NCBI GenBank assembly: GCA_016866975.1
Contig: VGKP01000008.1
Span: 1 to 36,803 of the forward strand
Source of the DNA: Candidatus Pacearchaeota archaeon
GTDB lineage: Archaea; Nanobdellota; Nanobdellia; Pacearchaeales; GW2011-AR1
Reading direction: 5' to 3'
Length of the DNA stretch: 36,803 nucleotides
Shown here: positions 1 through 36,803 of the stretch, one piece after another
Position numbering within the stretch: the stretch's first letter is position 1
How the letters are laid out: each line of letters opens with the position of its first letter
Made by a program: the position numbers and the translations under genes
The notes under the pieces: model-generated
What the model was told of the DNA's origin: nothing
Seen by the model: the letters and a program-made list of their open reading frames with translations, nothing else
Database searches by the model: none

Positions 1-126
1 CCCGAGCATCTCCAAAAACGAGCGCCTGCAACAAACCTCGGCTCATCAGGAATCTTAGATTCCTGACTGCCATCGAGGATTCACATCCTCGAGGTTTAAG
101 CCGAGGTGGCGCATCGTTTTTGTGAT
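1..126 (+). repeat. Palindromic AT-flanked element, copy A (5'-truncated by window edge; carries nested 51-nt module at 44-94)
   Basis: 1-43 is identical to 16348-16390. Ends GGTGGCGCATCGTTTTTGTG-AT like copy D. Confidence 0.9.
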
Positions 127-135
127 TTATCTTTT

Positions 136-531
136 TTATGGCGAGTTTTCTTTGTTTCTAGTAGTGAAATAGGACATGAGAAGAAGTGTGCCTACTATTA
201 TTGCTCCAACTGTTAATGTAATCAGTATCGGCGTGTCATGGCTATTTCCAATAGTTATGTATTGCAAATTTAAAGGTAAATATATTGCTGCTGTAATTAG
301 AGCGATGATTAAAGAAAATCTTGAATATTTAGATTGATATTTTTCTTGAAACGCCAATATTGCAAACAGCACACCTATGAAGGCTAAAATTATTTCTACA
401 ATTATCACGAATATCGCGTACATTTGCGATTGATAATATTGAGGTAAAGAAATGATTATTGGAATATTTTTTATGAAAAAAATGATAAGAATGGCTCCGA
501 TAAGAAGATGGAACCAAGACTCTTTTTTCAT
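136..531 (-). CDS. Hypothetical membrane protein (about 4 TM helices), 131 aa
   Basis: ATG-started ORF with four hydrophobic stretches and no recognised motif. Confidence 0.7.
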   Translation of the reverse strand: MKKESWFHLLIGAILIIFFIKNIPIIISLPQYYQSQMYAIFVIIVEIILAFIGVLFAILAFQEKYQSKYSRFSLIIALITAAIYLPLNLQYITIGNSHDTPILITLTVGAIIVGTLLLMSYFTTRNKENSP

Positions 532-587
532 TAGGTTATGAAAAGTTTATTCTTTTTAAAGCTATCTTAAGCTGTCAACACTATGAG

Positions 588-2747
588 CTAAAAGCTAGAG
601 AGAGCAAAAGATGCCAGGAATGAAAGTGCTAGAGTAGCCAATAACGCAGTCACTAAATACAATGAGATGCCGTAGAGAAGGTTCTTAGAAAGATCGTATT
701 TCTCCTTGAGAGGGTCTTTGCCTGCATCTACTGTGACTAATGCAACAGTCAAAATAAACATTATCTCTATTATATAAAGTCCAATCGAAATCTGAAGGAA
801 ATATGGAGGTATCATCTGCTCTACCTGGAAGAGCTTGACTAAGTTAACTGCTAATGAGCCGTATCCTTCAAGAGCGTTTGCGCCTTGTGTGGCCTGAATA
901 ATCTGTAGTTTGTTAAGGATAAATGTAATCATAGTGGAAAGGCCAACCACTATACCTGAGAGCAAAGGTGCGAGGAAAGTCATATTTGATTTCATATCCG
1001 AGACTATTTCTGCAAGAAGGTCTTTGAGCCTCTGATTTATTTTTTGGATATTTTTTACATATTCAGATATAGACATGAGAGACTGGGCAGCAATCTGAAG
1101 TCCTTTCTTTACAGATTCGACCAATATCTTCATTGAAGTAGCAATCAGTGTCGATGGATAATACGTCAAGGCGCCTCTTTTCTTATCGAATATTGCTGAC
1201 TCGAGAGACATCCCCATTTGCTGAATATTCTGGTTTACAGTTGAGAAAAATCTATGAGTCATCTGTCCTTGAGTAGACTCTGCCACCCTGGAGAAAGCTA
1301 TTTCTGCAGGCAAACCATCACCAAGACGATTTCCTAGCTGGAAAAGAGAAGTGGTAAATTCATCCTCAAGGATCTTTGTGTCCTCTCTTGCTTTTATCAA
1401 TCCTTTAGTTTTAGCATTGTATGCTATGGCAAAGAAAAGTGCGATTGAAAGAGGGATAAAGAAGCTGAAAAGGGTACCTGCAAGCCCGAATGGGCCAGAG
1501 AACGAGCTGCCATTTGTTTTAAAATCAAAAAATTTAGTCGTTTCGTCATCATTTATGCCAAGCTCCTTGTATGTATAATCGCTTTGCAGACCTAAAGGTG
1601 CAGTAATAAAAGAAGCTTGGAGAATAAAAGGAATTATGCCAATTAAAAAAAGAGGAAAAGCTATCACAAAAGCTTTTTTCCAAGGCTCTCTTGAAGCAAA
1701 TTGCTTGTATTGAGGATTTAATTCTAACATCGCAGACTCTCCATATCCTCCAGGCCTCTTCAGAAGGACTTCTGATGTCAGATAGAAAACACCAAAGGGA
1801 ATAATGACATTGAAGATGACAAGGACATGATACCATTGGATTATGCCTCCTAGAAGAGTTGAAGCCAGAGGCAACAAGGCAAGAGCTAGAGTTGGCAAGA
1901 TTATTCCTAGCATGTAAATGTTAGTAAGGGGAGAACGTATTTCCCTTGAATACTTGAGCATCTTTTCGTAAACTCCGTCCAGTATGACTGTAAGGGATTT
2001 CTCAAGAATCTGTATCCTTCTCGTTTCTGAAGTCTCGAAAAGAGAGGACTCTATGAGATGAAAAGATTCAATGAACTCTGGTGCATCTACTCTCCAAAAT
2101 TCCAAATAAGCGTCAAGAGACTGTTTTATAGTAGGATATTTGGCTACCTCCACGTTGTAAAAAATCTTCTTGAAATCCAGAGCCAGAGGGCCTTCTAGAT
2201 GGTCTGCAGCAAAAGCTATGGCTCTTTCCAGATTAGATGTATGCTTCATATATACGACGGTGTAAAGAACAGCCGGGACCATTTGAGAAGATGCCTGCAG
2301 TCTCCATGAATTGGCAAGACGCTGAGGCATTGAGTAAGTGTAATAGAAAATAAACATACTTGCAATGAGTCCAAGGAGGACAAATGTGACAAGACCTCCA
2401 GAGAGAGTACTAGGAGAAGTGATGAGATATATCGCTACTGCGATGAAGATTGTTGAGAAAAATACTACTAACATCGATAATAGGGCTAATGTAATAACCT
2501 GACTAGGTGTTACATCTATATGTCCTCTATCCAAAGTTGACTGTATTCTCACCCTGTCCTTTTCAGCAATCTTGAGATGGATAAAATTACCCAGAGATCT
2601 TGCCCATCTTTCATAATTATTTATATCGGGAATCATCTCCTGCTTAAATTTTGAATAGTCTTTTGAGTAACTATCTTTCTTTTGCGAGTCAATCTGCTGC
2701 TCTATTTTCCTGCTATATTTCCTAAGGATGTCCTCTGTTGATACCAT
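588..2747 (-). CDS. Type II secretion system F / TadC-FlaJ-like pilus platform membrane protein
   Basis: About 719 aa polytopic protein with two repeated blocks of soluble helical domain plus TM segments (SNLERAIAFAADHLEGPLALDF; GDGLPAEIAFSRVAES). It neighbours the pilin array. ATG at 2747 preferred over the TTG at 2777. Confidence 0.7.
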   Translation of the reverse strand: MVSTEDILRKYSRKIEQQIDSQKKDSYSKDYSKFKQEMIPDINNYERWARSLGNFIHLKIAEKDRVRIQSTLDRGHIDVTPSQVITLALLSMLVVFFSTIFIAVAIYLITSPSTLSGGLVTFVLLGLIASMFIFYYTYSMPQRLANSWRLQASSQMVPAVLYTVVYMKHTSNLERAIAFAADHLEGPLALDFKKIFYNVEVAKYPTIKQSLDAYLEFWRVDAPEFIESFHLIESSLFETSETRRIQILEKSLTVILDGVYEKMLKYSREIRSPLTNIYMLGIILPTLALALLPLASTLLGGIIQWYHVLVIFNVIIPFGVFYLTSEVLLKRPGGYGESAMLELNPQYKQFASREPWKKAFVIAFPLFLIGIIPFILQASFITAPLGLQSDYTYKELGINDDETTKFFDFKTNGSSFSGPFGLAGTLFSFFIPLSIALFFAIAYNAKTKGLIKAREDTKILEDEFTTSLFQLGNRLGDGLPAEIAFSRVAESTQGQMTHRFFSTVNQNIQQMGMSLESAIFDKKRGALTYYPSTLIATSMKILVESVKKGLQIAAQSLMSISEYVKNIQKINQRLKDLLAEIVSDMKSNMTFLAPLLSGIVVGLSTMITFILNKLQIIQATQGANALEGYGSLAVNLVKLFQVEQMIPPYFLQISIGLYIIEIMFILTVALVTVDAGKDPLKEKYDLSKNLLYGISLYLVTALLATLALSFLASFALSSF

Positions 2748-2994
2748 CTTTTTATACTGAGAAAACTGAATTTGCACAGACTATTTCTTTAATAGAGATA
2801 CGCAAATTCTGTTTTCGAGGTGTTCAAGAAACCTTGTTTTCTTGACAACGTGGAGAGGTAAAGCTATATTATAAATCTATAGAATACTTTGAAAAACTCT
2901 TTATAAGAAGATATTTGACTATCCTTTTGTTTATCCGATAATAGTATAAGACCTAAATATCTCAATTTTTAAGGCCTTATACTTAAGGAGAGTT

Positions 2995-5133
2995 TCATTT
3001 ACGATGTTTTTTCGACTTTATTCTATTCTTTACAAAGAAGTATAAAATAATTATTACTGTGGCAATTATTATCCAGACAAGAGAGTCGTTTATTCCAGAA
3101 GTTACTTCAGAGATAGCAGATCCTGTAATAAGAGATTTCTGTACTTCTTTTGGCTCACTTATGCCTTTGAGAGTAATGTTGATTGCAGAGTCTGAGACTG
3201 AGTTTACTTTAAGAGATAGGTCGTACAGAGTATCGTTTGTAAGATCTAATCTAGAAGACTCATTTGTCTTAAGGAATACATGCTGAGGTTCAGACTTAAC
3301 CTCAAAATAACCTTCTTTCAGGTCTTTGTTAATTTTTAGGAGTGTTACTGAATGAATCTCGTTATTAATCACAAATGATATCTTTTCTCCTTCCTTAAGA
3401 TTTTGAGTGTAGCCTGACTCCAGCTGAGTTGAGTTGATGGCCCAGACTTTAGGCAATATTGTCACTCCTCCGCCGCCTCCCCCGCCTCCCCCTGCTCCTG
3501 AACTGCTTCCACCTCCACCGCCTCCACCGCCACCGCCACCTCCACCGCCACCGCTTGATGGAGGAGGTTGAACTGGGGGTTGAGTAGGTTCTGGAGAGAG
3601 AGGTGAAACTCCTGCTCGACTCTCATCATAGAGCTGTTCTACATCTGAAGAAGAAAGTACTCGAGAATATCCGTAGATGGAAACCTTGTCAATCTTGCCT
3701 CTGTAATTAAGCCAACCAGTAGAAGTTGCAAAAGGATCCCATCCTAAAGCCCAACCGGTGCCCAAGGTATAGAAATACTCAGAAGAGTATGGCTCTTGGG
3801 TGAATTCCCTAGAGTTCACTTTCTTTCCGTCGAGATATACGTTCTCAGTCCTATTTGAATATGTCACTGCTATGTTATGCCAGAGAGAATCATTGACAGG
3901 CTTATCTGAGACGTATCTTCTGCTATCTGGATTGTCACCTGCACCAAAATTGTCCCAAAATAACGAAGCTCTCAGCCTGCCATCATGACCTATATAGATT
4001 GCCGGGAGAGCTCCTTTGATCGGCTCTTCTGGAGGAAGACTCGAAGATTGGCCTAAAATAACTCCACTTGAAGAATTAGTATTAAACCAAAGAGAAATAG
4101 AGACATTGTAGGCGTTTGCATCGTATTTTTTCCCTATCTCCGGATAGTTGAATGGGAAACTTGCAGTTGACATCTCTGCGTAAGAACTGCCATCAAAAAG
4201 ATAAGAAGGATTGTCTTCCTCTATAGATATACTTATGTTGCCTTTTGCCTTTAGATGCTTTCCATTTATCGAAGAGTCTAGACCATGGAAAAACTCTGGA
4301 TCCTCATCTGCGCTAAACCATCCAAGCATCCAGGTTTTCTGAATTTTTGTCTTTATCTCGGGAAATGAAGATATGCAGGCCCCCTGGGAACATCCTATAT
4401 CGCAAGCAACCAATTTTCCTAAAGGCATGTCCTGGTCACAGAAAAACTCTATCAATGAAGCAGTATTAATACAATTATCCACATAAGTATATCCAAAAGA
4501 AGTCGTGTTTGATTTTGTGAAAGGCTTGTTTCCATCGTCCAGGTCTGTGCATTGAGGAGCAGGTTTGGGATTGCAAACACCTTCAGAACATCCATATTCA
4601 CATTGAAATTCTTCCGATGTTACCCAATCTCCATCGCAGTAGAATTCAGCAGCCACATTGGGGCCTCTACATCCATCAGCGTAATCAATACCATTTTCTT
4701 TTTCTCCGAAATATCTGGCAATCCCTTTTTCACTATGATTTCTGTTGTCAGAGTCATAACAGAGAGGCATAGGAACTGGAAGGCAGGCTCCTAGAAAACA
4801 AGCGCTTTCGCAAAACCTGAGCTCAGTGTACGGTAGAGAATTATTGCAAAACATCTCTGCAACTGTTGTTGAATTAAAGCATCCATCTGTGAATGAGCCA
4901 AGATTGTAGTTAACTTTTCCTCTGAGAGCAGGATTCGCGCTGTCGGTATCAGTACAGAATAATTCTTCAATAAACGCATCAGTTCCTGAAATCTCTATTT
5001 TGGGAACATTGCTCTTATCTGCATTAGCTAGTAAATTTTGTACAAATTCTTCTTCTTCAGAAAGTGCGGAAGTGAAGGGAAGCAAGGCTAGAATTATGAA
5101 CACAAAAACTACTATCTTAAGCTCTCTAAACAT
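2995..5133 (-). CDS. Membrane-anchored surface protein: signal peptide, three 6-Cys CxDxD modules, LamG/ConA-like domain, Pro/poly-Gly linker, C-terminal TM with basic tail
   Basis: MFRELK plus a hydrophobic leader. LamG-type motifs SISLWF, WHNIAVTY, VYLDG, GKIDKVSIY. Ends with a TM helix and KNRIKSKKHRK. Confidence 0.75.
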   Translation of the reverse strand: MFRELKIVVFVFIILALLPFTSALSEEEEFVQNLLANADKSNVPKIEISGTDAFIEELFCTDTDSANPALRGKVNYNLGSFTDGCFNSTTVAEMFCNNSLPYTELRFCESACFLGACLPVPMPLCYDSDNRNHSEKGIARYFGEKENGIDYADGCRGPNVAAEFYCDGDWVTSEEFQCEYGCSEGVCNPKPAPQCTDLDDGNKPFTKSNTTSFGYTYVDNCINTASLIEFFCDQDMPLGKLVACDIGCSQGACISSFPEIKTKIQKTWMLGWFSADEDPEFFHGLDSSINGKHLKAKGNISISIEEDNPSYLFDGSSYAEMSTASFPFNYPEIGKKYDANAYNVSISLWFNTNSSSGVILGQSSSLPPEEPIKGALPAIYIGHDGRLRASLFWDNFGAGDNPDSRRYVSDKPVNDSLWHNIAVTYSNRTENVYLDGKKVNSREFTQEPYSSEYFYTLGTGWALGWDPFATSTGWLNYRGKIDKVSIYGYSRVLSSSDVEQLYDESRAGVSPLSPEPTQPPVQPPPSSGGGGGGGGGGGGGGGSSSGAGGGGGGGGGVTILPKVWAINSTQLESGYTQNLKEGEKISFVINNEIHSVTLLKINKDLKEGYFEVKSEPQHVFLKTNESSRLDLTNDTLYDLSLKVNSVSDSAINITLKGISEPKEVQKSLITGSAISEVTSGINDSLVWIIIATVIIILYFFVKNRIKSKKHRK
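3466..3552 (-). repeat. Poly-glycine low-complexity linker (mixed GGN codons)
   Basis: About 25 Gly in 29 codons, seen as CCN runs on the + strand. Confidence 0.9.
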
Positions 5134-5242
5134 CTCTATTTGAGTTTTTTTAAATATATAAACTTTCCCATTATAGTAACTATTAAGGGACAATAAACTA
5201 GAGCAGAGTTAGATTTAAGTATAAGAGCGTATTTTAGGAAAT

Positions 5243-5410
5243 ATGATAAGGAAAGAGGGAAAAAAAGGATTTATAGCCAGCGATACCCTTGTGCCTTGGA
5301 TAATTGTAGTGCTTGTAATAGTCCTTGGGTTGATAGCCTATGGGATAGTCTCAGGAAAACTACAGCGGTTCTTTGATGTGATAAGAGATTTCTTCAGAGG
5401 AGCAAGATGA
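5243..5410 (+). CDS. Small pilin-like protein, 55 aa (missing from ORF track)
   Basis: MIRKEGKKG|FIASDTLVPWIIVVLVIVLGLIAYG...: class III signal pattern with acidic +5. Its stop overlaps the next start (ATGA at 5407-5410). Confidence 0.75.
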   Translation: MIRKEGKKGFIASDTLVPWIIVVLVIVLGLIAYGIVSGKLQRFFDVIRDFFRGAR

Positions 5411-6228
5411 ACAAAAAGGCGGAAACACAGACAGGATATCTTGTGCCTCTGATAGTGGCATTGATAGTACTTGCATTAGTCGTAGTAGGAATATGGGCAA
5501 TATCAAGTGGAAGGATAAATTTCTGGAAAGACCTTCCTGTGCCAGGAGAGAAAAATGATACGATAAAAGTGGAGAGCACAACTTTCAGGTATATAATCTC
5601 AGATGATGCAGTTGAATATTATACCGGGACTGAATGGCAAGGTTTTAAAGGCAAGAGCTTGGATATAGGGAACAAAAGAGTAGATTATGATGATATTAGA
5701 AGGCAGTTTAAAAGTTATTTCCACGTTATAAGACCTGAAGAGAGAATTGAAATAACCCGATATCAGAAGAAAATATACGATGGTGGGGAATATGGAGAAG
5801 TGCCATGGTTAGATGCAGTTTTATTTCTTATAGAAGATGTTGTACCAAATGGAATAAGAGAAAAGGGGAATGTGTTTGGAGTATTGGCTAATAGTGCTAA
5901 TAAGGGAGACTCTAAAAAATATGGTCAGTTCATAGTAAATCAAAAAGGAGAGATATTTATTAACAAAGTCAAACCAGACCTAGAGTTAGAAGGCAATTTC
6001 AAAAAGCAGAGTTCATCTGAAGAGCCTTATAAGATGATAGTTGAGAGAGCGATAGAATGGAGAGACAGAGTATTGAAGAAACCTGTGGAACTTTCATGGA
6101 GGGTCGTTGAAAAAGGGAAGGAAGAGAAGAAAGAAAACGGTAAATTCTGCACGGAAAAAATAAGCTTCCAAGGAGAGATTTCACTCGTAGTGAGACTTGA
6201 AAAACCTGCAAATGGAGAGACATGTTGA
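5407..6228 (+). CDS. Pilin-like protein (class III-like signal peptide), 273 aa
   Basis: MNKKA|ETQTGYLVPLIVALIVLALVVVG followed by a soluble domain. Confidence 0.65.
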   Translation: MNKKAETQTGYLVPLIVALIVLALVVVGIWAISSGRINFWKDLPVPGEKNDTIKVESTTFRYIISDDAVEYYTGTEWQGFKGKSLDIGNKRVDYDDIRRQFKSYFHVIRPEERIEITRYQKKIYDGGEYGEVPWLDAVLFLIEDVVPNGIREKGNVFGVLANSANKGDSKKYGQFIVNQKGEIFINKVKPDLELEGNFKKQSSSEEPYKMIVERAIEWRDRVLKKPVELSWRVVEKGKEEKKENGKFCTEKISFQGEISLVVRLEKPANGETC

Positions 6229-6341
6229 TGAATAAAAAAGGTTTGACAAGGAAAGAGCTGATGCAGTTGGTATTGTGGATTTTGTTCATAGTCATAGCCG
6301 GAGGAATGGTGTACTTTGTCTTGCAGAGAGTCTCATCTTAG
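6228..6341 (+). CDS. Micro-pilin, 37 aa (missing from ORF track)
   Basis: MNKKG|LTRKELMQLVLWILFIVIAGGMVYFVLQRVSS*. Glu at +5. Start overlaps the upstream stop (TGATG). Confidence 0.7.
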   Translation: MNKKGLTRKELMQLVLWILFIVIAGGMVYFVLQRVSS

Positions 6342-6388
6342 CGGATTATTGAAGTTAGATATATAAACATCTGTTTTATTGTTAGTAT

Positions 6389-9300
6389 ATGAAAAGAGCA
6401 GGTGTCGCATTTGTTATGTCAAGGAACTTGACTAAAACTCCAGCTTTTAAGCTGGAGTTGTTCCTTGAGCATCCAAAAAAAGAGCGCCTGCATCAAACTG
6501 CGGCTTTTAAGCCGCAGTGGCGCATCGTTTTTTTGATTATTTCTGCTATCGCCGTATTCTTTCTGACTTTGATATCTGTACAAGGAATCTCTGAAGGGAC
6601 TGCTTTTCCTGATGGTAAATATTGCAAAGACAGTGACGGCGGAATATTCTCTTTCCAGAGAGGAGTAGTAGATTCAATAAATTTTTTAGGAATCCCAAAA
6701 AAGTATGAAGACAGATGTCTAGATATGAAAGGGAAAAGTTTTGTAAGAGAGTATTATTGCGATAATGAGAGAGGAAAATGGCAGGAGATGCCTTGCCATA
6801 GTGGATGTGACTTGAGGAAATGCATGCCTTCAAAAGTAAGCATAAAACTAGAAATGACTAAGGAACATTATGCTGCAGGAGAACTGATCGAATTGGCAGG
6901 GTACAAAAAGCTTGATTCCAAATCTGGTGCAGGCGCGGAAAAAATATCGCCTCTTACAGGAAGAGCCGTTGGTATTGGTAGTGAGGGGAGTGGTGGAGGA
7001 AGTGGAAGCGGCTCAGGATCTGAAAGATATTGTGCTTCAACACAATTGTTTGCCAAATTTTCTCTTGAAAATGCCAGACAAAAAAGGGAACTGGCTTCCC
7101 TGCAGAGGGACCTAAATTCATTGGCAAAGGAATCTTGCTCATCAAACAGTGAGTTTTTTGAAGAAGAAGTGGTGCCTTTGATAGAGATGAGAAAAGAGCT
7201 TCTTATAGAACTTATCCGCAGGTCTCCAGTTGCAGCACTTGAGACAAAACCTCTCCCTTCTCATTTTACAGAGAGGCTTAGTGATGAAGAGAGAATAAGT
7301 CTATTGGAAGACAGGAGTCCAAAAGAGGGTTATTTTGATATTGTCCATGAAGAAGATGGCAATGGGCTTGGCAAGAAGTTTCATTATTATTTACGTACTC
7401 AAGGAGATAATCAGAAGAAATATGAAGCTTTTCTTGCTCATGGTGAGCTACAAGAGCATCCCGGCTCTAAAGTCATTGTGCAGGGCCTTGCCTTAGATAA
7501 TGTTCTGGCATTGGATGATTCTCCTGCAAAGACGCAAGTCATTGATAAACCAATCACTCCAGCTCAGGAAAACCTTGGCAAGCAACGCGTCCTTGTCATA
7601 GTATCCAAAATAGAAGGCGTTCCTGCTCCTACGAGTGTTGAGGAAGCAAGGAAAGTTGTATTTGAAGAGGTGCAGGGATTTTATGATGATACATCATATG
7701 GAAAAACAGAACTTATTGGAAAAGTCATTGGACCATATGACTTAAAGTATTCAGAAGATAATAAGTGCAATGAAATAAAACTTCTTCTAAAAGAGGCGTT
7801 TAACCGTAAAGATATTGAATCGTTTGATTATGACCGACTTATCCTTGCTGTGCCTTGTACTCCTGGATGTAATTGTGCTGGAGGATCTGGAACTGTTGGG
7901 AAGATGATGAATTATGAACTTCCTAATGGAAAATATGCAAATTTTAGTGCTTCTTGGGACTTTGTTTTCTCTAAATTTGTTGTATCCCATGAACTGGGGC
8001 ATAATTTTGGAGCCCATCACGCAAACAAATATGAGTGCAGGAAGGATGCGGCAGATTATAGTGGGCTTGAAGTATATGGTCCTGCAAAATCATGTGAGAA
8101 TATGGAGTATGGAGATTCATACGATGTAATGGGTGGCGGTGGCTCATTCAATGCGCCCCATCGCTCCGAGGCAGGATGGCTTTCACCAGAGAATACTAAA
8201 ACTATTGAAGAAGGAACTTTCGTTCTGCGGCCACTTAATAAGAAAGTCTCTCCCGGGACACTCCAGCAGATCCGCATACCTGTCAATTTTGAGTCTGGAT
8301 TTTACTTTCCACCCGAAAATATCTTTTATACTGTCGAATTGAAGTTGCCTTCCAAGGAGGATAAACTCTCTGCGCCTACTGTTTTTCTCCATCTTGCAAA
8401 AGGCTCTGATGATGGAAGTTTTACGTTCTTACAGACCACTCTCTTTGAGCCAAGTGCAACTTCCGAAACTATAATTAATCCAGATGGGACACAAATCAAA
8501 GAGATACAGACCCATAATTCTTTGAAGATACTGAGTCCTTACATTGATCCTTGGAATGGAGTGCAAATAAGCCTTGTTAGTATAAGCGAAGAAGGGGCGG
8601 AGATAAAGGTTGAGAAGTTACAGAAATCTGGCATTAATTTTCAGAAACCTCTTGTTCATTATAATTTTGATGAGCAGACACAACCAAAGGTTCTGAATTT
8701 GGATGCTGATGGATATAGTACTGGACGCTTTAAAGACTCCTCTGAGAATGGTATTTATGCAAAAATTAAGGACAAGGTTCTTCGTATTGGAGGAGGGGTA
8801 TACGTTATGCAAGACTCAGCTTCCCAAAATTATGATAAAATACCTTCGCATATCTCTCTGAGTAATTATCCGCTTTCCTTTATCCAGACACAGAATAAGT
8901 TCACTGTTTCACTTTGGGTACATCCACAATCTTTTTCTTCATTATCTACATCTGTTTATTCAGGCAAGGGAATATCGATTCATATAATGGAAAACGGGGG
9001 AGTGTGGGCCAGTTCTCTTTTCAAGAATGTCCTTTATAGTTCGCCTTCTTACCATTCTGTTTTCTTAGCAGAAGTTGAGTATCGTGAACCTCTTAAGCTC
9101 ATGGAATGGCATCATATTGTCGTTCGTTATGATGGGTCTGAAATGTCTCTTTTTGTTGATGGAGTACTGCGTGATAAAAAATCTTCTCAAAAAATATACC
9201 CTATAGATTCTTCAAGCGAGTCTAAAGAGCATCCTCTTACAAAAGTTCATTTTGGAAGGTATGGGGACCATATCCTAGGTCCCTATTATTCTGAAGGGAT

Positions 9301-9742
9301 ATTCAATGGAGTATTAGATGAATTTAGTATATATGCGCGTGCGCTTGAGGACAAGGAAGTTGCTTCTTTGTATTCCGATTTCTCTCGTCAATCTGTAGAC
9401 TTCAGTCTTGCTCACAGATCCTCACGTTCCTTTATTAAGAATGATTTGGATGAGAAGATATTTGGGTCATTGCGAATCTATTTGGAGAATTATGATCCTA
9501 TCACAAAAACCTGGAGCCCATACAGTCTTGCTCACAGATCCTATTTTGAGAAAAGTCACAAGATTATCCTTCCTCCTCGTTCATCTACATCTATACACTA
9601 TATTTTCAATTCTAAGGGATATGTAGTATGGGGACCTGGAAATTACAGGGTGTATGCATCATTTGAAGAAGATCAGGTCTCTGATAAACGAAAAGGAAAA
9701 ATAATTACGGAGAATTATGTTCAGTTTGAAGTCAAATCTTAA
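6389..9742 (+). CDS. Secreted zinc metallopeptidase (M6/M11-like metzincin) with N-terminal 6-Cys module and C-terminal LamG domain; 40-aa repeat-derived insert in the signal peptide
   Basis: HELGHNFGAHH (HExxH at 7988-8002) and Met-turn-like EYGDSYDVMG. LamG motifs FTVSLWV, WHHIVVRYDG, LFVDG, GVLDEFSIY. Confidence 0.75.
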   Translation: MKRAGVAFVMSRNLTKTPAFKLELFLEHPKKERLHQTAAFKPQWRIVFLIISAIAVFFLTLISVQGISEGTAFPDGKYCKDSDGGIFSFQRGVVDSINFLGIPKKYEDRCLDMKGKSFVREYYCDNERGKWQEMPCHSGCDLRKCMPSKVSIKLEMTKEHYAAGELIELAGYKKLDSKSGAGAEKISPLTGRAVGIGSEGSGGGSGSGSGSERYCASTQLFAKFSLENARQKRELASLQRDLNSLAKESCSSNSEFFEEEVVPLIEMRKELLIELIRRSPVAALETKPLPSHFTERLSDEERISLLEDRSPKEGYFDIVHEEDGNGLGKKFHYYLRTQGDNQKKYEAFLAHGELQEHPGSKVIVQGLALDNVLALDDSPAKTQVIDKPITPAQENLGKQRVLVIVSKIEGVPAPTSVEEARKVVFEEVQGFYDDTSYGKTELIGKVIGPYDLKYSEDNKCNEIKLLLKEAFNRKDIESFDYDRLILAVPCTPGCNCAGGSGTVGKMMNYELPNGKYANFSASWDFVFSKFVVSHELGHNFGAHHANKYECRKDAADYSGLEVYGPAKSCENMEYGDSYDVMGGGGSFNAPHRSEAGWLSPENTKTIEEGTFVLRPLNKKVSPGTLQQIRIPVNFESGFYFPPENIFYTVELKLPSKEDKLSAPTVFLHLAKGSDDGSFTFLQTTLFEPSATSETIINPDGTQIKEIQTHNSLKILSPYIDPWNGVQISLVSISEEGAEIKVEKLQKSGINFQKPLVHYNFDEQTQPKVLNLDADGYSTGRFKDSSENGIYAKIKDKVLRIGGGVYVMQDSASQNYDKIPSHISLSNYPLSFIQTQNKFTVSLWVHPQSFSSLSTSVYSGKGISIHIMENGGVWASSLFKNVLYSSPSYHSVFLAEVEYREPLKLMEWHHIVVRYDGSEMSLFVDGVLRDKKSSQKIYPIDSSSESKEHPLTKVHFGRYGDHILGPYYSEGIFNGVLDEFSIYARALEDKEVASLYSDFSRQSVDFSLAHRSSRSFIKNDLDEKIFGSLRIYLENYDPITKTWSPYSLAHRSYFEKSHKIILPPRSSTSIHYIFNSKGYVVWGPGNYRVYASFEEDQVSDKRKGKIITENYVQFEVKS
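6416..6537 (+). repeat. Palindromic AT-flanked element, copy B (120 nt + AT), in-frame within CDS
   Basis: ATGTCAAGGAAC...CGTTTTTTTG-AT. First 57 nt are identical to copies C, E and H. Confidence 0.95.
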
Positions 9743-9780
9743 TCGTTTATTGACTCTGACGCAATCATTATAAAGCAGTT

Positions 9781-10995
9781 TTGTATGATATTGGAATGAT
9801 AAAAGGGGAAAAGAAGGATGTTAAATGGGGCAAGAGGGGCGCGCTTGAAGCATCAGAGACGGGAGAATGGACTCTGTTCATTATTGCTGCAGTAATATTG
9901 CTGGCATTTGTAGGGATACTTTATGCTCTTCTGAAAGGTTCTAGTGAGGATGATATATGCAAATTGTCTGTGCTTGGAAGGGCGACAACTCCTATAAGCG
10001 AGACGCAGCAGGCAATTCCATTGAAATGCGTAGCTAAAAAAGTATGCTTCAACGATGGCAGAGGGAAATGCGAAGAGTCATTGTTGGGAGAGAAAGGAGT
10101 CAAGGAAATAAAATTGCCCAAAGTAGATGTAGAAAATGAAGAGGCACTTGAAAAAGCTGCAGAGTTAATAGAAGAAGAAAGTGCAAGGAAAATGTATGAA
10201 TGCTGGAAGACAATGGGAGAAGGAAAGCTTGACCTTTTCAATGGGGTGAAAGTATCTTTTGGTATTGATCCGGTAAGAACTACTTGTGTGATATGCTCGC
10301 GTCTTGTAATAGATAAGAATGTGCCTTTAGAAGTCTTGGAGAGAGTCGATGTCAATGATTATATGAAGACACATCCAGTCACTTCCGGGAGCAGCATAAC
10401 ATATCTTCAAGCATTCACTGGAAGCAAAGACGTGAAAGGATATGCAAAATTCAATGAAGAAGTATTCAAGGTAGATGACAATGGCAGTTTTGATAATTCA
10501 AAGCTTGTTGAACAAAATGAAAACATTGCTAAGGGCTTGAAAGATAAAAGAGACAGGGAAATTGCCGAAACTGCCAAATTGGATGTTGGTCCTTCCTCAG
10601 GCAGGGAAAATAGAGAGCTTGCTTTTGTATTCATGCAGATAAAACCGAAGAGCTATTCAGAAGTGCTGGGCAATATGGCAAAGACTGGGGGATTAGTAGT
10701 TGGGAGCACATTCATGACTCCCGTAGTAAAGCCTGTCCGAATGCTCACTACGAAAATATTGTGGAATCCAGTAGGAATTATTGCAACAGGCGTTGCAGGA
10801 GTAGGCATTGCAGGATATGGGGCGTATAATGTAAAGCAGGGGCAATTGACTGCTGCAGGATATTGCGGAGAATTCACTACAAAAGAAAAAGAAGAAGAGA
10901 AAAGGAAGGGGTGCTCGATGGTGCAAGGATTGAACTATAATAAAGAGGAAATAAATGCACTTTGCGCAAGTATCCAGGGAAGACTCTATGAGTAA
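9781..10995 (+). CDS. Pilin-like protein, Cys-rich, about 400 aa
   Basis: KWGKRG|ALEASETGEWTLFIIAAVILLAFVG. True start may be the ATG at 9797 region. Confidence 0.65.
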   Translation: MYDIGMIKGEKKDVKWGKRGALEASETGEWTLFIIAAVILLAFVGILYALLKGSSEDDICKLSVLGRATTPISETQQAIPLKCVAKKVCFNDGRGKCEESLLGEKGVKEIKLPKVDVENEEALEKAAELIEEESARKMYECWKTMGEGKLDLFNGVKVSFGIDPVRTTCVICSRLVIDKNVPLEVLERVDVNDYMKTHPVTSGSSITYLQAFTGSKDVKGYAKFNEEVFKVDDNGSFDNSKLVEQNENIAKGLKDKRDREIAETAKLDVGPSSGRENRELAFVFMQIKPKSYSEVLGNMAKTGGLVVGSTFMTPVVKPVRMLTTKILWNPVGIIATGVAGVGIAGYGAYNVKQGQLTAAGYCGEFTTKEKEEEKRKGCSMVQGLNYNKEEINALCASIQGRLYE

Positions 10996-11000
10996 GGGAA

Positions 11001-11051
11001 CCTCAAGAACTTACGTTCTTGATGGCCGTCAAGGATTTAGAATCCTTGAGG
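11001..11051 (-). repeat. 51-nt twin-hairpin module, stand-alone copy
   Basis: TCAAGAAC-ttac-GTTCTTGA, tggccg, TCAAGGATT-tag-AATCCTTGA. Its reverse complement has the same 2+21+6+20+2 layout as 44-94. Confidence 0.8.
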
Positions 11052-11096
11052 CTACGTTACCCTCATTAATGTTCTTGGAAGGTAAACGGAGGGTAA

Positions 11097-11702
11097 ATGG
11101 ATAAAAAAGGGCAATTGAAAGAAAATACTCTTGGGGTGATAATAGCAGTTATAGGGATAGTGATAGTATTCGGAGGAGCAGGATTTTTACTTTATAATTA
11201 TTTTACTCTGTCTTCAGAGCAGAGGCAGGAAGAAGCAAAGGGTTTGCTTGATGTCCTAGGAGCAAAGTTAGAAAAATTAGAAGAGGGAAAGAATAGCAGT
11301 TTTCTTGTGAAAGGGCCATGCGAGGGAAATAGTCTAGGAGATCTTTGTTATTGGTATCTGACAGGATGGAGTGTTGGAGAACAAGACAGGCCTCAGAGAT
11401 GTTTTTTCAATAGTTGCATATGCGTGTGCAAAGCTGAGAATAAGGAATCTTCGATAAACAAGAGAGAACTTGTTGAGGCGTGCCAGAACGGCGAGACTGG
11501 ATATTGCAAGGCAGTAAGCACAGAAAAAATAGAAGTATCCAGCGTACAAAAAGTAGATGGAGATATCATTGCATATAAAGAGGGTTTTGATGTTAGAGGG
11601 CCTAAAAAGGATGCAGTGAAACCATTTATATCTTTCAGGACAAATCTTATCGAGTTGATGTTGCAGAGAAATCCTGGGGGTCTGAATATTAGCCGAGTAT
11701 GA
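11097..11702 (+). CDS. Pilin-like protein, 201 aa
   Basis: GGAGG SD-like motif upstream. MDKKG|QLKENTLGVIIAVIGIVIVF. Confidence 0.75.
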   Translation: MDKKGQLKENTLGVIIAVIGIVIVFGGAGFLLYNYFTLSSEQRQEEAKGLLDVLGAKLEKLEEGKNSSFLVKGPCEGNSLGDLCYWYLTGWSVGEQDRPQRCFFNSCICVCKAENKESSINKRELVEACQNGETGYCKAVSTEKIEVSSVQKVDGDIIAYKEGFDVRGPKKDAVKPFISFRTNLIELMLQRNPGGLNISRV

Positions 11703-12112
11703 CAAAGATAAATGGAAAGAGAGGGGCGAGTGATATCCTGCATTCTACAATAGCATTTATTTTCATCCTTCTTTTATTTACATTTGGGATGTGGTATTAT
11801 ATCTATCAACAGAAGAGTGGAGCATCTGTCTGGGAAGATTATTATGCAAAACAATTAACTATAGTCATGAATTCTGCGAGACCGGGAGATATCATAGTAT
11901 TAGATGTCCATAAAGCAACAGAAATAGCACAGAAAGCAAGCGTGTCTTTTGAGTCTATATTCTTAATCTCAGACCAAGAGACTTGTGTAAGGCTTTCACA
12001 AGGAAGAAAGACATGTTATTCTTTTTTCAACAGAGTCGACGCGGAAATAGAGTTAAGGACAGGTGTGCCTGGAAATGTGATTGAAATAAAGGTATTGGAG
12101 GAAAAAGAATGA
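11699..12112 (+). CDS. Pilin-like protein, 137 aa
   Basis: GKRG|ASDILHSTIAFIFILLLF. ATGA overlap with the previous gene. Confidence 0.7.
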   Translation: MTKINGKRGASDILHSTIAFIFILLLFTFGMWYYIYQQKSGASVWEDYYAKQLTIVMNSARPGDIIVLDVHKATEIAQKASVSFESIFLISDQETCVRLSQGRKTCYSFFNRVDAEIELRTGVPGNVIEIKVLEEKE

Positions 12113-12558
12113 ACAGAAAAGCAGCTGCAGGCGACCAAACAATTAGCTTTGCATGGATATTCATGCTGTTCTTCATAGCAATCATGCTTGTCGGAGGAGT
12201 CGTATTATTTTTTGGCTCTGACATAGATATCAGAGGGATTGAGAGTGCCCAGATGTCTAATAAGGTAAAAGATTGTATCATCTCTGGCAAGATAGACATG
12301 AAAAATAAATTAGAATTAGAAGAAATAGAGAAGAAATGCGGAATAGATGAAAAAGTATTAACTGATTATTTTTTATTGTCCATAAGCAAGGAAGAAGAAC
12401 AGTTGATAAAAATAAAAGACGCGACCTCTTGTGACTTCAAGGGAACTGAAGACAATCCATATTATCCAAGGTGTAGAGATGATAGTTTTATATTTAATGG
12501 AGAAAGTTATTCGATAAAAGTTGGTAGCCATCAATTTTCAAGGAGAGGATTAGGATGA
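12109..12558 (+). CDS. Pilin-like protein, 149 aa
   Basis: MNRKA|AAGDQTISFAWIFMLFFIAIML. ATGA overlap. Confidence 0.65.
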   Translation: MNRKAAAGDQTISFAWIFMLFFIAIMLVGGVVLFFGSDIDIRGIESAQMSNKVKDCIISGKIDMKNKLELEEIEKKCGIDEKVLTDYFLLSISKEEEQLIKIKDATSCDFKGTEDNPYYPRCRDDSFIFNGESYSIKVGSHQFSRRGLG

Positions 12559-13145
12559 ATAAAAAAGGACAGACCGAGATAAGCAAGACGATGACATTCT
12601 TTCCTGTATTCATACTACTTTTTGTGATACTTCTATTATTTTTTGCGTTGACTTTCGCAATAAGCGCAGTCAAGAGAGTGCAAACCCCTTTCTTGATGGC
12701 CTCTGCAGAAAAAGGAAATTCTATATTATTTGAAACAATCACTGTCGATGGAAAAAAGGTATTGTTCATTGAAGGCCTGTTCATCTATCATGGGAAGAAG
12801 ACAGGCCTGGTAAGTGATCCTTCATTTGAGTGGAATTTTTTACATGCAGCGCAGGCCATGTTTGAGAAAAATGCAAAAAAGGACATTACTGGAATAAAAG
12901 GCTATTCCAAGATATGTCTTATGGCTGGCATAGATGAGGGAAAGAAAAGCAGAGGATTGGCTTTTGTGATGCATGAAGATGGAAGAGTCGTAACAGGAGA
13001 CAATCAAAGAGGAGATATACTTATGTCTAAGGCAGTCGTATATGATTTTCCATCAAAAAGGCTTGAGAGCATATCATTGATAGTAGATGGAGAGAGGAAG
13101 ATATTGTCTTATTATTATGGAAAATGCTATAGGAGTGCAGAATGA
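12555..13145 (+). CDS. Pilin-like protein, 196 aa
   Basis: MNKKG|QTEISKTMTFFPVFILLF. ATGA overlap. Confidence 0.7.
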   Translation: MNKKGQTEISKTMTFFPVFILLFVILLLFFALTFAISAVKRVQTPFLMASAEKGNSILFETITVDGKKVLFIEGLFIYHGKKTGLVSDPSFEWNFLHAAQAMFEKNAKKDITGIKGYSKICLMAGIDEGKKSRGLAFVMHEDGRVVTGDNQRGDILMSKAVVYDFPSKRLESISLIVDGERKILSYYYGKCYRSAE

Positions 13146-13591
13146 GGAGAATAGGAAAGAGAGGAGATGTTCCCACAATATTGCTTGTCCCTATAACTCT
13201 AATTCTAATAATCGCCGCGCTGTTTTATTTCAGGAGCTATAATGGAGAGATACAGAACAAATCATCAGAAGTCGCGGAGATAATAGAAGAAGTCACTCTG
13301 AGCCAAGCTACTTTGGAGAAAGTATCAGAACTTATAGGTGAGGAAGCTTTAGCTTCAGAGAGCGATGACATGAAGAAGAAGTTTCAGGAGATTGCGGCTG
13401 GTCATGATCTAAGGTGGAATGGAGTGGGAAACTTCTTCGCCAAGATAAGGACAGGAGATTTTGTATTTGAGAAAAAAGAAAAGTCTTATATATTGGAGAT
13501 AAAAGGGCTTTTTGTGCAGTCAGAAAGAGGGGCCAACAAGATGAAGAGAGGATTTGATATAATAAAGAAATTTAAAGAGAGAGATGGATAA
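13142..13591 (+). CDS. Pilin-like protein, 149 aa
   Basis: GKRG|DVPTILLVPITLILIIAALF. ATGA overlap. Confidence 0.7.
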   Translation: MRRIGKRGDVPTILLVPITLILIIAALFYFRSYNGEIQNKSSEVAEIIEEVTLSQATLEKVSELIGEEALASESDDMKKKFQEIAAGHDLRWNGVGNFFAKIRTGDFVFEKKEKSYILEIKGLFVQSERGANKMKRGFDIIKKFKERDG

Positions 13592-13622
13592 GATTTATAA
13601 AGAACTTTGTCGTGGGAGAGGG

Positions 13623-14117
13623 ATGAATAGAAGAGGGCAGGAGCTGTCTGTTGGCACGCTTATATTGATTGTATTGGGAATAGTCCTATTAGTATTGCTC
13701 ATTTTAGGATTCTCTCTTGGATGGAGCAATCTTTGGGAAAAGATAAACATATTCAGCAGTACAACAAGCCTTGAAAGTATTGCCCAGAAATGCAGCCTTG
13801 CAGTGACATCAGGCAGCTTGCTTTCATATTGCGAGAGTTTTACTCAGATAACTTTTGAGGGAAAAAAGCAGTATGTAAATTGCGAGTATCCAAAACTCAA
13901 TCTAGATAAGACTCTTACTTGCTCTAGTGAACCAAGAAAGAAGAACAAGTGCATAGAATTGATAAAGGCAAAGTTTGCTGACCAATTCAAATCTGACCAG
14001 GAAGAAGCATTTTCCGATAAATGCACCAGTACTACTGACTTGATAGTCAATGGAGATTCATGCTCGAGTTATTGCAAAGATGTAAAATTTGCGGAGATAA
14101 AGCAGAAAGCAGCTTGA
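13623..14117 (+). CDS. Pilin-like protein (likely start 13623)
   Basis: MNRRG|QELSVGTLILIVLGIVLLVLLILGF with a Cys-rich C-terminal domain. Purine-rich SD-like motif before 13623. Confidence 0.8.
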   Translation: MNRRGQELSVGTLILIVLGIVLLVLLILGFSLGWSNLWEKINIFSSTTSLESIAQKCSLAVTSGSLLSYCESFTQITFEGKKQYVNCEYPKLNLDKTLTCSSEPRKKNKCIELIKAKFADQFKSDQEEAFSDKCTSTTDLIVNGDSCSSYCKDVKFAEIKQKAA

Positions 14118-14154
14118 TAAAAGATTTTAAATAACATAAAGTTCTGATTTTCTC

Positions 14155-14460
14155 ATGAATAAAAGAGGAATGGAGTTGGCTATCTCTACTTTGGTACTGA
14201 TAGTCATAGGACTTATGCTGCTTATTGCATTAATTTATGCCGCAACTATAGGATTTGATAAATTCAGAGGGACATCTAAACCTTTTATAGATACTGCAAA
14301 TGCAGGGGCGGTAAAACAGGCCTGCTCAATAGCATGCAAGCAAGAAGATAGGCTCACGTTTTGTTGCAAGAACTATACATTGGAAAAAGAAACAGTCAAA
14401 TGTGATGATAATAGACTTGAAGTTGGATGTTCTCTAAGCTGCAATGGATTTTCCTGCTAG
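14155..14460 (+). CDS. Pilin-like protein, 101 aa, Cys-rich
   Basis: MNKRG|MELAISTLVLIVIGLMLLIALI. Confidence 0.8.
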   Translation: MNKRGMELAISTLVLIVIGLMLLIALIYAATIGFDKFRGTSKPFIDTANAGAVKQACSIACKQEDRLTFCCKNYTLEKETVKCDDNRLEVGCSLSCNGFSC

Positions 14461-14461
14461 T

Positions 14462-15241
14462 CTATTTACCGAATTTAATCTTTAATTTGAATGCTGGTCC
14501 AAATCCTTTCGCATTTGGATCTTGCTTAGGAGTGTTACATACTGAGAGAGAGAACTTGGCGCCTGAGATTTCTTTATTACAATAATCCTGATACGATCTC
14601 TGGACTTTTTCTGCTTTCTCTTTGAGTGAAGGAGGGAGCTTTGTCGCCCAATCATTGCTACCTATCTCAAATTTTTCTATTGGAAGGCATTTTTTAAATT
14701 CAGAATCAGGATTAGAGAAGGGAGGAGATGGGGGTAAAGCTGGCGGGGCTCCACTACCCTGGCTTGCTGAACCCGAACCCTGAATCTCAGGGGTAAGTGT
14801 TAAAGGGCCGAAAGAGAATAGACTACATCCCTCATTGTCTGAATGCTTCTCTAGTTTAAGTTTTAGTTTAATTTCTGGAATAAATAATTCATCTCCTAGT
14901 TCAGACTCAGATAGTAAATTCGAGAGAGGCTTATCGGGATCGAGAGTCATCATAGAGGGATTGCATGCGGTCCCAGGCCCATTACATCCTTCAGGACATA
15001 GAGATACTGATCGTGAAATCTTTCCATCTATGCAAGAATATTCTATATGTTTATTGTTCAAACAGGAATCCTTATGCTTTGTCTTGAAAAACCAATTGCT
15101 AGATTGCACTTCTCCAGATATCTTCCTATTCTTCCCATTATCAGAATCTGTGCAAGCATGCTGTGATGAATCATGGCTTGAAATCAATGAAGATAAGATA
15201 ATCAAAACGGTGATTGAAACAATGATTAAACTCTTTCTCAT
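14462..15241 (-). CDS. Secreted protein with one 6-Cys CxDSD module and a Gly/Ser/Pro linker
   Basis: MRK plus hydrophobic leader. CTDSDNG...DSC...EYSC...CPEGC...C. Confidence 0.7.
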   Translation of the reverse strand: MRKSLIIVSITVLIILSSLISSHDSSQHACTDSDNGKNRKISGEVQSSNWFFKTKHKDSCLNNKHIEYSCIDGKISRSVSLCPEGCNGPGTACNPSMMTLDPDKPLSNLLSESELGDELFIPEIKLKLKLEKHSDNEGCSLFSFGPLTLTPEIQGSGSASQGSGAPPALPPSPPFSNPDSEFKKCLPIEKFEIGSNDWATKLPPSLKEKAEKVQRSYQDYCNKEISGAKFSLSVCNTPKQDPNAKGFGPAFKLKIKFGK

Positions 15242-15348
15242 ACAAGTCTTTATAAGAATAAGTATTTAATGTTTACTAAAAGATTCTGTTTTACTTCATC
15301 TTTGCGCTTGTAATTAGAGAAGTTTACTTCTCTTGGAGAGACTTTACT

Positions 15349-15470
15349 ATGTCAAGGAACTTGACTAAAACTCCAGCTTTTAAGCTGGAGTTGTTCCTTG
15401 AGCATCCAAAGCACGAGTGCCTGCAACAAACCACACTCTTCAGAGTGTGGTGGCACATCGTGCTTTTGAT
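15349..15470 (+). repeat. Palindromic AT-flanked element, copy C (120 nt + AT), intergenic
   Basis: 119/120 identical to the reverse complement of 20767-20886. Confidence 0.95.
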
Positions 15471-15493
15471 TTTACCTATAAATTTAAATAACC

Positions 15494-15919
15494 TTGCAAA
15501 TTGACCTTTTTATGGGTACTTCCTTAACTGATTATCGTAATTATGACCAAGGAATTCTTGAAAAAAGGGCAACACTTCCTACTTTAAGAATTAGTGCGCC
15601 TCTTAACAATTCTCTTTTTATAATTGCCCCTTATGGCAAGGGGTTAGCATTGTATTCTTCACATCACGATTTTCCTCTTTCTACAACCCTCTTAGCTCGG
15701 GCAGAAACTTATATTACTCAAGAAGGAGCTGTAGTACGCGCGAATACTCCTCGACTTATAGTTCTAGAAGAGGATCGCAACTTAATTTATGAACGAGATC
15801 CAGAAACTTTCCCTATAATTTTTAAGGATTCTGAACCTACCAGGGCTCACGCGTTCATGAGTGAATATATCAAACAGTGTTATGAGGCTGCGCTTCGTGC
15901 TGCTGGGCAGAAATCTTAA
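15494..15919 (+). CDS. Hypothetical protein, up to 141 aa (start uncertain)
   Basis: Longest ORF of the interval, no motif recognised. Confidence 0.5.
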   Translation: MQIDLFMGTSLTDYRNYDQGILEKRATLPTLRISAPLNNSLFIIAPYGKGLALYSSHHDFPLSTTLLARAETYITQEGAVVRANTPRLIVLEEDRNLIYERDPETFPIIFKDSEPTRAHAFMSEYIKQCYEAALRAAGQKS

Positions 15920-15972
15920 CACTCTTATTTTTTTATCGAAACTCTTATAAATTACTTTTCTCTTGCACATCT

Positions 15973-16098
15973 ATGGATTATGGAATGCCTGAAAGAAGAA
16001 AGAACAAGAATGATAAAAGAGCTAAAGCAAGATTTAATCGATTCAAAATAGGTGGAGCTCTGCGCAGCGCAGAACGTCAGAAAAAGCCTCAGAGTTGA
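15973..16098 (+). CDS. Candidate small basic protein, 41 aa (missing from ORF track)
   Basis: MDYGMPERRKNKNDKRAKARFNRFKIGGALRSAERQKKPQS*. TTATAAA at 15945-15951 lies about 22 nt upstream. Confidence 0.45.
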   Translation: MDYGMPERRKNKNDKRAKARFNRFKIGGALRSAERQKKPQS

Positions 16099-16304
16099 GA
16101 GTTATAGCTTCTTGGATGATTCAATCTATCTATCCCTATATAAATTGCTAAGACTCCGCCAAAGATTCCGATAATGGCAATCCACCATTTTATTAAGAAG
16201 AACTGGGTAAATAACCCGATTATAAGGATGGTCGTACTAGTTACTATGGCCAGAATTCCGAGCAAGATATAGGAGTATGCACAGAACTTGACTCTTTTTG
16301 TCAT
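16089..16304 (-). CDS. Small 2-TM membrane protein, 71 aa (ATG at 16304)
   Basis: MTKRVKFCAYSYILLG... The ORF-track extension to 16328 is repeat-derived. Confidence 0.6.
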   Translation of the reverse strand: MTKRVKFCAYSYILLGILAIVTSTTILIIGLFTQFFLIKWWIAIIGIFGGVLAIYIGIDRLNHPRSYNSQL

Positions 16305-16422
16305 GTCGGGAACCGATGAAAACCACACCTTTCAAGGTGTGGTGGTTCCCGAGCATCTCCAAAAACGAGCGCCTGCAACAAACCTCGGCTTTTAAGCCGA
16401 GGTGGCGCATCGTTTTTGTGAT
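16303..16422 (+). repeat. Palindromic AT-flanked element, copy D (118 nt + AT), variant arm 1
   Basis: ATG-TC-GGGAACC...ACCACACCT-ttca-AGGTGTGGT-GGTTCCC-GA-G-CAT, then arm 2 as in copies A and H. Confidence 0.92.
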
Positions 16423-16423
16423 T

Positions 16424-17431
16424 TTAGTTCTTTACTGTTTCAATGCTTTCTATTATTAACTTTAATGTGTAGAATAGAATCAGAGGACCAATGATTACAC
16501 CAAAGATTCCAAATATTGGGACGCCTCCAAGTATTCCTATCAGCATCACAAGAGGATTTATCTTCGCTTTATCTCCAATTATCTTGGCCACAAGGAGTCC
16601 ATCTATAATTATGCTGATTATCAGACCAGTTGTGGTGATTATAACTCCAGCATATATGTCCCCTATTGCAAAATTATATAGGGCCAGAGGTATCCAGACT
16701 AGACCAGGTCCAAGGAGAGGTATAAATGCGAAGATTGCTATAAAGAATGAGAACAAGATGAAATAGTTTGTTCCAGCTATCTTAAAACCAATCAGTGCAA
16801 CTATGAACTCAATTGCCGCTATAAGAAGATACCCTCTTACGATACTATCAGTGGCGTCTGCAATCTCCTTAGCAACTCTTTCTTTCTCCTTGAATGGCAA
16901 GTAGTATCGTAGAGCAGATGATAAAGATGACCAGTTAATGAGAATGTAGTAGGCGCCAACTAATGTTATAATCGTGCCTATGACGAAAGATGGCAGTCCT
17001 ATGATAATTTCTTTTATTACCGGCGCTATAATAAAGACTATCTGATTTTGCAATTCTTGTATGTCAAGATTAAGATAAGTTAAAGGCTTCCAAGATTGCA
17101 GGAACAATATCAATTGATCCATTGAGTCCGAGTTTATGGCTGAGAGTATCTCTTTTGCAAGGGTGCTTGTTAAATAGACTAGGGGAATAATCAATACAAG
17201 CAACGGCATTGCCAAAGCCAGAACTGCAGCAATGAACTTGTTCGTCTTACGAAGGAGAAGAAGATAAAGTGGCTGCATAAGGAATGCGAGCACAAAAGCA
17301 GATATCAAAGAGATAAAGAAGGGCTGGACAATCCGGAAAGATATAAAGAATAGAATGGCCATTACTGCCCAGAAGAAAATATGGTAGAGATGTTGTGGCA
17401 CCTTTTTTTCCATAATTAACCTATGGTGCAA
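16424..17431 (-). CDS. AI-2E (PerM/YhhT) family transporter
   Basis: About 330 aa polytopic. Motifs FIPLLGPGLVWIP and INPLVMLIGILGGVPIFGIFGVIIGP. Start may be 17413. Confidence 0.85.
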   Translation of the reverse strand: MHHRLIMEKKVPQHLYHIFFWAVMAILFFISFRIVQPFFISLISAFVLAFLMQPLYLLLLRKTNKFIAAVLALAMPLLVLIIPLVYLTSTLAKEILSAINSDSMDQLILFLQSWKPLTYLNLDIQELQNQIVFIIAPVIKEIIIGLPSFVIGTIITLVGAYYILINWSSLSSALRYYLPFKEKERVAKEIADATDSIVRGYLLIAAIEFIVALIGFKIAGTNYFILFSFFIAIFAFIPLLGPGLVWIPLALYNFAIGDIYAGVIITTTGLIISIIIDGLLVAKIIGDKAKINPLVMLIGILGGVPIFGIFGVIIGPLILFYTLKLIIESIETVKN

Positions 17432-17463
17432 ATATTAATAAATGTTGTTCTTTTTTCCAATAT

Positions 17464-18309
17464 ATGGAGTTGTTTCTTATCATCTTAACCCTGGCCTGGC
17501 TGATATTTGCAAGCATACAAGACCTTAGAACAAGAGAAGTGGCAAACTGGCTGACTTTCTCACTTATCGTATTTGCACTTATATACAAAGCATTTTATTC
17601 TGTAGCAAAAAATGAGTGGAGTCATTTTCTTTTGGCTTTGGCAGGATTTGGGCTTTTTTTCATCCTTGCACATATATTCTATTATGGAAAAGTTTTTGCG
17701 GGTGGAGATGCTAAGCTCCTTATGGGGATAGGGGCCTTGCTGCCTTTTGAAATATGGGGAGATTATTTTTATCTGACTACAACTTTCCTATTCTTTCTCT
17801 TCCTTTCAGGAGCAATCTATAGCTTGGTCTACAGCGCTCTTACTTCAGTAAAGATGAGCAAAAAATTCATTCCGGCTTTTGGGAAAAACTGGAGAAGATT
17901 CAGACTTATATGGCTCATCCCATTGATTTTCTCCATTTTTCTCTTTTTTGTGAAGCCATCTTTGGAAGCATGGTTCTTGATAAGTGCCTTCTTCTTTTTC
18001 TTGCCTTTAGCCTATATATACCTCAAGTCTTTTGAAGAAGAGTGTTTGATTGTTTTACTTTCTCCAAATAGACTTTATGAAGGGGATTGGCTTGAAAAAG
18101 ATGTCAAAATAGGTGGAAAACTCTTAAGGAAGAGCATTCATGGCCTCTCATCAAAAGATATTTCCTTTCTTAGAAGTAATGGGAAGAAAGTATGGATAAA
18201 ACAAGGAATACCATTTGTACCGGCATTCCTGATAGCATTCCTCATCATGGTATTCTTCGGGAGCGACGTATCAGAGGCAATTCAGGATTTGATTCTTTTT
18301 TTATCTTGA
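17464..18309 (+). CDS. Prepilin peptidase (aspartic A24, FlaK/PibD-like)
   Basis: Catalytic Asp motifs ASIQDLRTREV and FAGGDAKLL. C-terminal GIPFVPAF. Confidence 0.88.
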   Translation: MELFLIILTLAWLIFASIQDLRTREVANWLTFSLIVFALIYKAFYSVAKNEWSHFLLALAGFGLFFILAHIFYYGKVFAGGDAKLLMGIGALLPFEIWGDYFYLTTTFLFFLFLSGAIYSLVYSALTSVKMSKKFIPAFGKNWRRFRLIWLIPLIFSIFLFFVKPSLEAWFLISAFFFFLPLAYIYLKSFEEECLIVLLSPNRLYEGDWLEKDVKIGGKLLRKSIHGLSSKDISFLRSNGKKVWIKQGIPFVPAFLIAFLIMVFFGSDVSEAIQDLILFLS

Positions 18310-18871
18310 TTGGCTTTGGTTTCTCTTCTGGTTTTATCTTCTTGACAAGGGATTTCAAGTCATCCAAGGATGATTTTTTGCGAGGAGAGTTCAGGCTAAC
18401 GGGAGAGTCGTAAACTGGGAGGATATCTATAACTGCCTCTCCAAATTTTTCTTCAACTGGCATCTCAGTTGATTTTGCCTTGAGATTGTCTTTGAGCAGT
18501 TTTGCCACTTTTTGCGCAAGAGTGAAAGCTTCTGCTGGCAGCTTGTCGGGTGATTCTACAGCCTTCTTTGGAACTATAAGAGTATGGCCTTCTGAGACAG
18601 GATTTATTTCCAAAACTGCTATTGCTTCACTATTTTCTTCGATTACGACAGTCTCAAAGTCCTTATCGATCATCATCCTATAAGGGCTTTTCTGAGGGCT
18701 CCCGCTTTTACCTGCCTGTGATTTTTGCTGATTGAGCATAGACTCAATCGCTTCAGGGGACATAGAGTCTATCTGAACCTGGGCCTTAACTTTTTGGTCG
18801 GGTGGAAGATGCTGGATCTGCTGGGAAAGCTGAGCTTTTAACTCTTTTACTTCTTCAGGTGTCAATGTCAT
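18245..18871 (-). CDS. HIT-fold protein with degenerate histidine triad and N-terminal helical extension
   Basis: AIAVLEINPVSEGHTLIVPK is typical of HIT proteins. The HxHxH position reads EAVIDILP. Confidence 0.75.
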   Translation of the reverse strand: MTLTPEEVKELKAQLSQQIQHLPPDQKVKAQVQIDSMSPEAIESMLNQQKSQAGKSGSPQKSPYRMMIDKDFETVVIEENSEAIAVLEINPVSEGHTLIVPKKAVESPDKLPAEAFTLAQKVAKLLKDNLKAKSTEMPVEEKFGEAVIDILPVYDSPVSLNSPRKKSSLDDLKSLVKKIKPEEKPKPIKIKKESNPELPLIRRSRRIP

Positions 18872-18936
18872 GATGATTGAAAGAGAGACGGGTTTAAAGA
18901 ATTAATGGGGAGAGGTTTATAAACACTCGTAGAAAT

Positions 18937-18976
18937 CCTCTACCTTTAGGTAGAGGTTAAAACCCGAAGGGTTTTA
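18937..18976. repeat. Two adjacent perfect hairpins, intergenic
   Basis: CCTCTACCT-tt-AGGTAGAGG (18937-18956) and TAAAACCC-gaa-GGGTTTTA (18958-18976). Confidence 0.7.
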
Positions 18977-19117
18977 TGACTTATAACTTTTTTATGAATA
19001 TTGGGAGGGTAAATCTCTAAGTCAGAAAAAAGGAAAGAGATTTTGGAATGGCATATAGTATTATTTTGGGAACTGCTTTTTAGTTTGAGGCAAAACTTCT
19101 TACGAAAGGTATAAACT

Positions 19118-19552
19118 TTAAGAATTTTGAGAATGTATTTCTCTTGACATAATTTTTTCTGATAGTATCCTGAAAAATTCTATCAAAGTCGCTGCCCTTT
19201 CTTCTTGAATTGTATTTTTCTTTCTCTCTTCTTCTGCTTCATGGAGCTCTGAAATTATCATTTCAAGGCCTATAGATGCCTGATAGGTTGTCTCTTTTGG
19301 AGACATGTTTGTCAATGCATTCTTTGGAACGCTGTAGAAATTCATGATAGCATCAGTAAAGCTTTTACCGTATCTATTTTTCGGTAGGTCATGCCTATCA
19401 GAGATAATCCTCTTGAACCGGTTATAATGATATTCTAGACTCTGAATCGTCTTTTTTATGAGTCTGTATTCTCTAGGATCATTTCTTATGGTACTGCACA
19501 TTAAAATTAGGCTGTAGGCTGTCAGATCATCAAAAGCTAAAAATCCTTTCAT
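19118..19552 (-). CDS. Hypothetical protein, 144 aa
   Basis: ATG-started ORF, no motif recognised. Confidence 0.6.
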   Translation of the reverse strand: MKGFLAFDDLTAYSLILMCSTIRNDPREYRLIKKTIQSLEYHYNRFKRIISDRHDLPKNRYGKSFTDAIMNFYSVPKNALTNMSPKETTYQASIGLEMIISELHEAEEERKKNTIQEERAATLIEFFRILSEKIMSREIHSQNS

Positions 19553-19620
19553 TTGATTTATTGTCTATTCTATCTTAAAAATATACATCATCTGTGCAAA
19601 GTAGGAACAAAGAGCAGAAA

Positions 19621-19896
19621 TTATCCGAATGCCCTGCGATAATCTTCTATTGTGACTGAAGAAATGCCTGGGATTGTTGCAAGCCTGTTTTCCACAAGAT
19701 CCGTGCCTTTCTCTTCAGGCATGTCCATTTTCACTTTGAGCGCTTTTAAGCCAAAGGCAATTGGGACTTCTTCAAATGAGAGGTTCTTTGCACCTTCAGG
19801 AACGAGCAAGTCTTGAGCTTTTTTCTTTACTTCTTCGAGGCTGACTTCTAGAGACTCTGGCATGAGCTTAACAATGATTACGACTGTTGCTGGCAT
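19621..19896 (-). CDS. ef1b: Translation elongation factor aEF-1beta
   Basis: KLMPES...EEVPIAFGLKAL...GISSVTI, 91 aa. Confidence 0.93.
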   Translation of the reverse strand: MPATVVIIVKLMPESLEVSLEEVKKKAQDLLVPEGAKNLSFEEVPIAFGLKALKVKMDMPEEKGTDLVENRLATIPGISSVTIEDYRRAFG

Positions 19897-19926
19897 ACTC
19901 TTTTTTGATAAAGAGGCTATTTAAGT

Positions 19927-20142
19927 CTATCTTTTCTTGCCCGAAACTTTCTTCCGAGTACTAGCAATCAATGTTATCAACCCTAAAAAAACCACTATCA
20001 CTCCTTCCAGTATATGCATATAATGAGATTCATCACTAGAACCAAGGGCCTGATTGTGATATACATGGGGCAAAAAGAGCCAAATAAGCCCTATAAACAA
20101 CAAAACACTTCCGATGACATATAGGGTTCTCTCAATTTTCAT
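19927..20142 (-). CDS. Small 2-TM membrane protein, 71 aa
   Basis: Two hydrophobic segments flanking a His-rich loop. Confidence 0.65.
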   Translation of the reverse strand: MKIERTLYVIGSVLLFIGLIWLFLPHVYHNQALGSSDESHYMHILEGVIVVFLGLITLIASTRKKVSGKKR

Positions 20143-20173
20143 AAAAAAATAAATAAATTATTGTCTTGCAGGC

Positions 20174-20536
20174 TTATTCCTTAACAGCGTAAGCCACAAG
20201 AAGGGAGACGATACCGATCACTAAGTGAAGAACGGTGATGCTCTGGTTGATATTAAGAAGATCCATCAACATTTTGTCAACGCCTGGAATGAATCCGAGA
20301 ACGCCGAGAACAATTCCGATCCAACCGATTGAAAGGTTGTATCCCTTACCTTCACCCTTGATCCCTACCCAAATACCAAAGAGACCTGCGATCACGTGAA
20401 GGATGCTTTGGAAGAGGTTGACTCCAAAGAGATCTAGAATAGCTCCTTTCTGAGCAGGAAGGAAGAATCCCCAGAGTCCTATGATTAGGAGAACTATACC
20501 CAATACCAAAGCAAAGGTTTTTTGTACGTTAGCCAT
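20174..20536 (-). CDS. DUF4383-like 4-TM membrane protein
   Basis: GGAGGT SD before the ATG at 20536. Motifs LFGVNLFQSILHVIAG and TVLHLVIGIV. Confidence 0.7.
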   Translation of the reverse strand: MANVQKTFALVLGIVLLIIGLWGFFLPAQKGAILDLFGVNLFQSILHVIAGLFGIWVGIKGEGKGYNLSIGWIGIVLGVLGFIPGVDKMLMDLLNINQSITVLHLVIGIVSLLVAYAVKE

Positions 20537-20619
20537 AATACCTCCTTTCACTGTTATGATGTGCTTTCATTAGGCTGAGGGTGTATTTAAAGCTTATTTA
20601 TCACCTAGAGTTTCCGACT

Positions 20620-21891
20620 TTAGCTTATAAATACCTCCTCAAACCTCTCTAGTCTATCAGGTTTATTTTCTATCACAACAATCTCTCTGACAAGAGAGAT
20701 TGTAGATTTCTCTTTGAGATAAGCACAGCATTCTCCGATAGTCATAGACTTTCCAGACCGATACATCAAAAGCACGATGTGCCACCACACTCTGAAGAAT
20801 GTGGTTTGTTGCAGGCACTCGTGCTTTGGATGCTCAAGGAACAACTCCAGCTTAAAAGCTGGAGTTTTAGTCAAGTTCCTTGACATAAAAAGGCTCAGCA
20901 CTGCATAGGCCATGGTAGCAAGGATTGAATGTCGAACAATCCCTTCTCTTCTTGCGAAGAAAACCGTAGCAAAGCCAAGGTTTTGTTTTATGTCTCGATG
21001 GTACGTTTCTATTTTCCATCGCAGTTTATATGCGCTTATTATCTCAGCGGCATCATTGTCAATGTTAGTTGAAATAAGATGAGCTTTGCCAACAAGCTCA
21101 TCATCTTTGTTTGTCTGTTCTGATATGATCATCTTTACCGACGGTAGATTGTTCAGTATAACAATTGAAGACCACGTCTGATAAGTGTTGCCTTTAACAA
21201 CTGTTTCGTTCAATTTCTGAGAGTGGATTCTCTCAGAAATAAAAGATAAGGATTGCCATCTCCTTTTCTTGTGCAACTTTATCTTCCTGTTTGTCATTAT
21301 AGAACAAACAACTCTTGTCTTCATTTTGAGGCATTTTTTAATAAGTTCATGGTCTGAATACCAAGAGTCAAATAAAATCGTGTGAATCTTGATTTTTAAC
21401 GACGATAATCTATCAATCAAAGATTGAGCCATCTCAATCTTCGAGTCAGTATTTTTTGAATATAGCTCTGGGAAAATTGGTAATTGTAATAATGGAGTCC
21501 AAAGCAGAGCAGTAAAGAACTGATGTCCTTTAATTTGCTTTCCAGAATTATGGTCATGATGATACTGTGCTTCTTGCACGGTATCTCCATTCCTTTCAAC
21601 TAATGTATCGTCTATAATCAGATAAACTGGAGTATTCTTGAAGAGATACCTTGCTTTCTCCAAGTATCTCTTTGTAAGCATTTCTTGTTCACATTTTGCT
21701 TCTGTGATGGCATAATTCAGTTCAGATTGATGCCTTATTTCAGAGGAAGCCTCTGAAATTTTCTTTACAGTCTTATCCGCTAGTGAGATCAGGCCATTGA
21801 CATACTGAACGATGCATCTAAAGCTGCCTTTCGTAAACGCCTTCCTAGCAAACGCTAATATACTCTTTACCTCTTTTATAATCGGAAGCAT
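20620..21891 (-). CDS. IS701-like DDE transposase with 40-aa in-frame insert
   Basis: LIIDDT, ILFDSWY and YKLRWKIETYHRDIKQNLG (DDE with Y-x2-R-x3-E-x6-K signature). Confidence 0.9.
   Translation of the reverse strand: MLPIIKEVKSILAFARKAFTKGSFRCIVQYVNGLISLADKTVKKISEASSEIRHQSELNYAITEAKCEQEMLTKRYLEKARYLFKNTPVYLIIDDTLVERNGDTVQEAQYHHDHNSGKQIKGHQFFTALLWTPLLQLPIFPELYSKNTDSKIEMAQSLIDRLSSLKIKIHTILFDSWYSDHELIKKCLKMKTRVVCSIMTNRKIKLHKKRRWQSLSFISERIHSQKLNETVVKGNTYQTWSSIVILNNLPSVKMIISEQTNKDDELVGKAHLISTNIDNDAAEIISAYKLRWKIETYHRDIKQNLGFATVFFARREGIVRHSILATMAYAVLSLFMSRNLTKTPAFKLELFLEHPKHECLQQTTFFRVWWHIVLLMYRSGKSMTIGECCAYLKEKSTISLVREIVVIENKPDRLERFEEVFIS
20765..20886 (-). repeat. Palindromic AT-flanked element, copy E (120 nt + AT), in-frame in transposase
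   Basis: Encodes MSRNLTKTPAFKLELFLEHPKHECLQQTTFFRVWWHIVLL. Confidence 0.95.
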
Positions 21892-21898
21892 AATGTCG

Positions 21899-21920
21899 AG
21901 CCTCCCTGTAAAGGGAGGCT
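21899..21920 (-). promoter_or_regulatory. Perfect 9-bp hairpin covering the SD-like GGAGG of the transposase
   Basis: Minus strand reads AGCCTCCCT-ttac-AGGGAGGCT-cgacatt-ATG. Confidence 0.6.
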
Positions 21921-22007
21921 ATGCTTCTACAACTATTTTTAGATTTATTTAAAAAGGATTTTCGGAAACTCTAGTTATCACGCCGAGGAGAATGTTTGTA
22001 AAAATTT

Positions 22008-22715
22008 TTATGATGAAACGCCTGTAGGATATTTGAAGAATACTTTTTGGCCTTTTCTGAGAAAGGCTGGAGATTGCACAGGGTACTCGATGCGACATGC
22101 TATTCCTCGGTTTGATTTGGAATGTTCCGTGAATTTTGCGATTAGCAAAGGATTATTGTAATGGGCTGCTATGGCTGCTCCTGTGACTCCACAGCCTTGC
22201 TGCTCGACATGGTGGATAAGAGTTGCGAGAGGTGGGCGTGGAAGCTCGACTAATGCTTCGGGTGAAATGCAAAGATAGGTGCCGCGAGACAGCAGCGAGA
22301 GAGAATAGTTTGTTTTTCTATCTTGGTGTTCGATGAGAAGGTTCGCACCTAGAAGTTCAGGTGTTATTTCAACTCCCATTTTTTCCGAAAGTACCTGGCA
22401 ATCGTAAGGAGAAACTGCAAAGATTTGCCGTTGCTGCAGGATCTGTGTGCCTTTATGGTAGAGTGCGCGTTCTCTGCCTGTAGAGGAAGCAACACCACCG
22501 TGATGTCGATCTCCCTTGATACCTTCAATGGTGACTTCTAACGTATCGACTTCACGCGTTATTGAATAGGACATGATTTTAGCAATATTTCTTGGCTCGT
22601 TTGTGAAGAGGACTTTGGTGATGATGCCTACTTCTGGAATATTTGCAAGCAGTATCTCATCGAGTTTTGCTCTTTGTGCTTGGAGGTATTCGAAGCGGCT
22701 GTTATGGAAAAACAT
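22008..22715 (-). CDS. MOSC-domain protein
   Basis: GIKGDRH, RQIFAVS and ELLGANLLIE resemble MOSC consensus blocks. Confidence 0.6.
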   Translation of the reverse strand: MFFHNSRFEYLQAQRAKLDEILLANIPEVGIITKVLFTNEPRNIAKIMSYSITREVDTLEVTIEGIKGDRHHGGVASSTGRERALYHKGTQILQQRQIFAVSPYDCQVLSEKMGVEITPELLGANLLIEHQDRKTNYSLSLLSRGTYLCISPEALVELPRPPLATLIHHVEQQGCGVTGAAIAAHYNNPLLIAKFTEHSKSNRGIACRIEYPVQSPAFLRKGQKVFFKYPTGVSS

Positions 22716-22833
22716 GCTGCAATCACAGAGAAAGAGTATTTAAGGATTGAGGTTGCAATTGTTCTTTTCTCTGATAGCTTTTTGAGCAATATATTTCCAC
22801 AATTCTTTTAAAGCGTAAAACTCTGAGTGCATT

Positions 22834-23769
22834 ATGGATGGATACTCAAAATTGGTGGAAAGAGTTGCAACGGCTTCTGGACTACCAGTTGAAGAAATAG
22901 AAAGGAAGGTAGAGGCCAAAAGAGCTAAACTTTCAGGTCTTGTTTCTAAGGAAGGCGCGTGCCAGATTGTCGCTTCTGAACTAGGGATAAACTTTGATAA
23001 AGAAAGAATAAAGATATCTGAGCTTGTCGAAGGTATGAAAAGAGCAAATGTTTTGGGCAAGGTTTTCCAGGTATTTCCTGTAAGGACATATACTAAGGCA
23101 GGGAGAGAAGGCAAGGTAGCCAGCTTTATGATTGCTGATGAAGGAGGAAGCGTAAGGATAGTCTTGTGGGATGTTAATCACATCTCATTGGTCGAGCAAG
23201 GTAAGGTCCAGGAAGGAGAGGTAATAGAGATATCTCATGGAAGCGTCAGAAATGGTGAGTTGCATCTTTCATCTTTTGGAGACATAAAGATAAGCAAGGA
23301 ACAAATAGCGCAAGTAAAAGTTGAGAGGAATATTCTGGTCAAAAGCCTTAAAGATGCGAGACCTGGACAGAGCCTCAAGACCAGAGCAGTAGTAGTACAA
23401 GTCTTTGATCCAAGATATTTTGAAGTCTGCCCCGAATGCGGTAAGAAAGTTGTTGAAGAAGAGTGCGCCGTTCATGGGAAAGTCACCCCGCAAAGAAGAG
23501 CTTTGTTGAGTATAGTATTAGATGATGGGACAGAAACGATGAGGGCAGTTCTTTTCAGCGAGCAGATTAAGTCTCTCGGGATAGATGATGAAACTGTATT
23601 TTCTCTTGAAAAATTTGCTGAATATAAGAAGCATCTCCTTGGAGAGGAGAAGGTATTTTCTGGGACTGTCAAGAGTAATTCATTGTACAATACAATAGAT
23701 TTCACAATCCAAGGTGTGGAAGAAGTTGATCCTCAAACGCTTATCAAGGAACTTGAAGCTAAGGCTTAA
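22834..23769 (+). CDS. rpa: Replication protein A / ssDNA-binding protein (OB folds + Zn finger)
   Basis: GKVASFMIADEGGSVRIVLWD; CPECGKK...CAVHG; LDDGTETMRAVLF. Confidence 0.88.
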   Translation: MDGYSKLVERVATASGLPVEEIERKVEAKRAKLSGLVSKEGACQIVASELGINFDKERIKISELVEGMKRANVLGKVFQVFPVRTYTKAGREGKVASFMIADEGGSVRIVLWDVNHISLVEQGKVQEGEVIEISHGSVRNGELHLSSFGDIKISKEQIAQVKVERNILVKSLKDARPGQSLKTRAVVVQVFDPRYFEVCPECGKKVVEEECAVHGKVTPQRRALLSIVLDDGTETMRAVLFSEQIKSLGIDDETVFSLEKFAEYKKHLLGEEKVFSGTVKSNSLYNTIDFTIQGVEEVDPQTLIKELEAKA

Positions 23770-23803
23770 AAATATTTATAAAAACACACTAATTAATATT
23801 GCG

Positions 23804-24514
23804 ATGGGGTATGAGTATACTTATCTGATATTTGTCTTGCTTTTTGCTGCTTTGTGGATGATTCTTTATTTCTGGAGAAGAGATATACGTAGCGAGATGA
23901 CTTTTATGAGTGTGCTTTTTGGCTTTGCAGGTCCGATTGGAGAGACAGCGCATATACAGGACTGGTGGCAACCTCTTACAATAACAGGCACAAAAATAGG
24001 GCTGGAGGATTTTCTTATAGGTTTTTTCATAGGAGGAGTTGCAGCCTCAATATATGAAGAAGTATTCAAGAAAAAACTAAGACCCAGGAAAATATCTGAA
24101 AAAAGAGCCAAATTTGAAAATTATCACTTCATATTACATCTGGCATTATTTGGAGCATTATTCTTTGGCAGTTTCTATTTACTTGGAGTGCATTCTTTCT
24201 ATTCCTGCATCATAGCATTTGTATTTGGAATCTCTACAATATGGATACATAGGAAAGACCTAATACTTGATTCTTTGTTCAGTGGAGCTTTGATGCTTGT
24301 TATAGGATCAATATTATATTTTGTCTTGGAAATATTCACGCCAGGATTCATACGTGAACTGTGGTATCTGCCAGACTATTGGTTCTCTACATTGTTTTTA
24401 GGAATACCCATCGCGGAATATATAGGGTATTTTCTCGCAGGCGCATATATTGGGCCTTTATATGAGTTCTGGAAAGAGCGCAGAATAGCAGTCTTTAGGG
24501 GAAAAAGAAAATGA
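23804..24514 (+). CDS. Polytopic membrane protein, lycopene-cyclase-domain-like (internal two-fold repeat)
   Basis: Two halves ending in W...IGLEDFLIGF and W...GIPIAEYIGYF. ATG at 23804. Confidence 0.55.
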   Translation: MGYEYTYLIFVLLFAALWMILYFWRRDIRSEMTFMSVLFGFAGPIGETAHIQDWWQPLTITGTKIGLEDFLIGFFIGGVAASIYEEVFKKKLRPRKISEKRAKFENYHFILHLALFGALFFGSFYLLGVHSFYSCIIAFVFGISTIWIHRKDLILDSLFSGALMLVIGSILYFVLEIFTPGFIRELWYLPDYWFSTLFLGIPIAEYIGYFLAGAYIGPLYEFWKERRIAVFRGKRK

Positions 24515-24963
24515 TGTATCGTACTCATCTCGTATTTGCTTTATTCTTAGGGCTAATTTTCTTCCCTTACATGCAAGATAAGATATTTTTTATCCCTGTG
24601 CTGCTATTGAGCAGCATGCTGCCTGACATTGACTGCATGCATTCTAAATTGGGAAAACATTGGATATGGAGGCCATTGCAGTGGTGCATCAAACATCGAG
24701 GTGTTTTCCATAGCTTCACATTATGCTTATTAGCAGCATTGCTCATATCATTCACTTTTCCAGTCATAGCTTTTCCATTTTTTCTTGGATACGCTAGCCA
24801 TCTTTTTGGAGATGCAATGACAAATGAAGGAATAAGGCCTTGGTGGCCAACAAAAAAAGAATTAAAGGGATTTTTTAAGACTGGAGGCAAAGTCGAGAAA
24901 GTAGTATTTATATGCCTCTTAGTCGGATGCGCAGTGTTAGTACTAAAATTCTTAATCATTTAA
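24511..24963 (+). CDS. YdjM-like membrane-bound metal-dependent hydrolase
   Basis: YRTH, LPDID, HRGVFHS and GYASHLFGD motifs. Confidence 0.85.
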   Translation: MMYRTHLVFALFLGLIFFPYMQDKIFFIPVLLLSSMLPDIDCMHSKLGKHWIWRPLQWCIKHRGVFHSFTLCLLAALLISFTFPVIAFPFFLGYASHLFGDAMTNEGIRPWWPTKKELKGFFKTGGKVEKVVFICLLVGCAVLVLKFLII

Positions 24964-25031
24964 TTGTATCATTATACATTCTACTTTTCAGCACCATCAT
25001 CTTTATATATCACGCGGGATTTTTTGAGCTA

Positions 25032-27524
25032 ATGGCGAAGACCGACGAAGAAAAGAGTTCTAAGAAAGAAAAAGGGGAAGCAAAAGAAGAGGAAGCTAAA
25101 CTGACCGACATACCAGGTATTGGACCCGGCATCGCGGCGAAACTTGAAGCTGCCGGAGTATATGATTTGATGGGTCTAGCAGTGATGTCGCCTCCAGCAT
25201 TATCCGAGCTAGCAGGAATTGGAGAAGCAGTTGCTCGAAAGGCAATTCAATCTGCACGCAGTTTAATGAAACTTGGATTTACTGATGGAGTGGAGTTTGC
25301 AAAGAAGAGAGATGACATTTTCACTATAGGCACGGGGAGCAAAAACCTTGATGCACTTCTGGGAGGAAGAGGAATAGAAACTAAAGCATTGACCGAGGCG
25401 TATGGCGCATTTGGCAGCGGAAAGAGCCAATTGGGCTTTACGCTTGCGGTACGTGCACAATTGCCGAAAGAACATGGCGGTGCAAATGGGAAGGCTGTGT
25501 TTATAGACACTGAAGGCACTTTCAGACCTGAAAGAATAAGGCAGATTGCGGAAGGGATGGGGGCAAACCCTGAGAAAGTACTCAAGAATATACTTGTTGC
25601 ACGAGCTTTCAATTCTGACCATCAAATCCTTTTAATGGATAGAGTCTCGGAGCTTATCAAGGAAGGAGAGCCAATAAGGCTTATTATAATAGACTCTCTT
25701 ACTGCACATTTCAGGGCGGAGTTTGCGGGAAGAGGGCAGTTAGCTGACAGACAGCAGAAGCTCAATCGCTATCTCCATAATTTGATGAAAATGGCTGAAC
25801 AGCACAATCTTGCAGTATATCTGACAAATCAAGTCATGGCGAATCCTGGAATGATGTTTGGCGATCCTACGACACCAGTTGGGGGCAATATCATCGGACA
25901 TGCCTGCCTTACTGAAGACAGCCTAATACAATTAGCGGATGGGAGCATATTGGAGATAAATAAGATGGGCCCTGGAAGAGTCATGTCTTCTTCATTTAGG
26001 GAAATGAGCTTAAATCCCGCCATTTCAGGTCAGGTCTTTATCAATAAAGATGTTAAAAGCCTTTATACTATAATTACCAATGGGCAAATAACTTGCTCTC
26101 CATTGCATAGATTTTTCAGCATCAATAATTTTGAAGTAGTTGAAAAAGAAGCAAAAGACCTTATTGAAGGTGATTTTATTGCTCAGGCATCTGAGATTAA
26201 TATTCTTGGGGAAGATATCAGGGTCCCCGAGTTCAAGGTTAGGAGAATAGGTAAATTGAACGAGAAAAGTTCTAATGTGCTCAAGGAAAATATGCGGCAA
26301 GACCGGATAAGCAGGAAGGAAATATGCAAAAACATAGGGATAACTCCCCGTCAATTAAGGAGAGTATTAAACCAAGAATGGCCTACCTCAATGGAAGTAC
26401 TGGATGGTTTGCAGTCATACGGAGGAAATCAAGTCCTTGAGATTGTTCCTGTAACAACTTATAAGCACAGAGACCTGAAGATGCCAGAATTTGTTACTCC
26501 CGGTCTTGCTCAGATATTCGGATATTTCATTGGGGATGGGAACCTGGAGAAAAGAGGGATAAGATTTAGAGATGCACGATACGAGGTCTTGGAGCATTAC
26601 AGTAAATTGTTTTCTAAGATTTTTAATGTAGCAGGCAGCATCACAAAATTAAGCGGAAAGAACTGCTATAGCTTAAACATTAACTCAAGAGAAATAAGCG
26701 ATCTATTCTCCTTGATGCTTCCCAAAATATACGAGTATATAGGAAAATCAAAGAAAGAAAGCGTTATTGCCTTCATCAGAGGGTTTGTAGATGCAGAAGG
26801 ACATGCAAATAAAAAAAGAGCATACATCTCTGTATCCCAAAAGAAATCAATGGTATTGAAATACCTGCAGCTTTTCTTATTAAGAGCAGGGATAAGAAGC
26901 ACCGTCAAATTTGACATTGGAAGAAAAAAAATTGGCGTATTGAGGATAATAGATAAGGATATATTAGGATATATGCAGATAGGATTTACTGCTTCTGACA
27001 AGCAAAAGATTTTTTTGGATAAAGTCAAGGAACTTGAAAGGAAATATACTTACGAGATGACTCCTGTAAAAAGAGACGAGTTGTCTGCTTTAATGAGGGC
27101 GTGTGGTTTGAAGCCTTTCTCCGTTATCAAATACAGATCTGAAAATTACCTCTGGGTCAGCAGGAAAGAGCTAGAAATTGCATTCAAGGCATTGATGAAT
27201 TCAACTATAACGGATAGACAGATAAAACAGAAGATTGAGTTTATAGGCAAAATCCTGCAGGGGGAAATAAGGTTTGAGAAGATAAGGAAGATAAAAATAG
27301 AAGACAATAGTGGTAAAGTGTTATATGATTTCTCTGTTCCAAATATGGAAAATTACGTTGCAAATGGATTCATTGTTCACAATTCTACATACAGGATGTA
27401 CCTTAGGAGAGGAAAACAAGGAAGCAGAGTCGCTAAACTGATTGACTCACCCAACTTGCCAGATAATGAGACAGTGTTTTTTGTCACAAAAGCAGGCGTA
27501 AAGGACGAAGAAGAAAAAGAGTAG
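25032..27524 (+). CDS. radA: DNA repair/recombination protein RadA precursor containing an intein (mature about 337 aa)
   Basis: N-terminal HhH (IPGIGPGIAAKL), Walker A GAFGSGKSQ, Walker B IIIDS, LTNQVMANP. ATG at 25032. Confidence 0.95.
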   Translation: MAKTDEEKSSKKEKGEAKEEEAKLTDIPGIGPGIAAKLEAAGVYDLMGLAVMSPPALSELAGIGEAVARKAIQSARSLMKLGFTDGVEFAKKRDDIFTIGTGSKNLDALLGGRGIETKALTEAYGAFGSGKSQLGFTLAVRAQLPKEHGGANGKAVFIDTEGTFRPERIRQIAEGMGANPEKVLKNILVARAFNSDHQILLMDRVSELIKEGEPIRLIIIDSLTAHFRAEFAGRGQLADRQQKLNRYLHNLMKMAEQHNLAVYLTNQVMANPGMMFGDPTTPVGGNIIGHACLTEDSLIQLADGSILEINKMGPGRVMSSSFREMSLNPAISGQVFINKDVKSLYTIITNGQITCSPLHRFFSINNFEVVEKEAKDLIEGDFIAQASEINILGEDIRVPEFKVRRIGKLNEKSSNVLKENMRQDRISRKEICKNIGITPRQLRRVLNQEWPTSMEVLDGLQSYGGNQVLEIVPVTTYKHRDLKMPEFVTPGLAQIFGYFIGDGNLEKRGIRFRDARYEVLEHYSKLFSKIFNVAGSITKLSGKNCYSLNINSREISDLFSLMLPKIYEYIGKSKKESVIAFIRGFVDAEGHANKKRAYISVSQKKSMVLKYLQLFLLRAGIRSTVKFDIGRKKIGVLRIIDKDILGYMQIGFTASDKQKIFLDKVKELERKYTYEMTPVKRDELSALMRACGLKPFSVIKYRSENYLWVSRKELEIAFKALMNSTITDRQIKQKIEFIGKILQGEIRFEKIRKIKIEDNSGKVLYDFSVPNMENYVANGFIVHNSTYRMYLRRGKQGSRVAKLIDSPNLPDNETVFFVTKAGVKDEEEKE
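25905..27383 (+). mobile_element. Intein, 493 aa, with LAGLIDADG homing endonuclease and HTH-like insert
   Basis: GHA|CLTEDS...VANGFIVHN|STY. Endonuclease blocks FGYFIGDG and FIRGFVDAEG. Confidence 0.93.
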
Positions 27525-27601
27525 AATTGAGAAGAAAAAGAAAGGTATTTTTCTAGGCTCTTGATATGGGCAAGATATAAAAGAGCTCAAAACCATTTTG
27601 T

Positions 27602-27994
27602 GTGATGGATAAAGTTGTACATTTTGAAATTCCTTCGGATGATGTTGAGCGCGCGCAAAAGTTTTATCAATCTTGTTTTGGATGGCAGATCCAGTCGATT
27701 CCTGAAATGAAGTATACGATTATGCGCACTGGCCCTGTAGATGAGAAGATGATGCCGCAAGAACAAGGTTTTATTAATGGAGGCATGTTCAAGCGTTCGA
27801 GTCCTGTAAAGTCTCCAGTTATTACGATTTCTGTTGAAAATCTGGATGACACCTTCAAAAAGATTGAGGGCGCGGGCGGAAAGATACAGCGTGATGCGAA
27901 GGGTGAGGCAAAACTGAAAGTGGGAGACATGGGATGGGCAGCATATTTTGAAGATACTGAGGGCAATATCATGGGATTTTGGCAGAGCGCTTAG
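27602..27994 (+). CDS. VOC/glyoxalase-family protein
   Basis: VVHFEIPSDDVERAQKFY...INGGM...YFEDTEGNIMGFWQ. Confidence 0.9.
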   Translation: MMDKVVHFEIPSDDVERAQKFYQSCFGWQIQSIPEMKYTIMRTGPVDEKMMPQEQGFINGGMFKRSSPVKSPVITISVENLDDTFKKIEGAGGKIQRDAKGEAKLKVGDMGWAAYFEDTEGNIMGFWQSA

Positions 27995-28010
27995 AGAACT
28001 CTCTTTTTCA

Positions 28011-29264
28011 TTATGCAGCAGCAAGTATTTCTGCTGGGGATTTTTCTTCACTTGTTGTTCTTTCCCGCGTCCAGGGAGGTGAGACTTTTCGTGTACCACA
28101 TGGCTGCGAGAGGCGGTAGCGGCAGGGAGTAAGGCGCAGCAAAGAATAGCCTTGCTCTCTTTGAAGGGCGGGCCAGTTCCTGCAGACCCAGTCGTGTTGC
28201 TTGATTTCTTCCATGAATTTTCTCCATTCATCTTCTTCTAAGAGGTGGAATCCGTAGAAATGCCCTGCGTTTCCTGAATTCACGACGATGCCTGGCATGT
28301 GGAGTTTCTCAAGCGCGAATTTCACATCATGATTTCCTGCGGCGAAGTCGATCATGGGAAGATGGTAGACTCCTGAAGATGTTTGTACTTTCGAGGTCAG
28401 GCCGAGCGCGTGATTAAGCGGAAGATTCTTGCATCGCTGTTCGAGGACTTGCGGAATCCATGTTGCTGGAATTTCTTCCAAACTTTTCACAGGATTAACG
28501 TGCTCTTCTTTTTTTTCTGATCTTGTCTTGTAGTTATCTCTTTGCCATCCTGTTCCTTTGATAACTCTCCATGGAGAGTAGGTTGCAAATGTGAAGGTCT
28601 CTATTTCAGGCAAGCGCTCTTGTATGCTTTGGAGAATTTGCGTGGCGCGAGCGTCGAATGCTTTGCAAAGTGTTTCTGGGCTGCGGAGATGAAGAAGCAA
28701 TTCTGTTTGCGCTTCGGTTGTCCAGCCTTGTTCATCGTATTCTCTCCGTGGTGAGATGACTTGATAACCGAGCTTTACTAACTCTGCACTTCCTCGAGGA
28801 AGATCTTTTTCAAACCCATCAGAATTGTTGACGATTGCAAGCTTGTGATGCGGGAAAAGATTTACAAGAGTGCGCGTCATGAGTAAATCAGAGTCGATGT
28901 GATATTTTTTCTCACCCTCTCTTTTCCATCTTGAATACCCTTTTTGATGTTCGGGTCTTACATACCGTTTCCAGTCACCACGCAATTCTATTTCCATGTA
29001 GAGATACGGGCCTGCATGAGATGGCTTGACGCGGAGAGCATACGTTGCAGGAGTGCCGTCAAAATAACCCTGCACAGGCAATCCGTCAAAGACTTTCCTA
29101 ACACGTGCAAGCTCCCTTTTAATTTCTTCTTTGGAGCAATTTCCTGCAAGGCTTGTGGGGTCGAGTTGTACGTTGTATTCCCAATGAGAGTCGTCCATTG
29201 TGTTTGTACTTTTTCCTCCTTCAAAAGCATTGTTGTTACAGAGTTTTTTCTTTTCTATGAACAC
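28011..29264 (-). CDS. Hypothetical protein with C-terminal AEP (primase-like) motif region
   Basis: HLPMIDF, NSGNAGHFYG, WRKFM and YSLLRL resemble AEP motifs I-III from recall. Start could be 29198. Confidence 0.5.
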   Translation of the reverse strand: MFIEKKKLCNNNAFEGGKSTNTMDDSHWEYNVQLDPTSLAGNCSKEEIKRELARVRKVFDGLPVQGYFDGTPATYALRVKPSHAGPYLYMEIELRGDWKRYVRPEHQKGYSRWKREGEKKYHIDSDLLMTRTLVNLFPHHKLAIVNNSDGFEKDLPRGSAELVKLGYQVISPRREYDEQGWTTEAQTELLLHLRSPETLCKAFDARATQILQSIQERLPEIETFTFATYSPWRVIKGTGWQRDNYKTRSEKKEEHVNPVKSLEEIPATWIPQVLEQRCKNLPLNHALGLTSKVQTSSGVYHLPMIDFAAGNHDVKFALEKLHMPGIVVNSGNAGHFYGFHLLEEDEWRKFMEEIKQHDWVCRNWPALQREQGYSLLRLTPCRYRLSQPCGTRKVSPPWTRERTTSEEKSPAEILAAA

Positions 29265-29297
29265 AATGTTTAAAACGGCACTTATCCAAAGAGTTTC

Positions 29298-29867
29298 ATG
29301 GTAGTAGAACAGACTCTTGTATTATTGAAGCACGATAGCGTGCAGAGGGGCCTGATAGGGAAGGTACTTACAAGATTTGAGGATGCAGGGTTTAAGATAA
29401 AAGGGATTAAGATGGTCTGGGCCTCTGAAGATCTGGCAAAAAAACATTATGCAATCGATGAAATCTGGGCGAACCAGCTTTTTGAAAAGACAAAAGCAGG
29501 ATATGAAAAAGAAGGAAAGAAGATGCCTTATAAGACGCCTAATGAACTTGCGAATACAATCCAGGATTGGAACATGAAATTCCTGCGAGAAGGGCCTGTT
29601 GTTGCGATTGTGCTTGAAGGGCCTCATGCAGCGGAAATCGTAAGGAAGATGGTTGGAAGCACAGAGCCAAGACAGTCTGCCCCCGGAACAATACGCGGCG
29701 ATTTTGCAATAGTTGAATCTTACGCTCTTGCAGATACAAAGAAGAGGGTAATGCGCAATCTGATACACGCCTCTGATAGCGCAGTTAATGCCCAAAGAGA
29801 GATAAAACTATGGTTTGACAACCAAGAACTTCACGCATATACAAAAGAACTAGACAGGCATTTCTAA
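29298..29867 (+). CDS. ndk: Nucleoside diphosphate kinase
   Basis: TLVLLKHDSVQRGLIG, PGTIRGDF and catalytic NLIHASDS. Confidence 0.95.
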   Translation: MVVEQTLVLLKHDSVQRGLIGKVLTRFEDAGFKIKGIKMVWASEDLAKKHYAIDEIWANQLFEKTKAGYEKEGKKMPYKTPNELANTIQDWNMKFLREGPVVAIVLEGPHAAEIVRKMVGSTEPRQSAPGTIRGDFAIVESYALADTKKRVMRNLIHASDSAVNAQREIKLWFDNQELHAYTKELDRHF

Positions 29868-29876
29868 GAGTAAAAC

Positions 29877-29902
29877 TTATATACTAGTATTACTGTAATA
29901 CT
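29877..29902 (+). promoter_or_regulatory. TATA-like box and inverted-repeat operator of the TA operon
   Basis: TTATATA is followed by AGTATTAC-t-GTAATACT (29886-29902), directly before the antitoxin start. Confidence 0.55.
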
Positions 29903-29904
29903 TG

Positions 29905-30162
29905 ATGGATGAAGTTAAGAGCATTAAAGGAATTGATGACGAGACATGGAGAAAATTCAAGGCTTTAGCAGCAGCTAAACGTGTAACCATGGGAGTATTG
30001 CTTACTACAATGATTAAAGAATACGAGAAATATGCTAATGACGTCTGGGATAAAATACTTCACGGCGAGAAAATATTATCTGATGAAGAAGCTGAAGAGA
30101 TGCATACAGTCTCAAGAAAACTCAGAAAAGAAAATTGGGTGAGAAATGCGTCTCGTTCTTGA
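29905..30162 (+). CDS. Putative antitoxin (VapB-like, N-terminal RHH-type DNA-binding)
   Basis: SIKGIDDETWRKFKALAA. Small gene overlapping a PIN gene. Confidence 0.7.
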   Translation: MDEVKSIKGIDDETWRKFKALAAAKRVTMGVLLTTMIKEYEKYANDVWDKILHGEKILSDEEAEEMHTVSRKLRKENWVRNASRS

Positions 30163-30523
30163 TACGTCCATCATTATAGAACTAGAGAGAAAAAATAAAG
30201 CCATTGAAATGCAAATTGAGGATTTAAGAAAGATTCATCCATTTCCGCCTCAAATCAGCTTCTATACTTATTTTGAATTTTTAGAAGGGATTGTTAAAAA
30301 GTCTGATAAAAATAAACTACGGTCTCAGCAATTCATTTCGCTCTTTGAAATCCTTCAGACTAGTTCTGCTACGGCGAATCATCTAGTCTTATTAAAACAA
30401 AAATATGCGTTGCCTATTCCAGATCTATTTATTGCGGCGCAAGTCATGGAAACTAATGCAGTATTAGTGACTAAGGATAAAGATTTTGAGCAAATTAAAG
30501 AAATACAAAAGATTATTCTTTAA
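30146..30523 (+). CDS. vapC: PIN-domain (VapC-like) toxin
   Basis: LVLDTSIIIE, YFE, IPDLFIAA and LVTKDKDF. Confidence 0.9.
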   Translation: MRLVLDTSIIIELERKNKAIEMQIEDLRKIHPFPPQISFYTYFEFLEGIVKKSDKNKLRSQQFISLFEILQTSSATANHLVLLKQKYALPIPDLFIAAQVMETNAVLVTKDKDFEQIKEIQKIIL

Positions 30524-30716
30524 CTATTTTTCAAACTTTAAGAATCTCGCTTCATAAGATTATTGAGTACATCTGAAACATATCTGAAAAGCTCTGGGCT
30601 AAAGCTGCAGAGCGTGTGCAAAGTGGGTTTCTCAGTGTCAAAGAATCTGACATATAACTTATACATATTGTCCTTGACAGGCAAACCTTTAAAATACTCC
30701 CCCCTTATCTCTTTGA

Positions 30717-30788
30717 GCTCCCATAGTTTATCGGATAGAATGCAACCTTGCGGAGGTTGAGGGCGAGGTTCAATTCCTCGTGGGAGCG
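30717..30788 (+). tRNA. tRNA-Arg (anticodon GCG), intron-less, CCA not encoded
   Basis: Acceptor GCTCCCA/TGGGAGC; anticodon arm CAACC-TTGCGGA-GGTTG; T arm CGAGG-TTCAATT-CCTCG. Confidence 0.93.
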
Positions 30789-30836
30789 TATGAATTGAAA
30801 GTGCTCACAGAACTTCGTTCCGTGGCAACCTTCGTG

Positions 30837-30946
30837 AGGTCAAGGAACTTGACGCAAACCACACCTCATCGGGAATCTAAGATTCCTGACTGTTATCGAG
30901 GATTTAAATCCTTGAGGTTTAGGGCGTGATGGCGCATCGTGCTTTG
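30837..30946 (+). repeat. Palindromic element copy F: about 60-nt short form carrying the 51-nt module (30867-30917)
   Basis: GTCAAGGAACTTGAC-GCAAACCACACCT[51 nt]TTTAGGGCGTGATGGCGCATCGTGCTTTG. Confidence 0.85.
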
Positions 30947-30963
30947 AACGCATTCACTCAGGT

Positions 30964-30986
30964 GTTCAATTCCTCGTGGGAACGTA
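30964..30986 (+). repeat. Duplicate of the tRNA-Arg 3' end (att-like direct repeat)
   Basis: GTTCAATTCCTCGTGGGAaCGTA matches 30768-30790 at 22/23. Confidence 0.88.
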
Positions 30987-31553
30987 CTATTCAATGAATC
31001 CTTCTATGATATATAGATTTTCTTTTCCAGAATGGTGATTAATATATTGTATGAACTTATGACGATTTTTAGTTTTTTGAATAAGATTAAAACTATTTCC
31101 TTCGAGAGGAAAAAGAATTGGCTGCTGGTCATGTGCAACATACACTGTGTGGCCACCCCATTTAGTATCCCATCTTTTCATTATCAATATAAAGAATTCC
31201 AGTCTATCTCCTATAGCTTCCGAGTCGTGCAGAAGAGTGTAGTCTTTATGGCCAAATCTTAGACATCTATAATTCACATTCTTCGCTTTCTTTCTAGTAA
31301 TCTCAGAAATCCAAGAGAGAAACGCTTTGTCTTTCAATAAATTGATATCTATGTCGTGTTCAGAATAAGAAAAACGGTCAGCGATCTTCTTATGGGCAGG
31401 AGTCATTCTGTCTAAATTATTCAACAAAGATTCGTAAGAATTGATGGAAAGAAAGTTGGGAAGATTGATTATATGCGGGTCTGACTCAATATAACTATTT
31501 TTTATCTGATCTATTATATCTTTCTTAAGGTAGAGAGGGTTTATATCTTCCAT
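30987..31553 (-). CDS. 2OG-Fe(II) oxygenase-fold protein resembling the degenerate C-terminal domain of OGFOD1/Tpa1
   Basis: FGHKDYTLLHD and WDTKWGG. Start overlaps the upstream stop (TGATG). Confidence 0.65.
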   Translation of the reverse strand: MEDINPLYLKKDIIDQIKNSYIESDPHIINLPNFLSINSYESLLNNLDRMTPAHKKIADRFSYSEHDIDINLLKDKAFLSWISEITRKKAKNVNYRCLRFGHKDYTLLHDSEAIGDRLEFFILIMKRWDTKWGGHTVYVAHDQQPILFPLEGNSFNLIQKTKNRHKFIQYINHHSGKENLYIIEGFIE

Positions 31554-32146
31554 CAATAGAACCATCCTCCTATGGCATATCTTTTCTTTGCGGAAAGGAC
31601 TTCTTCTACTTCATGCCAGCTTTGAGAAGAGACCTTAAAGAGAATCATAGAGTTCCATACTGGAATGTATCTTCTAACTATCTCTCCTGGCTTTCCTTCT
31701 TTATCCGATAATAATGCCAACGCGCCCCCATCTTGTTCCGTGAATCTTGATGAAAGGTAATAGATATATGCTATACTTCTTTTTTCCAATCTGTCATCTT
31801 GGCAGAGCAAGAAATCAGTGTCTTCGTAGAGAGAACCGGCCATGTCTATCTTTCCTTTAAGAGAAACTCCAGTTATTTTGGATATCTGCCTGATGAAATC
31901 TTTGCTTGAGAAGAGCAGATATAGTTCTTTAAGTGCAAGGTCTTTTGTAGTTGAGAGATCATTTGTCTGAGAAAGAGAGAAAAGGTCGCTGTGTTTCTTC
32001 TCAAATTTCTCTTTCATTATGGATTTTCTTATATTTTGCGCGTCTCGCTCTGCAAGGAGATCATTGATCACGATGTGAGGAAATGGAGAGTTATCCCTAA
32101 ACGTTTTAGCCAAAGAATCCAAATTATCAGAAATATTTATCTTCAT
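31553..32146 (-). CDS. 2OG-Fe(II) oxygenase resembling the OGFOD1/Tpa1 catalytic domain (first His reads Gln)
   Basis: DFLLCQDDRLEKRSIAYIYYL, DGGALAL, SWHEVEEV and RYAIGGWF. Confidence 0.8.
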   Translation of the reverse strand: MKINISDNLDSLAKTFRDNSPFPHIVINDLLAERDAQNIRKSIMKEKFEKKHSDLFSLSQTNDLSTTKDLALKELYLLFSSKDFIRQISKITGVSLKGKIDMAGSLYEDTDFLLCQDDRLEKRSIAYIYYLSSRFTEQDGGALALLSDKEGKPGEIVRRYIPVWNSMILFKVSSQSWHEVEEVLSAKKRYAIGGWFY

Positions 32147-32251
32147 CCTGTCAAAGAGCAATTACTATTTAAAAATATAAGTAAAGATGATTTTGTAGAA
32201 TAGATTGATTTTTTTGTGAAGTCCACTAATAGATAACTGCCTACAATATTC

Positions 32252-32300
32252 ATGTAACATACCTTGCCCTTTAGGGCATGGTACGCATCGTTTTTTTGAT
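32252..32300 (+). repeat. Degenerate short palindromic element, copy G
   Basis: AT-GTAACA-TACCTTGCCCT-tt-AGGGCATGGTA-CGCATCGTTTTTTTG-AT. Right end is identical to copy B. Confidence 0.7.
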
Positions 32301-32340
32301 CCATAAAAACATTTTAATAAGTAGTATCTGATTGAAATAA

Positions 32341-32964
32341 ATGATTGAGAAAGATAGCCTTTTAGATGAGCTAAAAAAAAGAGTTATTGAAGCAAATCTG
32401 CCTTTGCATGAAGGTGCGACGAATGTAGTGATGGGAAAGGGAAGTCCTGATGCACCCATACTTTTTATTGGAGAGGCTCCAGGAAGGAACGAAGATTTGC
32501 AAGGGATGCCTTTCGTGGGTGCCGCGGGAAAGAATTTAGATAAATTGCTTGCAGCTGTTGGACTATCATTGCAGGAAGTGTATGTCGCAAATATCCTGAA
32601 ATATAGGCCGCCTGAAAACAGGGTTCCTAGTCCTGATGAAATAAAGACACATACGCCCTTTTTGATTGAGCAGATAAAGATAATCAGGCCCAAAGTGGTA
32701 TGTTCTCTAGGCAACTATGCCACTAAATTCTTTCTTGCCGGATTAAAGCCAGATGCAATGGATATGCAACCAGGAATCACTCAAGTACATGGAAGATTGA
32801 AAGAGGTGGAATTTGATGGAATAAAGTTCAAATTAATACCTTTATTTCACCCTGCGGCCATAATATATAACAGAAAACTCATCCCTTTATGGGAGAAAGA
32901 CATGGAAGTTGTCAAAGAATCTTTAGGGAAAGGGGCCCAGAGAACTTTATTCCTTAAGTTTTAA
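32341..32964 (+). CDS. udg: Uracil-DNA glycosylase, family 4-like, lacking Fe-S cysteines
   Basis: FIGEAPG...PFVGAAG, NILKYRPPENR and LFHPAA. Confidence 0.88.
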   Translation: MIEKDSLLDELKKRVIEANLPLHEGATNVVMGKGSPDAPILFIGEAPGRNEDLQGMPFVGAAGKNLDKLLAAVGLSLQEVYVANILKYRPPENRVPSPDEIKTHTPFLIEQIKIIRPKVVCSLGNYATKFFLAGLKPDAMDMQPGITQVHGRLKEVEFDGIKFKLIPLFHPAAIIYNRKLIPLWEKDMEVVKESLGKGAQRTLFLKF

Positions 32965-33309
32965 GTCTATTCCCCCTGCAAGGAGATTGGCATGATTGCC
33001 CTTTGTCTTATCTACAGGAAACCGCCCCTCATATTCAGCCATAACTTCATCTATTGCTTTCTGCGAGTCGACGTTGCAAAGATAAGAGATCTTGAGAATC
33101 AAATATAACATGTCTCCAATAAAATTCTCGACTTCAGGATGCTCTTTTTGGATTAGCTTTTGTTGTGTCGAAACATCTACCCACTTAATAATATTCCAAA
33201 ATTCCCCTATCTCCTCATTCATGTTAAGAAGGAGATCCTTTATACATCCAGGGTCACTCCAATCACGGGCATCGTTAAATCTCTTAATGGTTTCTTGAGT
33301 CTGATTCAT
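32947..33309 (-). CDS. MazG-like nucleotide pyrophosphohydrolase
   Basis: LLLNMNEEIGEFWNIIKW...FIGDMLYLI. Confidence 0.75.
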   Translation of the reverse strand: MNQTQETIKRFNDARDWSDPGCIKDLLLNMNEEIGEFWNIIKWVDVSTQQKLIQKEHPEVENFIGDMLYLILKISYLCNVDSQKAIDEVMAEYEGRFPVDKTKGNHANLLAGGIDLKLKE

Positions 33310-33365
33310 AACTTTTGGAAGAAAATAGACATTAAATCATTATATGTGCTGAACAATCTATTTAT

Positions 33366-33500
33366 CTATTTTGTCTTTGGAGCGTCTGGGAGCCGGATAT
33401 ACTTGTAATGTGCTTTTTCTGAAAGGCCATTGCAAGATGGACATTTCTGTTTAAGAGTATAGACTTTCTTATCGTGATTATCGCATTTTCTAAGTTTCAT
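33366..33500 (-). CDS. nop10: Nop10-like RNA-modification protein, 44 aa (missing from ORF track)
   Basis: MKLRKC...VYTLKQKCPSC...KAHYKY. Lies downstream of aIF-2alpha, as in the conserved archaeal cluster. Confidence 0.8.
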   Translation of the reverse strand: MKLRKCDNHDKKVYTLKQKCPSCNGLSEKAHYKYIRLPDAPKTK

Positions 33501-33754
33501 TTTAAAATTAAGAGGTCTGAAAGATCTGGAAATACGCTACGATAGTTTTTATTTGAAGGCATTATCCTCTGATCTGTAAGGTGCACAGCCCTTGCGCGCA
33601 AGACTCGTGTAACTTCATCAGCCATAGAATCTTCCACTTCATAAATCCTATAGAATTCTTTAGGAGTGCTCTTCAGACCTTTGTCTTCCCTGCCAGGCTT
33701 CCTAGTGAATACTGCCCAACCTGTTCTATAAATAATGCCTATCTCAACACTCAT
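33497..33754 (-). CDS. Hypothetical protein, 85 aa
   Basis: ATGA overlaps with both neighbours. Confidence 0.6.
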   Translation of the reverse strand: MSVEIGIIYRTGWAVFTRKPGREDKGLKSTPKEFYRIYEVEDSMADEVTRVLRARAVHLTDQRIMPSNKNYRSVFPDLSDLLILK

Positions 33755-34449
33755 TTTTCCTTCGCCTCAAAGAACAATTTTTTTTCCTTGGCCTTTTTTT
33801 CTATCTCTTCTATGGCAGAACTAACCTTGGAATTCGCTTCTTTGAAATCTTTTGCTTTGCTTATGATGGCAAACTGAGAAGACCCAAGGTAAGAAATTTC
33901 TACGCCTTTTATATCAAGAGCTTTTTTAATCTCCTCAACTCCTGAAGATGAAGTGCTTCTAAGGATTATCACTCTTTTAGCTTTCTTCTCAGTCTCTTTC
34001 TTCTCAGATAATATTTTTGCAAGACTCTGCGCCTCTTCCTTGCTCATCACTTTATCCAAGATTGATTGATCTTCTCTTGCCTTGTCAAAGAAACTCCATA
34101 ATCTGTCTTTCTCCTTTATCTTAGATATTATCTTATCAGGATCCTTCGAGACTGTCTTCAACTGGCTTAGGGCAGTCTTTTCTTTTTGATATCTCTCAAG
34201 TATCTCTTCTTTCTCTTTTGCAGTAACCCTCCTTAAGCTAAGTTGTACATCATCATTTGTTATATTCAGGACTTTGCAGACTATTTTCTTGTTCACAGAA
34301 ACGTGCTCTCTCAAATTCCTTATTCTTCCAGCCGCAACTTCAGACATGGATATTGAACCTTGCCCATCCTCTTCTATATTGACAAAAACAGTCGTTCCTT
34401 CTATGCTCTTGACAGTGCACATCACCAAGTCGTCAATTTTTAATTCCAT
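33751..34449 (-). CDS. eif2a: Translation initiation factor 2 alpha subunit
   Basis: S1 domain with SMSEVAAGRIRNLRE, KIVCKVL and LSLRRV. Confidence 0.93.
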   Translation of the reverse strand: MELKIDDLVMCTVKSIEGTTVFVNIEEDGQGSISMSEVAAGRIRNLREHVSVNKKIVCKVLNITNDDVQLSLRRVTAKEKEEILERYQKEKTALSQLKTVSKDPDKIISKIKEKDRLWSFFDKAREDQSILDKVMSKEEAQSLAKILSEKKETEKKAKRVIILRSTSSSGVEEIKKALDIKGVEISYLGSSQFAIISKAKDFKEANSKVSSAIEEIEKKAKEKKLFFEAKEK

Positions 34450-34610
34450 AATATCTCCTTAATGAAGGCGCGCATCTTTCCTTTTCCTCCACTAGTTTTC
34501 ATAAGAAGATAGTTACATTTAACGCATTTTATCTTAGATGACGCCTTGCCGAACACAACCTGTTTCTGCTTGCATCTTGGGCATCCTACCCTAAGGAACT
34601 TGCTTTCCAT
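34440..34610 (-). CDS. rps27e: 30S ribosomal protein S27e, 56 aa (missing from ORF track)
   Basis: SKFLRVGCPRCKQKQVVFGKASSKIKCVKC...GGKG. Confidence 0.93.
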   Translation of the reverse strand: MESKFLRVGCPRCKQKQVVFGKASSKIKCVKCNYLLMKTSGGKGKMRAFIKEILWN

Positions 34611-34642
34611 CAAAAAGCATATCTTTGGTGTCTTTTAAACTT

Positions 34643-35965
34643 TTAGCTGGAGGATGCGGACAACCTTGGTTCGAGAATACTCTTAAGACTTTCAATGAAC
34701 TTATCTTCTTGTTCTTTTGCAATCAAACACCCCGCAGCATTAGGGTGACCTCCTACCTCTCCACCTATCTCTACAACTGCCTTATGCAGGACATCGCGGA
34801 CATTCCTTCCTTCCCTGCCTACCATCCTGGCTGAAACCTTTATCTTATTTTCGTTGTATGCAAGAGCTACTATGATTGTACCTTCATTGTAAGTTGGAGA
34901 TCTTGAAATAATAGATGCAACTGTCCCAATTATAGTGTCTTTAATATTATTTCTTGCATTTATTATCGTATAATCTTTCCCAGAGATCTTCTCTGATTCT
35001 GAGACGTACTTCAAGGCCGCTATTAGATGTTGCTTATATTCGTGGTATATCTTCTCTGCCTCTTCCCTACATCTTCTATTTCCAAGGCAAAATCCTAGAG
35101 AGATATGCGGAAAATCCATCCTACTGCAGGCGTTAATCAAGGCCGAAAACTCTCTAGCATCTTCTTGTTTGTTGAACAATTTGATAAGATATAAATTTCC
35201 TATTAGAGTATGAAGCGCTTTTTCGTCCACTCCTCTAAGCATTATTGCAGTAATCAAGTTGCTCATCTCTTCTTCTGTCAACTCATAGAGAGCCTTGTAC
35301 CTGCCTTCAATTCTGGGTATTTTTGCATCTCGAAGTATTTCGCTTGCTCCCTTGTAAGAACCAGTCACACCAGGTATAAATGGATTTGAAGAATATTCCA
35401 GCGCCCTGTCAAGGGGCCGAGATGAAGGGTAAAGGAGAAGCCCCTTTTTTATGGTCGTGTCTGCATCCTTCAAAATCTCATCATAAACTTTTCCCAAGTT
35501 TTTTTCCAGTGTATCCCCGACCATGCCAATAACTGCAAGATGGGCAAGGTCTTTATTATACTCAGACAATGTTTTTGCGAAAAGATAACATATGCCTGCC
35601 CCTGACAACATTTCATGGTTTTCAAGAAGAGGATTAACCATGAGGACGTTTGATGGGATTTGCTGGATAATCTCGTGATGGTCAAAAATAACTACTTCCG
35701 TGTTTTTTTCTTTCAGATAGTCCAAGCTGCCAGATGCAAGGTCAAGAAAAATAAGAAGATGGTTATCTGGAAGCGACTTAATAAATGGCTCTTCAAGACC
35801 TTTCACTATCTGAAGTGAGAATTTCTTGTTCCATCTTTGCATGGCTCTTGAAAAGATTGCCGCGGATGTTATGCCGTCTGTATCATAGTGACTTATGACA
35901 ATTATTGGCTTCTTTTTGCTTACAGATTCTATCAGAGTAATTGCTTCTTGTAATCTTTCTTTCAT
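34643..35965 (-). CDS. DHH-family RecJ-like nuclease (GAN/Cdc45-type)
   Basis: SHYDTDG, FLDL, FDHH, SAR and GGHPNAAG. Adjacent to rps15. Confidence 0.88.
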   Translation of the reverse strand: MKERLQEAITLIESVSKKKPIIVISHYDTDGITSAAIFSRAMQRWNKKFSLQIVKGLEEPFIKSLPDNHLLIFLDLASGSLDYLKEKNTEVVIFDHHEIIQQIPSNVLMVNPLLENHEMLSGAGICYLFAKTLSEYNKDLAHLAVIGMVGDTLEKNLGKVYDEILKDADTTIKKGLLLYPSSRPLDRALEYSSNPFIPGVTGSYKGASEILRDAKIPRIEGRYKALYELTEEEMSNLITAIMLRGVDEKALHTLIGNLYLIKLFNKQEDAREFSALINACSRMDFPHISLGFCLGNRRCREEAEKIYHEYKQHLIAALKYVSESEKISGKDYTIINARNNIKDTIIGTVASIISRSPTYNEGTIIVALAYNENKIKVSARMVGREGRNVRDVLHKAVVEIGGEVGGHPNAAGCLIAKEQEDKFIESLKSILEPRLSASSS

Positions 35966-35984
35966 AAGACCTCTTTTTAATCTC

Positions 35985-36308
35985 TTATTCAGACGGTTTA
36001 ACTAACCAAAGATTCTTTGTAAGAGATTTCTTAGCAGTATAGTCATGCTTGTGCTTCTTCTGATGTTCTTCCAGATTCTTTATCTTATTCTGGACTCTGG
36101 TCTGATCTGAATTGTCTTGTATCTTTGCATCGGAGAGTATATGAGTTATCTTTTTTCCCAATAGCTTTGCCCTAGGAATGCCGTGCTGGTCACGTAGAAT
36201 GATCCCTATTTTTGAAGGAGTATTTCCTTGTTTGTAAAGGTCAACAACAAGCTTCTCCATCTCTGCAGGTTTCATCTTGACCCATTCTGGTTTTGATTCT
36301 GTCATCAT
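35985..36308 (-). CDS. rps15: 30S ribosomal protein uS15 (S13e-type), short form
   Basis: KPEWVKM...TPSKIGIILRDQHGIP...KKITHIL. Confidence 0.9.
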   Translation of the reverse strand: MMTESKPEWVKMKPAEMEKLVVDLYKQGNTPSKIGIILRDQHGIPRAKLLGKKITHILSDAKIQDNSDQTRVQNKIKNLEEHQKKHKHDYTAKKSLTKNLWLVKPSE

Positions 36309-36344
36309 TCAACCTAGAAAGGGTCTCTTAAAAAGGTTGCGGTG

Positions 36345-36415
36345 TAAGGGAACCAAGGTTCTCTCAGGGATTCATAATCCCTGATGACCGTCAAGAATCA
36401 GCAGATTCTTGAGGC
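36345..36415 (-). repeat. Twin-hairpin module, stand-alone copy (about 53-nt core, TAAGGGAACC flank)
   Basis: TCAGGGATT-cat-AATCCCTGA, tgaccg, TCAAGAATC-agca-GATTCTTGA, GG. Shares TAAGGGAACC with 10993-11002. Confidence 0.75.
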
Positions 36416-36449
36416 CTTATGGATCAACCTTCCTTTCAACTAACAGTTG

Positions 36450-36707
36450 CTAACCTAATTTTAGTGTCTGAATTATATCTTCTGCATTTACGGGCTTAAA
36501 GAGATAAGAATGATAGTCTCTTCCTCTAGTCAGGCCTTGAGTTATTAGATCTTCCTCACTTTGACTGCTTAGCGCGACTACCCTGGCATTTTTGGAATGT
36601 GCATCTGAGAGTATCTTTTCAAGTAATGGCCTATTATTGTAATCATCAGAGATGAAAAAGTAAGGCTCTATAATCAAAGAGCGATAATCATATTTTGAGA
36701 TTAATTT
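36450..36707 (-). pseudogene. C-terminal part of a CheY-like receiver-domain gene, apparently cut by repeat copy H
   Basis: Frame is open from the element edge: KLISKYDYRSLIIEP...VVALSS...YLFKPVNAEDIIQTL. In-frame TGA at 36713-36711 lies inside the element. Confidence 0.45.
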
Positions 36708-36803
36708 ATGTCAAGGAACTTGACTAAAACTCCAGCTTTTAAGCTGGAGTTGTTCCTTGAGCATCCAAAAAACGAGCGCCTGCAACAAACCTCGGCTTTT
36801 AAG
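36708..36803 (+). repeat. Palindromic AT-flanked element, copy H (3'-truncated by window edge)
   Basis: Arm 1 is identical to B, C and E. Arm 2 matches A and D. Confidence 0.93.

Follow-up and report, generated by a model that had tools for sequence, protein, structure and literature searches.

A compact, gene-less element, probably of the IS200/IS605 family, dispersed in the genome of a DPANN archaeon

The window analysed here is a stretch of 36,803 nt (contig VGKP01000008.1, forward strand) from the 806-kb, 89% complete assembly of a lake archaeon of the DPANN (Pacearchaeota type). The first-pass annotation placed eight copies of a repeat family in it. All eight places hold family sequence (Table 1) but are unequal: four copies are complete, two are cut by the contig ends (the window does start and end inside copies, as had been noted) and two are older single-hairpin derivatives. 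Contig C24 carries a 169-nt copy whose 3' part has exactly the sequence of the copy at the start of the window. The element at 18924-18980, whose right end is common to six loci, and the insert at 11005-11055 were absent from that first list; at the place syntenic with the insert, the related genome G008 carries a full element with a family B insert. A left-end pattern match at window position 27024 lacked a hairpin and was rejected.

Table 1. Family members and their parts in the window; element coordinates leave out the target AT
Feature	Coordinates	Strand	Context and remarks
Full element, 120 nt, a1/b1	6418..6537	+	In frame after TTAT, in signal peptide of 1117-aa M12-like peptidase/LamG gene (6389-9742)
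Target tetramer TTAT, predicted left cleavage site	6414..6417	+	Host DNA outside element
Left guide AAAA	6434..6437	+	Foot of hairpin 1; predicts TTAT via IS608 rule
Inner hairpin 1, TT loop	6438..6457	+	Predicted TnpA-binding palindrome
Central segment	6460..6490	+	Complementary to left linker + right linker, i.e. predicted right-end/left-end circle junction
Right guide CAAA	6494..6497	+	Foot of hairpin 2; predicts terminal TGAT
Inner hairpin 2, TT loop	6498..6517	+	Followed by GTGGCG, same as IS-A left end
Full element, 120 nt, a1/b3	15351..15470	+	Intergenic, after CTAT
Full element, 118 nt, a2/b2	16305..16422	+	After TCAT, between stop of AI-2E gene and ATG of minus-strand 71-aa ORF
Full element, 120 nt, a1/b3	20765..20884	-	In frame after TTAT, in DDE transposase gene (20620-21891)
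Element cut by contig start, a2/b2	1..126	+	With nested 51-nt insert
Nested 51-nt two-hairpin insert, family B, CA...GG	44..94	+	In hairpin 2 loop
Older single-hairpin (core-deleted) derivative	30839..30946	+	Guide CAAA, after TGAG; family B insert 30867-30917; without GAT end
Degenerate single-hairpin derivative	32254..32300	+	TGAT end
Element cut by contig end, a1/b2 mosaic	36710..36803	+	After TTAT
Related single-hairpin element	18924..18980	+	IS-A-like guide AAAT, one TTTA hairpin, GAA mini-hairpin, TGAC end
Stand-alone family B two-hairpin insert	11005..11055	-

The search of the whole genome and of related genomes that had been proposed for the 120-mer returned about 76 loci, 62 of them with an intact left end, and relatives of the element in 12 of 16 congeners and in other genera. 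About 60 copies are near-identical, gene-less and approximately 120 nt long (25 of exactly 120 nt and 19 of 118 nt genome-wide, many identical), which is too short for any transposase gene, and the family accounts for some 1% of this reduced genome of symbiont type. Twelve contig ends genome-wide fall inside a copy, only short reads were available and base 6481 is at odds with all contigs compared, as might be expected of an assembly or read-chimera artefact. That reading, which the first-pass annotation had named as a possible refutation, is scarcely credible: in the main run, contigs from unique flanks enter the element at single-copy depth, some junctions recur in three other runs, and the family is found with the same fixed ends in many independent genomes.

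Deleting a full copy from the sequence leaves one AT, as had been claimed, and restores the flanking genes: the signal peptide of the 1117-aa peptidase is re-formed, and the DDE transposase returns to the 383 aa of its homologues, from which the 423-aa version here differs by a single 40-residue gap (TTAT|G in the DNA). The net insertion is 120 nt (40 aa) with no target duplication and a 4-5-nt targeting sequence on the 5' flank. Empty sites in relatives were found at the protein level, in DDE homologues without exactly the 40 inserted residues; G008 gave no base-exact site, because its identity is only 65-73%, but on its syntenic contig the window's copies are absent where aligned and copies stand at other places. 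No second copy of the DDE transposase was found within the genome, and a metagenome scan with the AI-2E protein gave no same-species empty sites because it returned distant relatives only. The proposed read check gave neither a circle junction nor a joint skipping a copy (an empty allele) in four lake runs; these were read as contigs, which drop rare variants and would miss rare empty alleles.

The proposal of insertion at AT dinucleotides held in so far as copies are flanked by AT, but the target is a tetramer: TTAT precedes 45 of 60 copies (against 9% of genomic NNAT), with T at target position -4 in 58 of the 60 and TTTAT as the commonest 5-mer target. Insertion is 3' of TTAT, and the element's own end is TGAT. 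The flanking ATs are formally ambiguous, and the guides explain them as target TTAT plus end TGAT. In IS608 structures, guide position 4 pairs with target -1. The published rule for IS608 (AAAG/TTAC, GAAT/TCAA), in which the first and second guide bases pair with target positions -3 and -4 respectively (PMC5934647), predicts TTAT from AAAA and TGAT from CAAA, and by eye it fits both ends of both autonomous insertion sequences of the genome. A G at target -3 (TGAT/TGAG) accompanied 8 of 11 CAAA left guides, a small set from about six genomes related to each other, as opposed to 6 of 57 AAAA guides (p=5e-5; p=2e-4 minus one tandem case). In these sequences, a natural change of guide thus appears to track a change of target site.

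The AT on both sides, the single AT of the empty site and a centre complementary to the junction would also suit an element that has an AT core or duplicates AT and is mobilised by a recombinase or a DDE enzyme (a serine recombinase of the IS607 type, IS110, or a classical MITE), in which the centre would splint the ends, and a variant in genome G009 does lie inside a tnpA gene with inverted ends ATGTCAAG...CTTGACAT. We consider this very unlikely. The family as a whole has no terminal inverted repeats: GTCAAG... at the left end has no inverted counterpart in ...TTTTGAT at the right end, palindromes lying instead near both termini, and a classical DDE MITE was rejected because terminal inverted repeats and target duplication are absent. 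The target preference is asymmetric, T-rich on one strand, and tracks the guide; TnpB, resolvase and the IS110 family gave no match in the 89%-complete genome, which holds two tyrosine integrases; and copies share a strand with the tnpA elements. An intron-like reading was dropped, as by eye no bulge-helix-bulge is present at the ends.

The strand preference is strong. Neighbouring copies lie on the same strand in 34 of 40 cases (p=4e-6), copies on a contig shared with tnpA elements lie on the strand of the latter in 30 of 34 (27 of 27 outside contig C1), and the G>C strand holds 50 of 61 copies, the skew being a proxy for replication direction since the genome is unclosed. A replication-linked orientation bias has been reported for IS200/IS605 (PMC3971601), and in uncultured DPANN genomes the bias could show how a contig lies with respect to replication.

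The target, the guides, the strand preference and the covariation between guide and target are all as expected of IS200/IS605 chemistry, in agreement with the first-pass view that this is a non-autonomous element, active until recently, in a DPANN archaeon. The element is very probably a PATE: a non-autonomous member of the IS200/IS605 family, 118-120 nt long, built from two IS200-type end hairpins and linkers and carrying no gene. This passenger class is known, and what is unusual is the fully self-pairing shape. The fold is far more stable than chance would give, with z of -9 to -13 for the three types of full copy examined from the window. Different genera have kept the secondary structure: 97% of alignment cells are paired, and compensatory changes occur in 24 of 47 pairs, in all four helices.

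By analogy with IS608/ISDra2, we infer mobilisation through a circle. The + strand would become single-stranded on the lagging-strand template, where a TnpA dimer would bind the two TT-loop hairpins. Guide AAAA would pair with target TTAT and guide CAAA with the terminal TGAT; TnpA would cut 3' of both tetramers, seal the donor site and release a single-stranded circle joined at TGAT|GTC, which would integrate 3' of a new TTAT within T-rich sequence and create no duplication. The step specific to this family would be pairing of the centre with both linkers, so that the two ends stay close to each other and the circle takes the form of a closed dumbbell. Against this model, a rigid outer stem would keep the TGAT end 14-16 nt away from its guide, so that the stem must bend or melt. 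The variants could have arisen by later changes: deletions between the hairpins, exchange of arms, inverted loops and nested inserts of 50-51 nt.

What sets this element apart within a class already known is a centre whose sequence complements that of the predicted circle junction. Tentatively, the dumbbell fold may be functional and selected, the centre acting as an internal splint that pre-pairs the ends and gives a 120-nt closed, viroid-like single-stranded intermediate, able to transpose from very short single-stranded gaps or to persist outside the chromosome; the inserts of 50 nt, with their two hairpins and the same kind of fold, might then be still smaller members or parasites of one modular, Pacearchaeota-wide system. 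No description of such an intermediate was found in the literature, mostly open-access papers.

The genome holds two tnpA-only IS200 elements, IS-A and IS-B, both outside the window, which on sequence grounds supports the first-pass proposal of mobilisation in trans by an HUH/Y1 enzyme encoded elsewhere. The three Y1 matches in the genome are of IS type with hairpin ends, with IS200 TnpA as best PDB matches. The IS-A gene (contig C10:161-574) is intact, encodes 137 aa and retains the HLH and the Tyr; its best PDB matches are likewise IS200 TnpA. IS-B is present in at least four copies, with TCTTG-loop hairpins and insertion after TTTAT, and its tnpA is partial, at contig ends. IS-A is the likely helper, judging from the ends: IS-A-type ends share 12-18-mers with the family at 11 of 21 loci, the right end of IS-A has a 20-mer in common with one family member from a relative, and hairpin 1 of the copy in the peptidase gene recurs, with the same sequence, as the left-end hairpin of an IS-A-type tnpA element (locus L279) in a relative.

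The element class would be the same if its helper were not IS-A but the TnpA of IS-B, or another HUH enzyme missing from an assembly that is 89% complete. IS-B has more copies than IS-A, and its target TTTAT is the commonest 5-mer target of the element. Such a helper is nonetheless unlikely: in IS200/IS605 the target is set by a DNA guide and not by the protein, IS-B hairpins share no 12-mer with the family whereas IS-A-type hairpins do, and a left-end copy of IS-A on contig C21 is a chimera fused to the element's right end. The first-pass annotation had suggested looking for tnpA flanked by the same arms; the roughly 35 tnpA loci and 113 pattern matches inspected included no autonomous element bounded by exactly these ends. 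Y1 tnpA was not detected in the incomplete assemblies of the element-rich genomes G005, G008, G011 and G016. Pattern matches in viral contigs lacked a hairpin and were taken as chance.

Short dispersed palindromes, some inserted in frame, are known from REP/BIME/REPIN with RAYT, from the Rickettsia RPE and from the coding palindromes of M. jannaschii. A domesticated repeat of the REP/RPE kind, kept for a regulatory or protein-extending role, would account for the roughly five copies in frame, two of them in signal peptides, and for the structure conserved across genera. It is a highly improbable reading here, as the copies are near-identical, their positions differ from those in the syntenic relative G008, several break genes with stops, coding sites are depleted (13/47, against 70% of TTAT sites) and Rfam gives tRNA-Arg as its sole match in the window. 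The analogy with coding palindromes drawn earlier proved weak, because, unlike RPE-like coding repeats, which are mostly inserted in frame, only about 5 of 47 copies here preserve an open frame, and several inactivate genes. The GTAG/CGTC tags of REP/BIME/REPIN are absent, and the hairpins stand in direct, IS-like order with fixed ends.

The closest match as a class is to the PATEs of Haloquadratum walsbyi (HqIRS44/46/54/56/71; PMC3119063). These are also gene-less, without terminal inverted repeats or target duplication, and have near-terminal palindromes as in IS605-type ends, a 4-5-nt 5' targeting sequence, homogeneous high-copy types, single-hairpin forms derived by core deletion and smaller repeats nested inside palindromes. 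Palindromes resembling IS200/IS605 ends of the same organism are seen here too, in the 12-20-mers common with IS-A-type ends. The differences lie in host (a DPANN lineage), in size (370-590 nt, or 52 nt core-deleted, against 118-120 nt without core; PMC3119063), in arms that pair to the very ends where H. walsbyi PATEs have at most a short left outer stem (Table S9, PMC3119063), and in nested inserts of 50-51 nt with two hairpins rather than the 110-nt SMR-A with inverted ends. The family had not been recognised as described; no paper on it was found in the mostly open-access literature, but its class is known as PATEs (PMC3119063), and the surprise is therefore moderate.

ISC1733 belongs to the IS200/IS605 family. 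The 320-bp SMN1 of Sulfolobus islandicus depends on the ISC1733 transposase, and its mobilisation has been observed (PMC3718332). Compared by description, SMN1 and the PATE-like elements of Geobacillus stearothermophilus (PMC10055086) are longer than the element here and likewise gene-less and moved in trans, as is probable for this family. Geobacillus-type PATEs often keep an omega-RNA (PMC10055086), for which there is no room here, nor was a TnpB found in the 89%-complete genome. With IS608/ISDra2 (PMC5934647) the element shares subterminal TT-loop hairpins with a guide tetramer on the 5' side of each foot, insertion 3' of a tetramer left in the flank, a strand bias linked to replication, and secondary structure that takes up the sequence 3' of the hairpin; it differs in having no tnpA or tnpB, in a right linker of about 20 nt paired with the centre, and in that its activity is predicted.

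With an element of 120 nt, a 137-aa candidate helper encoded in the same genome and naturally varying guides whose targets shift as predicted, the family is an unusually clean natural minimal IS200/IS605 substrate, on which guide-directed targeting and the role of linker structure are directly testable with oligonucleotides. In its host, the family knocks out or extends genes and fragments assemblies.

By every feature tested at the sequence level, the gene-less two-hairpin repeat is classed as a PATE (a non-autonomous IS200/IS605-family element without a gene), as defined in Haloquadratum: the two share the lack of a gene, of inverted ends and of a duplication, palindromes resembling IS605-type ends, core deletions, and small repeats nested in the palindromes (PMC3119063). 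Short gene-less passengers have also been reported from Ktedonobacter (PMC4810608), Geobacillus (PMC10055086) and Sulfolobus (SMN1; PMC3718332). Identity with a classical MITE, REP or RPE was rejected. Neither this family nor a dumbbell intermediate was described in the literature searched. Sequence evidence supports the assignment well, and it supports the core interpretation of the first-pass annotation.

Each IS608 hairpin is preceded on its 5' side by a guide tetramer that base-pairs with the cleavage site; the transposon inserts 3' of a tetramer, which is left in the flank (PMC5934647). Under this rule the left guide AAAA specifies TTAT and the right guide CAAA specifies TGAT, matching the target and the element end seen in the data. 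The first AT is therefore host sequence, and the last AT is part of the element. The AT...AT arrangement, earlier read as insertion at an AT dinucleotide, is thus not a duplication. The upstream flank was TTAT in 45/60 copies (background: 9% of genomic NNAT), with T at -4 in 58/60 and an extra T preference at -7, -6, +2 and +3 of the insertion site. Members with CAAA as left guide carried G at -3 (TGAT or TGAG) in 8/11 cases, compared with 6/57 for AAAA (p=5e-5; p=2e-4 leaving out one copy sited behind another element's end), in a small sample from genomes that are kin. We regard this guide-target covariation as the decisive natural test of the guide rule.

Features of the element, its copies and inserts in the window, and the tnpA-only elements of the host genome (C-numbers are host contigs)
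Feature	Position	Strand	Details
Left linker		+	16 nt, starts GTC
Left guide AAAA, then hairpin 1		+	TT loop
Central segment	between hairpin 1 and right tetramer	+	
Right guide CAAA, then hairpin 2		+	TT loop
Right linker		+	20 nt, TGAT at end
Complete element	6418-6537		
Complete element	15351-15470		
Complete element	16305-16422		
Complete element	20765-20884	-	
Family B insert	44-94		
Family B insert	30867-30917		
Family B insert	11005-11055		
IS-A	gene on C10; left ends at C2, C21		TTTA-loop hairpins
IS-B	split across contig ends		at least 4 copies; TCTTG loops, target TTTAT

The distinctive trait of the element is its centre, which is the reverse complement of the right linker followed by the left linker; the circle predicted to form on excision would therefore fold as a closed dumbbell of two hairpins and a long joining stem, each hairpin having a 7-8-nt bulge that contains the guide region. 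Fold z-scores were -9 to -13 for the element types of the window. Across 23 aligned members, guides and ends were almost invariant and stems variable, pairing was kept in 97% of cells, and two-sided changes were found in 24/47 pairs, in all four helices (controls: ~15 pairs in shuffles, 7 or fewer with partners slid). Distant members (L024, L028, L029) kept the pairing despite unrelated stem sequence. Arm subtypes (a1, a2; b1, b2, b3) recombine, and hairpin loops are inverted in some copies, which suggests template switching. Palindromes are homogenised by template switching as well, so the covariation is no proof of selection on the fold. One known reason for such stems comes from IS608, where structure 3' of the left hairpin restricts extended target pairing (PMC5934647); they may also hold the element ends together.

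Comparison with homologous sequences shows that the element inserts precisely. Proteins homologous to the window's DDE transposase (423 aa) are typically 380-391 aa long (closest 383 aa) and have one 40-residue gap at the element, the homologous DNA reading TTAT|G; the proposed restoration of this gene was thus borne out, and removal of the copy at 6418 likewise restored a plain signal peptide, as claimed. In the syntenic contig of a relative (G008), the elements occupy other positions. Long reconstructed frames contained 13/47 copies versus 70% of TTAT sites; about five copies leave a frame open and others bring in stops. We take this as selfish spread combined with purging rather than as a family of coding repeats. 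Such frames held 11/22 copies of multiple-of-three length and 2/25 others; most multiple-of-three copies still bring in stops, and the pattern may reflect subfamily age. The DDE transposase gene (20620-21891), which is ISC1217/DDE_5-like, is present in a single copy. Its homologues number in the hundreds and include some from Nanoarchaeota; at L076/L077 one of them adjoins a reverse transcriptase gene.

Family sequence was present at all eight sites previously claimed as copies, which are unequal: four complete, two cut by contig ends and two older, single-hairpin. BLAST gave ~76 loci in the host genome (806 kb, 31 contigs, 89% complete), 62 with an intact left end (25 of 120 nt, 19 of 118 nt); most copies have an identical or near-identical twin, and 12 contig ends fall within a copy. 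Chimeric junctions were ruled out, because contigs from four public runs extend from non-repeated flanking sequence across the element boundary, with coverage in the main run corresponding to one copy; none of these contigs showed an empty allele. The window corresponds to contig C8 of the host genome, and its DNA was present in 2018 lake-water metagenomes. Relatives of the host are labelled Pacearchaeota, Nanoarchaeota or Woesearchaeota. Related elements sharing these ends are found in 12/16 congeners and in several other genera. Position 6481 is A in the window and C in all matching run contigs, a possible consensus error within the repeat. Other short palindromic or tandem repeats break contigs or sit intergenically (C5 end, C12 start, C15 end; further units at C2:56478, C9:2258, C13:7764); they belong to a broader collection of small hairpin repeats that the genome carries.

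Neighbouring copies lay on the same strand in 34/40 cases (p=4e-6), and the G-rich strand carried 50/61 copies. On contigs with a tnpA-element end, 30/34 copies were on the strand of that element (27/27 outside C1). IS200/IS605 elements are known to show such a bias because they use the lagging-strand template (PMC3971601); the shared bias confirms the active strand assigned to the element.

Mobilisation in trans by an enzyme outside the window, as first proposed, is supported by the IS200 features and by two tnpA-only IS200 elements in the genome, IS-A and IS-B. The HLH motif and the tyrosine are both intact in IS-A TnpA, whose best structure matches are IS200 TnpA. A 20-mer is common to the IS-A right end and a relative's family member, and IS-A-type ends have 12-18-mers in common with the element family at 11/21 loci of the order; IS-B-type ends have no such k-mers. 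At C21, the IS-A left-end hairpin runs directly into the right linker of the element, a chimera that would reflect insertion followed by deletion between similar hairpins. The shared k-mers and this chimera point to IS-A as the most probable helper. Among the loci examined, none held an autonomous element with exactly the same termini, and some element-rich assemblies of relatives, which are incomplete, showed no tnpA. At L087:719-890 (G009, a related genome), an element with nested hairpins and a left-type end at both termini, inverted, interrupts an IS-A-type tnpA. In many Pacearchaeota, IS-A-type right-end hairpins carry two-hairpin inserts of ~28-36 nt in a common position, immediately before CCTTTAGG (L260, L264, L266, L268, L269, L273, L277, L081, L085).

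Many element copies carry, in loops and centre, 50-51-nt two-hairpin inserts (family B; CA...GG), which also fold as dumbbells and number ~20 loci genome-wide, stand-alone copies included. Variants of ~90 nt without inner hairpin 2, with outer stem and CAAA guide kept, were found across several genomes (L090, L139, L154, L162, L169) and are possibly mobile with a single binding hairpin.

Elsewhere in the window, a second copy of the 3' portion of tRNA-Arg(GCG) lies ~190 nt downstream, with the single-hairpin copy of the element between the two (30717-30985); this resembles a remnant of a tRNA-integrated element and is absent from syntenic G008. So is a 71-aa membrane-like ORF (16089-16304), which lies directly downstream of the AI-2E gene when the element is removed. 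A series of short tandem ORFs occupies 11097-14460 on the plus strand.

What the first reader, a model, noticed from the sequence alone, without database searches (positions are those of the whole stretch)
44..94. Second 51-nt twin-hairpin module nested in the apical loop of the first element and also free-standing
Seen: in copy A the hairpin CGGCT|TTTAAGCCG is split by exactly 51 nt (2 + 21-nt hairpin + 6-nt linker + 20-nt hairpin + GG). Copy F is split at the same loop position by another 51-nt version (30867-30917). The same layout occurs alone and inverted at 11001-11051 (51 nt) and 36362-36414 (about 53 nt), both preceded by TAAGGGAACC. Stem sequences differ among the four copies but stay paired (TCA...TGA ends). 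Inference: a second mobile micro-element that targets hairpin loops of the first, giving a nested repeat system. Its length is a multiple of 3.
Basis: partly seen in the sequence, partly recalled or inferred. Interest (0 to 1): 0.78.

Follow-up and report, generated by a model that had tools for sequence, protein, structure and literature searches.

The report
Nested 51-base double-hairpin mobile repeat
A tiny (about 51-base) gene-less DNA element made of two side-by-side hairpins sits, cut in exactly, inside other hairpin repeats of a small DPANN archaeon and has entered them independently; no enzyme that moves it could be found.

Summary
All four window copies (44-94, 30867-30917, 11001-11051, 36362-36414) are the same module, here called T.

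T is two hairpins joined by 6 nt. Each hairpin is lengthened by a 2-bp clamp across a 1-nt bulge.

The genome is an 806-kb Pacearchaeota-type DPANN archaeon. It holds about 24 clear T copies plus decayed ones.
- T lies in the apical loops of both hairpins of the 120-nt element A (cut GCT|TTTAAGC).
- T also lies inverted in A's A-run spacer.
- The two "free-standing" window copies are not free-standing. They sit in a second host repeat (B) that has exact empty paralogues.

T moves independently of A. The same T (50/51 nt identical) occupies two A subfamilies that are only 76-83% alike, and both subfamilies have many empty copies. There is no target duplication.

The family occurs in 7 of 16 other same-genus genomes searched and in more than 100 metagenome contigs. 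Most metagenome copies lie outside A.

No partner enzyme was found. T-type hairpins flank no transposase gene, and the two T-richest relatives show no IS200, TnpB or IS110 genes.

The closest known analogue is the SMR-A repeats that invade PATEs in Haloquadratum.

This scan had already reported the same nesting on other pieces of this genome.

The parts
44..94 (+). T copy 1: 51-nt double bulged hairpin (CA, H1, CTGCCA, H2, GG) in the apical loop of hairpin 2 of a type-II element A
1..126 (+). Host element A (its 5' part is cut by the contig start). With T removed it matches the empty type-II copy at 16303-16422
30867..30917 (+). T copy 2: a decayed version with two G.T pairs and linker CTGTTA, at the same loop position
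30839..30947 (+). Host of copy 2: a core-deleted, single-hairpin form of element A. The whole insert is missing at the matching tRNA-gene spacer of relative G008
11001..11051 (-). T copy 3 (CC, H1, CGGCCA, H2, GG read on the minus strand), cut into a B'-type hairpin unit AAGGGAA|CTACGTTACCCT just after the stop codon of ORF 9781-10995
36362..36414 (-). T copy 4 (53 nt; CC, H1, CGGTCA, H2, GA on the minus strand), cut into the 5' arm of a B-unit hairpin (CATAAGG|GAACC)
36346..36440 (-). Host B unit of copy 4 (GTTGATCCATAAGG...GAACCTTGGTTCCCTTA). An empty paralogue lies at C7:31880
6416..6537 (+). Empty type-I element A, the reference for unfilled sites GCT|TTTAAGC and CCAAA|AAA
16303..16422 (+). 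Empty type-II element A, 98% identical to the host of copy 1 once T is removed
15349..15470 (+). Empty element A (type III hairpin 2)
20765..20886 (-). Empty element A
36708..36803 (+). Element A cut by the contig end. The assembly breaks inside this repeat at both ends of the window

Best explanation
T is a family of gene-less mobile DNA elements of about 49-57 nt, most often 51 nt.

Anatomy (shown):
- Two adjacent hairpins, each with an 8-9 bp stem of the form TCRRGRAY and a 3-5 nt loop.
- Each hairpin is lengthened by a 2-bp clamp across one bulged base.
- The two end dinucleotides pair with linker positions 2-3 and 4-5.

Behaviour (shown):
- Copies are cut in exactly, with no target duplication.
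- Hosts are other hairpin repeats: both apical loops, the A/T-run spacer and the T-run tail of the 120-nt PATE-like element A; B-type gene-junction hairpins; and introns.
- In the A-hosted copies the strand that reads CA...GG is followed by TTT.
- The same T entered two diverged A subfamilies independently.
- After landing, T is copied passively with its host. It does not stop the host from moving: the 221-nt element made of A plus two T lies at three loci.

Mechanism (inferred): T moves as folded single-stranded DNA. A trans-acting enzyme that recognises the TCRRGRAY hairpin would cut and join it. The outer stem of A's left module has the same motif, so A and T may share one machinery. An IS200/IS605-type Y1 transposase is the obvious candidate, but the evidence for it is weak.
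For: Structure and ends:
- Folding z-scores are -3.5 to -6.7.
- Clamp pairing holds in 88% and 92% of 66 distinct genus copies, and in 64/66 and 64/66 metagenome copies. The next dinucleotide outward pairs in only 7-12%.
- Many clamp pair types occur: CA/TG, CC/GG, CG/CG, TT/AA, TG/CA, CT/AG, TC/GA.
- Stem positions 1, 3, 4, 6 and 8 switch between A-T/T-A and G-C/C-G pairs.

Independent insertion:
- T is 50/51 identical in type-I and type-II A hosts, which are only 76% (left) and 83% (right) alike.
- Each host with T removed is 96-98% identical to empty copies of its own type.
- In G000 all four occupancy states exist: none, site 1, site 2, both.
- In G005 the occupancy patterns are not nested: {spacer}, {spacer, loop 1}, {loop 2, tail}, {all four}.
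- Exact empty paralogues exist for five site classes.

Target bias: among 50 distinct oriented flank classes, position -1 is T in 34 and positions +1 to +3 are T in 36, 40 and 37. Loop enrichment is about 2-fold.

Spread:
- 7 of 16 other same-genus genomes and 2 other genera of the family have T, with zero hits to the reversed control pattern.
- 119 or more metagenome stretches match, and 52 of 64 usable copies lie outside A-type contexts.

Selfish-DNA features:
- 130 of 136 oriented copies are intergenic.
- Orientation relative to neighbouring genes is about 50:50.
- No gene recurs next to T.

The composite of A plus two T lies at three loci with different flanks.
Against: No moving enzyme was identified.
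- The IS200-type genes of this genome (C10:122-589, and a multi-copy one at contig ends) carry end hairpins unlike T.
- G005 (91% complete, about 42 T) and G008 (10 contigs, about 13 T) show no Y1_Tnp, TnpB or IS110.
- No Y1-like gene lies in 627 kb of T-bearing metagenome DNA.

Other weaknesses:
- T leaves only 2 nt outside each hairpin, too little for the guide/cleavage-site geometry known from IS608.
- No single conserved target tetranucleotide exists. The B-hosted subfamilies land at AAGG|GAACC and AAGA|ACC, not in T-runs.
- Each site class has its own T variant, so much of the copy number is passive co-amplification.
- G.T versus A.C mismatches are 11:8, so no working strand can be named.
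Confidence: 0.6

Rival explanations
1. T is not mobile on its own. It entered each host repeat once, long ago, and has since spread only as a fixed subtype of A or B. Recombination or gene conversion between host copies shuffles filled and empty states.
For: Within a genome each site class has its own T variant. Loaded hosts are clearly amplified as units: three copies of A plus two T in G000, and four-T copies in G005. In the 16 other same-genus genomes T was seen only where A is also present.
Against: T is 98% identical across hosts that are 76-83% identical, and the host stems 5-10 nt from T keep their type-specific bases. A conversion tract would therefore have to cover the loop alone. The same cut GCT|TTTAAGC is used in hairpin 1 in G008 and in hairpin 2 in G000 and G005. 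52 of 64 metagenome copies lie outside A-type contexts.
Confidence: 0.2
2. T is a functional structured RNA or protein-binding module (for example a processing or binding signal) that selection keeps in transcripts. The covariation would reflect RNA function rather than mobility.
For: There is strong compensatory change in stems and clamps. Copies occur in transcribed, spliced places: a 23S rRNA intron and a tRNA intron. Recurrent units of about 85 nt, made of an outer stem plus T, are conserved across different metagenome organisms.
Against: There is no Rfam match. T shows no orientation bias relative to neighbouring genes and no G.T over A.C excess on either strand. Its occurrence is patchy and high in copy number: 0 to about 42 per genome within one genus. 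Decayed copies exist. T sits inside other selfish repeats.
Confidence: 0.12
3. T is a double-stranded recombination site. The inner arms plus the 6-bp linker resemble an 8-6-8 core site of a tyrosine (Xer-type) recombinase, which would insert or rearrange it.
For: The inner arms are inverted repeats around a 6-bp linker with a preferred NTGCCA. Two Xer-type recombinase genes are present. Earlier notes of this scan report Xer-linked cassettes in this genome.
Against: The outer arms and the clamps covary as hairpins, which a duplex core site does not need. The targets share no central region with T. Earlier notes quote TTATGAT as part of the arms of the dif-like site, which is unlike TCRRGRAY (not checked by me). 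A 51-bp duplex circle is not a plausible substrate.
Confidence: 0.05

Closest known systems
SMR-A small mobile repeats (HqIRS42/43/55) of Haloquadratum walsbyi, which insert into the near-terminal palindromes of PATEs and IS605-type elements (Dyall-Smith et al. 2011, PMC3119063)
   Same: Both are archaeal and gene-less, make no target duplication and reach dozens of copies. Both strongly prefer to land inside the palindromes of PATE-like elements. In both cases the means of movement is unknown (the paper calls it 'enigmatic').
   Different: SMR-A are about 110 bp with prominent terminal inverted repeats, so each forms one long hairpin. T is about 51 nt with two separate bulged hairpins. T also lands in non-PATE hairpin repeats and in introns. 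The paper proposes that SMR-A inactivate PATEs, whereas T-loaded A copies have clearly gone on multiplying. Sequence relatedness was not tested.
PATEs (palindrome-associated transposable elements), including the 52-bp terminal-only forms of HqIRS46 and ISHwa23 (PMC3119063)
   Same: Both have no terminal inverted repeat, no target duplication and hairpins at both ends. Both are very small and both occur in archaea.
   Different: PATE hairpins match those of co-resident IS605-type transposons, and PATEs follow a 4-6 nt targeting oligonucleotide. T hairpins match no transposon end found here, and T has no single target oligonucleotide. T's hairpins start 2 nt from its ends.
REPINs and their RAYT transposases in bacteria (Bertels and Rainey 2011, PMC3116915)
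   Same: In both, the unit that replicates is a doublet of short palindromic repeats. Doublets are far over-represented, the copies are extragenic, and hairpins are predicted in ssDNA.
   Different: A REPIN is two inverted REPs that pair with each other into one hairpin. T is two self-paired hairpins side by side. No RAYT is present: the Y1 protein scores 31 bits against a cut-off of 80 for the RAYT model and 78 bits for IS200. REPINs are bacterial.
Very small dispersed repeats (SDRs) of Nostoc, and the modular BOX elements of pneumococcus
   Same: These are tiny hairpin-forming repeats that nest in other repeats and have no known transposase.
   Different: They come from different organisms with different sequences and architecture. 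They are a lead only.

Membership tests
PATE / non-autonomous IS200-IS605 derivative | No terminal inverted repeat, hairpins near both ends, no target-site duplication | tested here: met
   Filled and empty sites differ by exactly the element in five site classes. There are two terminal hairpins.
PATE / non-autonomous IS200-IS605 derivative | End hairpins resemble those of a co-resident IS200/IS605 transposon | tested here: not met
   Fourteen Y1_Tnp loci in seven genomes carry no TCRRGRAY hairpins at their ends. The one adjacency (G009:C123) is a repeat inserted into the transposase gene itself.
PATE / non-autonomous IS200-IS605 derivative | Insertion 3' of one conserved 4-6 nt target that also serves as the left cleavage site | tested here: inconclusive
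   A-hosted copies show a T|TTT bias, but no single tetranucleotide. B-hosted subfamilies use AAGG|GAACC and AAGA|ACC.
PATE / non-autonomous IS200-IS605 derivative | A Y1 (HUH) TnpA available in the genome | tested here: inconclusive
   Present in G000. Not found in T-rich G005 and G008 nor in 627 kb of T-bearing metagenome DNA. MAGs often lose insertion sequences.
SMR-A (Haloquadratum small mobile repeats) | About 110 bp with prominent terminal inverted repeats | tested here: not met
   T is 49-57 nt. It has two separate hairpins, not one long inverted repeat.
SMR-A (Haloquadratum small mobile repeats) | No target duplication and preferential insertion into palindromes of PATE/IS605-type elements | tested here: met
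   In G000, 11 copies lie in loops of A hairpins and 7 in A's spacer, out of about 30. The same is seen in G005, G008 and G016.
REPIN-RAYT system | Two inverted REPs pairing into one hairpin, and a single-copy RAYT gene flanked by them | tested here: not met
   The hairpins are self-paired and sit side by side. The Y1 protein is IS200-type, at 31 bits against a cut-off of 80 for the RAYT model. No T copies lie beside it.
MITE | Terminal inverted repeats matching a DDE transposon, and a target-site duplication | tested here: not met
   There is no duplication at any of five site classes. No recurrent neighbouring transposase was found.
Known structured RNA family (Rfam 15) | A match at the gathering score | tested here: not met
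   The window gives only a tRNA. T-bearing metagenome loci give only RNase P RNA and tRNAs, at other positions.
Integron attC site | A single imperfect hairpin with extrahelical bases at the 3' end of a gene cassette, beside an integrase | tested here: not met
   T has two hairpins. It is dispersed inside other repeats and introns, with no cassette context.

The most novel reading that the evidence does not exclude
T is mobilised by a so far unrecognised activity of DPANN archaea: a structure-specific single-strand DNA cutting-and-joining enzyme, or a host replication/repair factor. It would read the TCRRGRAY bulged hairpin and would not be an IS200/IS605, TnpB, IS110 or RAYT protein. T would then be one of the smallest defined mobile elements, and a handle on how transposase-less hairpin repeats (SMRs, and perhaps element A too) move.
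Probability: 0.25. Interest if true: 0.8.

Novelty: new variant of a known kind. Interest (0 to 1): 0.55.

Why it matters
How very small, transposase-less hairpin repeats spread has been open since the REP and SMR elements were described. T offers an unusually clean case for three reasons.
- Its ends are fixed to the base by covarying clamp pairs.
- Its host sites have exact empty counterparts.
- It has entered two diverged host subfamilies with an almost identical sequence.

T is common in environmental DPANN archaea, whose genomes are tiny, gene-dense and otherwise poor in mobile DNA. T-loaded carriers keep multiplying, which argues against the idea that such nested repeats serve to disarm their hosts.

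There is also a practical side. These repeats break assemblies: this window begins and ends inside one. They also invade rRNA and tRNA introns, which matters when annotating these genomes.

Tried and rejected
- Coding or 'multiple of 3' meaning: lengths are 49-57 nt and copies are intergenic.
- CRISPR or tandem array: there are no spacers. The 36-nt and 71-nt tandem repeats are the separate B family.
- Known RNA families: no Rfam match. I checked by eye against my own recollection of the hammerhead core (CUGANGA...GAAA) and of the archaeal bulge-helix-bulge splice motif. Neither fits T or its junctions.
- Working-strand test: G.T versus A.C mismatches are 11:8, which is uninformative.
- Transposase partner: Y1_Tnp, TnpB and IS110 searches in the window's own genome and in T-rich relatives, tblastn of Y1 proteins against metagenome loci, and clustering of 619 ORFs within 2.5 kb of T all failed to find a linked gene.
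- Viral carriage: 2 hits in IMG/VR, no more than the roughly one I estimated by chance.
- Orthologous empty site for T alone: the G008 orthologue of the tRNA-gene spacer lacks the whole carrier, not T alone.
- The search for related loci with a neighbouring protein found nothing in metagenomes.
- A guide-like code linking clamps or linker to the target sequence: I tabulated it by eye and found no consistent rule.

Full report
**What is at the coordinates.**
Window 44-94 reads CA, a 21-nt hairpin (TCAGGAATC-TTA-GATTCCTGA), the linker CTGCCA, a 20-nt hairpin (TCGAGGAT-TCAC-ATCCTCGA) and GG. It splits CGGCT|TTTAAGCCG, which is contiguous in other copies of the 120-nt repeat A.

The same layout is at 30867-30917. 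It is inverted at 11001-11051 and 36362-36414. As single-stranded DNA the four copies fold with z-scores of -6.7, -3.5, -6.3 and -5.9.

The window is contig C8 of an 806-kb, 31-contig, 89%-complete genome. Its closest named relatives are Pacearchaeota/Nanoarchaeota MAGs.

**More than chance.**
I scanned the genome with no sequence constraint for two hairpins with stems of 8 bp or more, loops of 3-5 nt and exactly 6 nt between them. This gives 19 cases. In 18 of them both arms fit [TC]C[AG][AG]G[AG]A. Five shuffled genomes give 0-4 cases. Hairpins with that motif number 65, against 0-4 in shuffles, and 22 of the 43 clusters are exact pairs.

**Anatomy.**
I oriented 88 copies from nine genomes by their linker (NTGCCA taken as forward). 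The 5' dinucleotide pairs with linker positions 2-3, and linker positions 4-5 pair with the 3' dinucleotide. The module is therefore two 11-bp hairpins, each with one bulged base, set back to back.

- These clamps pair in 88% and 92% of 66 distinct copies. The next dinucleotide outward pairs in 7%.
- In 66 further copies from metagenome contigs the figures are 64/66 and 64/66, against 5 and 8 for the controls.
- Pair types include CA/TG, CC/GG, CG/CG, TT/AA, TG/CA, CT/AG and TC/GA.
- Stem positions 1, 3, 4, 6 and 8 switch between A-T/T-A and G-C/C-G pairs. The apparent invariance of positions 2, 5 and 7 is partly built into my search pattern, although one search shows that the motif itself is real.

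Lengths are 49-57 nt with a mode of 51. The 'multiple of 3' remark has no weight.

**Where it sits in this genome.**
About 71 A-family loci exist. T occupies these places:

- Site 1 is the apical loop of A's hairpin 2, cut GCT|TTTAAGC. Eleven copies lie in A-type hairpin loops, mostly here, counting decayed ones. Two of them (at C9:19799 and C9:21992) lie in other A-type loops; the first is a hairpin-1 loop.
- Site 2 is A's A-run spacer, cut CCAAA|AAACGAG. Seven copies lie here, and T is inverted relative to A.
- Eight copies lie inside units of a second repeat, B. B is built on GTTGACCCACAAGGAAACC-nnn-GGTTTCCTTAGGAAGG and lies at gene junctions, sometimes in tandem.

Both of the window's 'free-standing' copies belong to the B group.
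- 36362-36414 interrupts CATAAGG|GAACC, which is contiguous at C7:31880.
- 11001-11051 interrupts AAGGGAA|CTAC, which is contiguous at C7:4851-5031 (five tandem units), C12:8363 and C13:7867.

One more copy lies inside the 23S rRNA gene, in a group-I-intron-like insert. A T-type pair lies in the long intron of a tRNA.

In every class, filled and empty sites differ by exactly the element, with no duplication.

**Is it an independent mover?**
Three observations say yes.

- Same T in two host subfamilies. The T in type-I A hosts (C3:37445, C13:7450) and in type-II hosts (C24:4547 and the window's copy 1) is 50/51 identical. The host backbones are only 76% (left) and 83% (right) identical. Each host with T removed is 96-98% identical to empty copies of its own type. 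The type-specific stem bases begin 5-10 nt from T, so a gene-conversion tract would have to cover the loop alone.
- Occupancy states. In G000 all four states occur: none, site 1, site 2, both. In relative G005 the patterns are {spacer}, {spacer, loop 1}, {loop 2, tail} and {all four}. These cannot arise along a single order of acquisition.
- Same cut in either hairpin. Across genomes the cut GCT|TTTAAGC is used in hairpin 1 (G008) and in hairpin 2 (G000, G005, G016). T-runs are used on whichever strand carries them: the spacer on the bottom strand and the 3' tail on the top strand. The strand reading CA...GG is then followed by TTT. Among 50 distinct oriented flank classes, position -1 is T in 34, and positions +1 to +3 are T in 36, 40 and 37.

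Two observations limit the claim.
- Within a genome each site class has its own T variant.
- Loaded hosts are plainly copied as units. The 221-nt element of A plus two T lies at three loci with different flanks.

So much of the copy number is passive. It also follows that T does not block its carrier.

**Loop targeting.**
I removed T and folded 28 nt of host sequence on each side. This puts 27 of 70 distinct sites (genus set) and 21 of 64 (metagenome set) in hairpin loops. Random positions in the same hosts give 18-19%. That is roughly a two-fold enrichment, not a rule.

In the minimum-energy fold of A, the spacer A-run pairs with the tail T-run. Those two sites are therefore not strictly unpaired.

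**Distribution.**
- The pattern occurs in 7 of 16 other genomes of the genus, at counts from 1 to about 42.
- It occurs in two other genera of the family. The reversed control pattern gives no hit anywhere.
- In 400 further genomes of the phylum, five have one or two hits. One of these, G303, is unpublished, and nothing here rests on it.
- Element A is in 12 of 16 genus genomes, and T was seen only where A is.
52 of 64 usable copies there are outside A-type contexts.
- Some of those copies form recurrent units of about 85 nt, made of an outer stem plus T, that are conserved across organisms.
- Viral contigs gave two hits, no more than the roughly one I estimated by chance.

**DNA element or RNA module?**
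Of 136 oriented copies, 130 are intergenic. Orientation relative to the neighbouring genes is about 50:50 on both sides. G.T versus A.C mismatches on the forward strand are 11:8. There is no Rfam match. Decayed copies are common. This fits selfish DNA better than a strand-specific RNA function, but it does not exclude the latter.

**Who moves it?**
Unknown.

- The genome has an intact IS200-family TnpA (C10:122-589; 78 bits for the IS200 model, 31 bits against a cut-off of 80 for the RAYT model) and a multi-copy IS200-type element at contig ends.
- Their end hairpins are G+C-rich and unlike T.
- Among 14 Y1 loci in seven genomes, none has T-type hairpins at its ends. In G009:C123 a composite repeat has instead interrupted the transposase gene.
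- G005 (91% complete) and G008 (10 contigs) are rich in both A and T. They show no Y1_Tnp, TnpB or IS110.
- No Y1-like gene lies in 627 kb of T-bearing metagenome loci, and no gene family recurs near T.
- One lead remains. The outer stem of A's left module (TCAAGGAAC or TCGGGAAC) fits the T-arm motif and starts 1 nt from A's left end. A and T may therefore be read by the same protein.

**Comparison with the known.**
The nearest described case is in Haloquadratum walsbyi. There, SMR-A repeats (about 110 bp, terminal inverted repeats, no target duplication) insert into the near-terminal palindromes of PATEs and IS605-type elements. The authors call their mobilisation enigmatic. The same paper reports 52-bp terminal-only PATEs that may move (PMC3119063).

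T shares the behaviour but not the architecture. REPINs share the doublet logic but pair across the two repeats and depend on a RAYT (PMC3116915). My two full-text literature searches turned up no paper describing such repeats in DPANN archaea.

**Earlier work in this scan.**
Other pieces of this genome had already been reported as carrying 50-nt double-hairpin cassettes nested in the 120-nt element (e1-5229944, e1-2799066). My results agree. They add:
- the clamp covariation;
- the proof that one T entered two host subfamilies;
- the B-unit hosts of the two 'free' copies;
- the cross-genome site rules;
- the environmental spread;
- the negative transposase results in T-rich relatives.

**Limits.**
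All genomes are MAGs, and repeats break assemblies, so counts are lower bounds. The flank classes are not independent.

Noticed in passing
window 30768-30789 and 30964-30985: The 3' end of the tRNA gene (GTTCAATTCCTCGTGGGAGCGT) is repeated 175 nt downstream with one mismatch. The two copies bracket a filler plus the core-deleted A/T element. The G008 orthologue goes straight from the tRNA to the next gene, so the whole 175-nt piece is an insertion. Similar tRNA-end plus filler units lie at C9:7966-8213.
   Followed up: partly
G000 C6:6172-6219 (L130): A perfect T copy, and a single T-type hairpin at about 6066-6090, lie inside the 23S rRNA gene. They sit in the second of two group-I-intron-like inserts (weak Rfam hits at 4972-5098 and 5795-6154). 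The LSU alignment resumes at 6261.
   Followed up: partly
G000 C9:23775-23842 (L131 214-385, minus strand): A 172-nt tRNA gene has a long intron that contains a T-type hairpin pair.
   Followed up: partly
L107 (G009:C123) 719-895: An IS200-family transposase gene is interrupted, after ...TATCGATAT, by a repeat of about 175 nt. The repeat starts GTCAAGAA, ends TTCTTGACAT and is built of T-type hairpins. The hairpin repeats therefore also hit the candidate transposase.
   Followed up: partly
G000 C12:1-160, C5:47602-47700, C10:23345-23560, C7:4851-5075: These are tandem arrays of B-type units with periods of 36, 71 and 45 nt. The 71-nt unit carries a stop codon, a ribosome-binding-like GGAGAT and an ATG. 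This fits the gene-junction 'bridge' repeats noted elsewhere in this scan.
   Followed up: no
G000 contigs C2, C3, C7, C9, C12: Element A copies share one orientation within a contig (for example 8 of 8 plus on C2 and 15 of 15 minus on C3). T occurs in both orientations on the same contigs.
   Followed up: no
L167, L179, L219, L226; and L194, L201, L234, L242, L002: Two units of about 85 nt recur across unrelated contigs with unrelated flanks. One is GAGGACTTTGAAACA-T-CGAACCCCTAAAGTCCTC. The other is CCACGATTACTTAACA-T-CGTCCTAAGGATTAAC. Each has T enclosed by its own outer sequence. In L179 the unit lies 200 nt upstream of the RNase P RNA gene.
   Followed up: partly
window 2824-2845; also C5:2549, C10:12523, C17:7040: Single T-type hairpins are preceded by a shared TTCGAGGYGY and followed by CA. 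This may be a separate one-hairpin subfamily, or pairs in which one hairpin has decayed.
   Followed up: no

Follow-up and report, generated by a model that had tools for sequence, protein, structure and literature searches.

Open reading frames in a probably mobile hairpin repeat of Pacearchaeota-type archaea appear mainly incidental to particular subtypes

Why should a 122-nt hairpin element be free of stop codons in one reading frame on each of its strands? The copy at positions 15349-15470 of the window (the 36,803-nt stretch of DNA analysed here, which is contig C8 of an 806-kb assembly of 31 contigs that we call G000) had been read from its sequence alone as stop-free in exactly one frame per strand, the frame in which the flanking AT supplies codon positions 1 and 2. 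That sequence-only reading had proposed that insertion at any ATN codon, in either orientation, would preserve the host protein, suggesting an element selected for coding neutrality. Our analysis points to a different answer. In a Pacearchaeota-type DPANN archaeon, the flagged sequence is probably a recent copy of a non-autonomous mobile repeat, in which the open frames would be mainly incidental, the copies seen in genes would be those that survived filtering, and movement may be of the IS200/IS605 type. Seven copies of the repeat lie within the window:

1..126, plus strand: long-form copy with a nested double-hairpin module of ~51 nt, truncated by the contig start
6416..6537, plus strand: B-subtype copy, in-frame and sense within the signal peptide of a 1117-aa secreted protein
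15349..15470, plus strand: the flagged copy, C subtype, 122 nt, two hairpins, running from ATG to GAT
16303..16422, plus strand: D-subtype copy, 120 nt, intergenic, open in plus 1, minus 0 and minus 2, with a net length that is not a multiple of three
20765..20886, minus strand: C-subtype copy with 99% identity to the flagged copy, in-frame and sense inside a transposase gene
30837..30949, plus strand: diverged long-form copy with AGGTC... in place of ATGTC..., 49 nt downstream of a tRNA-Arg gene (30717-30788)
36708..36803, plus strand: B-type or hybrid copy, truncated by the contig end

The flagged copy lies between a minus-strand gene ending at 15241 and a plus-strand ORF that runs from 15494. 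It is stop-free over 40 codons in plus frame 0 (ATG TCA..., MSRNLTKTPAFKLELFLEHPKHECLQQTTLFRVWWHIVLL) and over 40 codons in minus frame 0 (ATC AAA..., IKSTMCHHTLKSVVCCRHSCFGCSRNNSSLKAGVLVKFLD), and each of the remaining four frames contains stops, just as had been claimed for this copy. Two adjacent hairpins make up the element, each with an outer stem, a loop of 8-9 nt on the 5' side only, an inner stem of 9-10 bp and a tetraloop. The RNA fold of this stretch has a free energy of -63.5 kcal/mol (z = -9.1), and the opposite strand is equally foldable (z about -9). The net insertion made by the 122-nt unit is 120 nt. Directly downstream of the copy, ahead of the ORF at 15494, is an AT-rich, TATA-like stretch, TATAAATTTAAATA (15471-15500), and the copy may have separated the promoter of this ORF from the sequence upstream.

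About 60-80 BLAST matches to the repeat are found in G000, and 58 of the ~80 have recognisable ends. The forms that these copies take are the following:

B, C and hybrid copies together: 122 nt, 25 copies, plus 0 open in 22 of the 25
B subtype: 122 nt, the majority of the 25 copies, open in plus 0 only, with every minus frame closed
C subtype, including the flagged copy: 122 nt, 3 copies, plus 0 and minus 0 open
B/D hybrids: 122 nt, 3 copies, plus 0 and minus 0 open
D subtype: 120 nt, 17 copies, plus 1, minus 0 and minus 2 open, net 118 nt
Long forms: 171, 172, 173 and 223 nt, few copies, with extra nested hairpin modules of 50-51 nt

One open frame per strand, true of the flagged copy, is therefore not a property of the family, since it holds in only 6 of 25 copies in the 122-nt class. 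The minus-strand peptide quoted in the sequence-only reading is likewise that of the C and hybrid copies (6 of 25); in the majority B subtype minus frame 0 is closed by a TGA that arises from ...TGCATCAAAC... (for example in the copy at 6416-6537). The lengths that had been given stand in part. A net 120 nt is correct for the 122-nt class, which together with the 173-nt form (net 171) is the only one whose net length is a multiple of three; this is not so for the D subtype (net 118) or for the forms of 171, 172 and 223 nt, and the nested module, put at 51 nt, measures 50-51 nt, in some copies a multiple of three and in others not. A short form of ~60 nt exists as module 1, which in G000 is always joined to further small hairpins.

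Of 16 genomes of the same genus, 13 contain the family, which is also present at 74 loci of MAGs labelled Pacearchaeota, Woesearchaeota or Nanoarchaeota. The outer stems and the junctions are conserved between species and the inner stems are swapped, with compensatory changes; in the cross-species comparison, compensatory double changes are found in 19 of 44 base pairs. The visible constraint acts on the hairpins.

Composite arrays are also present in G000, at C2:40332-40671, C3:37444-37670 and C13:7450-7678. In these, module 1 is followed by several different mini-hairpins of ~25 nt (for example TCAAGAATC-loop-GATTCTTGA), some of which are nested within the module 2 loop. The family resembles a kit of hairpin bricks that can be exchanged for one another. 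A diverged copy on C13, near 7678, abuts an apparent tRNA 3' end (T-arm-like ...GGTTCAAATCC...).

Copies within protein-coding genes bear most directly on coding neutrality. The window holds two host genes:

20620..21891, minus strand: DDE transposase gene, 423 aa, single copy in G000, with Pfam matches to DDE_5, DDE_Tnp_2/ISC1217-like and DDE_Tnp_1
6389..9742, plus strand: gene for the 1117-aa secreted protein, with Laminin_G_3 and reprolysin-like metallopeptidase matches

In the transposase gene the copy is inserted at an ATG codon and encodes residues 336-375. These 40 extra residues lie between ...AYAVLSLF and MYRSGKS... and correspond to a clean gap in all of the 5-6 aligned homologs; the ~120 best homologs, nearly all of which span the whole query, are mostly 380-391 aa long and all shorter than 423 aa, by 40 residues or so. 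In the 1117-aa protein the insertion splits the signal peptide (MKRAGVAFV / 40 aa / IISAIAVFFLTLISVQG), and the leader of a relative's homolog is uninterrupted. A sense copy splits a second signal peptide, that of a large secreted protein of 1539 aa on contig C19 (MRLLIAPILF / 40 aa / IIIYMLPFIAAY), and a 204-aa protein at the edge of contig C22 has as its start the ATG of the sense copy itself.

Antisense copies are found in genes as well. In a P-loop kinase-like gene of contig C3, a hybrid copy in antisense orientation comes directly after MKK; the ortholog in the related genome G009 starts MKIHICGIYGSGKST, three orthologs align from residue 45 only, and the Pfam AAA_18 match begins at residue 47. 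In relatives, antisense copies are located after MNV of a PIN_2 protein (Pfam match from residue 44), mid-way through a 206-aa protein and after MA in a pilin-like protein, and a sense copy is located near the C-terminus of a small membrane protein. Where relatives of these host genes were compared, they are without the 40 residues. The sequence-only reading had itself stated that it would fail if only one orientation were ever found in intact genes. Both are found, at Met or Ile codons, sense in the transposase, the two signal peptides and the C22-edge protein and antisense in the P-loop kinase, the PIN_2 protein, the 206-aa protein and the pilin-like protein, and on this point the reading therefore stands.

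The ATG of the P-loop kinase gene overlaps the stop of an upstream nth-like (endonuclease III-like) gene by ATGA (G000 C3:46016-47268; L034 1017-2269), an arrangement that suggests translational coupling of the two genes. The 120-nt antisense insertion starts 9 nt past this overlapped start.

When the AT of a copy provides codon positions 1 and 2, the host protein gains 40 stop-free residues, in the sense orientation with the 122-nt subtypes of G000 and in the antisense orientation with the C and hybrid copies only. The proposal that insertion at an ATN codon is frame-neutral in either orientation is thus correct for subtypes that are open in frame 0, and it does not describe the in-gene copies L069 and L135 of relatives, which are read in frame +2, follow TAT instead of lying at ATN and belong to a subfamily that is open in +2. 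Because all of the verified in-gene copies use an open frame and fold without a bulge-helix-bulge, we infer from their sequences that they are translated and not spliced out. Splicing as bulge-helix-bulge introns was considered and rejected, as the loops are one-sided and 8-9 nt long and no 3-4-3 motif is present. A genuine small-protein gene was also rejected, since the frame extends for variable lengths into unrelated flanks. The two peptides were sought in public proteins as well, and the word-based search, which is insensitive at 40 residues, returned six longer proteins for the sense peptide and three for the antisense peptide. Judged from the gene sequences, the repeats would alter real proteins of very small genomes, among them signal peptides, a kinase N-terminus and a transposase, and they can mislead gene callers on start codons.

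Tolerance of the repeat within genes is limited. With crude, ORF-based gene calls that cover 85% of the genome, 55 of the 80 repeat matches are intergenic, as compared with 23% of TTTAT sites (77% of these sites are genic), and verified genes hold 5 of the 80. Approximately 9% of copies are in genes, whereas 37% would be expected if in-frame sense insertions were all tolerated. The survivors in genes are found mostly in signal peptides, shortly after the initiation codon or towards the C-terminus. What is seen is tolerance at a few sites and not neutrality, which is far from complete. Survivorship of frames that are open by chance explains the data at least as well as does selection for coding neutrality.

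How often chance opens such frames can be gauged from shuffles in which base pairs and composition are kept. At least one open frame per strand is found in 11-12% of these structure-preserving shuffles and exactly one per strand in ~10%; plus 0 and minus 0 are both open in 2.4% and are the only open frames in 1.6%. We also compared observed and expected counts for 34 distinct 122-nt copies, from G000 and related genomes, that form 14 subfamilies, the expectation being calculated with the conserved skeleton fixed. Plus 0 is open in 5 subfamilies versus 3.7 expected, minus 0 in 6 versus 3.7 and both in 4 versus 1.4. The subfamilies are mutually related, and this weak excess of open frames is therefore an upper bound; the doubly open excess is compatible with a degree of selection on the element itself. 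Three of the subfamilies have their open frames elsewhere, in +2 for two of them.

Element-level selection for coding neutrality, by which one open frame per strand and a length that is a multiple of three would let the repeat colonise genes in either orientation, can thus draw on several observations. In the flagged copy the two AT-phased frames, and no others, are open, a state reached by few shuffles; the 122-nt length is kept between species at 75-93% identity; diverged subfamilies with entirely different inner stems, for example in G006, G011 and G013, keep both frames, and more subfamilies do so than expected; and copies are present in genes in both orientations. Against this, the commonest subtype of G000 has no open minus frame, the D subtype is of the wrong net length, and loop-flip variants (TTTTAA to TTAAAA) create in-frame stops. 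The main subtype of a sister genome, G008, has stops in all six frames, yet is present in several near-identical copies. The kinship of the subfamilies overstates even the weak excess, and the share of copies in genes falls far below that expected of neutral in-frame sense insertion. With the two-frame property confined to minority subtypes, a small excess over chance and strong depletion from genes, the claim of selection for coding neutrality is not borne out, and we regard such selection as unlikely. We infer instead that the open frames are mainly incidental to particular subtypes and that purifying selection filters insertions, the element itself being not clearly optimised.

If the copies are filtered survivors of a mobile family, how does the family move? 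Copies are polarised within contigs: all 14 on C3 are in the minus orientation, and all 9 on C2, all 6 on C9 and 6 of the 7 in the window are in the plus orientation, with C1 mixed. The sole exception in the window is the copy inside the mobile transposase gene. With the replication strand read from GC skew, orientation agrees with local skew in 66 of 80 matches, and skew corrected for gene orientation agrees with copy orientation in 13 of 14 informative contigs. In G008, orientation agrees with skew in ~21 of 27 copies, and ~6 are discordant. Copy orientation is unrelated to the direction of neighbouring genes (flank patterns 17, 11, 10 and 6). The left flank is TTAT, with T at -2 in 45 of 46 copies and at -1 in 37 of 46, followed by AT, so that the AT of the insertion site is usually preceded by TT; the right flank is weakly T-rich. 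Every full copy has AT at each end, and terminal inverted repeats were not found beyond 2-3 nt at the element ends.

Elements of the IS200/IS605 family insert 3' of a fixed tetra- or pentanucleotide, carry subterminal hairpins and target the lagging-strand template (PMC5027513). The hairpin ends of the repeat, its fixed left-flank tetranucleotide and its replication-strand polarity suggest, by analogy, a similar single-strand route, to which we give a little less than an even chance. Movement would be linked to the replication fork and catalysed by a Y1 HUH transposase supplied in trans, with the top strand of the element on the G-rich strand and insertion 3' of TTAT. The fork would fix the orientation of the element, so that the frame to be kept open, sense or antisense, would depend on how a gene is oriented relative to replication; persistence in genes of both orientations would be limited to subtypes open on both strands. 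Of the five in-gene copies of G000, four fit such a model, three being sense copies in genes co-oriented with the polarity and one being the antisense, doubly open copy in an opposed gene; the transposase copy is the exception. Setting strand polarity against the open frame required provides a testable mechanistic idea. That a polarised, Y1-moved family repeatedly evolved doubly stop-free subtypes, as the sole way to persist in genes on either strand, we think decidedly doubtful. Were it true, proteins of genome-reduced DPANN archaea would be steadily supplied with 40-residue insertions by the family, frequently in signal peptides or N-termini.

Candidate enzymes are present in the genome. Y1_Tnp genes of G000 are located at C10:194-541 (L031) and at the contig ends C6:1-153 (L032) and C12:26760-26912 (L033), and comprise two kinds of IS200-type gene. 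In the genus, Y1_Tnp was detected in 7 of 17 genomes, which are incomplete MAGs, and it was not detected in the incomplete MAGs G008, G005 and G016, all of them rich in the element. The flanks of 14 Y1-transposase loci had no significant BLAST match to the element modules, and none of these loci qualified as an autonomous partner with ends like those of the repeat. A partial module-2 end (...GGCGCATCGTTTTTTTGAT) of the repeat lies ~20 nt upstream of the left hairpin of the C10 Y1 element. By eye, the right end of the C10 Y1 copy shares ...GGAGGATGTCA with a G009 copy, and the left flanks of the Y1 insertion sequences read TTGAT, TTTAT and TCTAT; this is a lead only, the ends being not definable by MAFFT. 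Metagenome contigs, from which near-identical records may be missing, were scanned by exact match for the empty sites predicted for the transposase copy and the flagged copy, and neither site was found. A DNA search of 16 sister genomes for the flagged intergenic locus returned essentially the repeat alone and one short flank segment, the orthologous locus not being recovered because its flanks are too diverged.

The same features could be read in other ways. The polarity could result from selection after insertion rather than from insertion bias, and a 2-bp target duplication by some other enzyme would account equally well for the terminal AT...AT. Such a duplication is what a classical MITE would show if it were moved in trans by a DDE transposase, for example the IS701/ISC1217-like enzyme of the window. 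The AT that bounds every full copy on both sides and the presence of a DDE transposase gene in the same window agree with this explanation. The terminal inverted repeats are of at most 2-3 nt, however, and the left flank, unlike the right, is conserved past the AT (TT at -2 and -1). Double-strand cut-and-paste predicts no strand polarity, and the sole DDE transposase gene examined, that in the window, is itself interrupted by a copy. We consider a MITE of this kind improbable. Improbable as well, in our estimate, is that the copies are structured-RNA genes or regulatory sites (small RNA, terminator or processing signal), to which reading frames would be irrelevant. Such a role would accord with the very stable folds and strong covariation, with a sense-strand 3' T-run that resembles an archaeal terminator and with the many copies that lie near gene ends, gene starts or tRNA genes. 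It accords poorly with the equal folding of both strands, with an orientation that tracks GC skew and not the neighbouring genes and with the copies inside coding sequences. In addition, an Rfam search of the window at gathering scores matched the tRNA-Arg alone and gave no match for the repeat, and the near-identical copies, together with contig breaks at copies, indicate a recent spread of mobile DNA.

Taken as a mobile hairpin repeat with an IS200/IS605-like route as the tentative mode of movement, the family can be set beside known systems. Its closest known kind is the Rickettsia palindromic element (RPE), reportedly described by Ogata et al. in 2000, with which it shares in-frame persistence. 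As with RPEs (reviewed in PMC10969869), these are hairpin-forming repeats of 100-150 bp scattered through a small, gene-dense genome in many copies, some of them in-frame within unrelated protein genes, where the insert adds a conserved peptide and leaves the host protein unbroken, and with no transposase of their own. In contrast to RPEs, the host is a DPANN archaeon, and a sequence relationship is not to be expected across domains of life. The share of copies in genes is ~9%, as compared with nearly half in some RPE families, and both orientations are used. The archaeal repeat is moreover a modular hairpin chain with several length classes, some not multiples of three, and its orientation is polarised along the chromosome. 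Full-text literature on DPANN or Pacearchaeota and in-frame repeats yielded no description in archaea, and an in-frame hairpin repeat in archaea appears to be unpublished. To our knowledge, in-frame selfish DNA inside proteins is a textbook case for Rickettsia only.

Miniature elements of archaea and bacteria offer further comparisons. The PATEs of Haloquadratum are miniature derivatives of the IS200/IS605 family. With this family and its miniatures the repeat has in common subterminal hairpins instead of inverted repeats, a short conserved sequence on the left flank only, an orientation that follows the replication strand (as judged here from skew) and Y1 HUH transposase genes in the genome. 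It differs in that the ends of the resident Y1 elements are, by BLAST, unlike those of the repeat, the transposase was not found in several element-rich relatives and a search of G000 for TnpB (PF07282) found none. In IS608, guide sequences separate the cleavage site from the hairpin, whereas the hairpin feet of the repeat abut its ends and leave no room for such guides. REPs are extragenic by definition, 20-40 nt long and headed by GTAG. The REP/BIME and REPIN repeats of bacteria, with their RAYT transposases, are, like the archaeal family, short, multi-copy hairpin repeats with compensatory stem changes, and their movement is generally ascribed to a single-copy Y1 HUH enzyme. The units described here are instead 50-60 nt long, arranged in tandem and not as inverted pairs, and sometimes intragenic, and no repeat-flanked RAYT was seen in this genome, only the partial module end near the C10 Y1 element.

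Contigs of G000 frequently start or end inside copies of the repeat, both in the window (1-126 and 36708-36803) and on contigs C5, C7, C15, C16, C22, C24 and C31. The repeat family is therefore a main cause of assembly breaks in this MAG. A 127-nt overlap allows contigs C21 and C10 to be joined. The third-codon GC skew of G000 has a contig-level component of approximately +/-0.1 that is independent of gene orientation, a replication-type asymmetry that could serve to order and orient contigs.

Follow-up and report, generated by a model that had tools for sequence, protein, structure and literature searches.

The window, by which is meant the whole 36,803-nt stretch of DNA analysed here, belongs to the genome assembly of a DPANN archaeon (G000; 806 kb in 31 contigs, 89% complete) and carries on its minus strand, at 20605..21974, an insertion sequence (IS) of the IS701/IS4-like type. 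Its ends were set by DNA alignment with a related copy (locus L002; 79-86% identity) in a genome of the same genus, G015, and homology between the two begins and stops exactly at the inverted ends. The latter are 13-bp terminal repeats that match perfectly (20605..20617 and 21962..21974; CTAGAGTTTCCGA). On either side lies the same 7-mer, a perfect target duplication (20598..20604 and 21975..21981; GTGATAA on the minus strand), and the G015 copy has a 7-bp target duplication of its own, TAATTTC. A genome search found no further copy of this IS in G000, where it is thus single-copy. The ORF at 20620..21891 (minus strand) encodes a DDE transposase of 423 aa with a Tn5-like fold and Pfam matches to DDE_5, DDE_Tnp_1 and DDE_Tnp_2. 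Three IS701 models head its NCBIfam matches, with scores of 148, 137 and 113 bits that all stay below the curated cut-offs (170, 150 and 250, respectively); the Y(2)R(3)E(6)K motif of IS4-type transposases is present in the homologue alignment. Scanning the IS for sigma-70-type promoters and terminators was uninformative, the host being an archaeon.

In minus-strand translation the ORF reads ...YAVLSLF, then 40 additional residues, then MYRSGK..., downstream of the catalytic motif, as the initial annotation had it. Alignments with 8 and with 73 homologues confirmed this arrangement: the motif (Y288-R291-E295-K302) is invariant and lies upstream of the 40 residues, which form a single block unique to the window protein. 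In the larger alignment the block separates F335, conserved in at least 90% of the sequences, from an invariant Met. A search of 5.8 billion protein sequences returned 333 relatives of the transposase; the best 119 of the 333, the window's own protein excluded, measure 375-391 aa, apart from one 312-aa fragment, and all are without the 40 residues. The annotation had allowed that all homologous transposases might carry the segment. Every homologue listed is without it, and an ancient transposase domain was rejected as an explanation because the segment is missing from all of them. Relatives more than about 80% identical to the window protein were encountered neither in the protein search nor in the alignments. 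The closest genomic copy of the IS, that of G015, is uninterrupted and has a single frame of 394 aa; aligned with it, the window sequence shows a gap of exactly 120 nt at the insert. The empty site in G015 reads ...GTTTAT|GTTTCG and the one reconstructed for the window transposase is CTTTTTAT|GTATCGG. A 24-nt exact pattern spanning the empty junction had no match among the JGI metagenome contigs. Removal of the insert gives a 383-aa protein and reduces the IS from 1370 to 1250 bp, in agreement with the annotation.

The inserted element occupies 20765..20884 and is exactly 120 nt long, provided that the AT at 20885-20886 is counted as part of the target. AT is found on both sides of nearly every copy of the element, so that a 2-bp AT duplication and the lack of any duplication give the same sequence, and the boundaries are fixed to within 2 nt. 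Over the 122-nt stretch 20765-20886, one base (position 20799) differs from another copy in the window (15349-15470), as originally reported, and from a copy elsewhere in the genome (G000:C9:20890-21011). Since no more than this one base separates it from two sister copies, the insertion is recent. The 40-aa segment is therefore what it had been taken for, a recently inserted mobile micro-element in the transposase of an IS whose ends are intact; the event is a real and ordinary case of one transposon landing in another.

Read along the minus strand, which is its top strand, the element extends from GTCAAGG to GCTTTTGAT and directly follows the target TTAT (20885..20888), contributed by the codons TTT-ATG for F335 and the conserved Met. 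It consists of two modules, of types H1a and H2c. The left-end module, hairpin 1 (20834..20883), comprises an outer stem of 9 bp, a one-sided bulge of 8 nt and an inner stem capped by TTTA. A linker, GCATCC, and hairpin 2 make up the right-end module (20765..20833), which ends in the tetranucleotide TGAT (20765..20768). Hairpin 2 repeats the layout of hairpin 1, an outer stem being followed by a bulge of 8 nt on one side and a TTTA-capped inner stem, and just 5' of each inner hairpin foot lies a putative guide, AAAA on the left (20865..20868) and CAAA on the right (20805..20808). The base that distinguishes the element from its two sister copies creates a G-T mismatch in hairpin 2, within the inner stem. 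Folding of the element as single-stranded DNA gave two bulged hairpins at -39 kcal/mol, with a z score of -9.6. The hairpins fill the element, placing palindromes close to both termini, and the ends themselves, GTCAAGG... and ...TTTTGAT, are not complementary and form no terminal inverted repeats. At 120 nt the element is too short for a transposase gene; its sole stop-free forward frame is the one read through in the transposase, and this frame has no stop of its own. Compensatory changes were found in 22 of 44 base pairs among 12 aligned copies from 9 genomes, affecting both stems in the case of hairpin 1.

The element belongs to a family with 53 full copies in the 806 kb of G000 by pattern search and 60 by covariance model; nhmmer was also used. 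Copies are mosaics of left modules (H1a, H1b) and right modules (H2a, H2b, H2c). Within the window, members are found on the plus strand at 15351..15470 (H1a+H2c, following CTAT), the sister copy that differs by 1 nt; at 6418..6537 (H1a+H2a, following TTAT); and at 16305..16422 (H1b+H2b, 118 nt, following TCAT). Of the three H1a+H2c copies, two lie within genes. Longer variants in G000 bear one or two extra hairpin modules. In two that lie in the window, at 1-138 and 30831-30961, the loop of an inner hairpin is replaced by an additional module of two hairpins, about 51 nt in length; the second variant follows TGAG, has CAAA as its left guide and is situated 43 nt downstream of a tRNA gene (30717-30788). 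Outside this genome, a covariance-model search detected the family in 16 of 61 genomes sampled from the taxonomic family. Rfam searches of the whole window at gathering scores, and of 20700-20950 at E values up to 1, returned no match to the element; the one hit was a tRNA elsewhere.

The family has a target preference. TTAT precedes 41 of the 53 copies, against a background frequency of 0.85%, T occupies position -4 in 47 of 48, and 49 of 53 end in TGAT. Target conservation is one-sided, with TT at -4/-3 on the 5' side only and an unconserved 3' flank, and insertion is orientation-specific, 3' of TTAT. Such one-sided and oriented targeting is the signature of IS200/IS605 elements. In IS608, the cleavage tetranucleotides pair with guides located 5' of the hairpin feet according to the scheme C1-G2, C2-G1, C4-G4 (PMC3201880). 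When this rule is applied here, TTAT predicts the guide AAAA and TGAT predicts CAAA, and exactly these sequences adjoin the inner hairpin feet on their 5' sides. The right guide CAAA is invariant in the 12 aligned copies. Variant left guides appear, in part, to follow variant targets: copies with CAAA come after TGAT or TGAG in three cases out of three, and copies with TAAA after TAAT in two out of five, variant copies being few.

From these features a mode of movement can be proposed. Both inner hairpins would be bound by a Y1 (HUH) transposase provided in trans, and the four bases 5' of the hairpin feet would specify cleavage, AAAA at the TTAT of the flank and CAAA at the TGAT of the right end. 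The top strand would then leave the donor as a circle and insert again 3' of a different TTAT, no target sequence being duplicated. In the present instance the target would have been the coding-strand TTAT of TTT-ATG (F335-M336), the element landing in the sense orientation after codon position 2; being 120 nt long and stop-free in the frame in which it landed, it would have left the ORF open by chance. Excision of IS200/IS605 elements reseals the donor at the target tetranucleotide (PMC3201880), and by the same process removal of this element would be expected to restore the 383-aa ORF exactly.

Among described elements the closest parallel is with the palindrome-associated transposable elements (PATEs) of Haloquadratum walsbyi, which are derivatives of IS605-type elements reduced to their ends (Dyall-Smith et al. 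2011, PMC3119063). Like them, the element is too short for a transposase gene and has no terminal inverted repeats, its palindromes near both ends resemble those of the IS200/IS605 type, it follows a short 5' targeting sequence, and it exists in many near-identical copies. No target duplication is evident either, which here is indistinguishable from a 2-bp AT duplication; with the exception of this point, the sequence agrees with the description of a PATE throughout. It differs from PATEs in consisting almost wholly of two nested bulged hairpins, each inner hairpin being enclosed in an outer stem, in the free recombination of its H1a/b and H2a/b/c modules, in its DPANN host, and in having struck a DDE-type IS. 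Insertions of PATEs into other mobile elements are common in the Haloquadratum genome, and the published table lists none in a canonical transposon (PMC3119063). On the combined evidence it is likely that the 40-aa segment represents a recent 120-nt, two-hairpin, PATE-like passenger of the IS200/IS605 type in an IS701/IS4-like transposase gene, whose frame remained open by chance.

The resemblance extends to the "peel and paste" elements, IS608 and the IS200/IS605 group (PMC3201880, PMC5934647), in the single orientation of insertion 3' of a tetranucleotide, in a right end with its own tetranucleotide, and in 4-nt guides 5' of each hairpin foot that fit the cleavage sites by the C1-G2, C2-G1, C4-G4 scheme. 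The left cleavage site lies about 20 nt from the hairpin foot, compared with 19 in IS608; on the right the distance to the inner hairpin foot is 20 nt as against 10 nt. Other differences from IS608 are that neither tnpA nor tnpB is present in cis and that outer stems enclose both ends. Rickettsia palindromic elements (RPEs) and other intragenic MITEs (PMC10969869) are likewise small palindromic repeats that can be read through in frame, and this aspect of the locus is already known from them; in-frame insertion is the rule for RPEs in Rickettsia, whereas only 2 of 14 sense copies of the present family are open (see below). REPs, with their associated RAYTs (PMC8266576), are likewise hairpin repeats in dispersed positions and the presumed substrates of a Y1 HUH enzyme. 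Each REP, however, is just one short palindrome, REPs cluster near a RAYT gene that is domesticated and present in single copy, and the Y1 protein encoded in G000 scores as IS200 and not as RAYT.

That protein, specified by G000:C10:122-589, is an intact IS200-family Y1 transposase of 155 aa whose HLH and Tyr motifs can be read from the translation. In NCBIfam it scores 77.8 bits against the IS200 transposase model (cut-off 55) and 31.2 bits against the RAYT model (cut-off 80). The left end of its IS200 is cut off by the contig start. At the right end of this locus (G000:C10:1-608; L013/L058), a guide, GAAA, precedes an 8-bp hairpin that has a TTTA loop and, in its 3' arm, a single bulged T; TCAT lies 10 nt beyond the foot. 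Right ends of three relatives in the same clade have the form GAAA-C-7 bp-TTTA-7 bp-G followed by TCAT 10 nt on, which the G000 right end shares except for its bulged T, and obey the IS608 rule. Those left ends of the clade that could be placed come after TTAT (two loci) or CTAT (one). The hairpins of the element share this design, NAAA-C-7 bp-TTTA-7 bp-G, and a left-end stem of the clade in genome G061, CTCCAGC/GCTGGAG, is the H1a stem of the element. The likeness emerged only when hairpin design was compared within the closest clade: nhmmer and pattern searches detected no element-like ends beside the first 15 Y1 loci, and at two later loci nhmmer gave weak matches to the left hairpin (E = 8e-4 and 0.01). 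An autonomous element with precisely the ends of the passenger did not turn up among the Y1 loci examined. Across the 61 genomes, Y1 genes and the element occur together in 9, the element alone in 7, Y1 alone in 11 and neither in 34, a weak association (odds ratio about 4) in a set of incomplete and related genomes; Y1 was not detected in genomes with 30-37 copies of the element, which are 88-91% complete. Genome searches of G000 detected no TnpB gene. The C10-type Y1 transposase is put forward as a candidate partner, the best evidence for it being the shared hairpin design, which is of a comparative kind. A second, different IS200-type element was noted at two contig ends (G000:C6:1-210 and C12:26700-26912; L014, L015). 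Its right-end hairpin is CCCCACGG/CCGTGGGG, and the pairing scheme of IS608 holds here as well, the guide being GATG and the end TCAC; having a different hairpin and ending in TCAC, it was set aside as a poorer candidate.

Other origins for the element were weighed. The AT dinucleotides that border nearly all copies, and the fact that taking out 120 nt leaves one AT, could denote a MITE of the classical kind, mobilised by a DDE transposase with duplication of 2 bp, AT, at the target. We regard this as very improbable, since such a reading is at odds with the non-complementary ends, with target conservation confined to the 5' side, with the fixed orientation of insertion relative to TTAT and with a hairpin design that matches IS200-clade ends; the ends of the host IS, too, are unrelated to the element. 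The strong covariation of the stems, together with the many copies located in former ORFs (14 sense versus 5 antisense), might instead point to activity as RNA, either as an intron-like spliced segment or as a dispersed structured RNA gene whose intragenic copies are harmless. In archaeal introns of the bulge-helix-bulge type, both junctions lie in 3-nt bulges flanking a 4-bp helix. When the element was folded with its flanks no such motif was seen at the junctions, the 5' junction being unpaired and the 3' junction lying inside a stem, and the intron reading was rejected. Covariation is equally expected of hairpins read as single-stranded DNA, and the design shared with IS200 ends explains the structure. 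The five antisense intragenic copies, the absence of an Rfam match even at E values up to 1 and the failure to find a reverse transcriptase in a genome search of G000 also argue against an RNA-level function, to which we give hardly any credence.

Since many contigs of the assembly end inside repeat copies (see below), a misassembly at this 60-copy repeat might be suspected. Its probability is negligible: the two flanks continue each other within a single transposase gene, in frame and joined exactly at TTAT, and the same 423-aa protein is recorded on three contigs in the protein collection.

The initial annotation describes the micro-element as parasitising the transposase in frame. The restored ORF contains 16 TTAT sites in the sense and 12 in the antisense orientation. 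H1a-type copies add 120 nt and are stop-free in one forward frame alone, and the phase required for read-through occurs at 8 sites, all of them sense; the chance of an open frame is therefore 8 in 16 for sense sites and 8 in 28 for both strands. In-silico excision of the 53 copies produced junction-spanning ORFs for up to 19 (14 sense, 5 antisense). Most intragenic copies truncate the gene: in 10 of the 14 sense cases the element comes after a TAT codon (phase 0), and a stop is met five codons into it. The second open, in-frame case besides the transposase is G000:C19:4465-4586 (L032), in sense orientation and phase 2. There the element interrupts an ORF of 1515 aa, for which Pfam gives no match, within a hydrophobic stretch near its N terminus; with the insert the open frame measures 1566 aa. 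With 8 of 28 sites giving an open frame and a second case at hand, the open frame in the transposase is nothing special and stands at the level of chance, and no special relationship is needed to account for it. Selection for coding compatibility of the kind seen with RPEs was rejected for the same reason, only 2 of 14 sense copies being open.

Nor is the transposase insert the best evidence of mobility, as had been claimed, or the only evidence, at least four other genes being cleanly split. Clean interruptions by copies of the element were observed at C1:116034-116969 (L029), C25:5749-6369 (L030), C3:47265-48251 (L031) and C2:34347-34958 (L033). By Pfam, the genes affected encode a helical domain of the 5-hmdU DNA kinase type (interrupted at 223|225 of the profile), a NUDIX protein, an EamA transporter and a HAD hydrolase. 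Taken together, junctions are depleted in ORFs, where 21 of 53 are found as compared with 81% of all TTAT sites, and this fits purifying selection or a preference for intergenic sites. The picture is that of a small, 0.8-Mb genome undergoing a recent burst of insertions with several genes interrupted. The transposase insertion supplies, for DPANN archaea, in which mobile DNA is little described, an example of a cleanly filled site of a mobile element made of hairpins only, and ties the element's hairpins and its TTAT target to a resident clade of IS200-type transposons. Its further value is that it marks a dated event and offers a substrate on which excision could readily be tested.

Whether the chimeric transposase still functions was approached through structure models and conservation. 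AlphaFold modelled an uninterrupted homologue (P0002) with a mean pLDDT of 90 and a pTM of 0.87, and the model matches the Tn5 transposase (4dm0_A) over its full length (E = 2e-14, TM 0.68). In this model a continuous helix, residues 315-339, spans the insertion point with a pLDDT of about 92. The model of the interrupted protein has a mean pLDDT of 68.7, with values of 24-48 over residues 341-400, and shows helices 315-340 and 363-379 flanking a disordered middle. The rest of the protein is well preserved. It keeps 52 of 53 residues invariant in the 73 homologues, and the number of its deviations among 134 highly conserved columns, 4, is average (mean 3.9). The exception among the invariant residues is K199M: codon 199 (window positions 21295-21297) specifies Met where all 73 homologues have Lys, and this may be an independent lesion. 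The gene is thus otherwise undecayed, and yet, according to the models, the insert breaks a conserved helix. As the insertion lies inside a confidently predicted, conserved helix of the Tn5-like fold, the transposase is probably impaired.

The contrary view, that the 423-aa chimera is still active and the IS hauls the element as cargo, with the insert tolerated as an extra helical hairpin, we consider rather unlikely. It can draw on an ORF that is open and of full length, on the retention of nearly all invariant residues with an average number of deviations, on the perfect IS ends and target duplication, on the partial rebuilding of the native local sequence at both junctions (LSLF-M and VLL-M), and on the predicted prolongation of helices on either side of the disordered middle. 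It has to contend with an insertion point within a helix that is continuous in the uninterrupted homologue, flanked on one side by a nearly invariant residue and on the other by an invariant one within the helical C-terminal portion of the fold, with the fall in model confidence over residues 341-400, with the replacement of a Lys that is invariant elsewhere and with the presence of the IS as a single copy in G000. Hitch-hiking as such is trivially possible if the transposase, or a relative acting in trans, works, because an element inside an IS travels with it. It seems conceivable, although improbable, that the insert constitutes a reversible switch on the DDE transposase, one class of transposon gating another, or that the chimera is active with its 40-aa helical hairpin. 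If the switch existed, the transposase would be silenced while occupied and, excision of the IS200/IS605 type being seamless, the exact 383-aa ORF would return afterwards.

The distribution of the family also bears on the assembly itself. Many contigs of G000 begin or end within repeat copies (C5:2, C7:2, C15:2, C16:4, C22:6, C24:1, C31:1693 and C3:53082), as does the window at both of its extremities (positions 1 and 36803). The repeat family is therefore a main cause of the fragmentation of this assembly.
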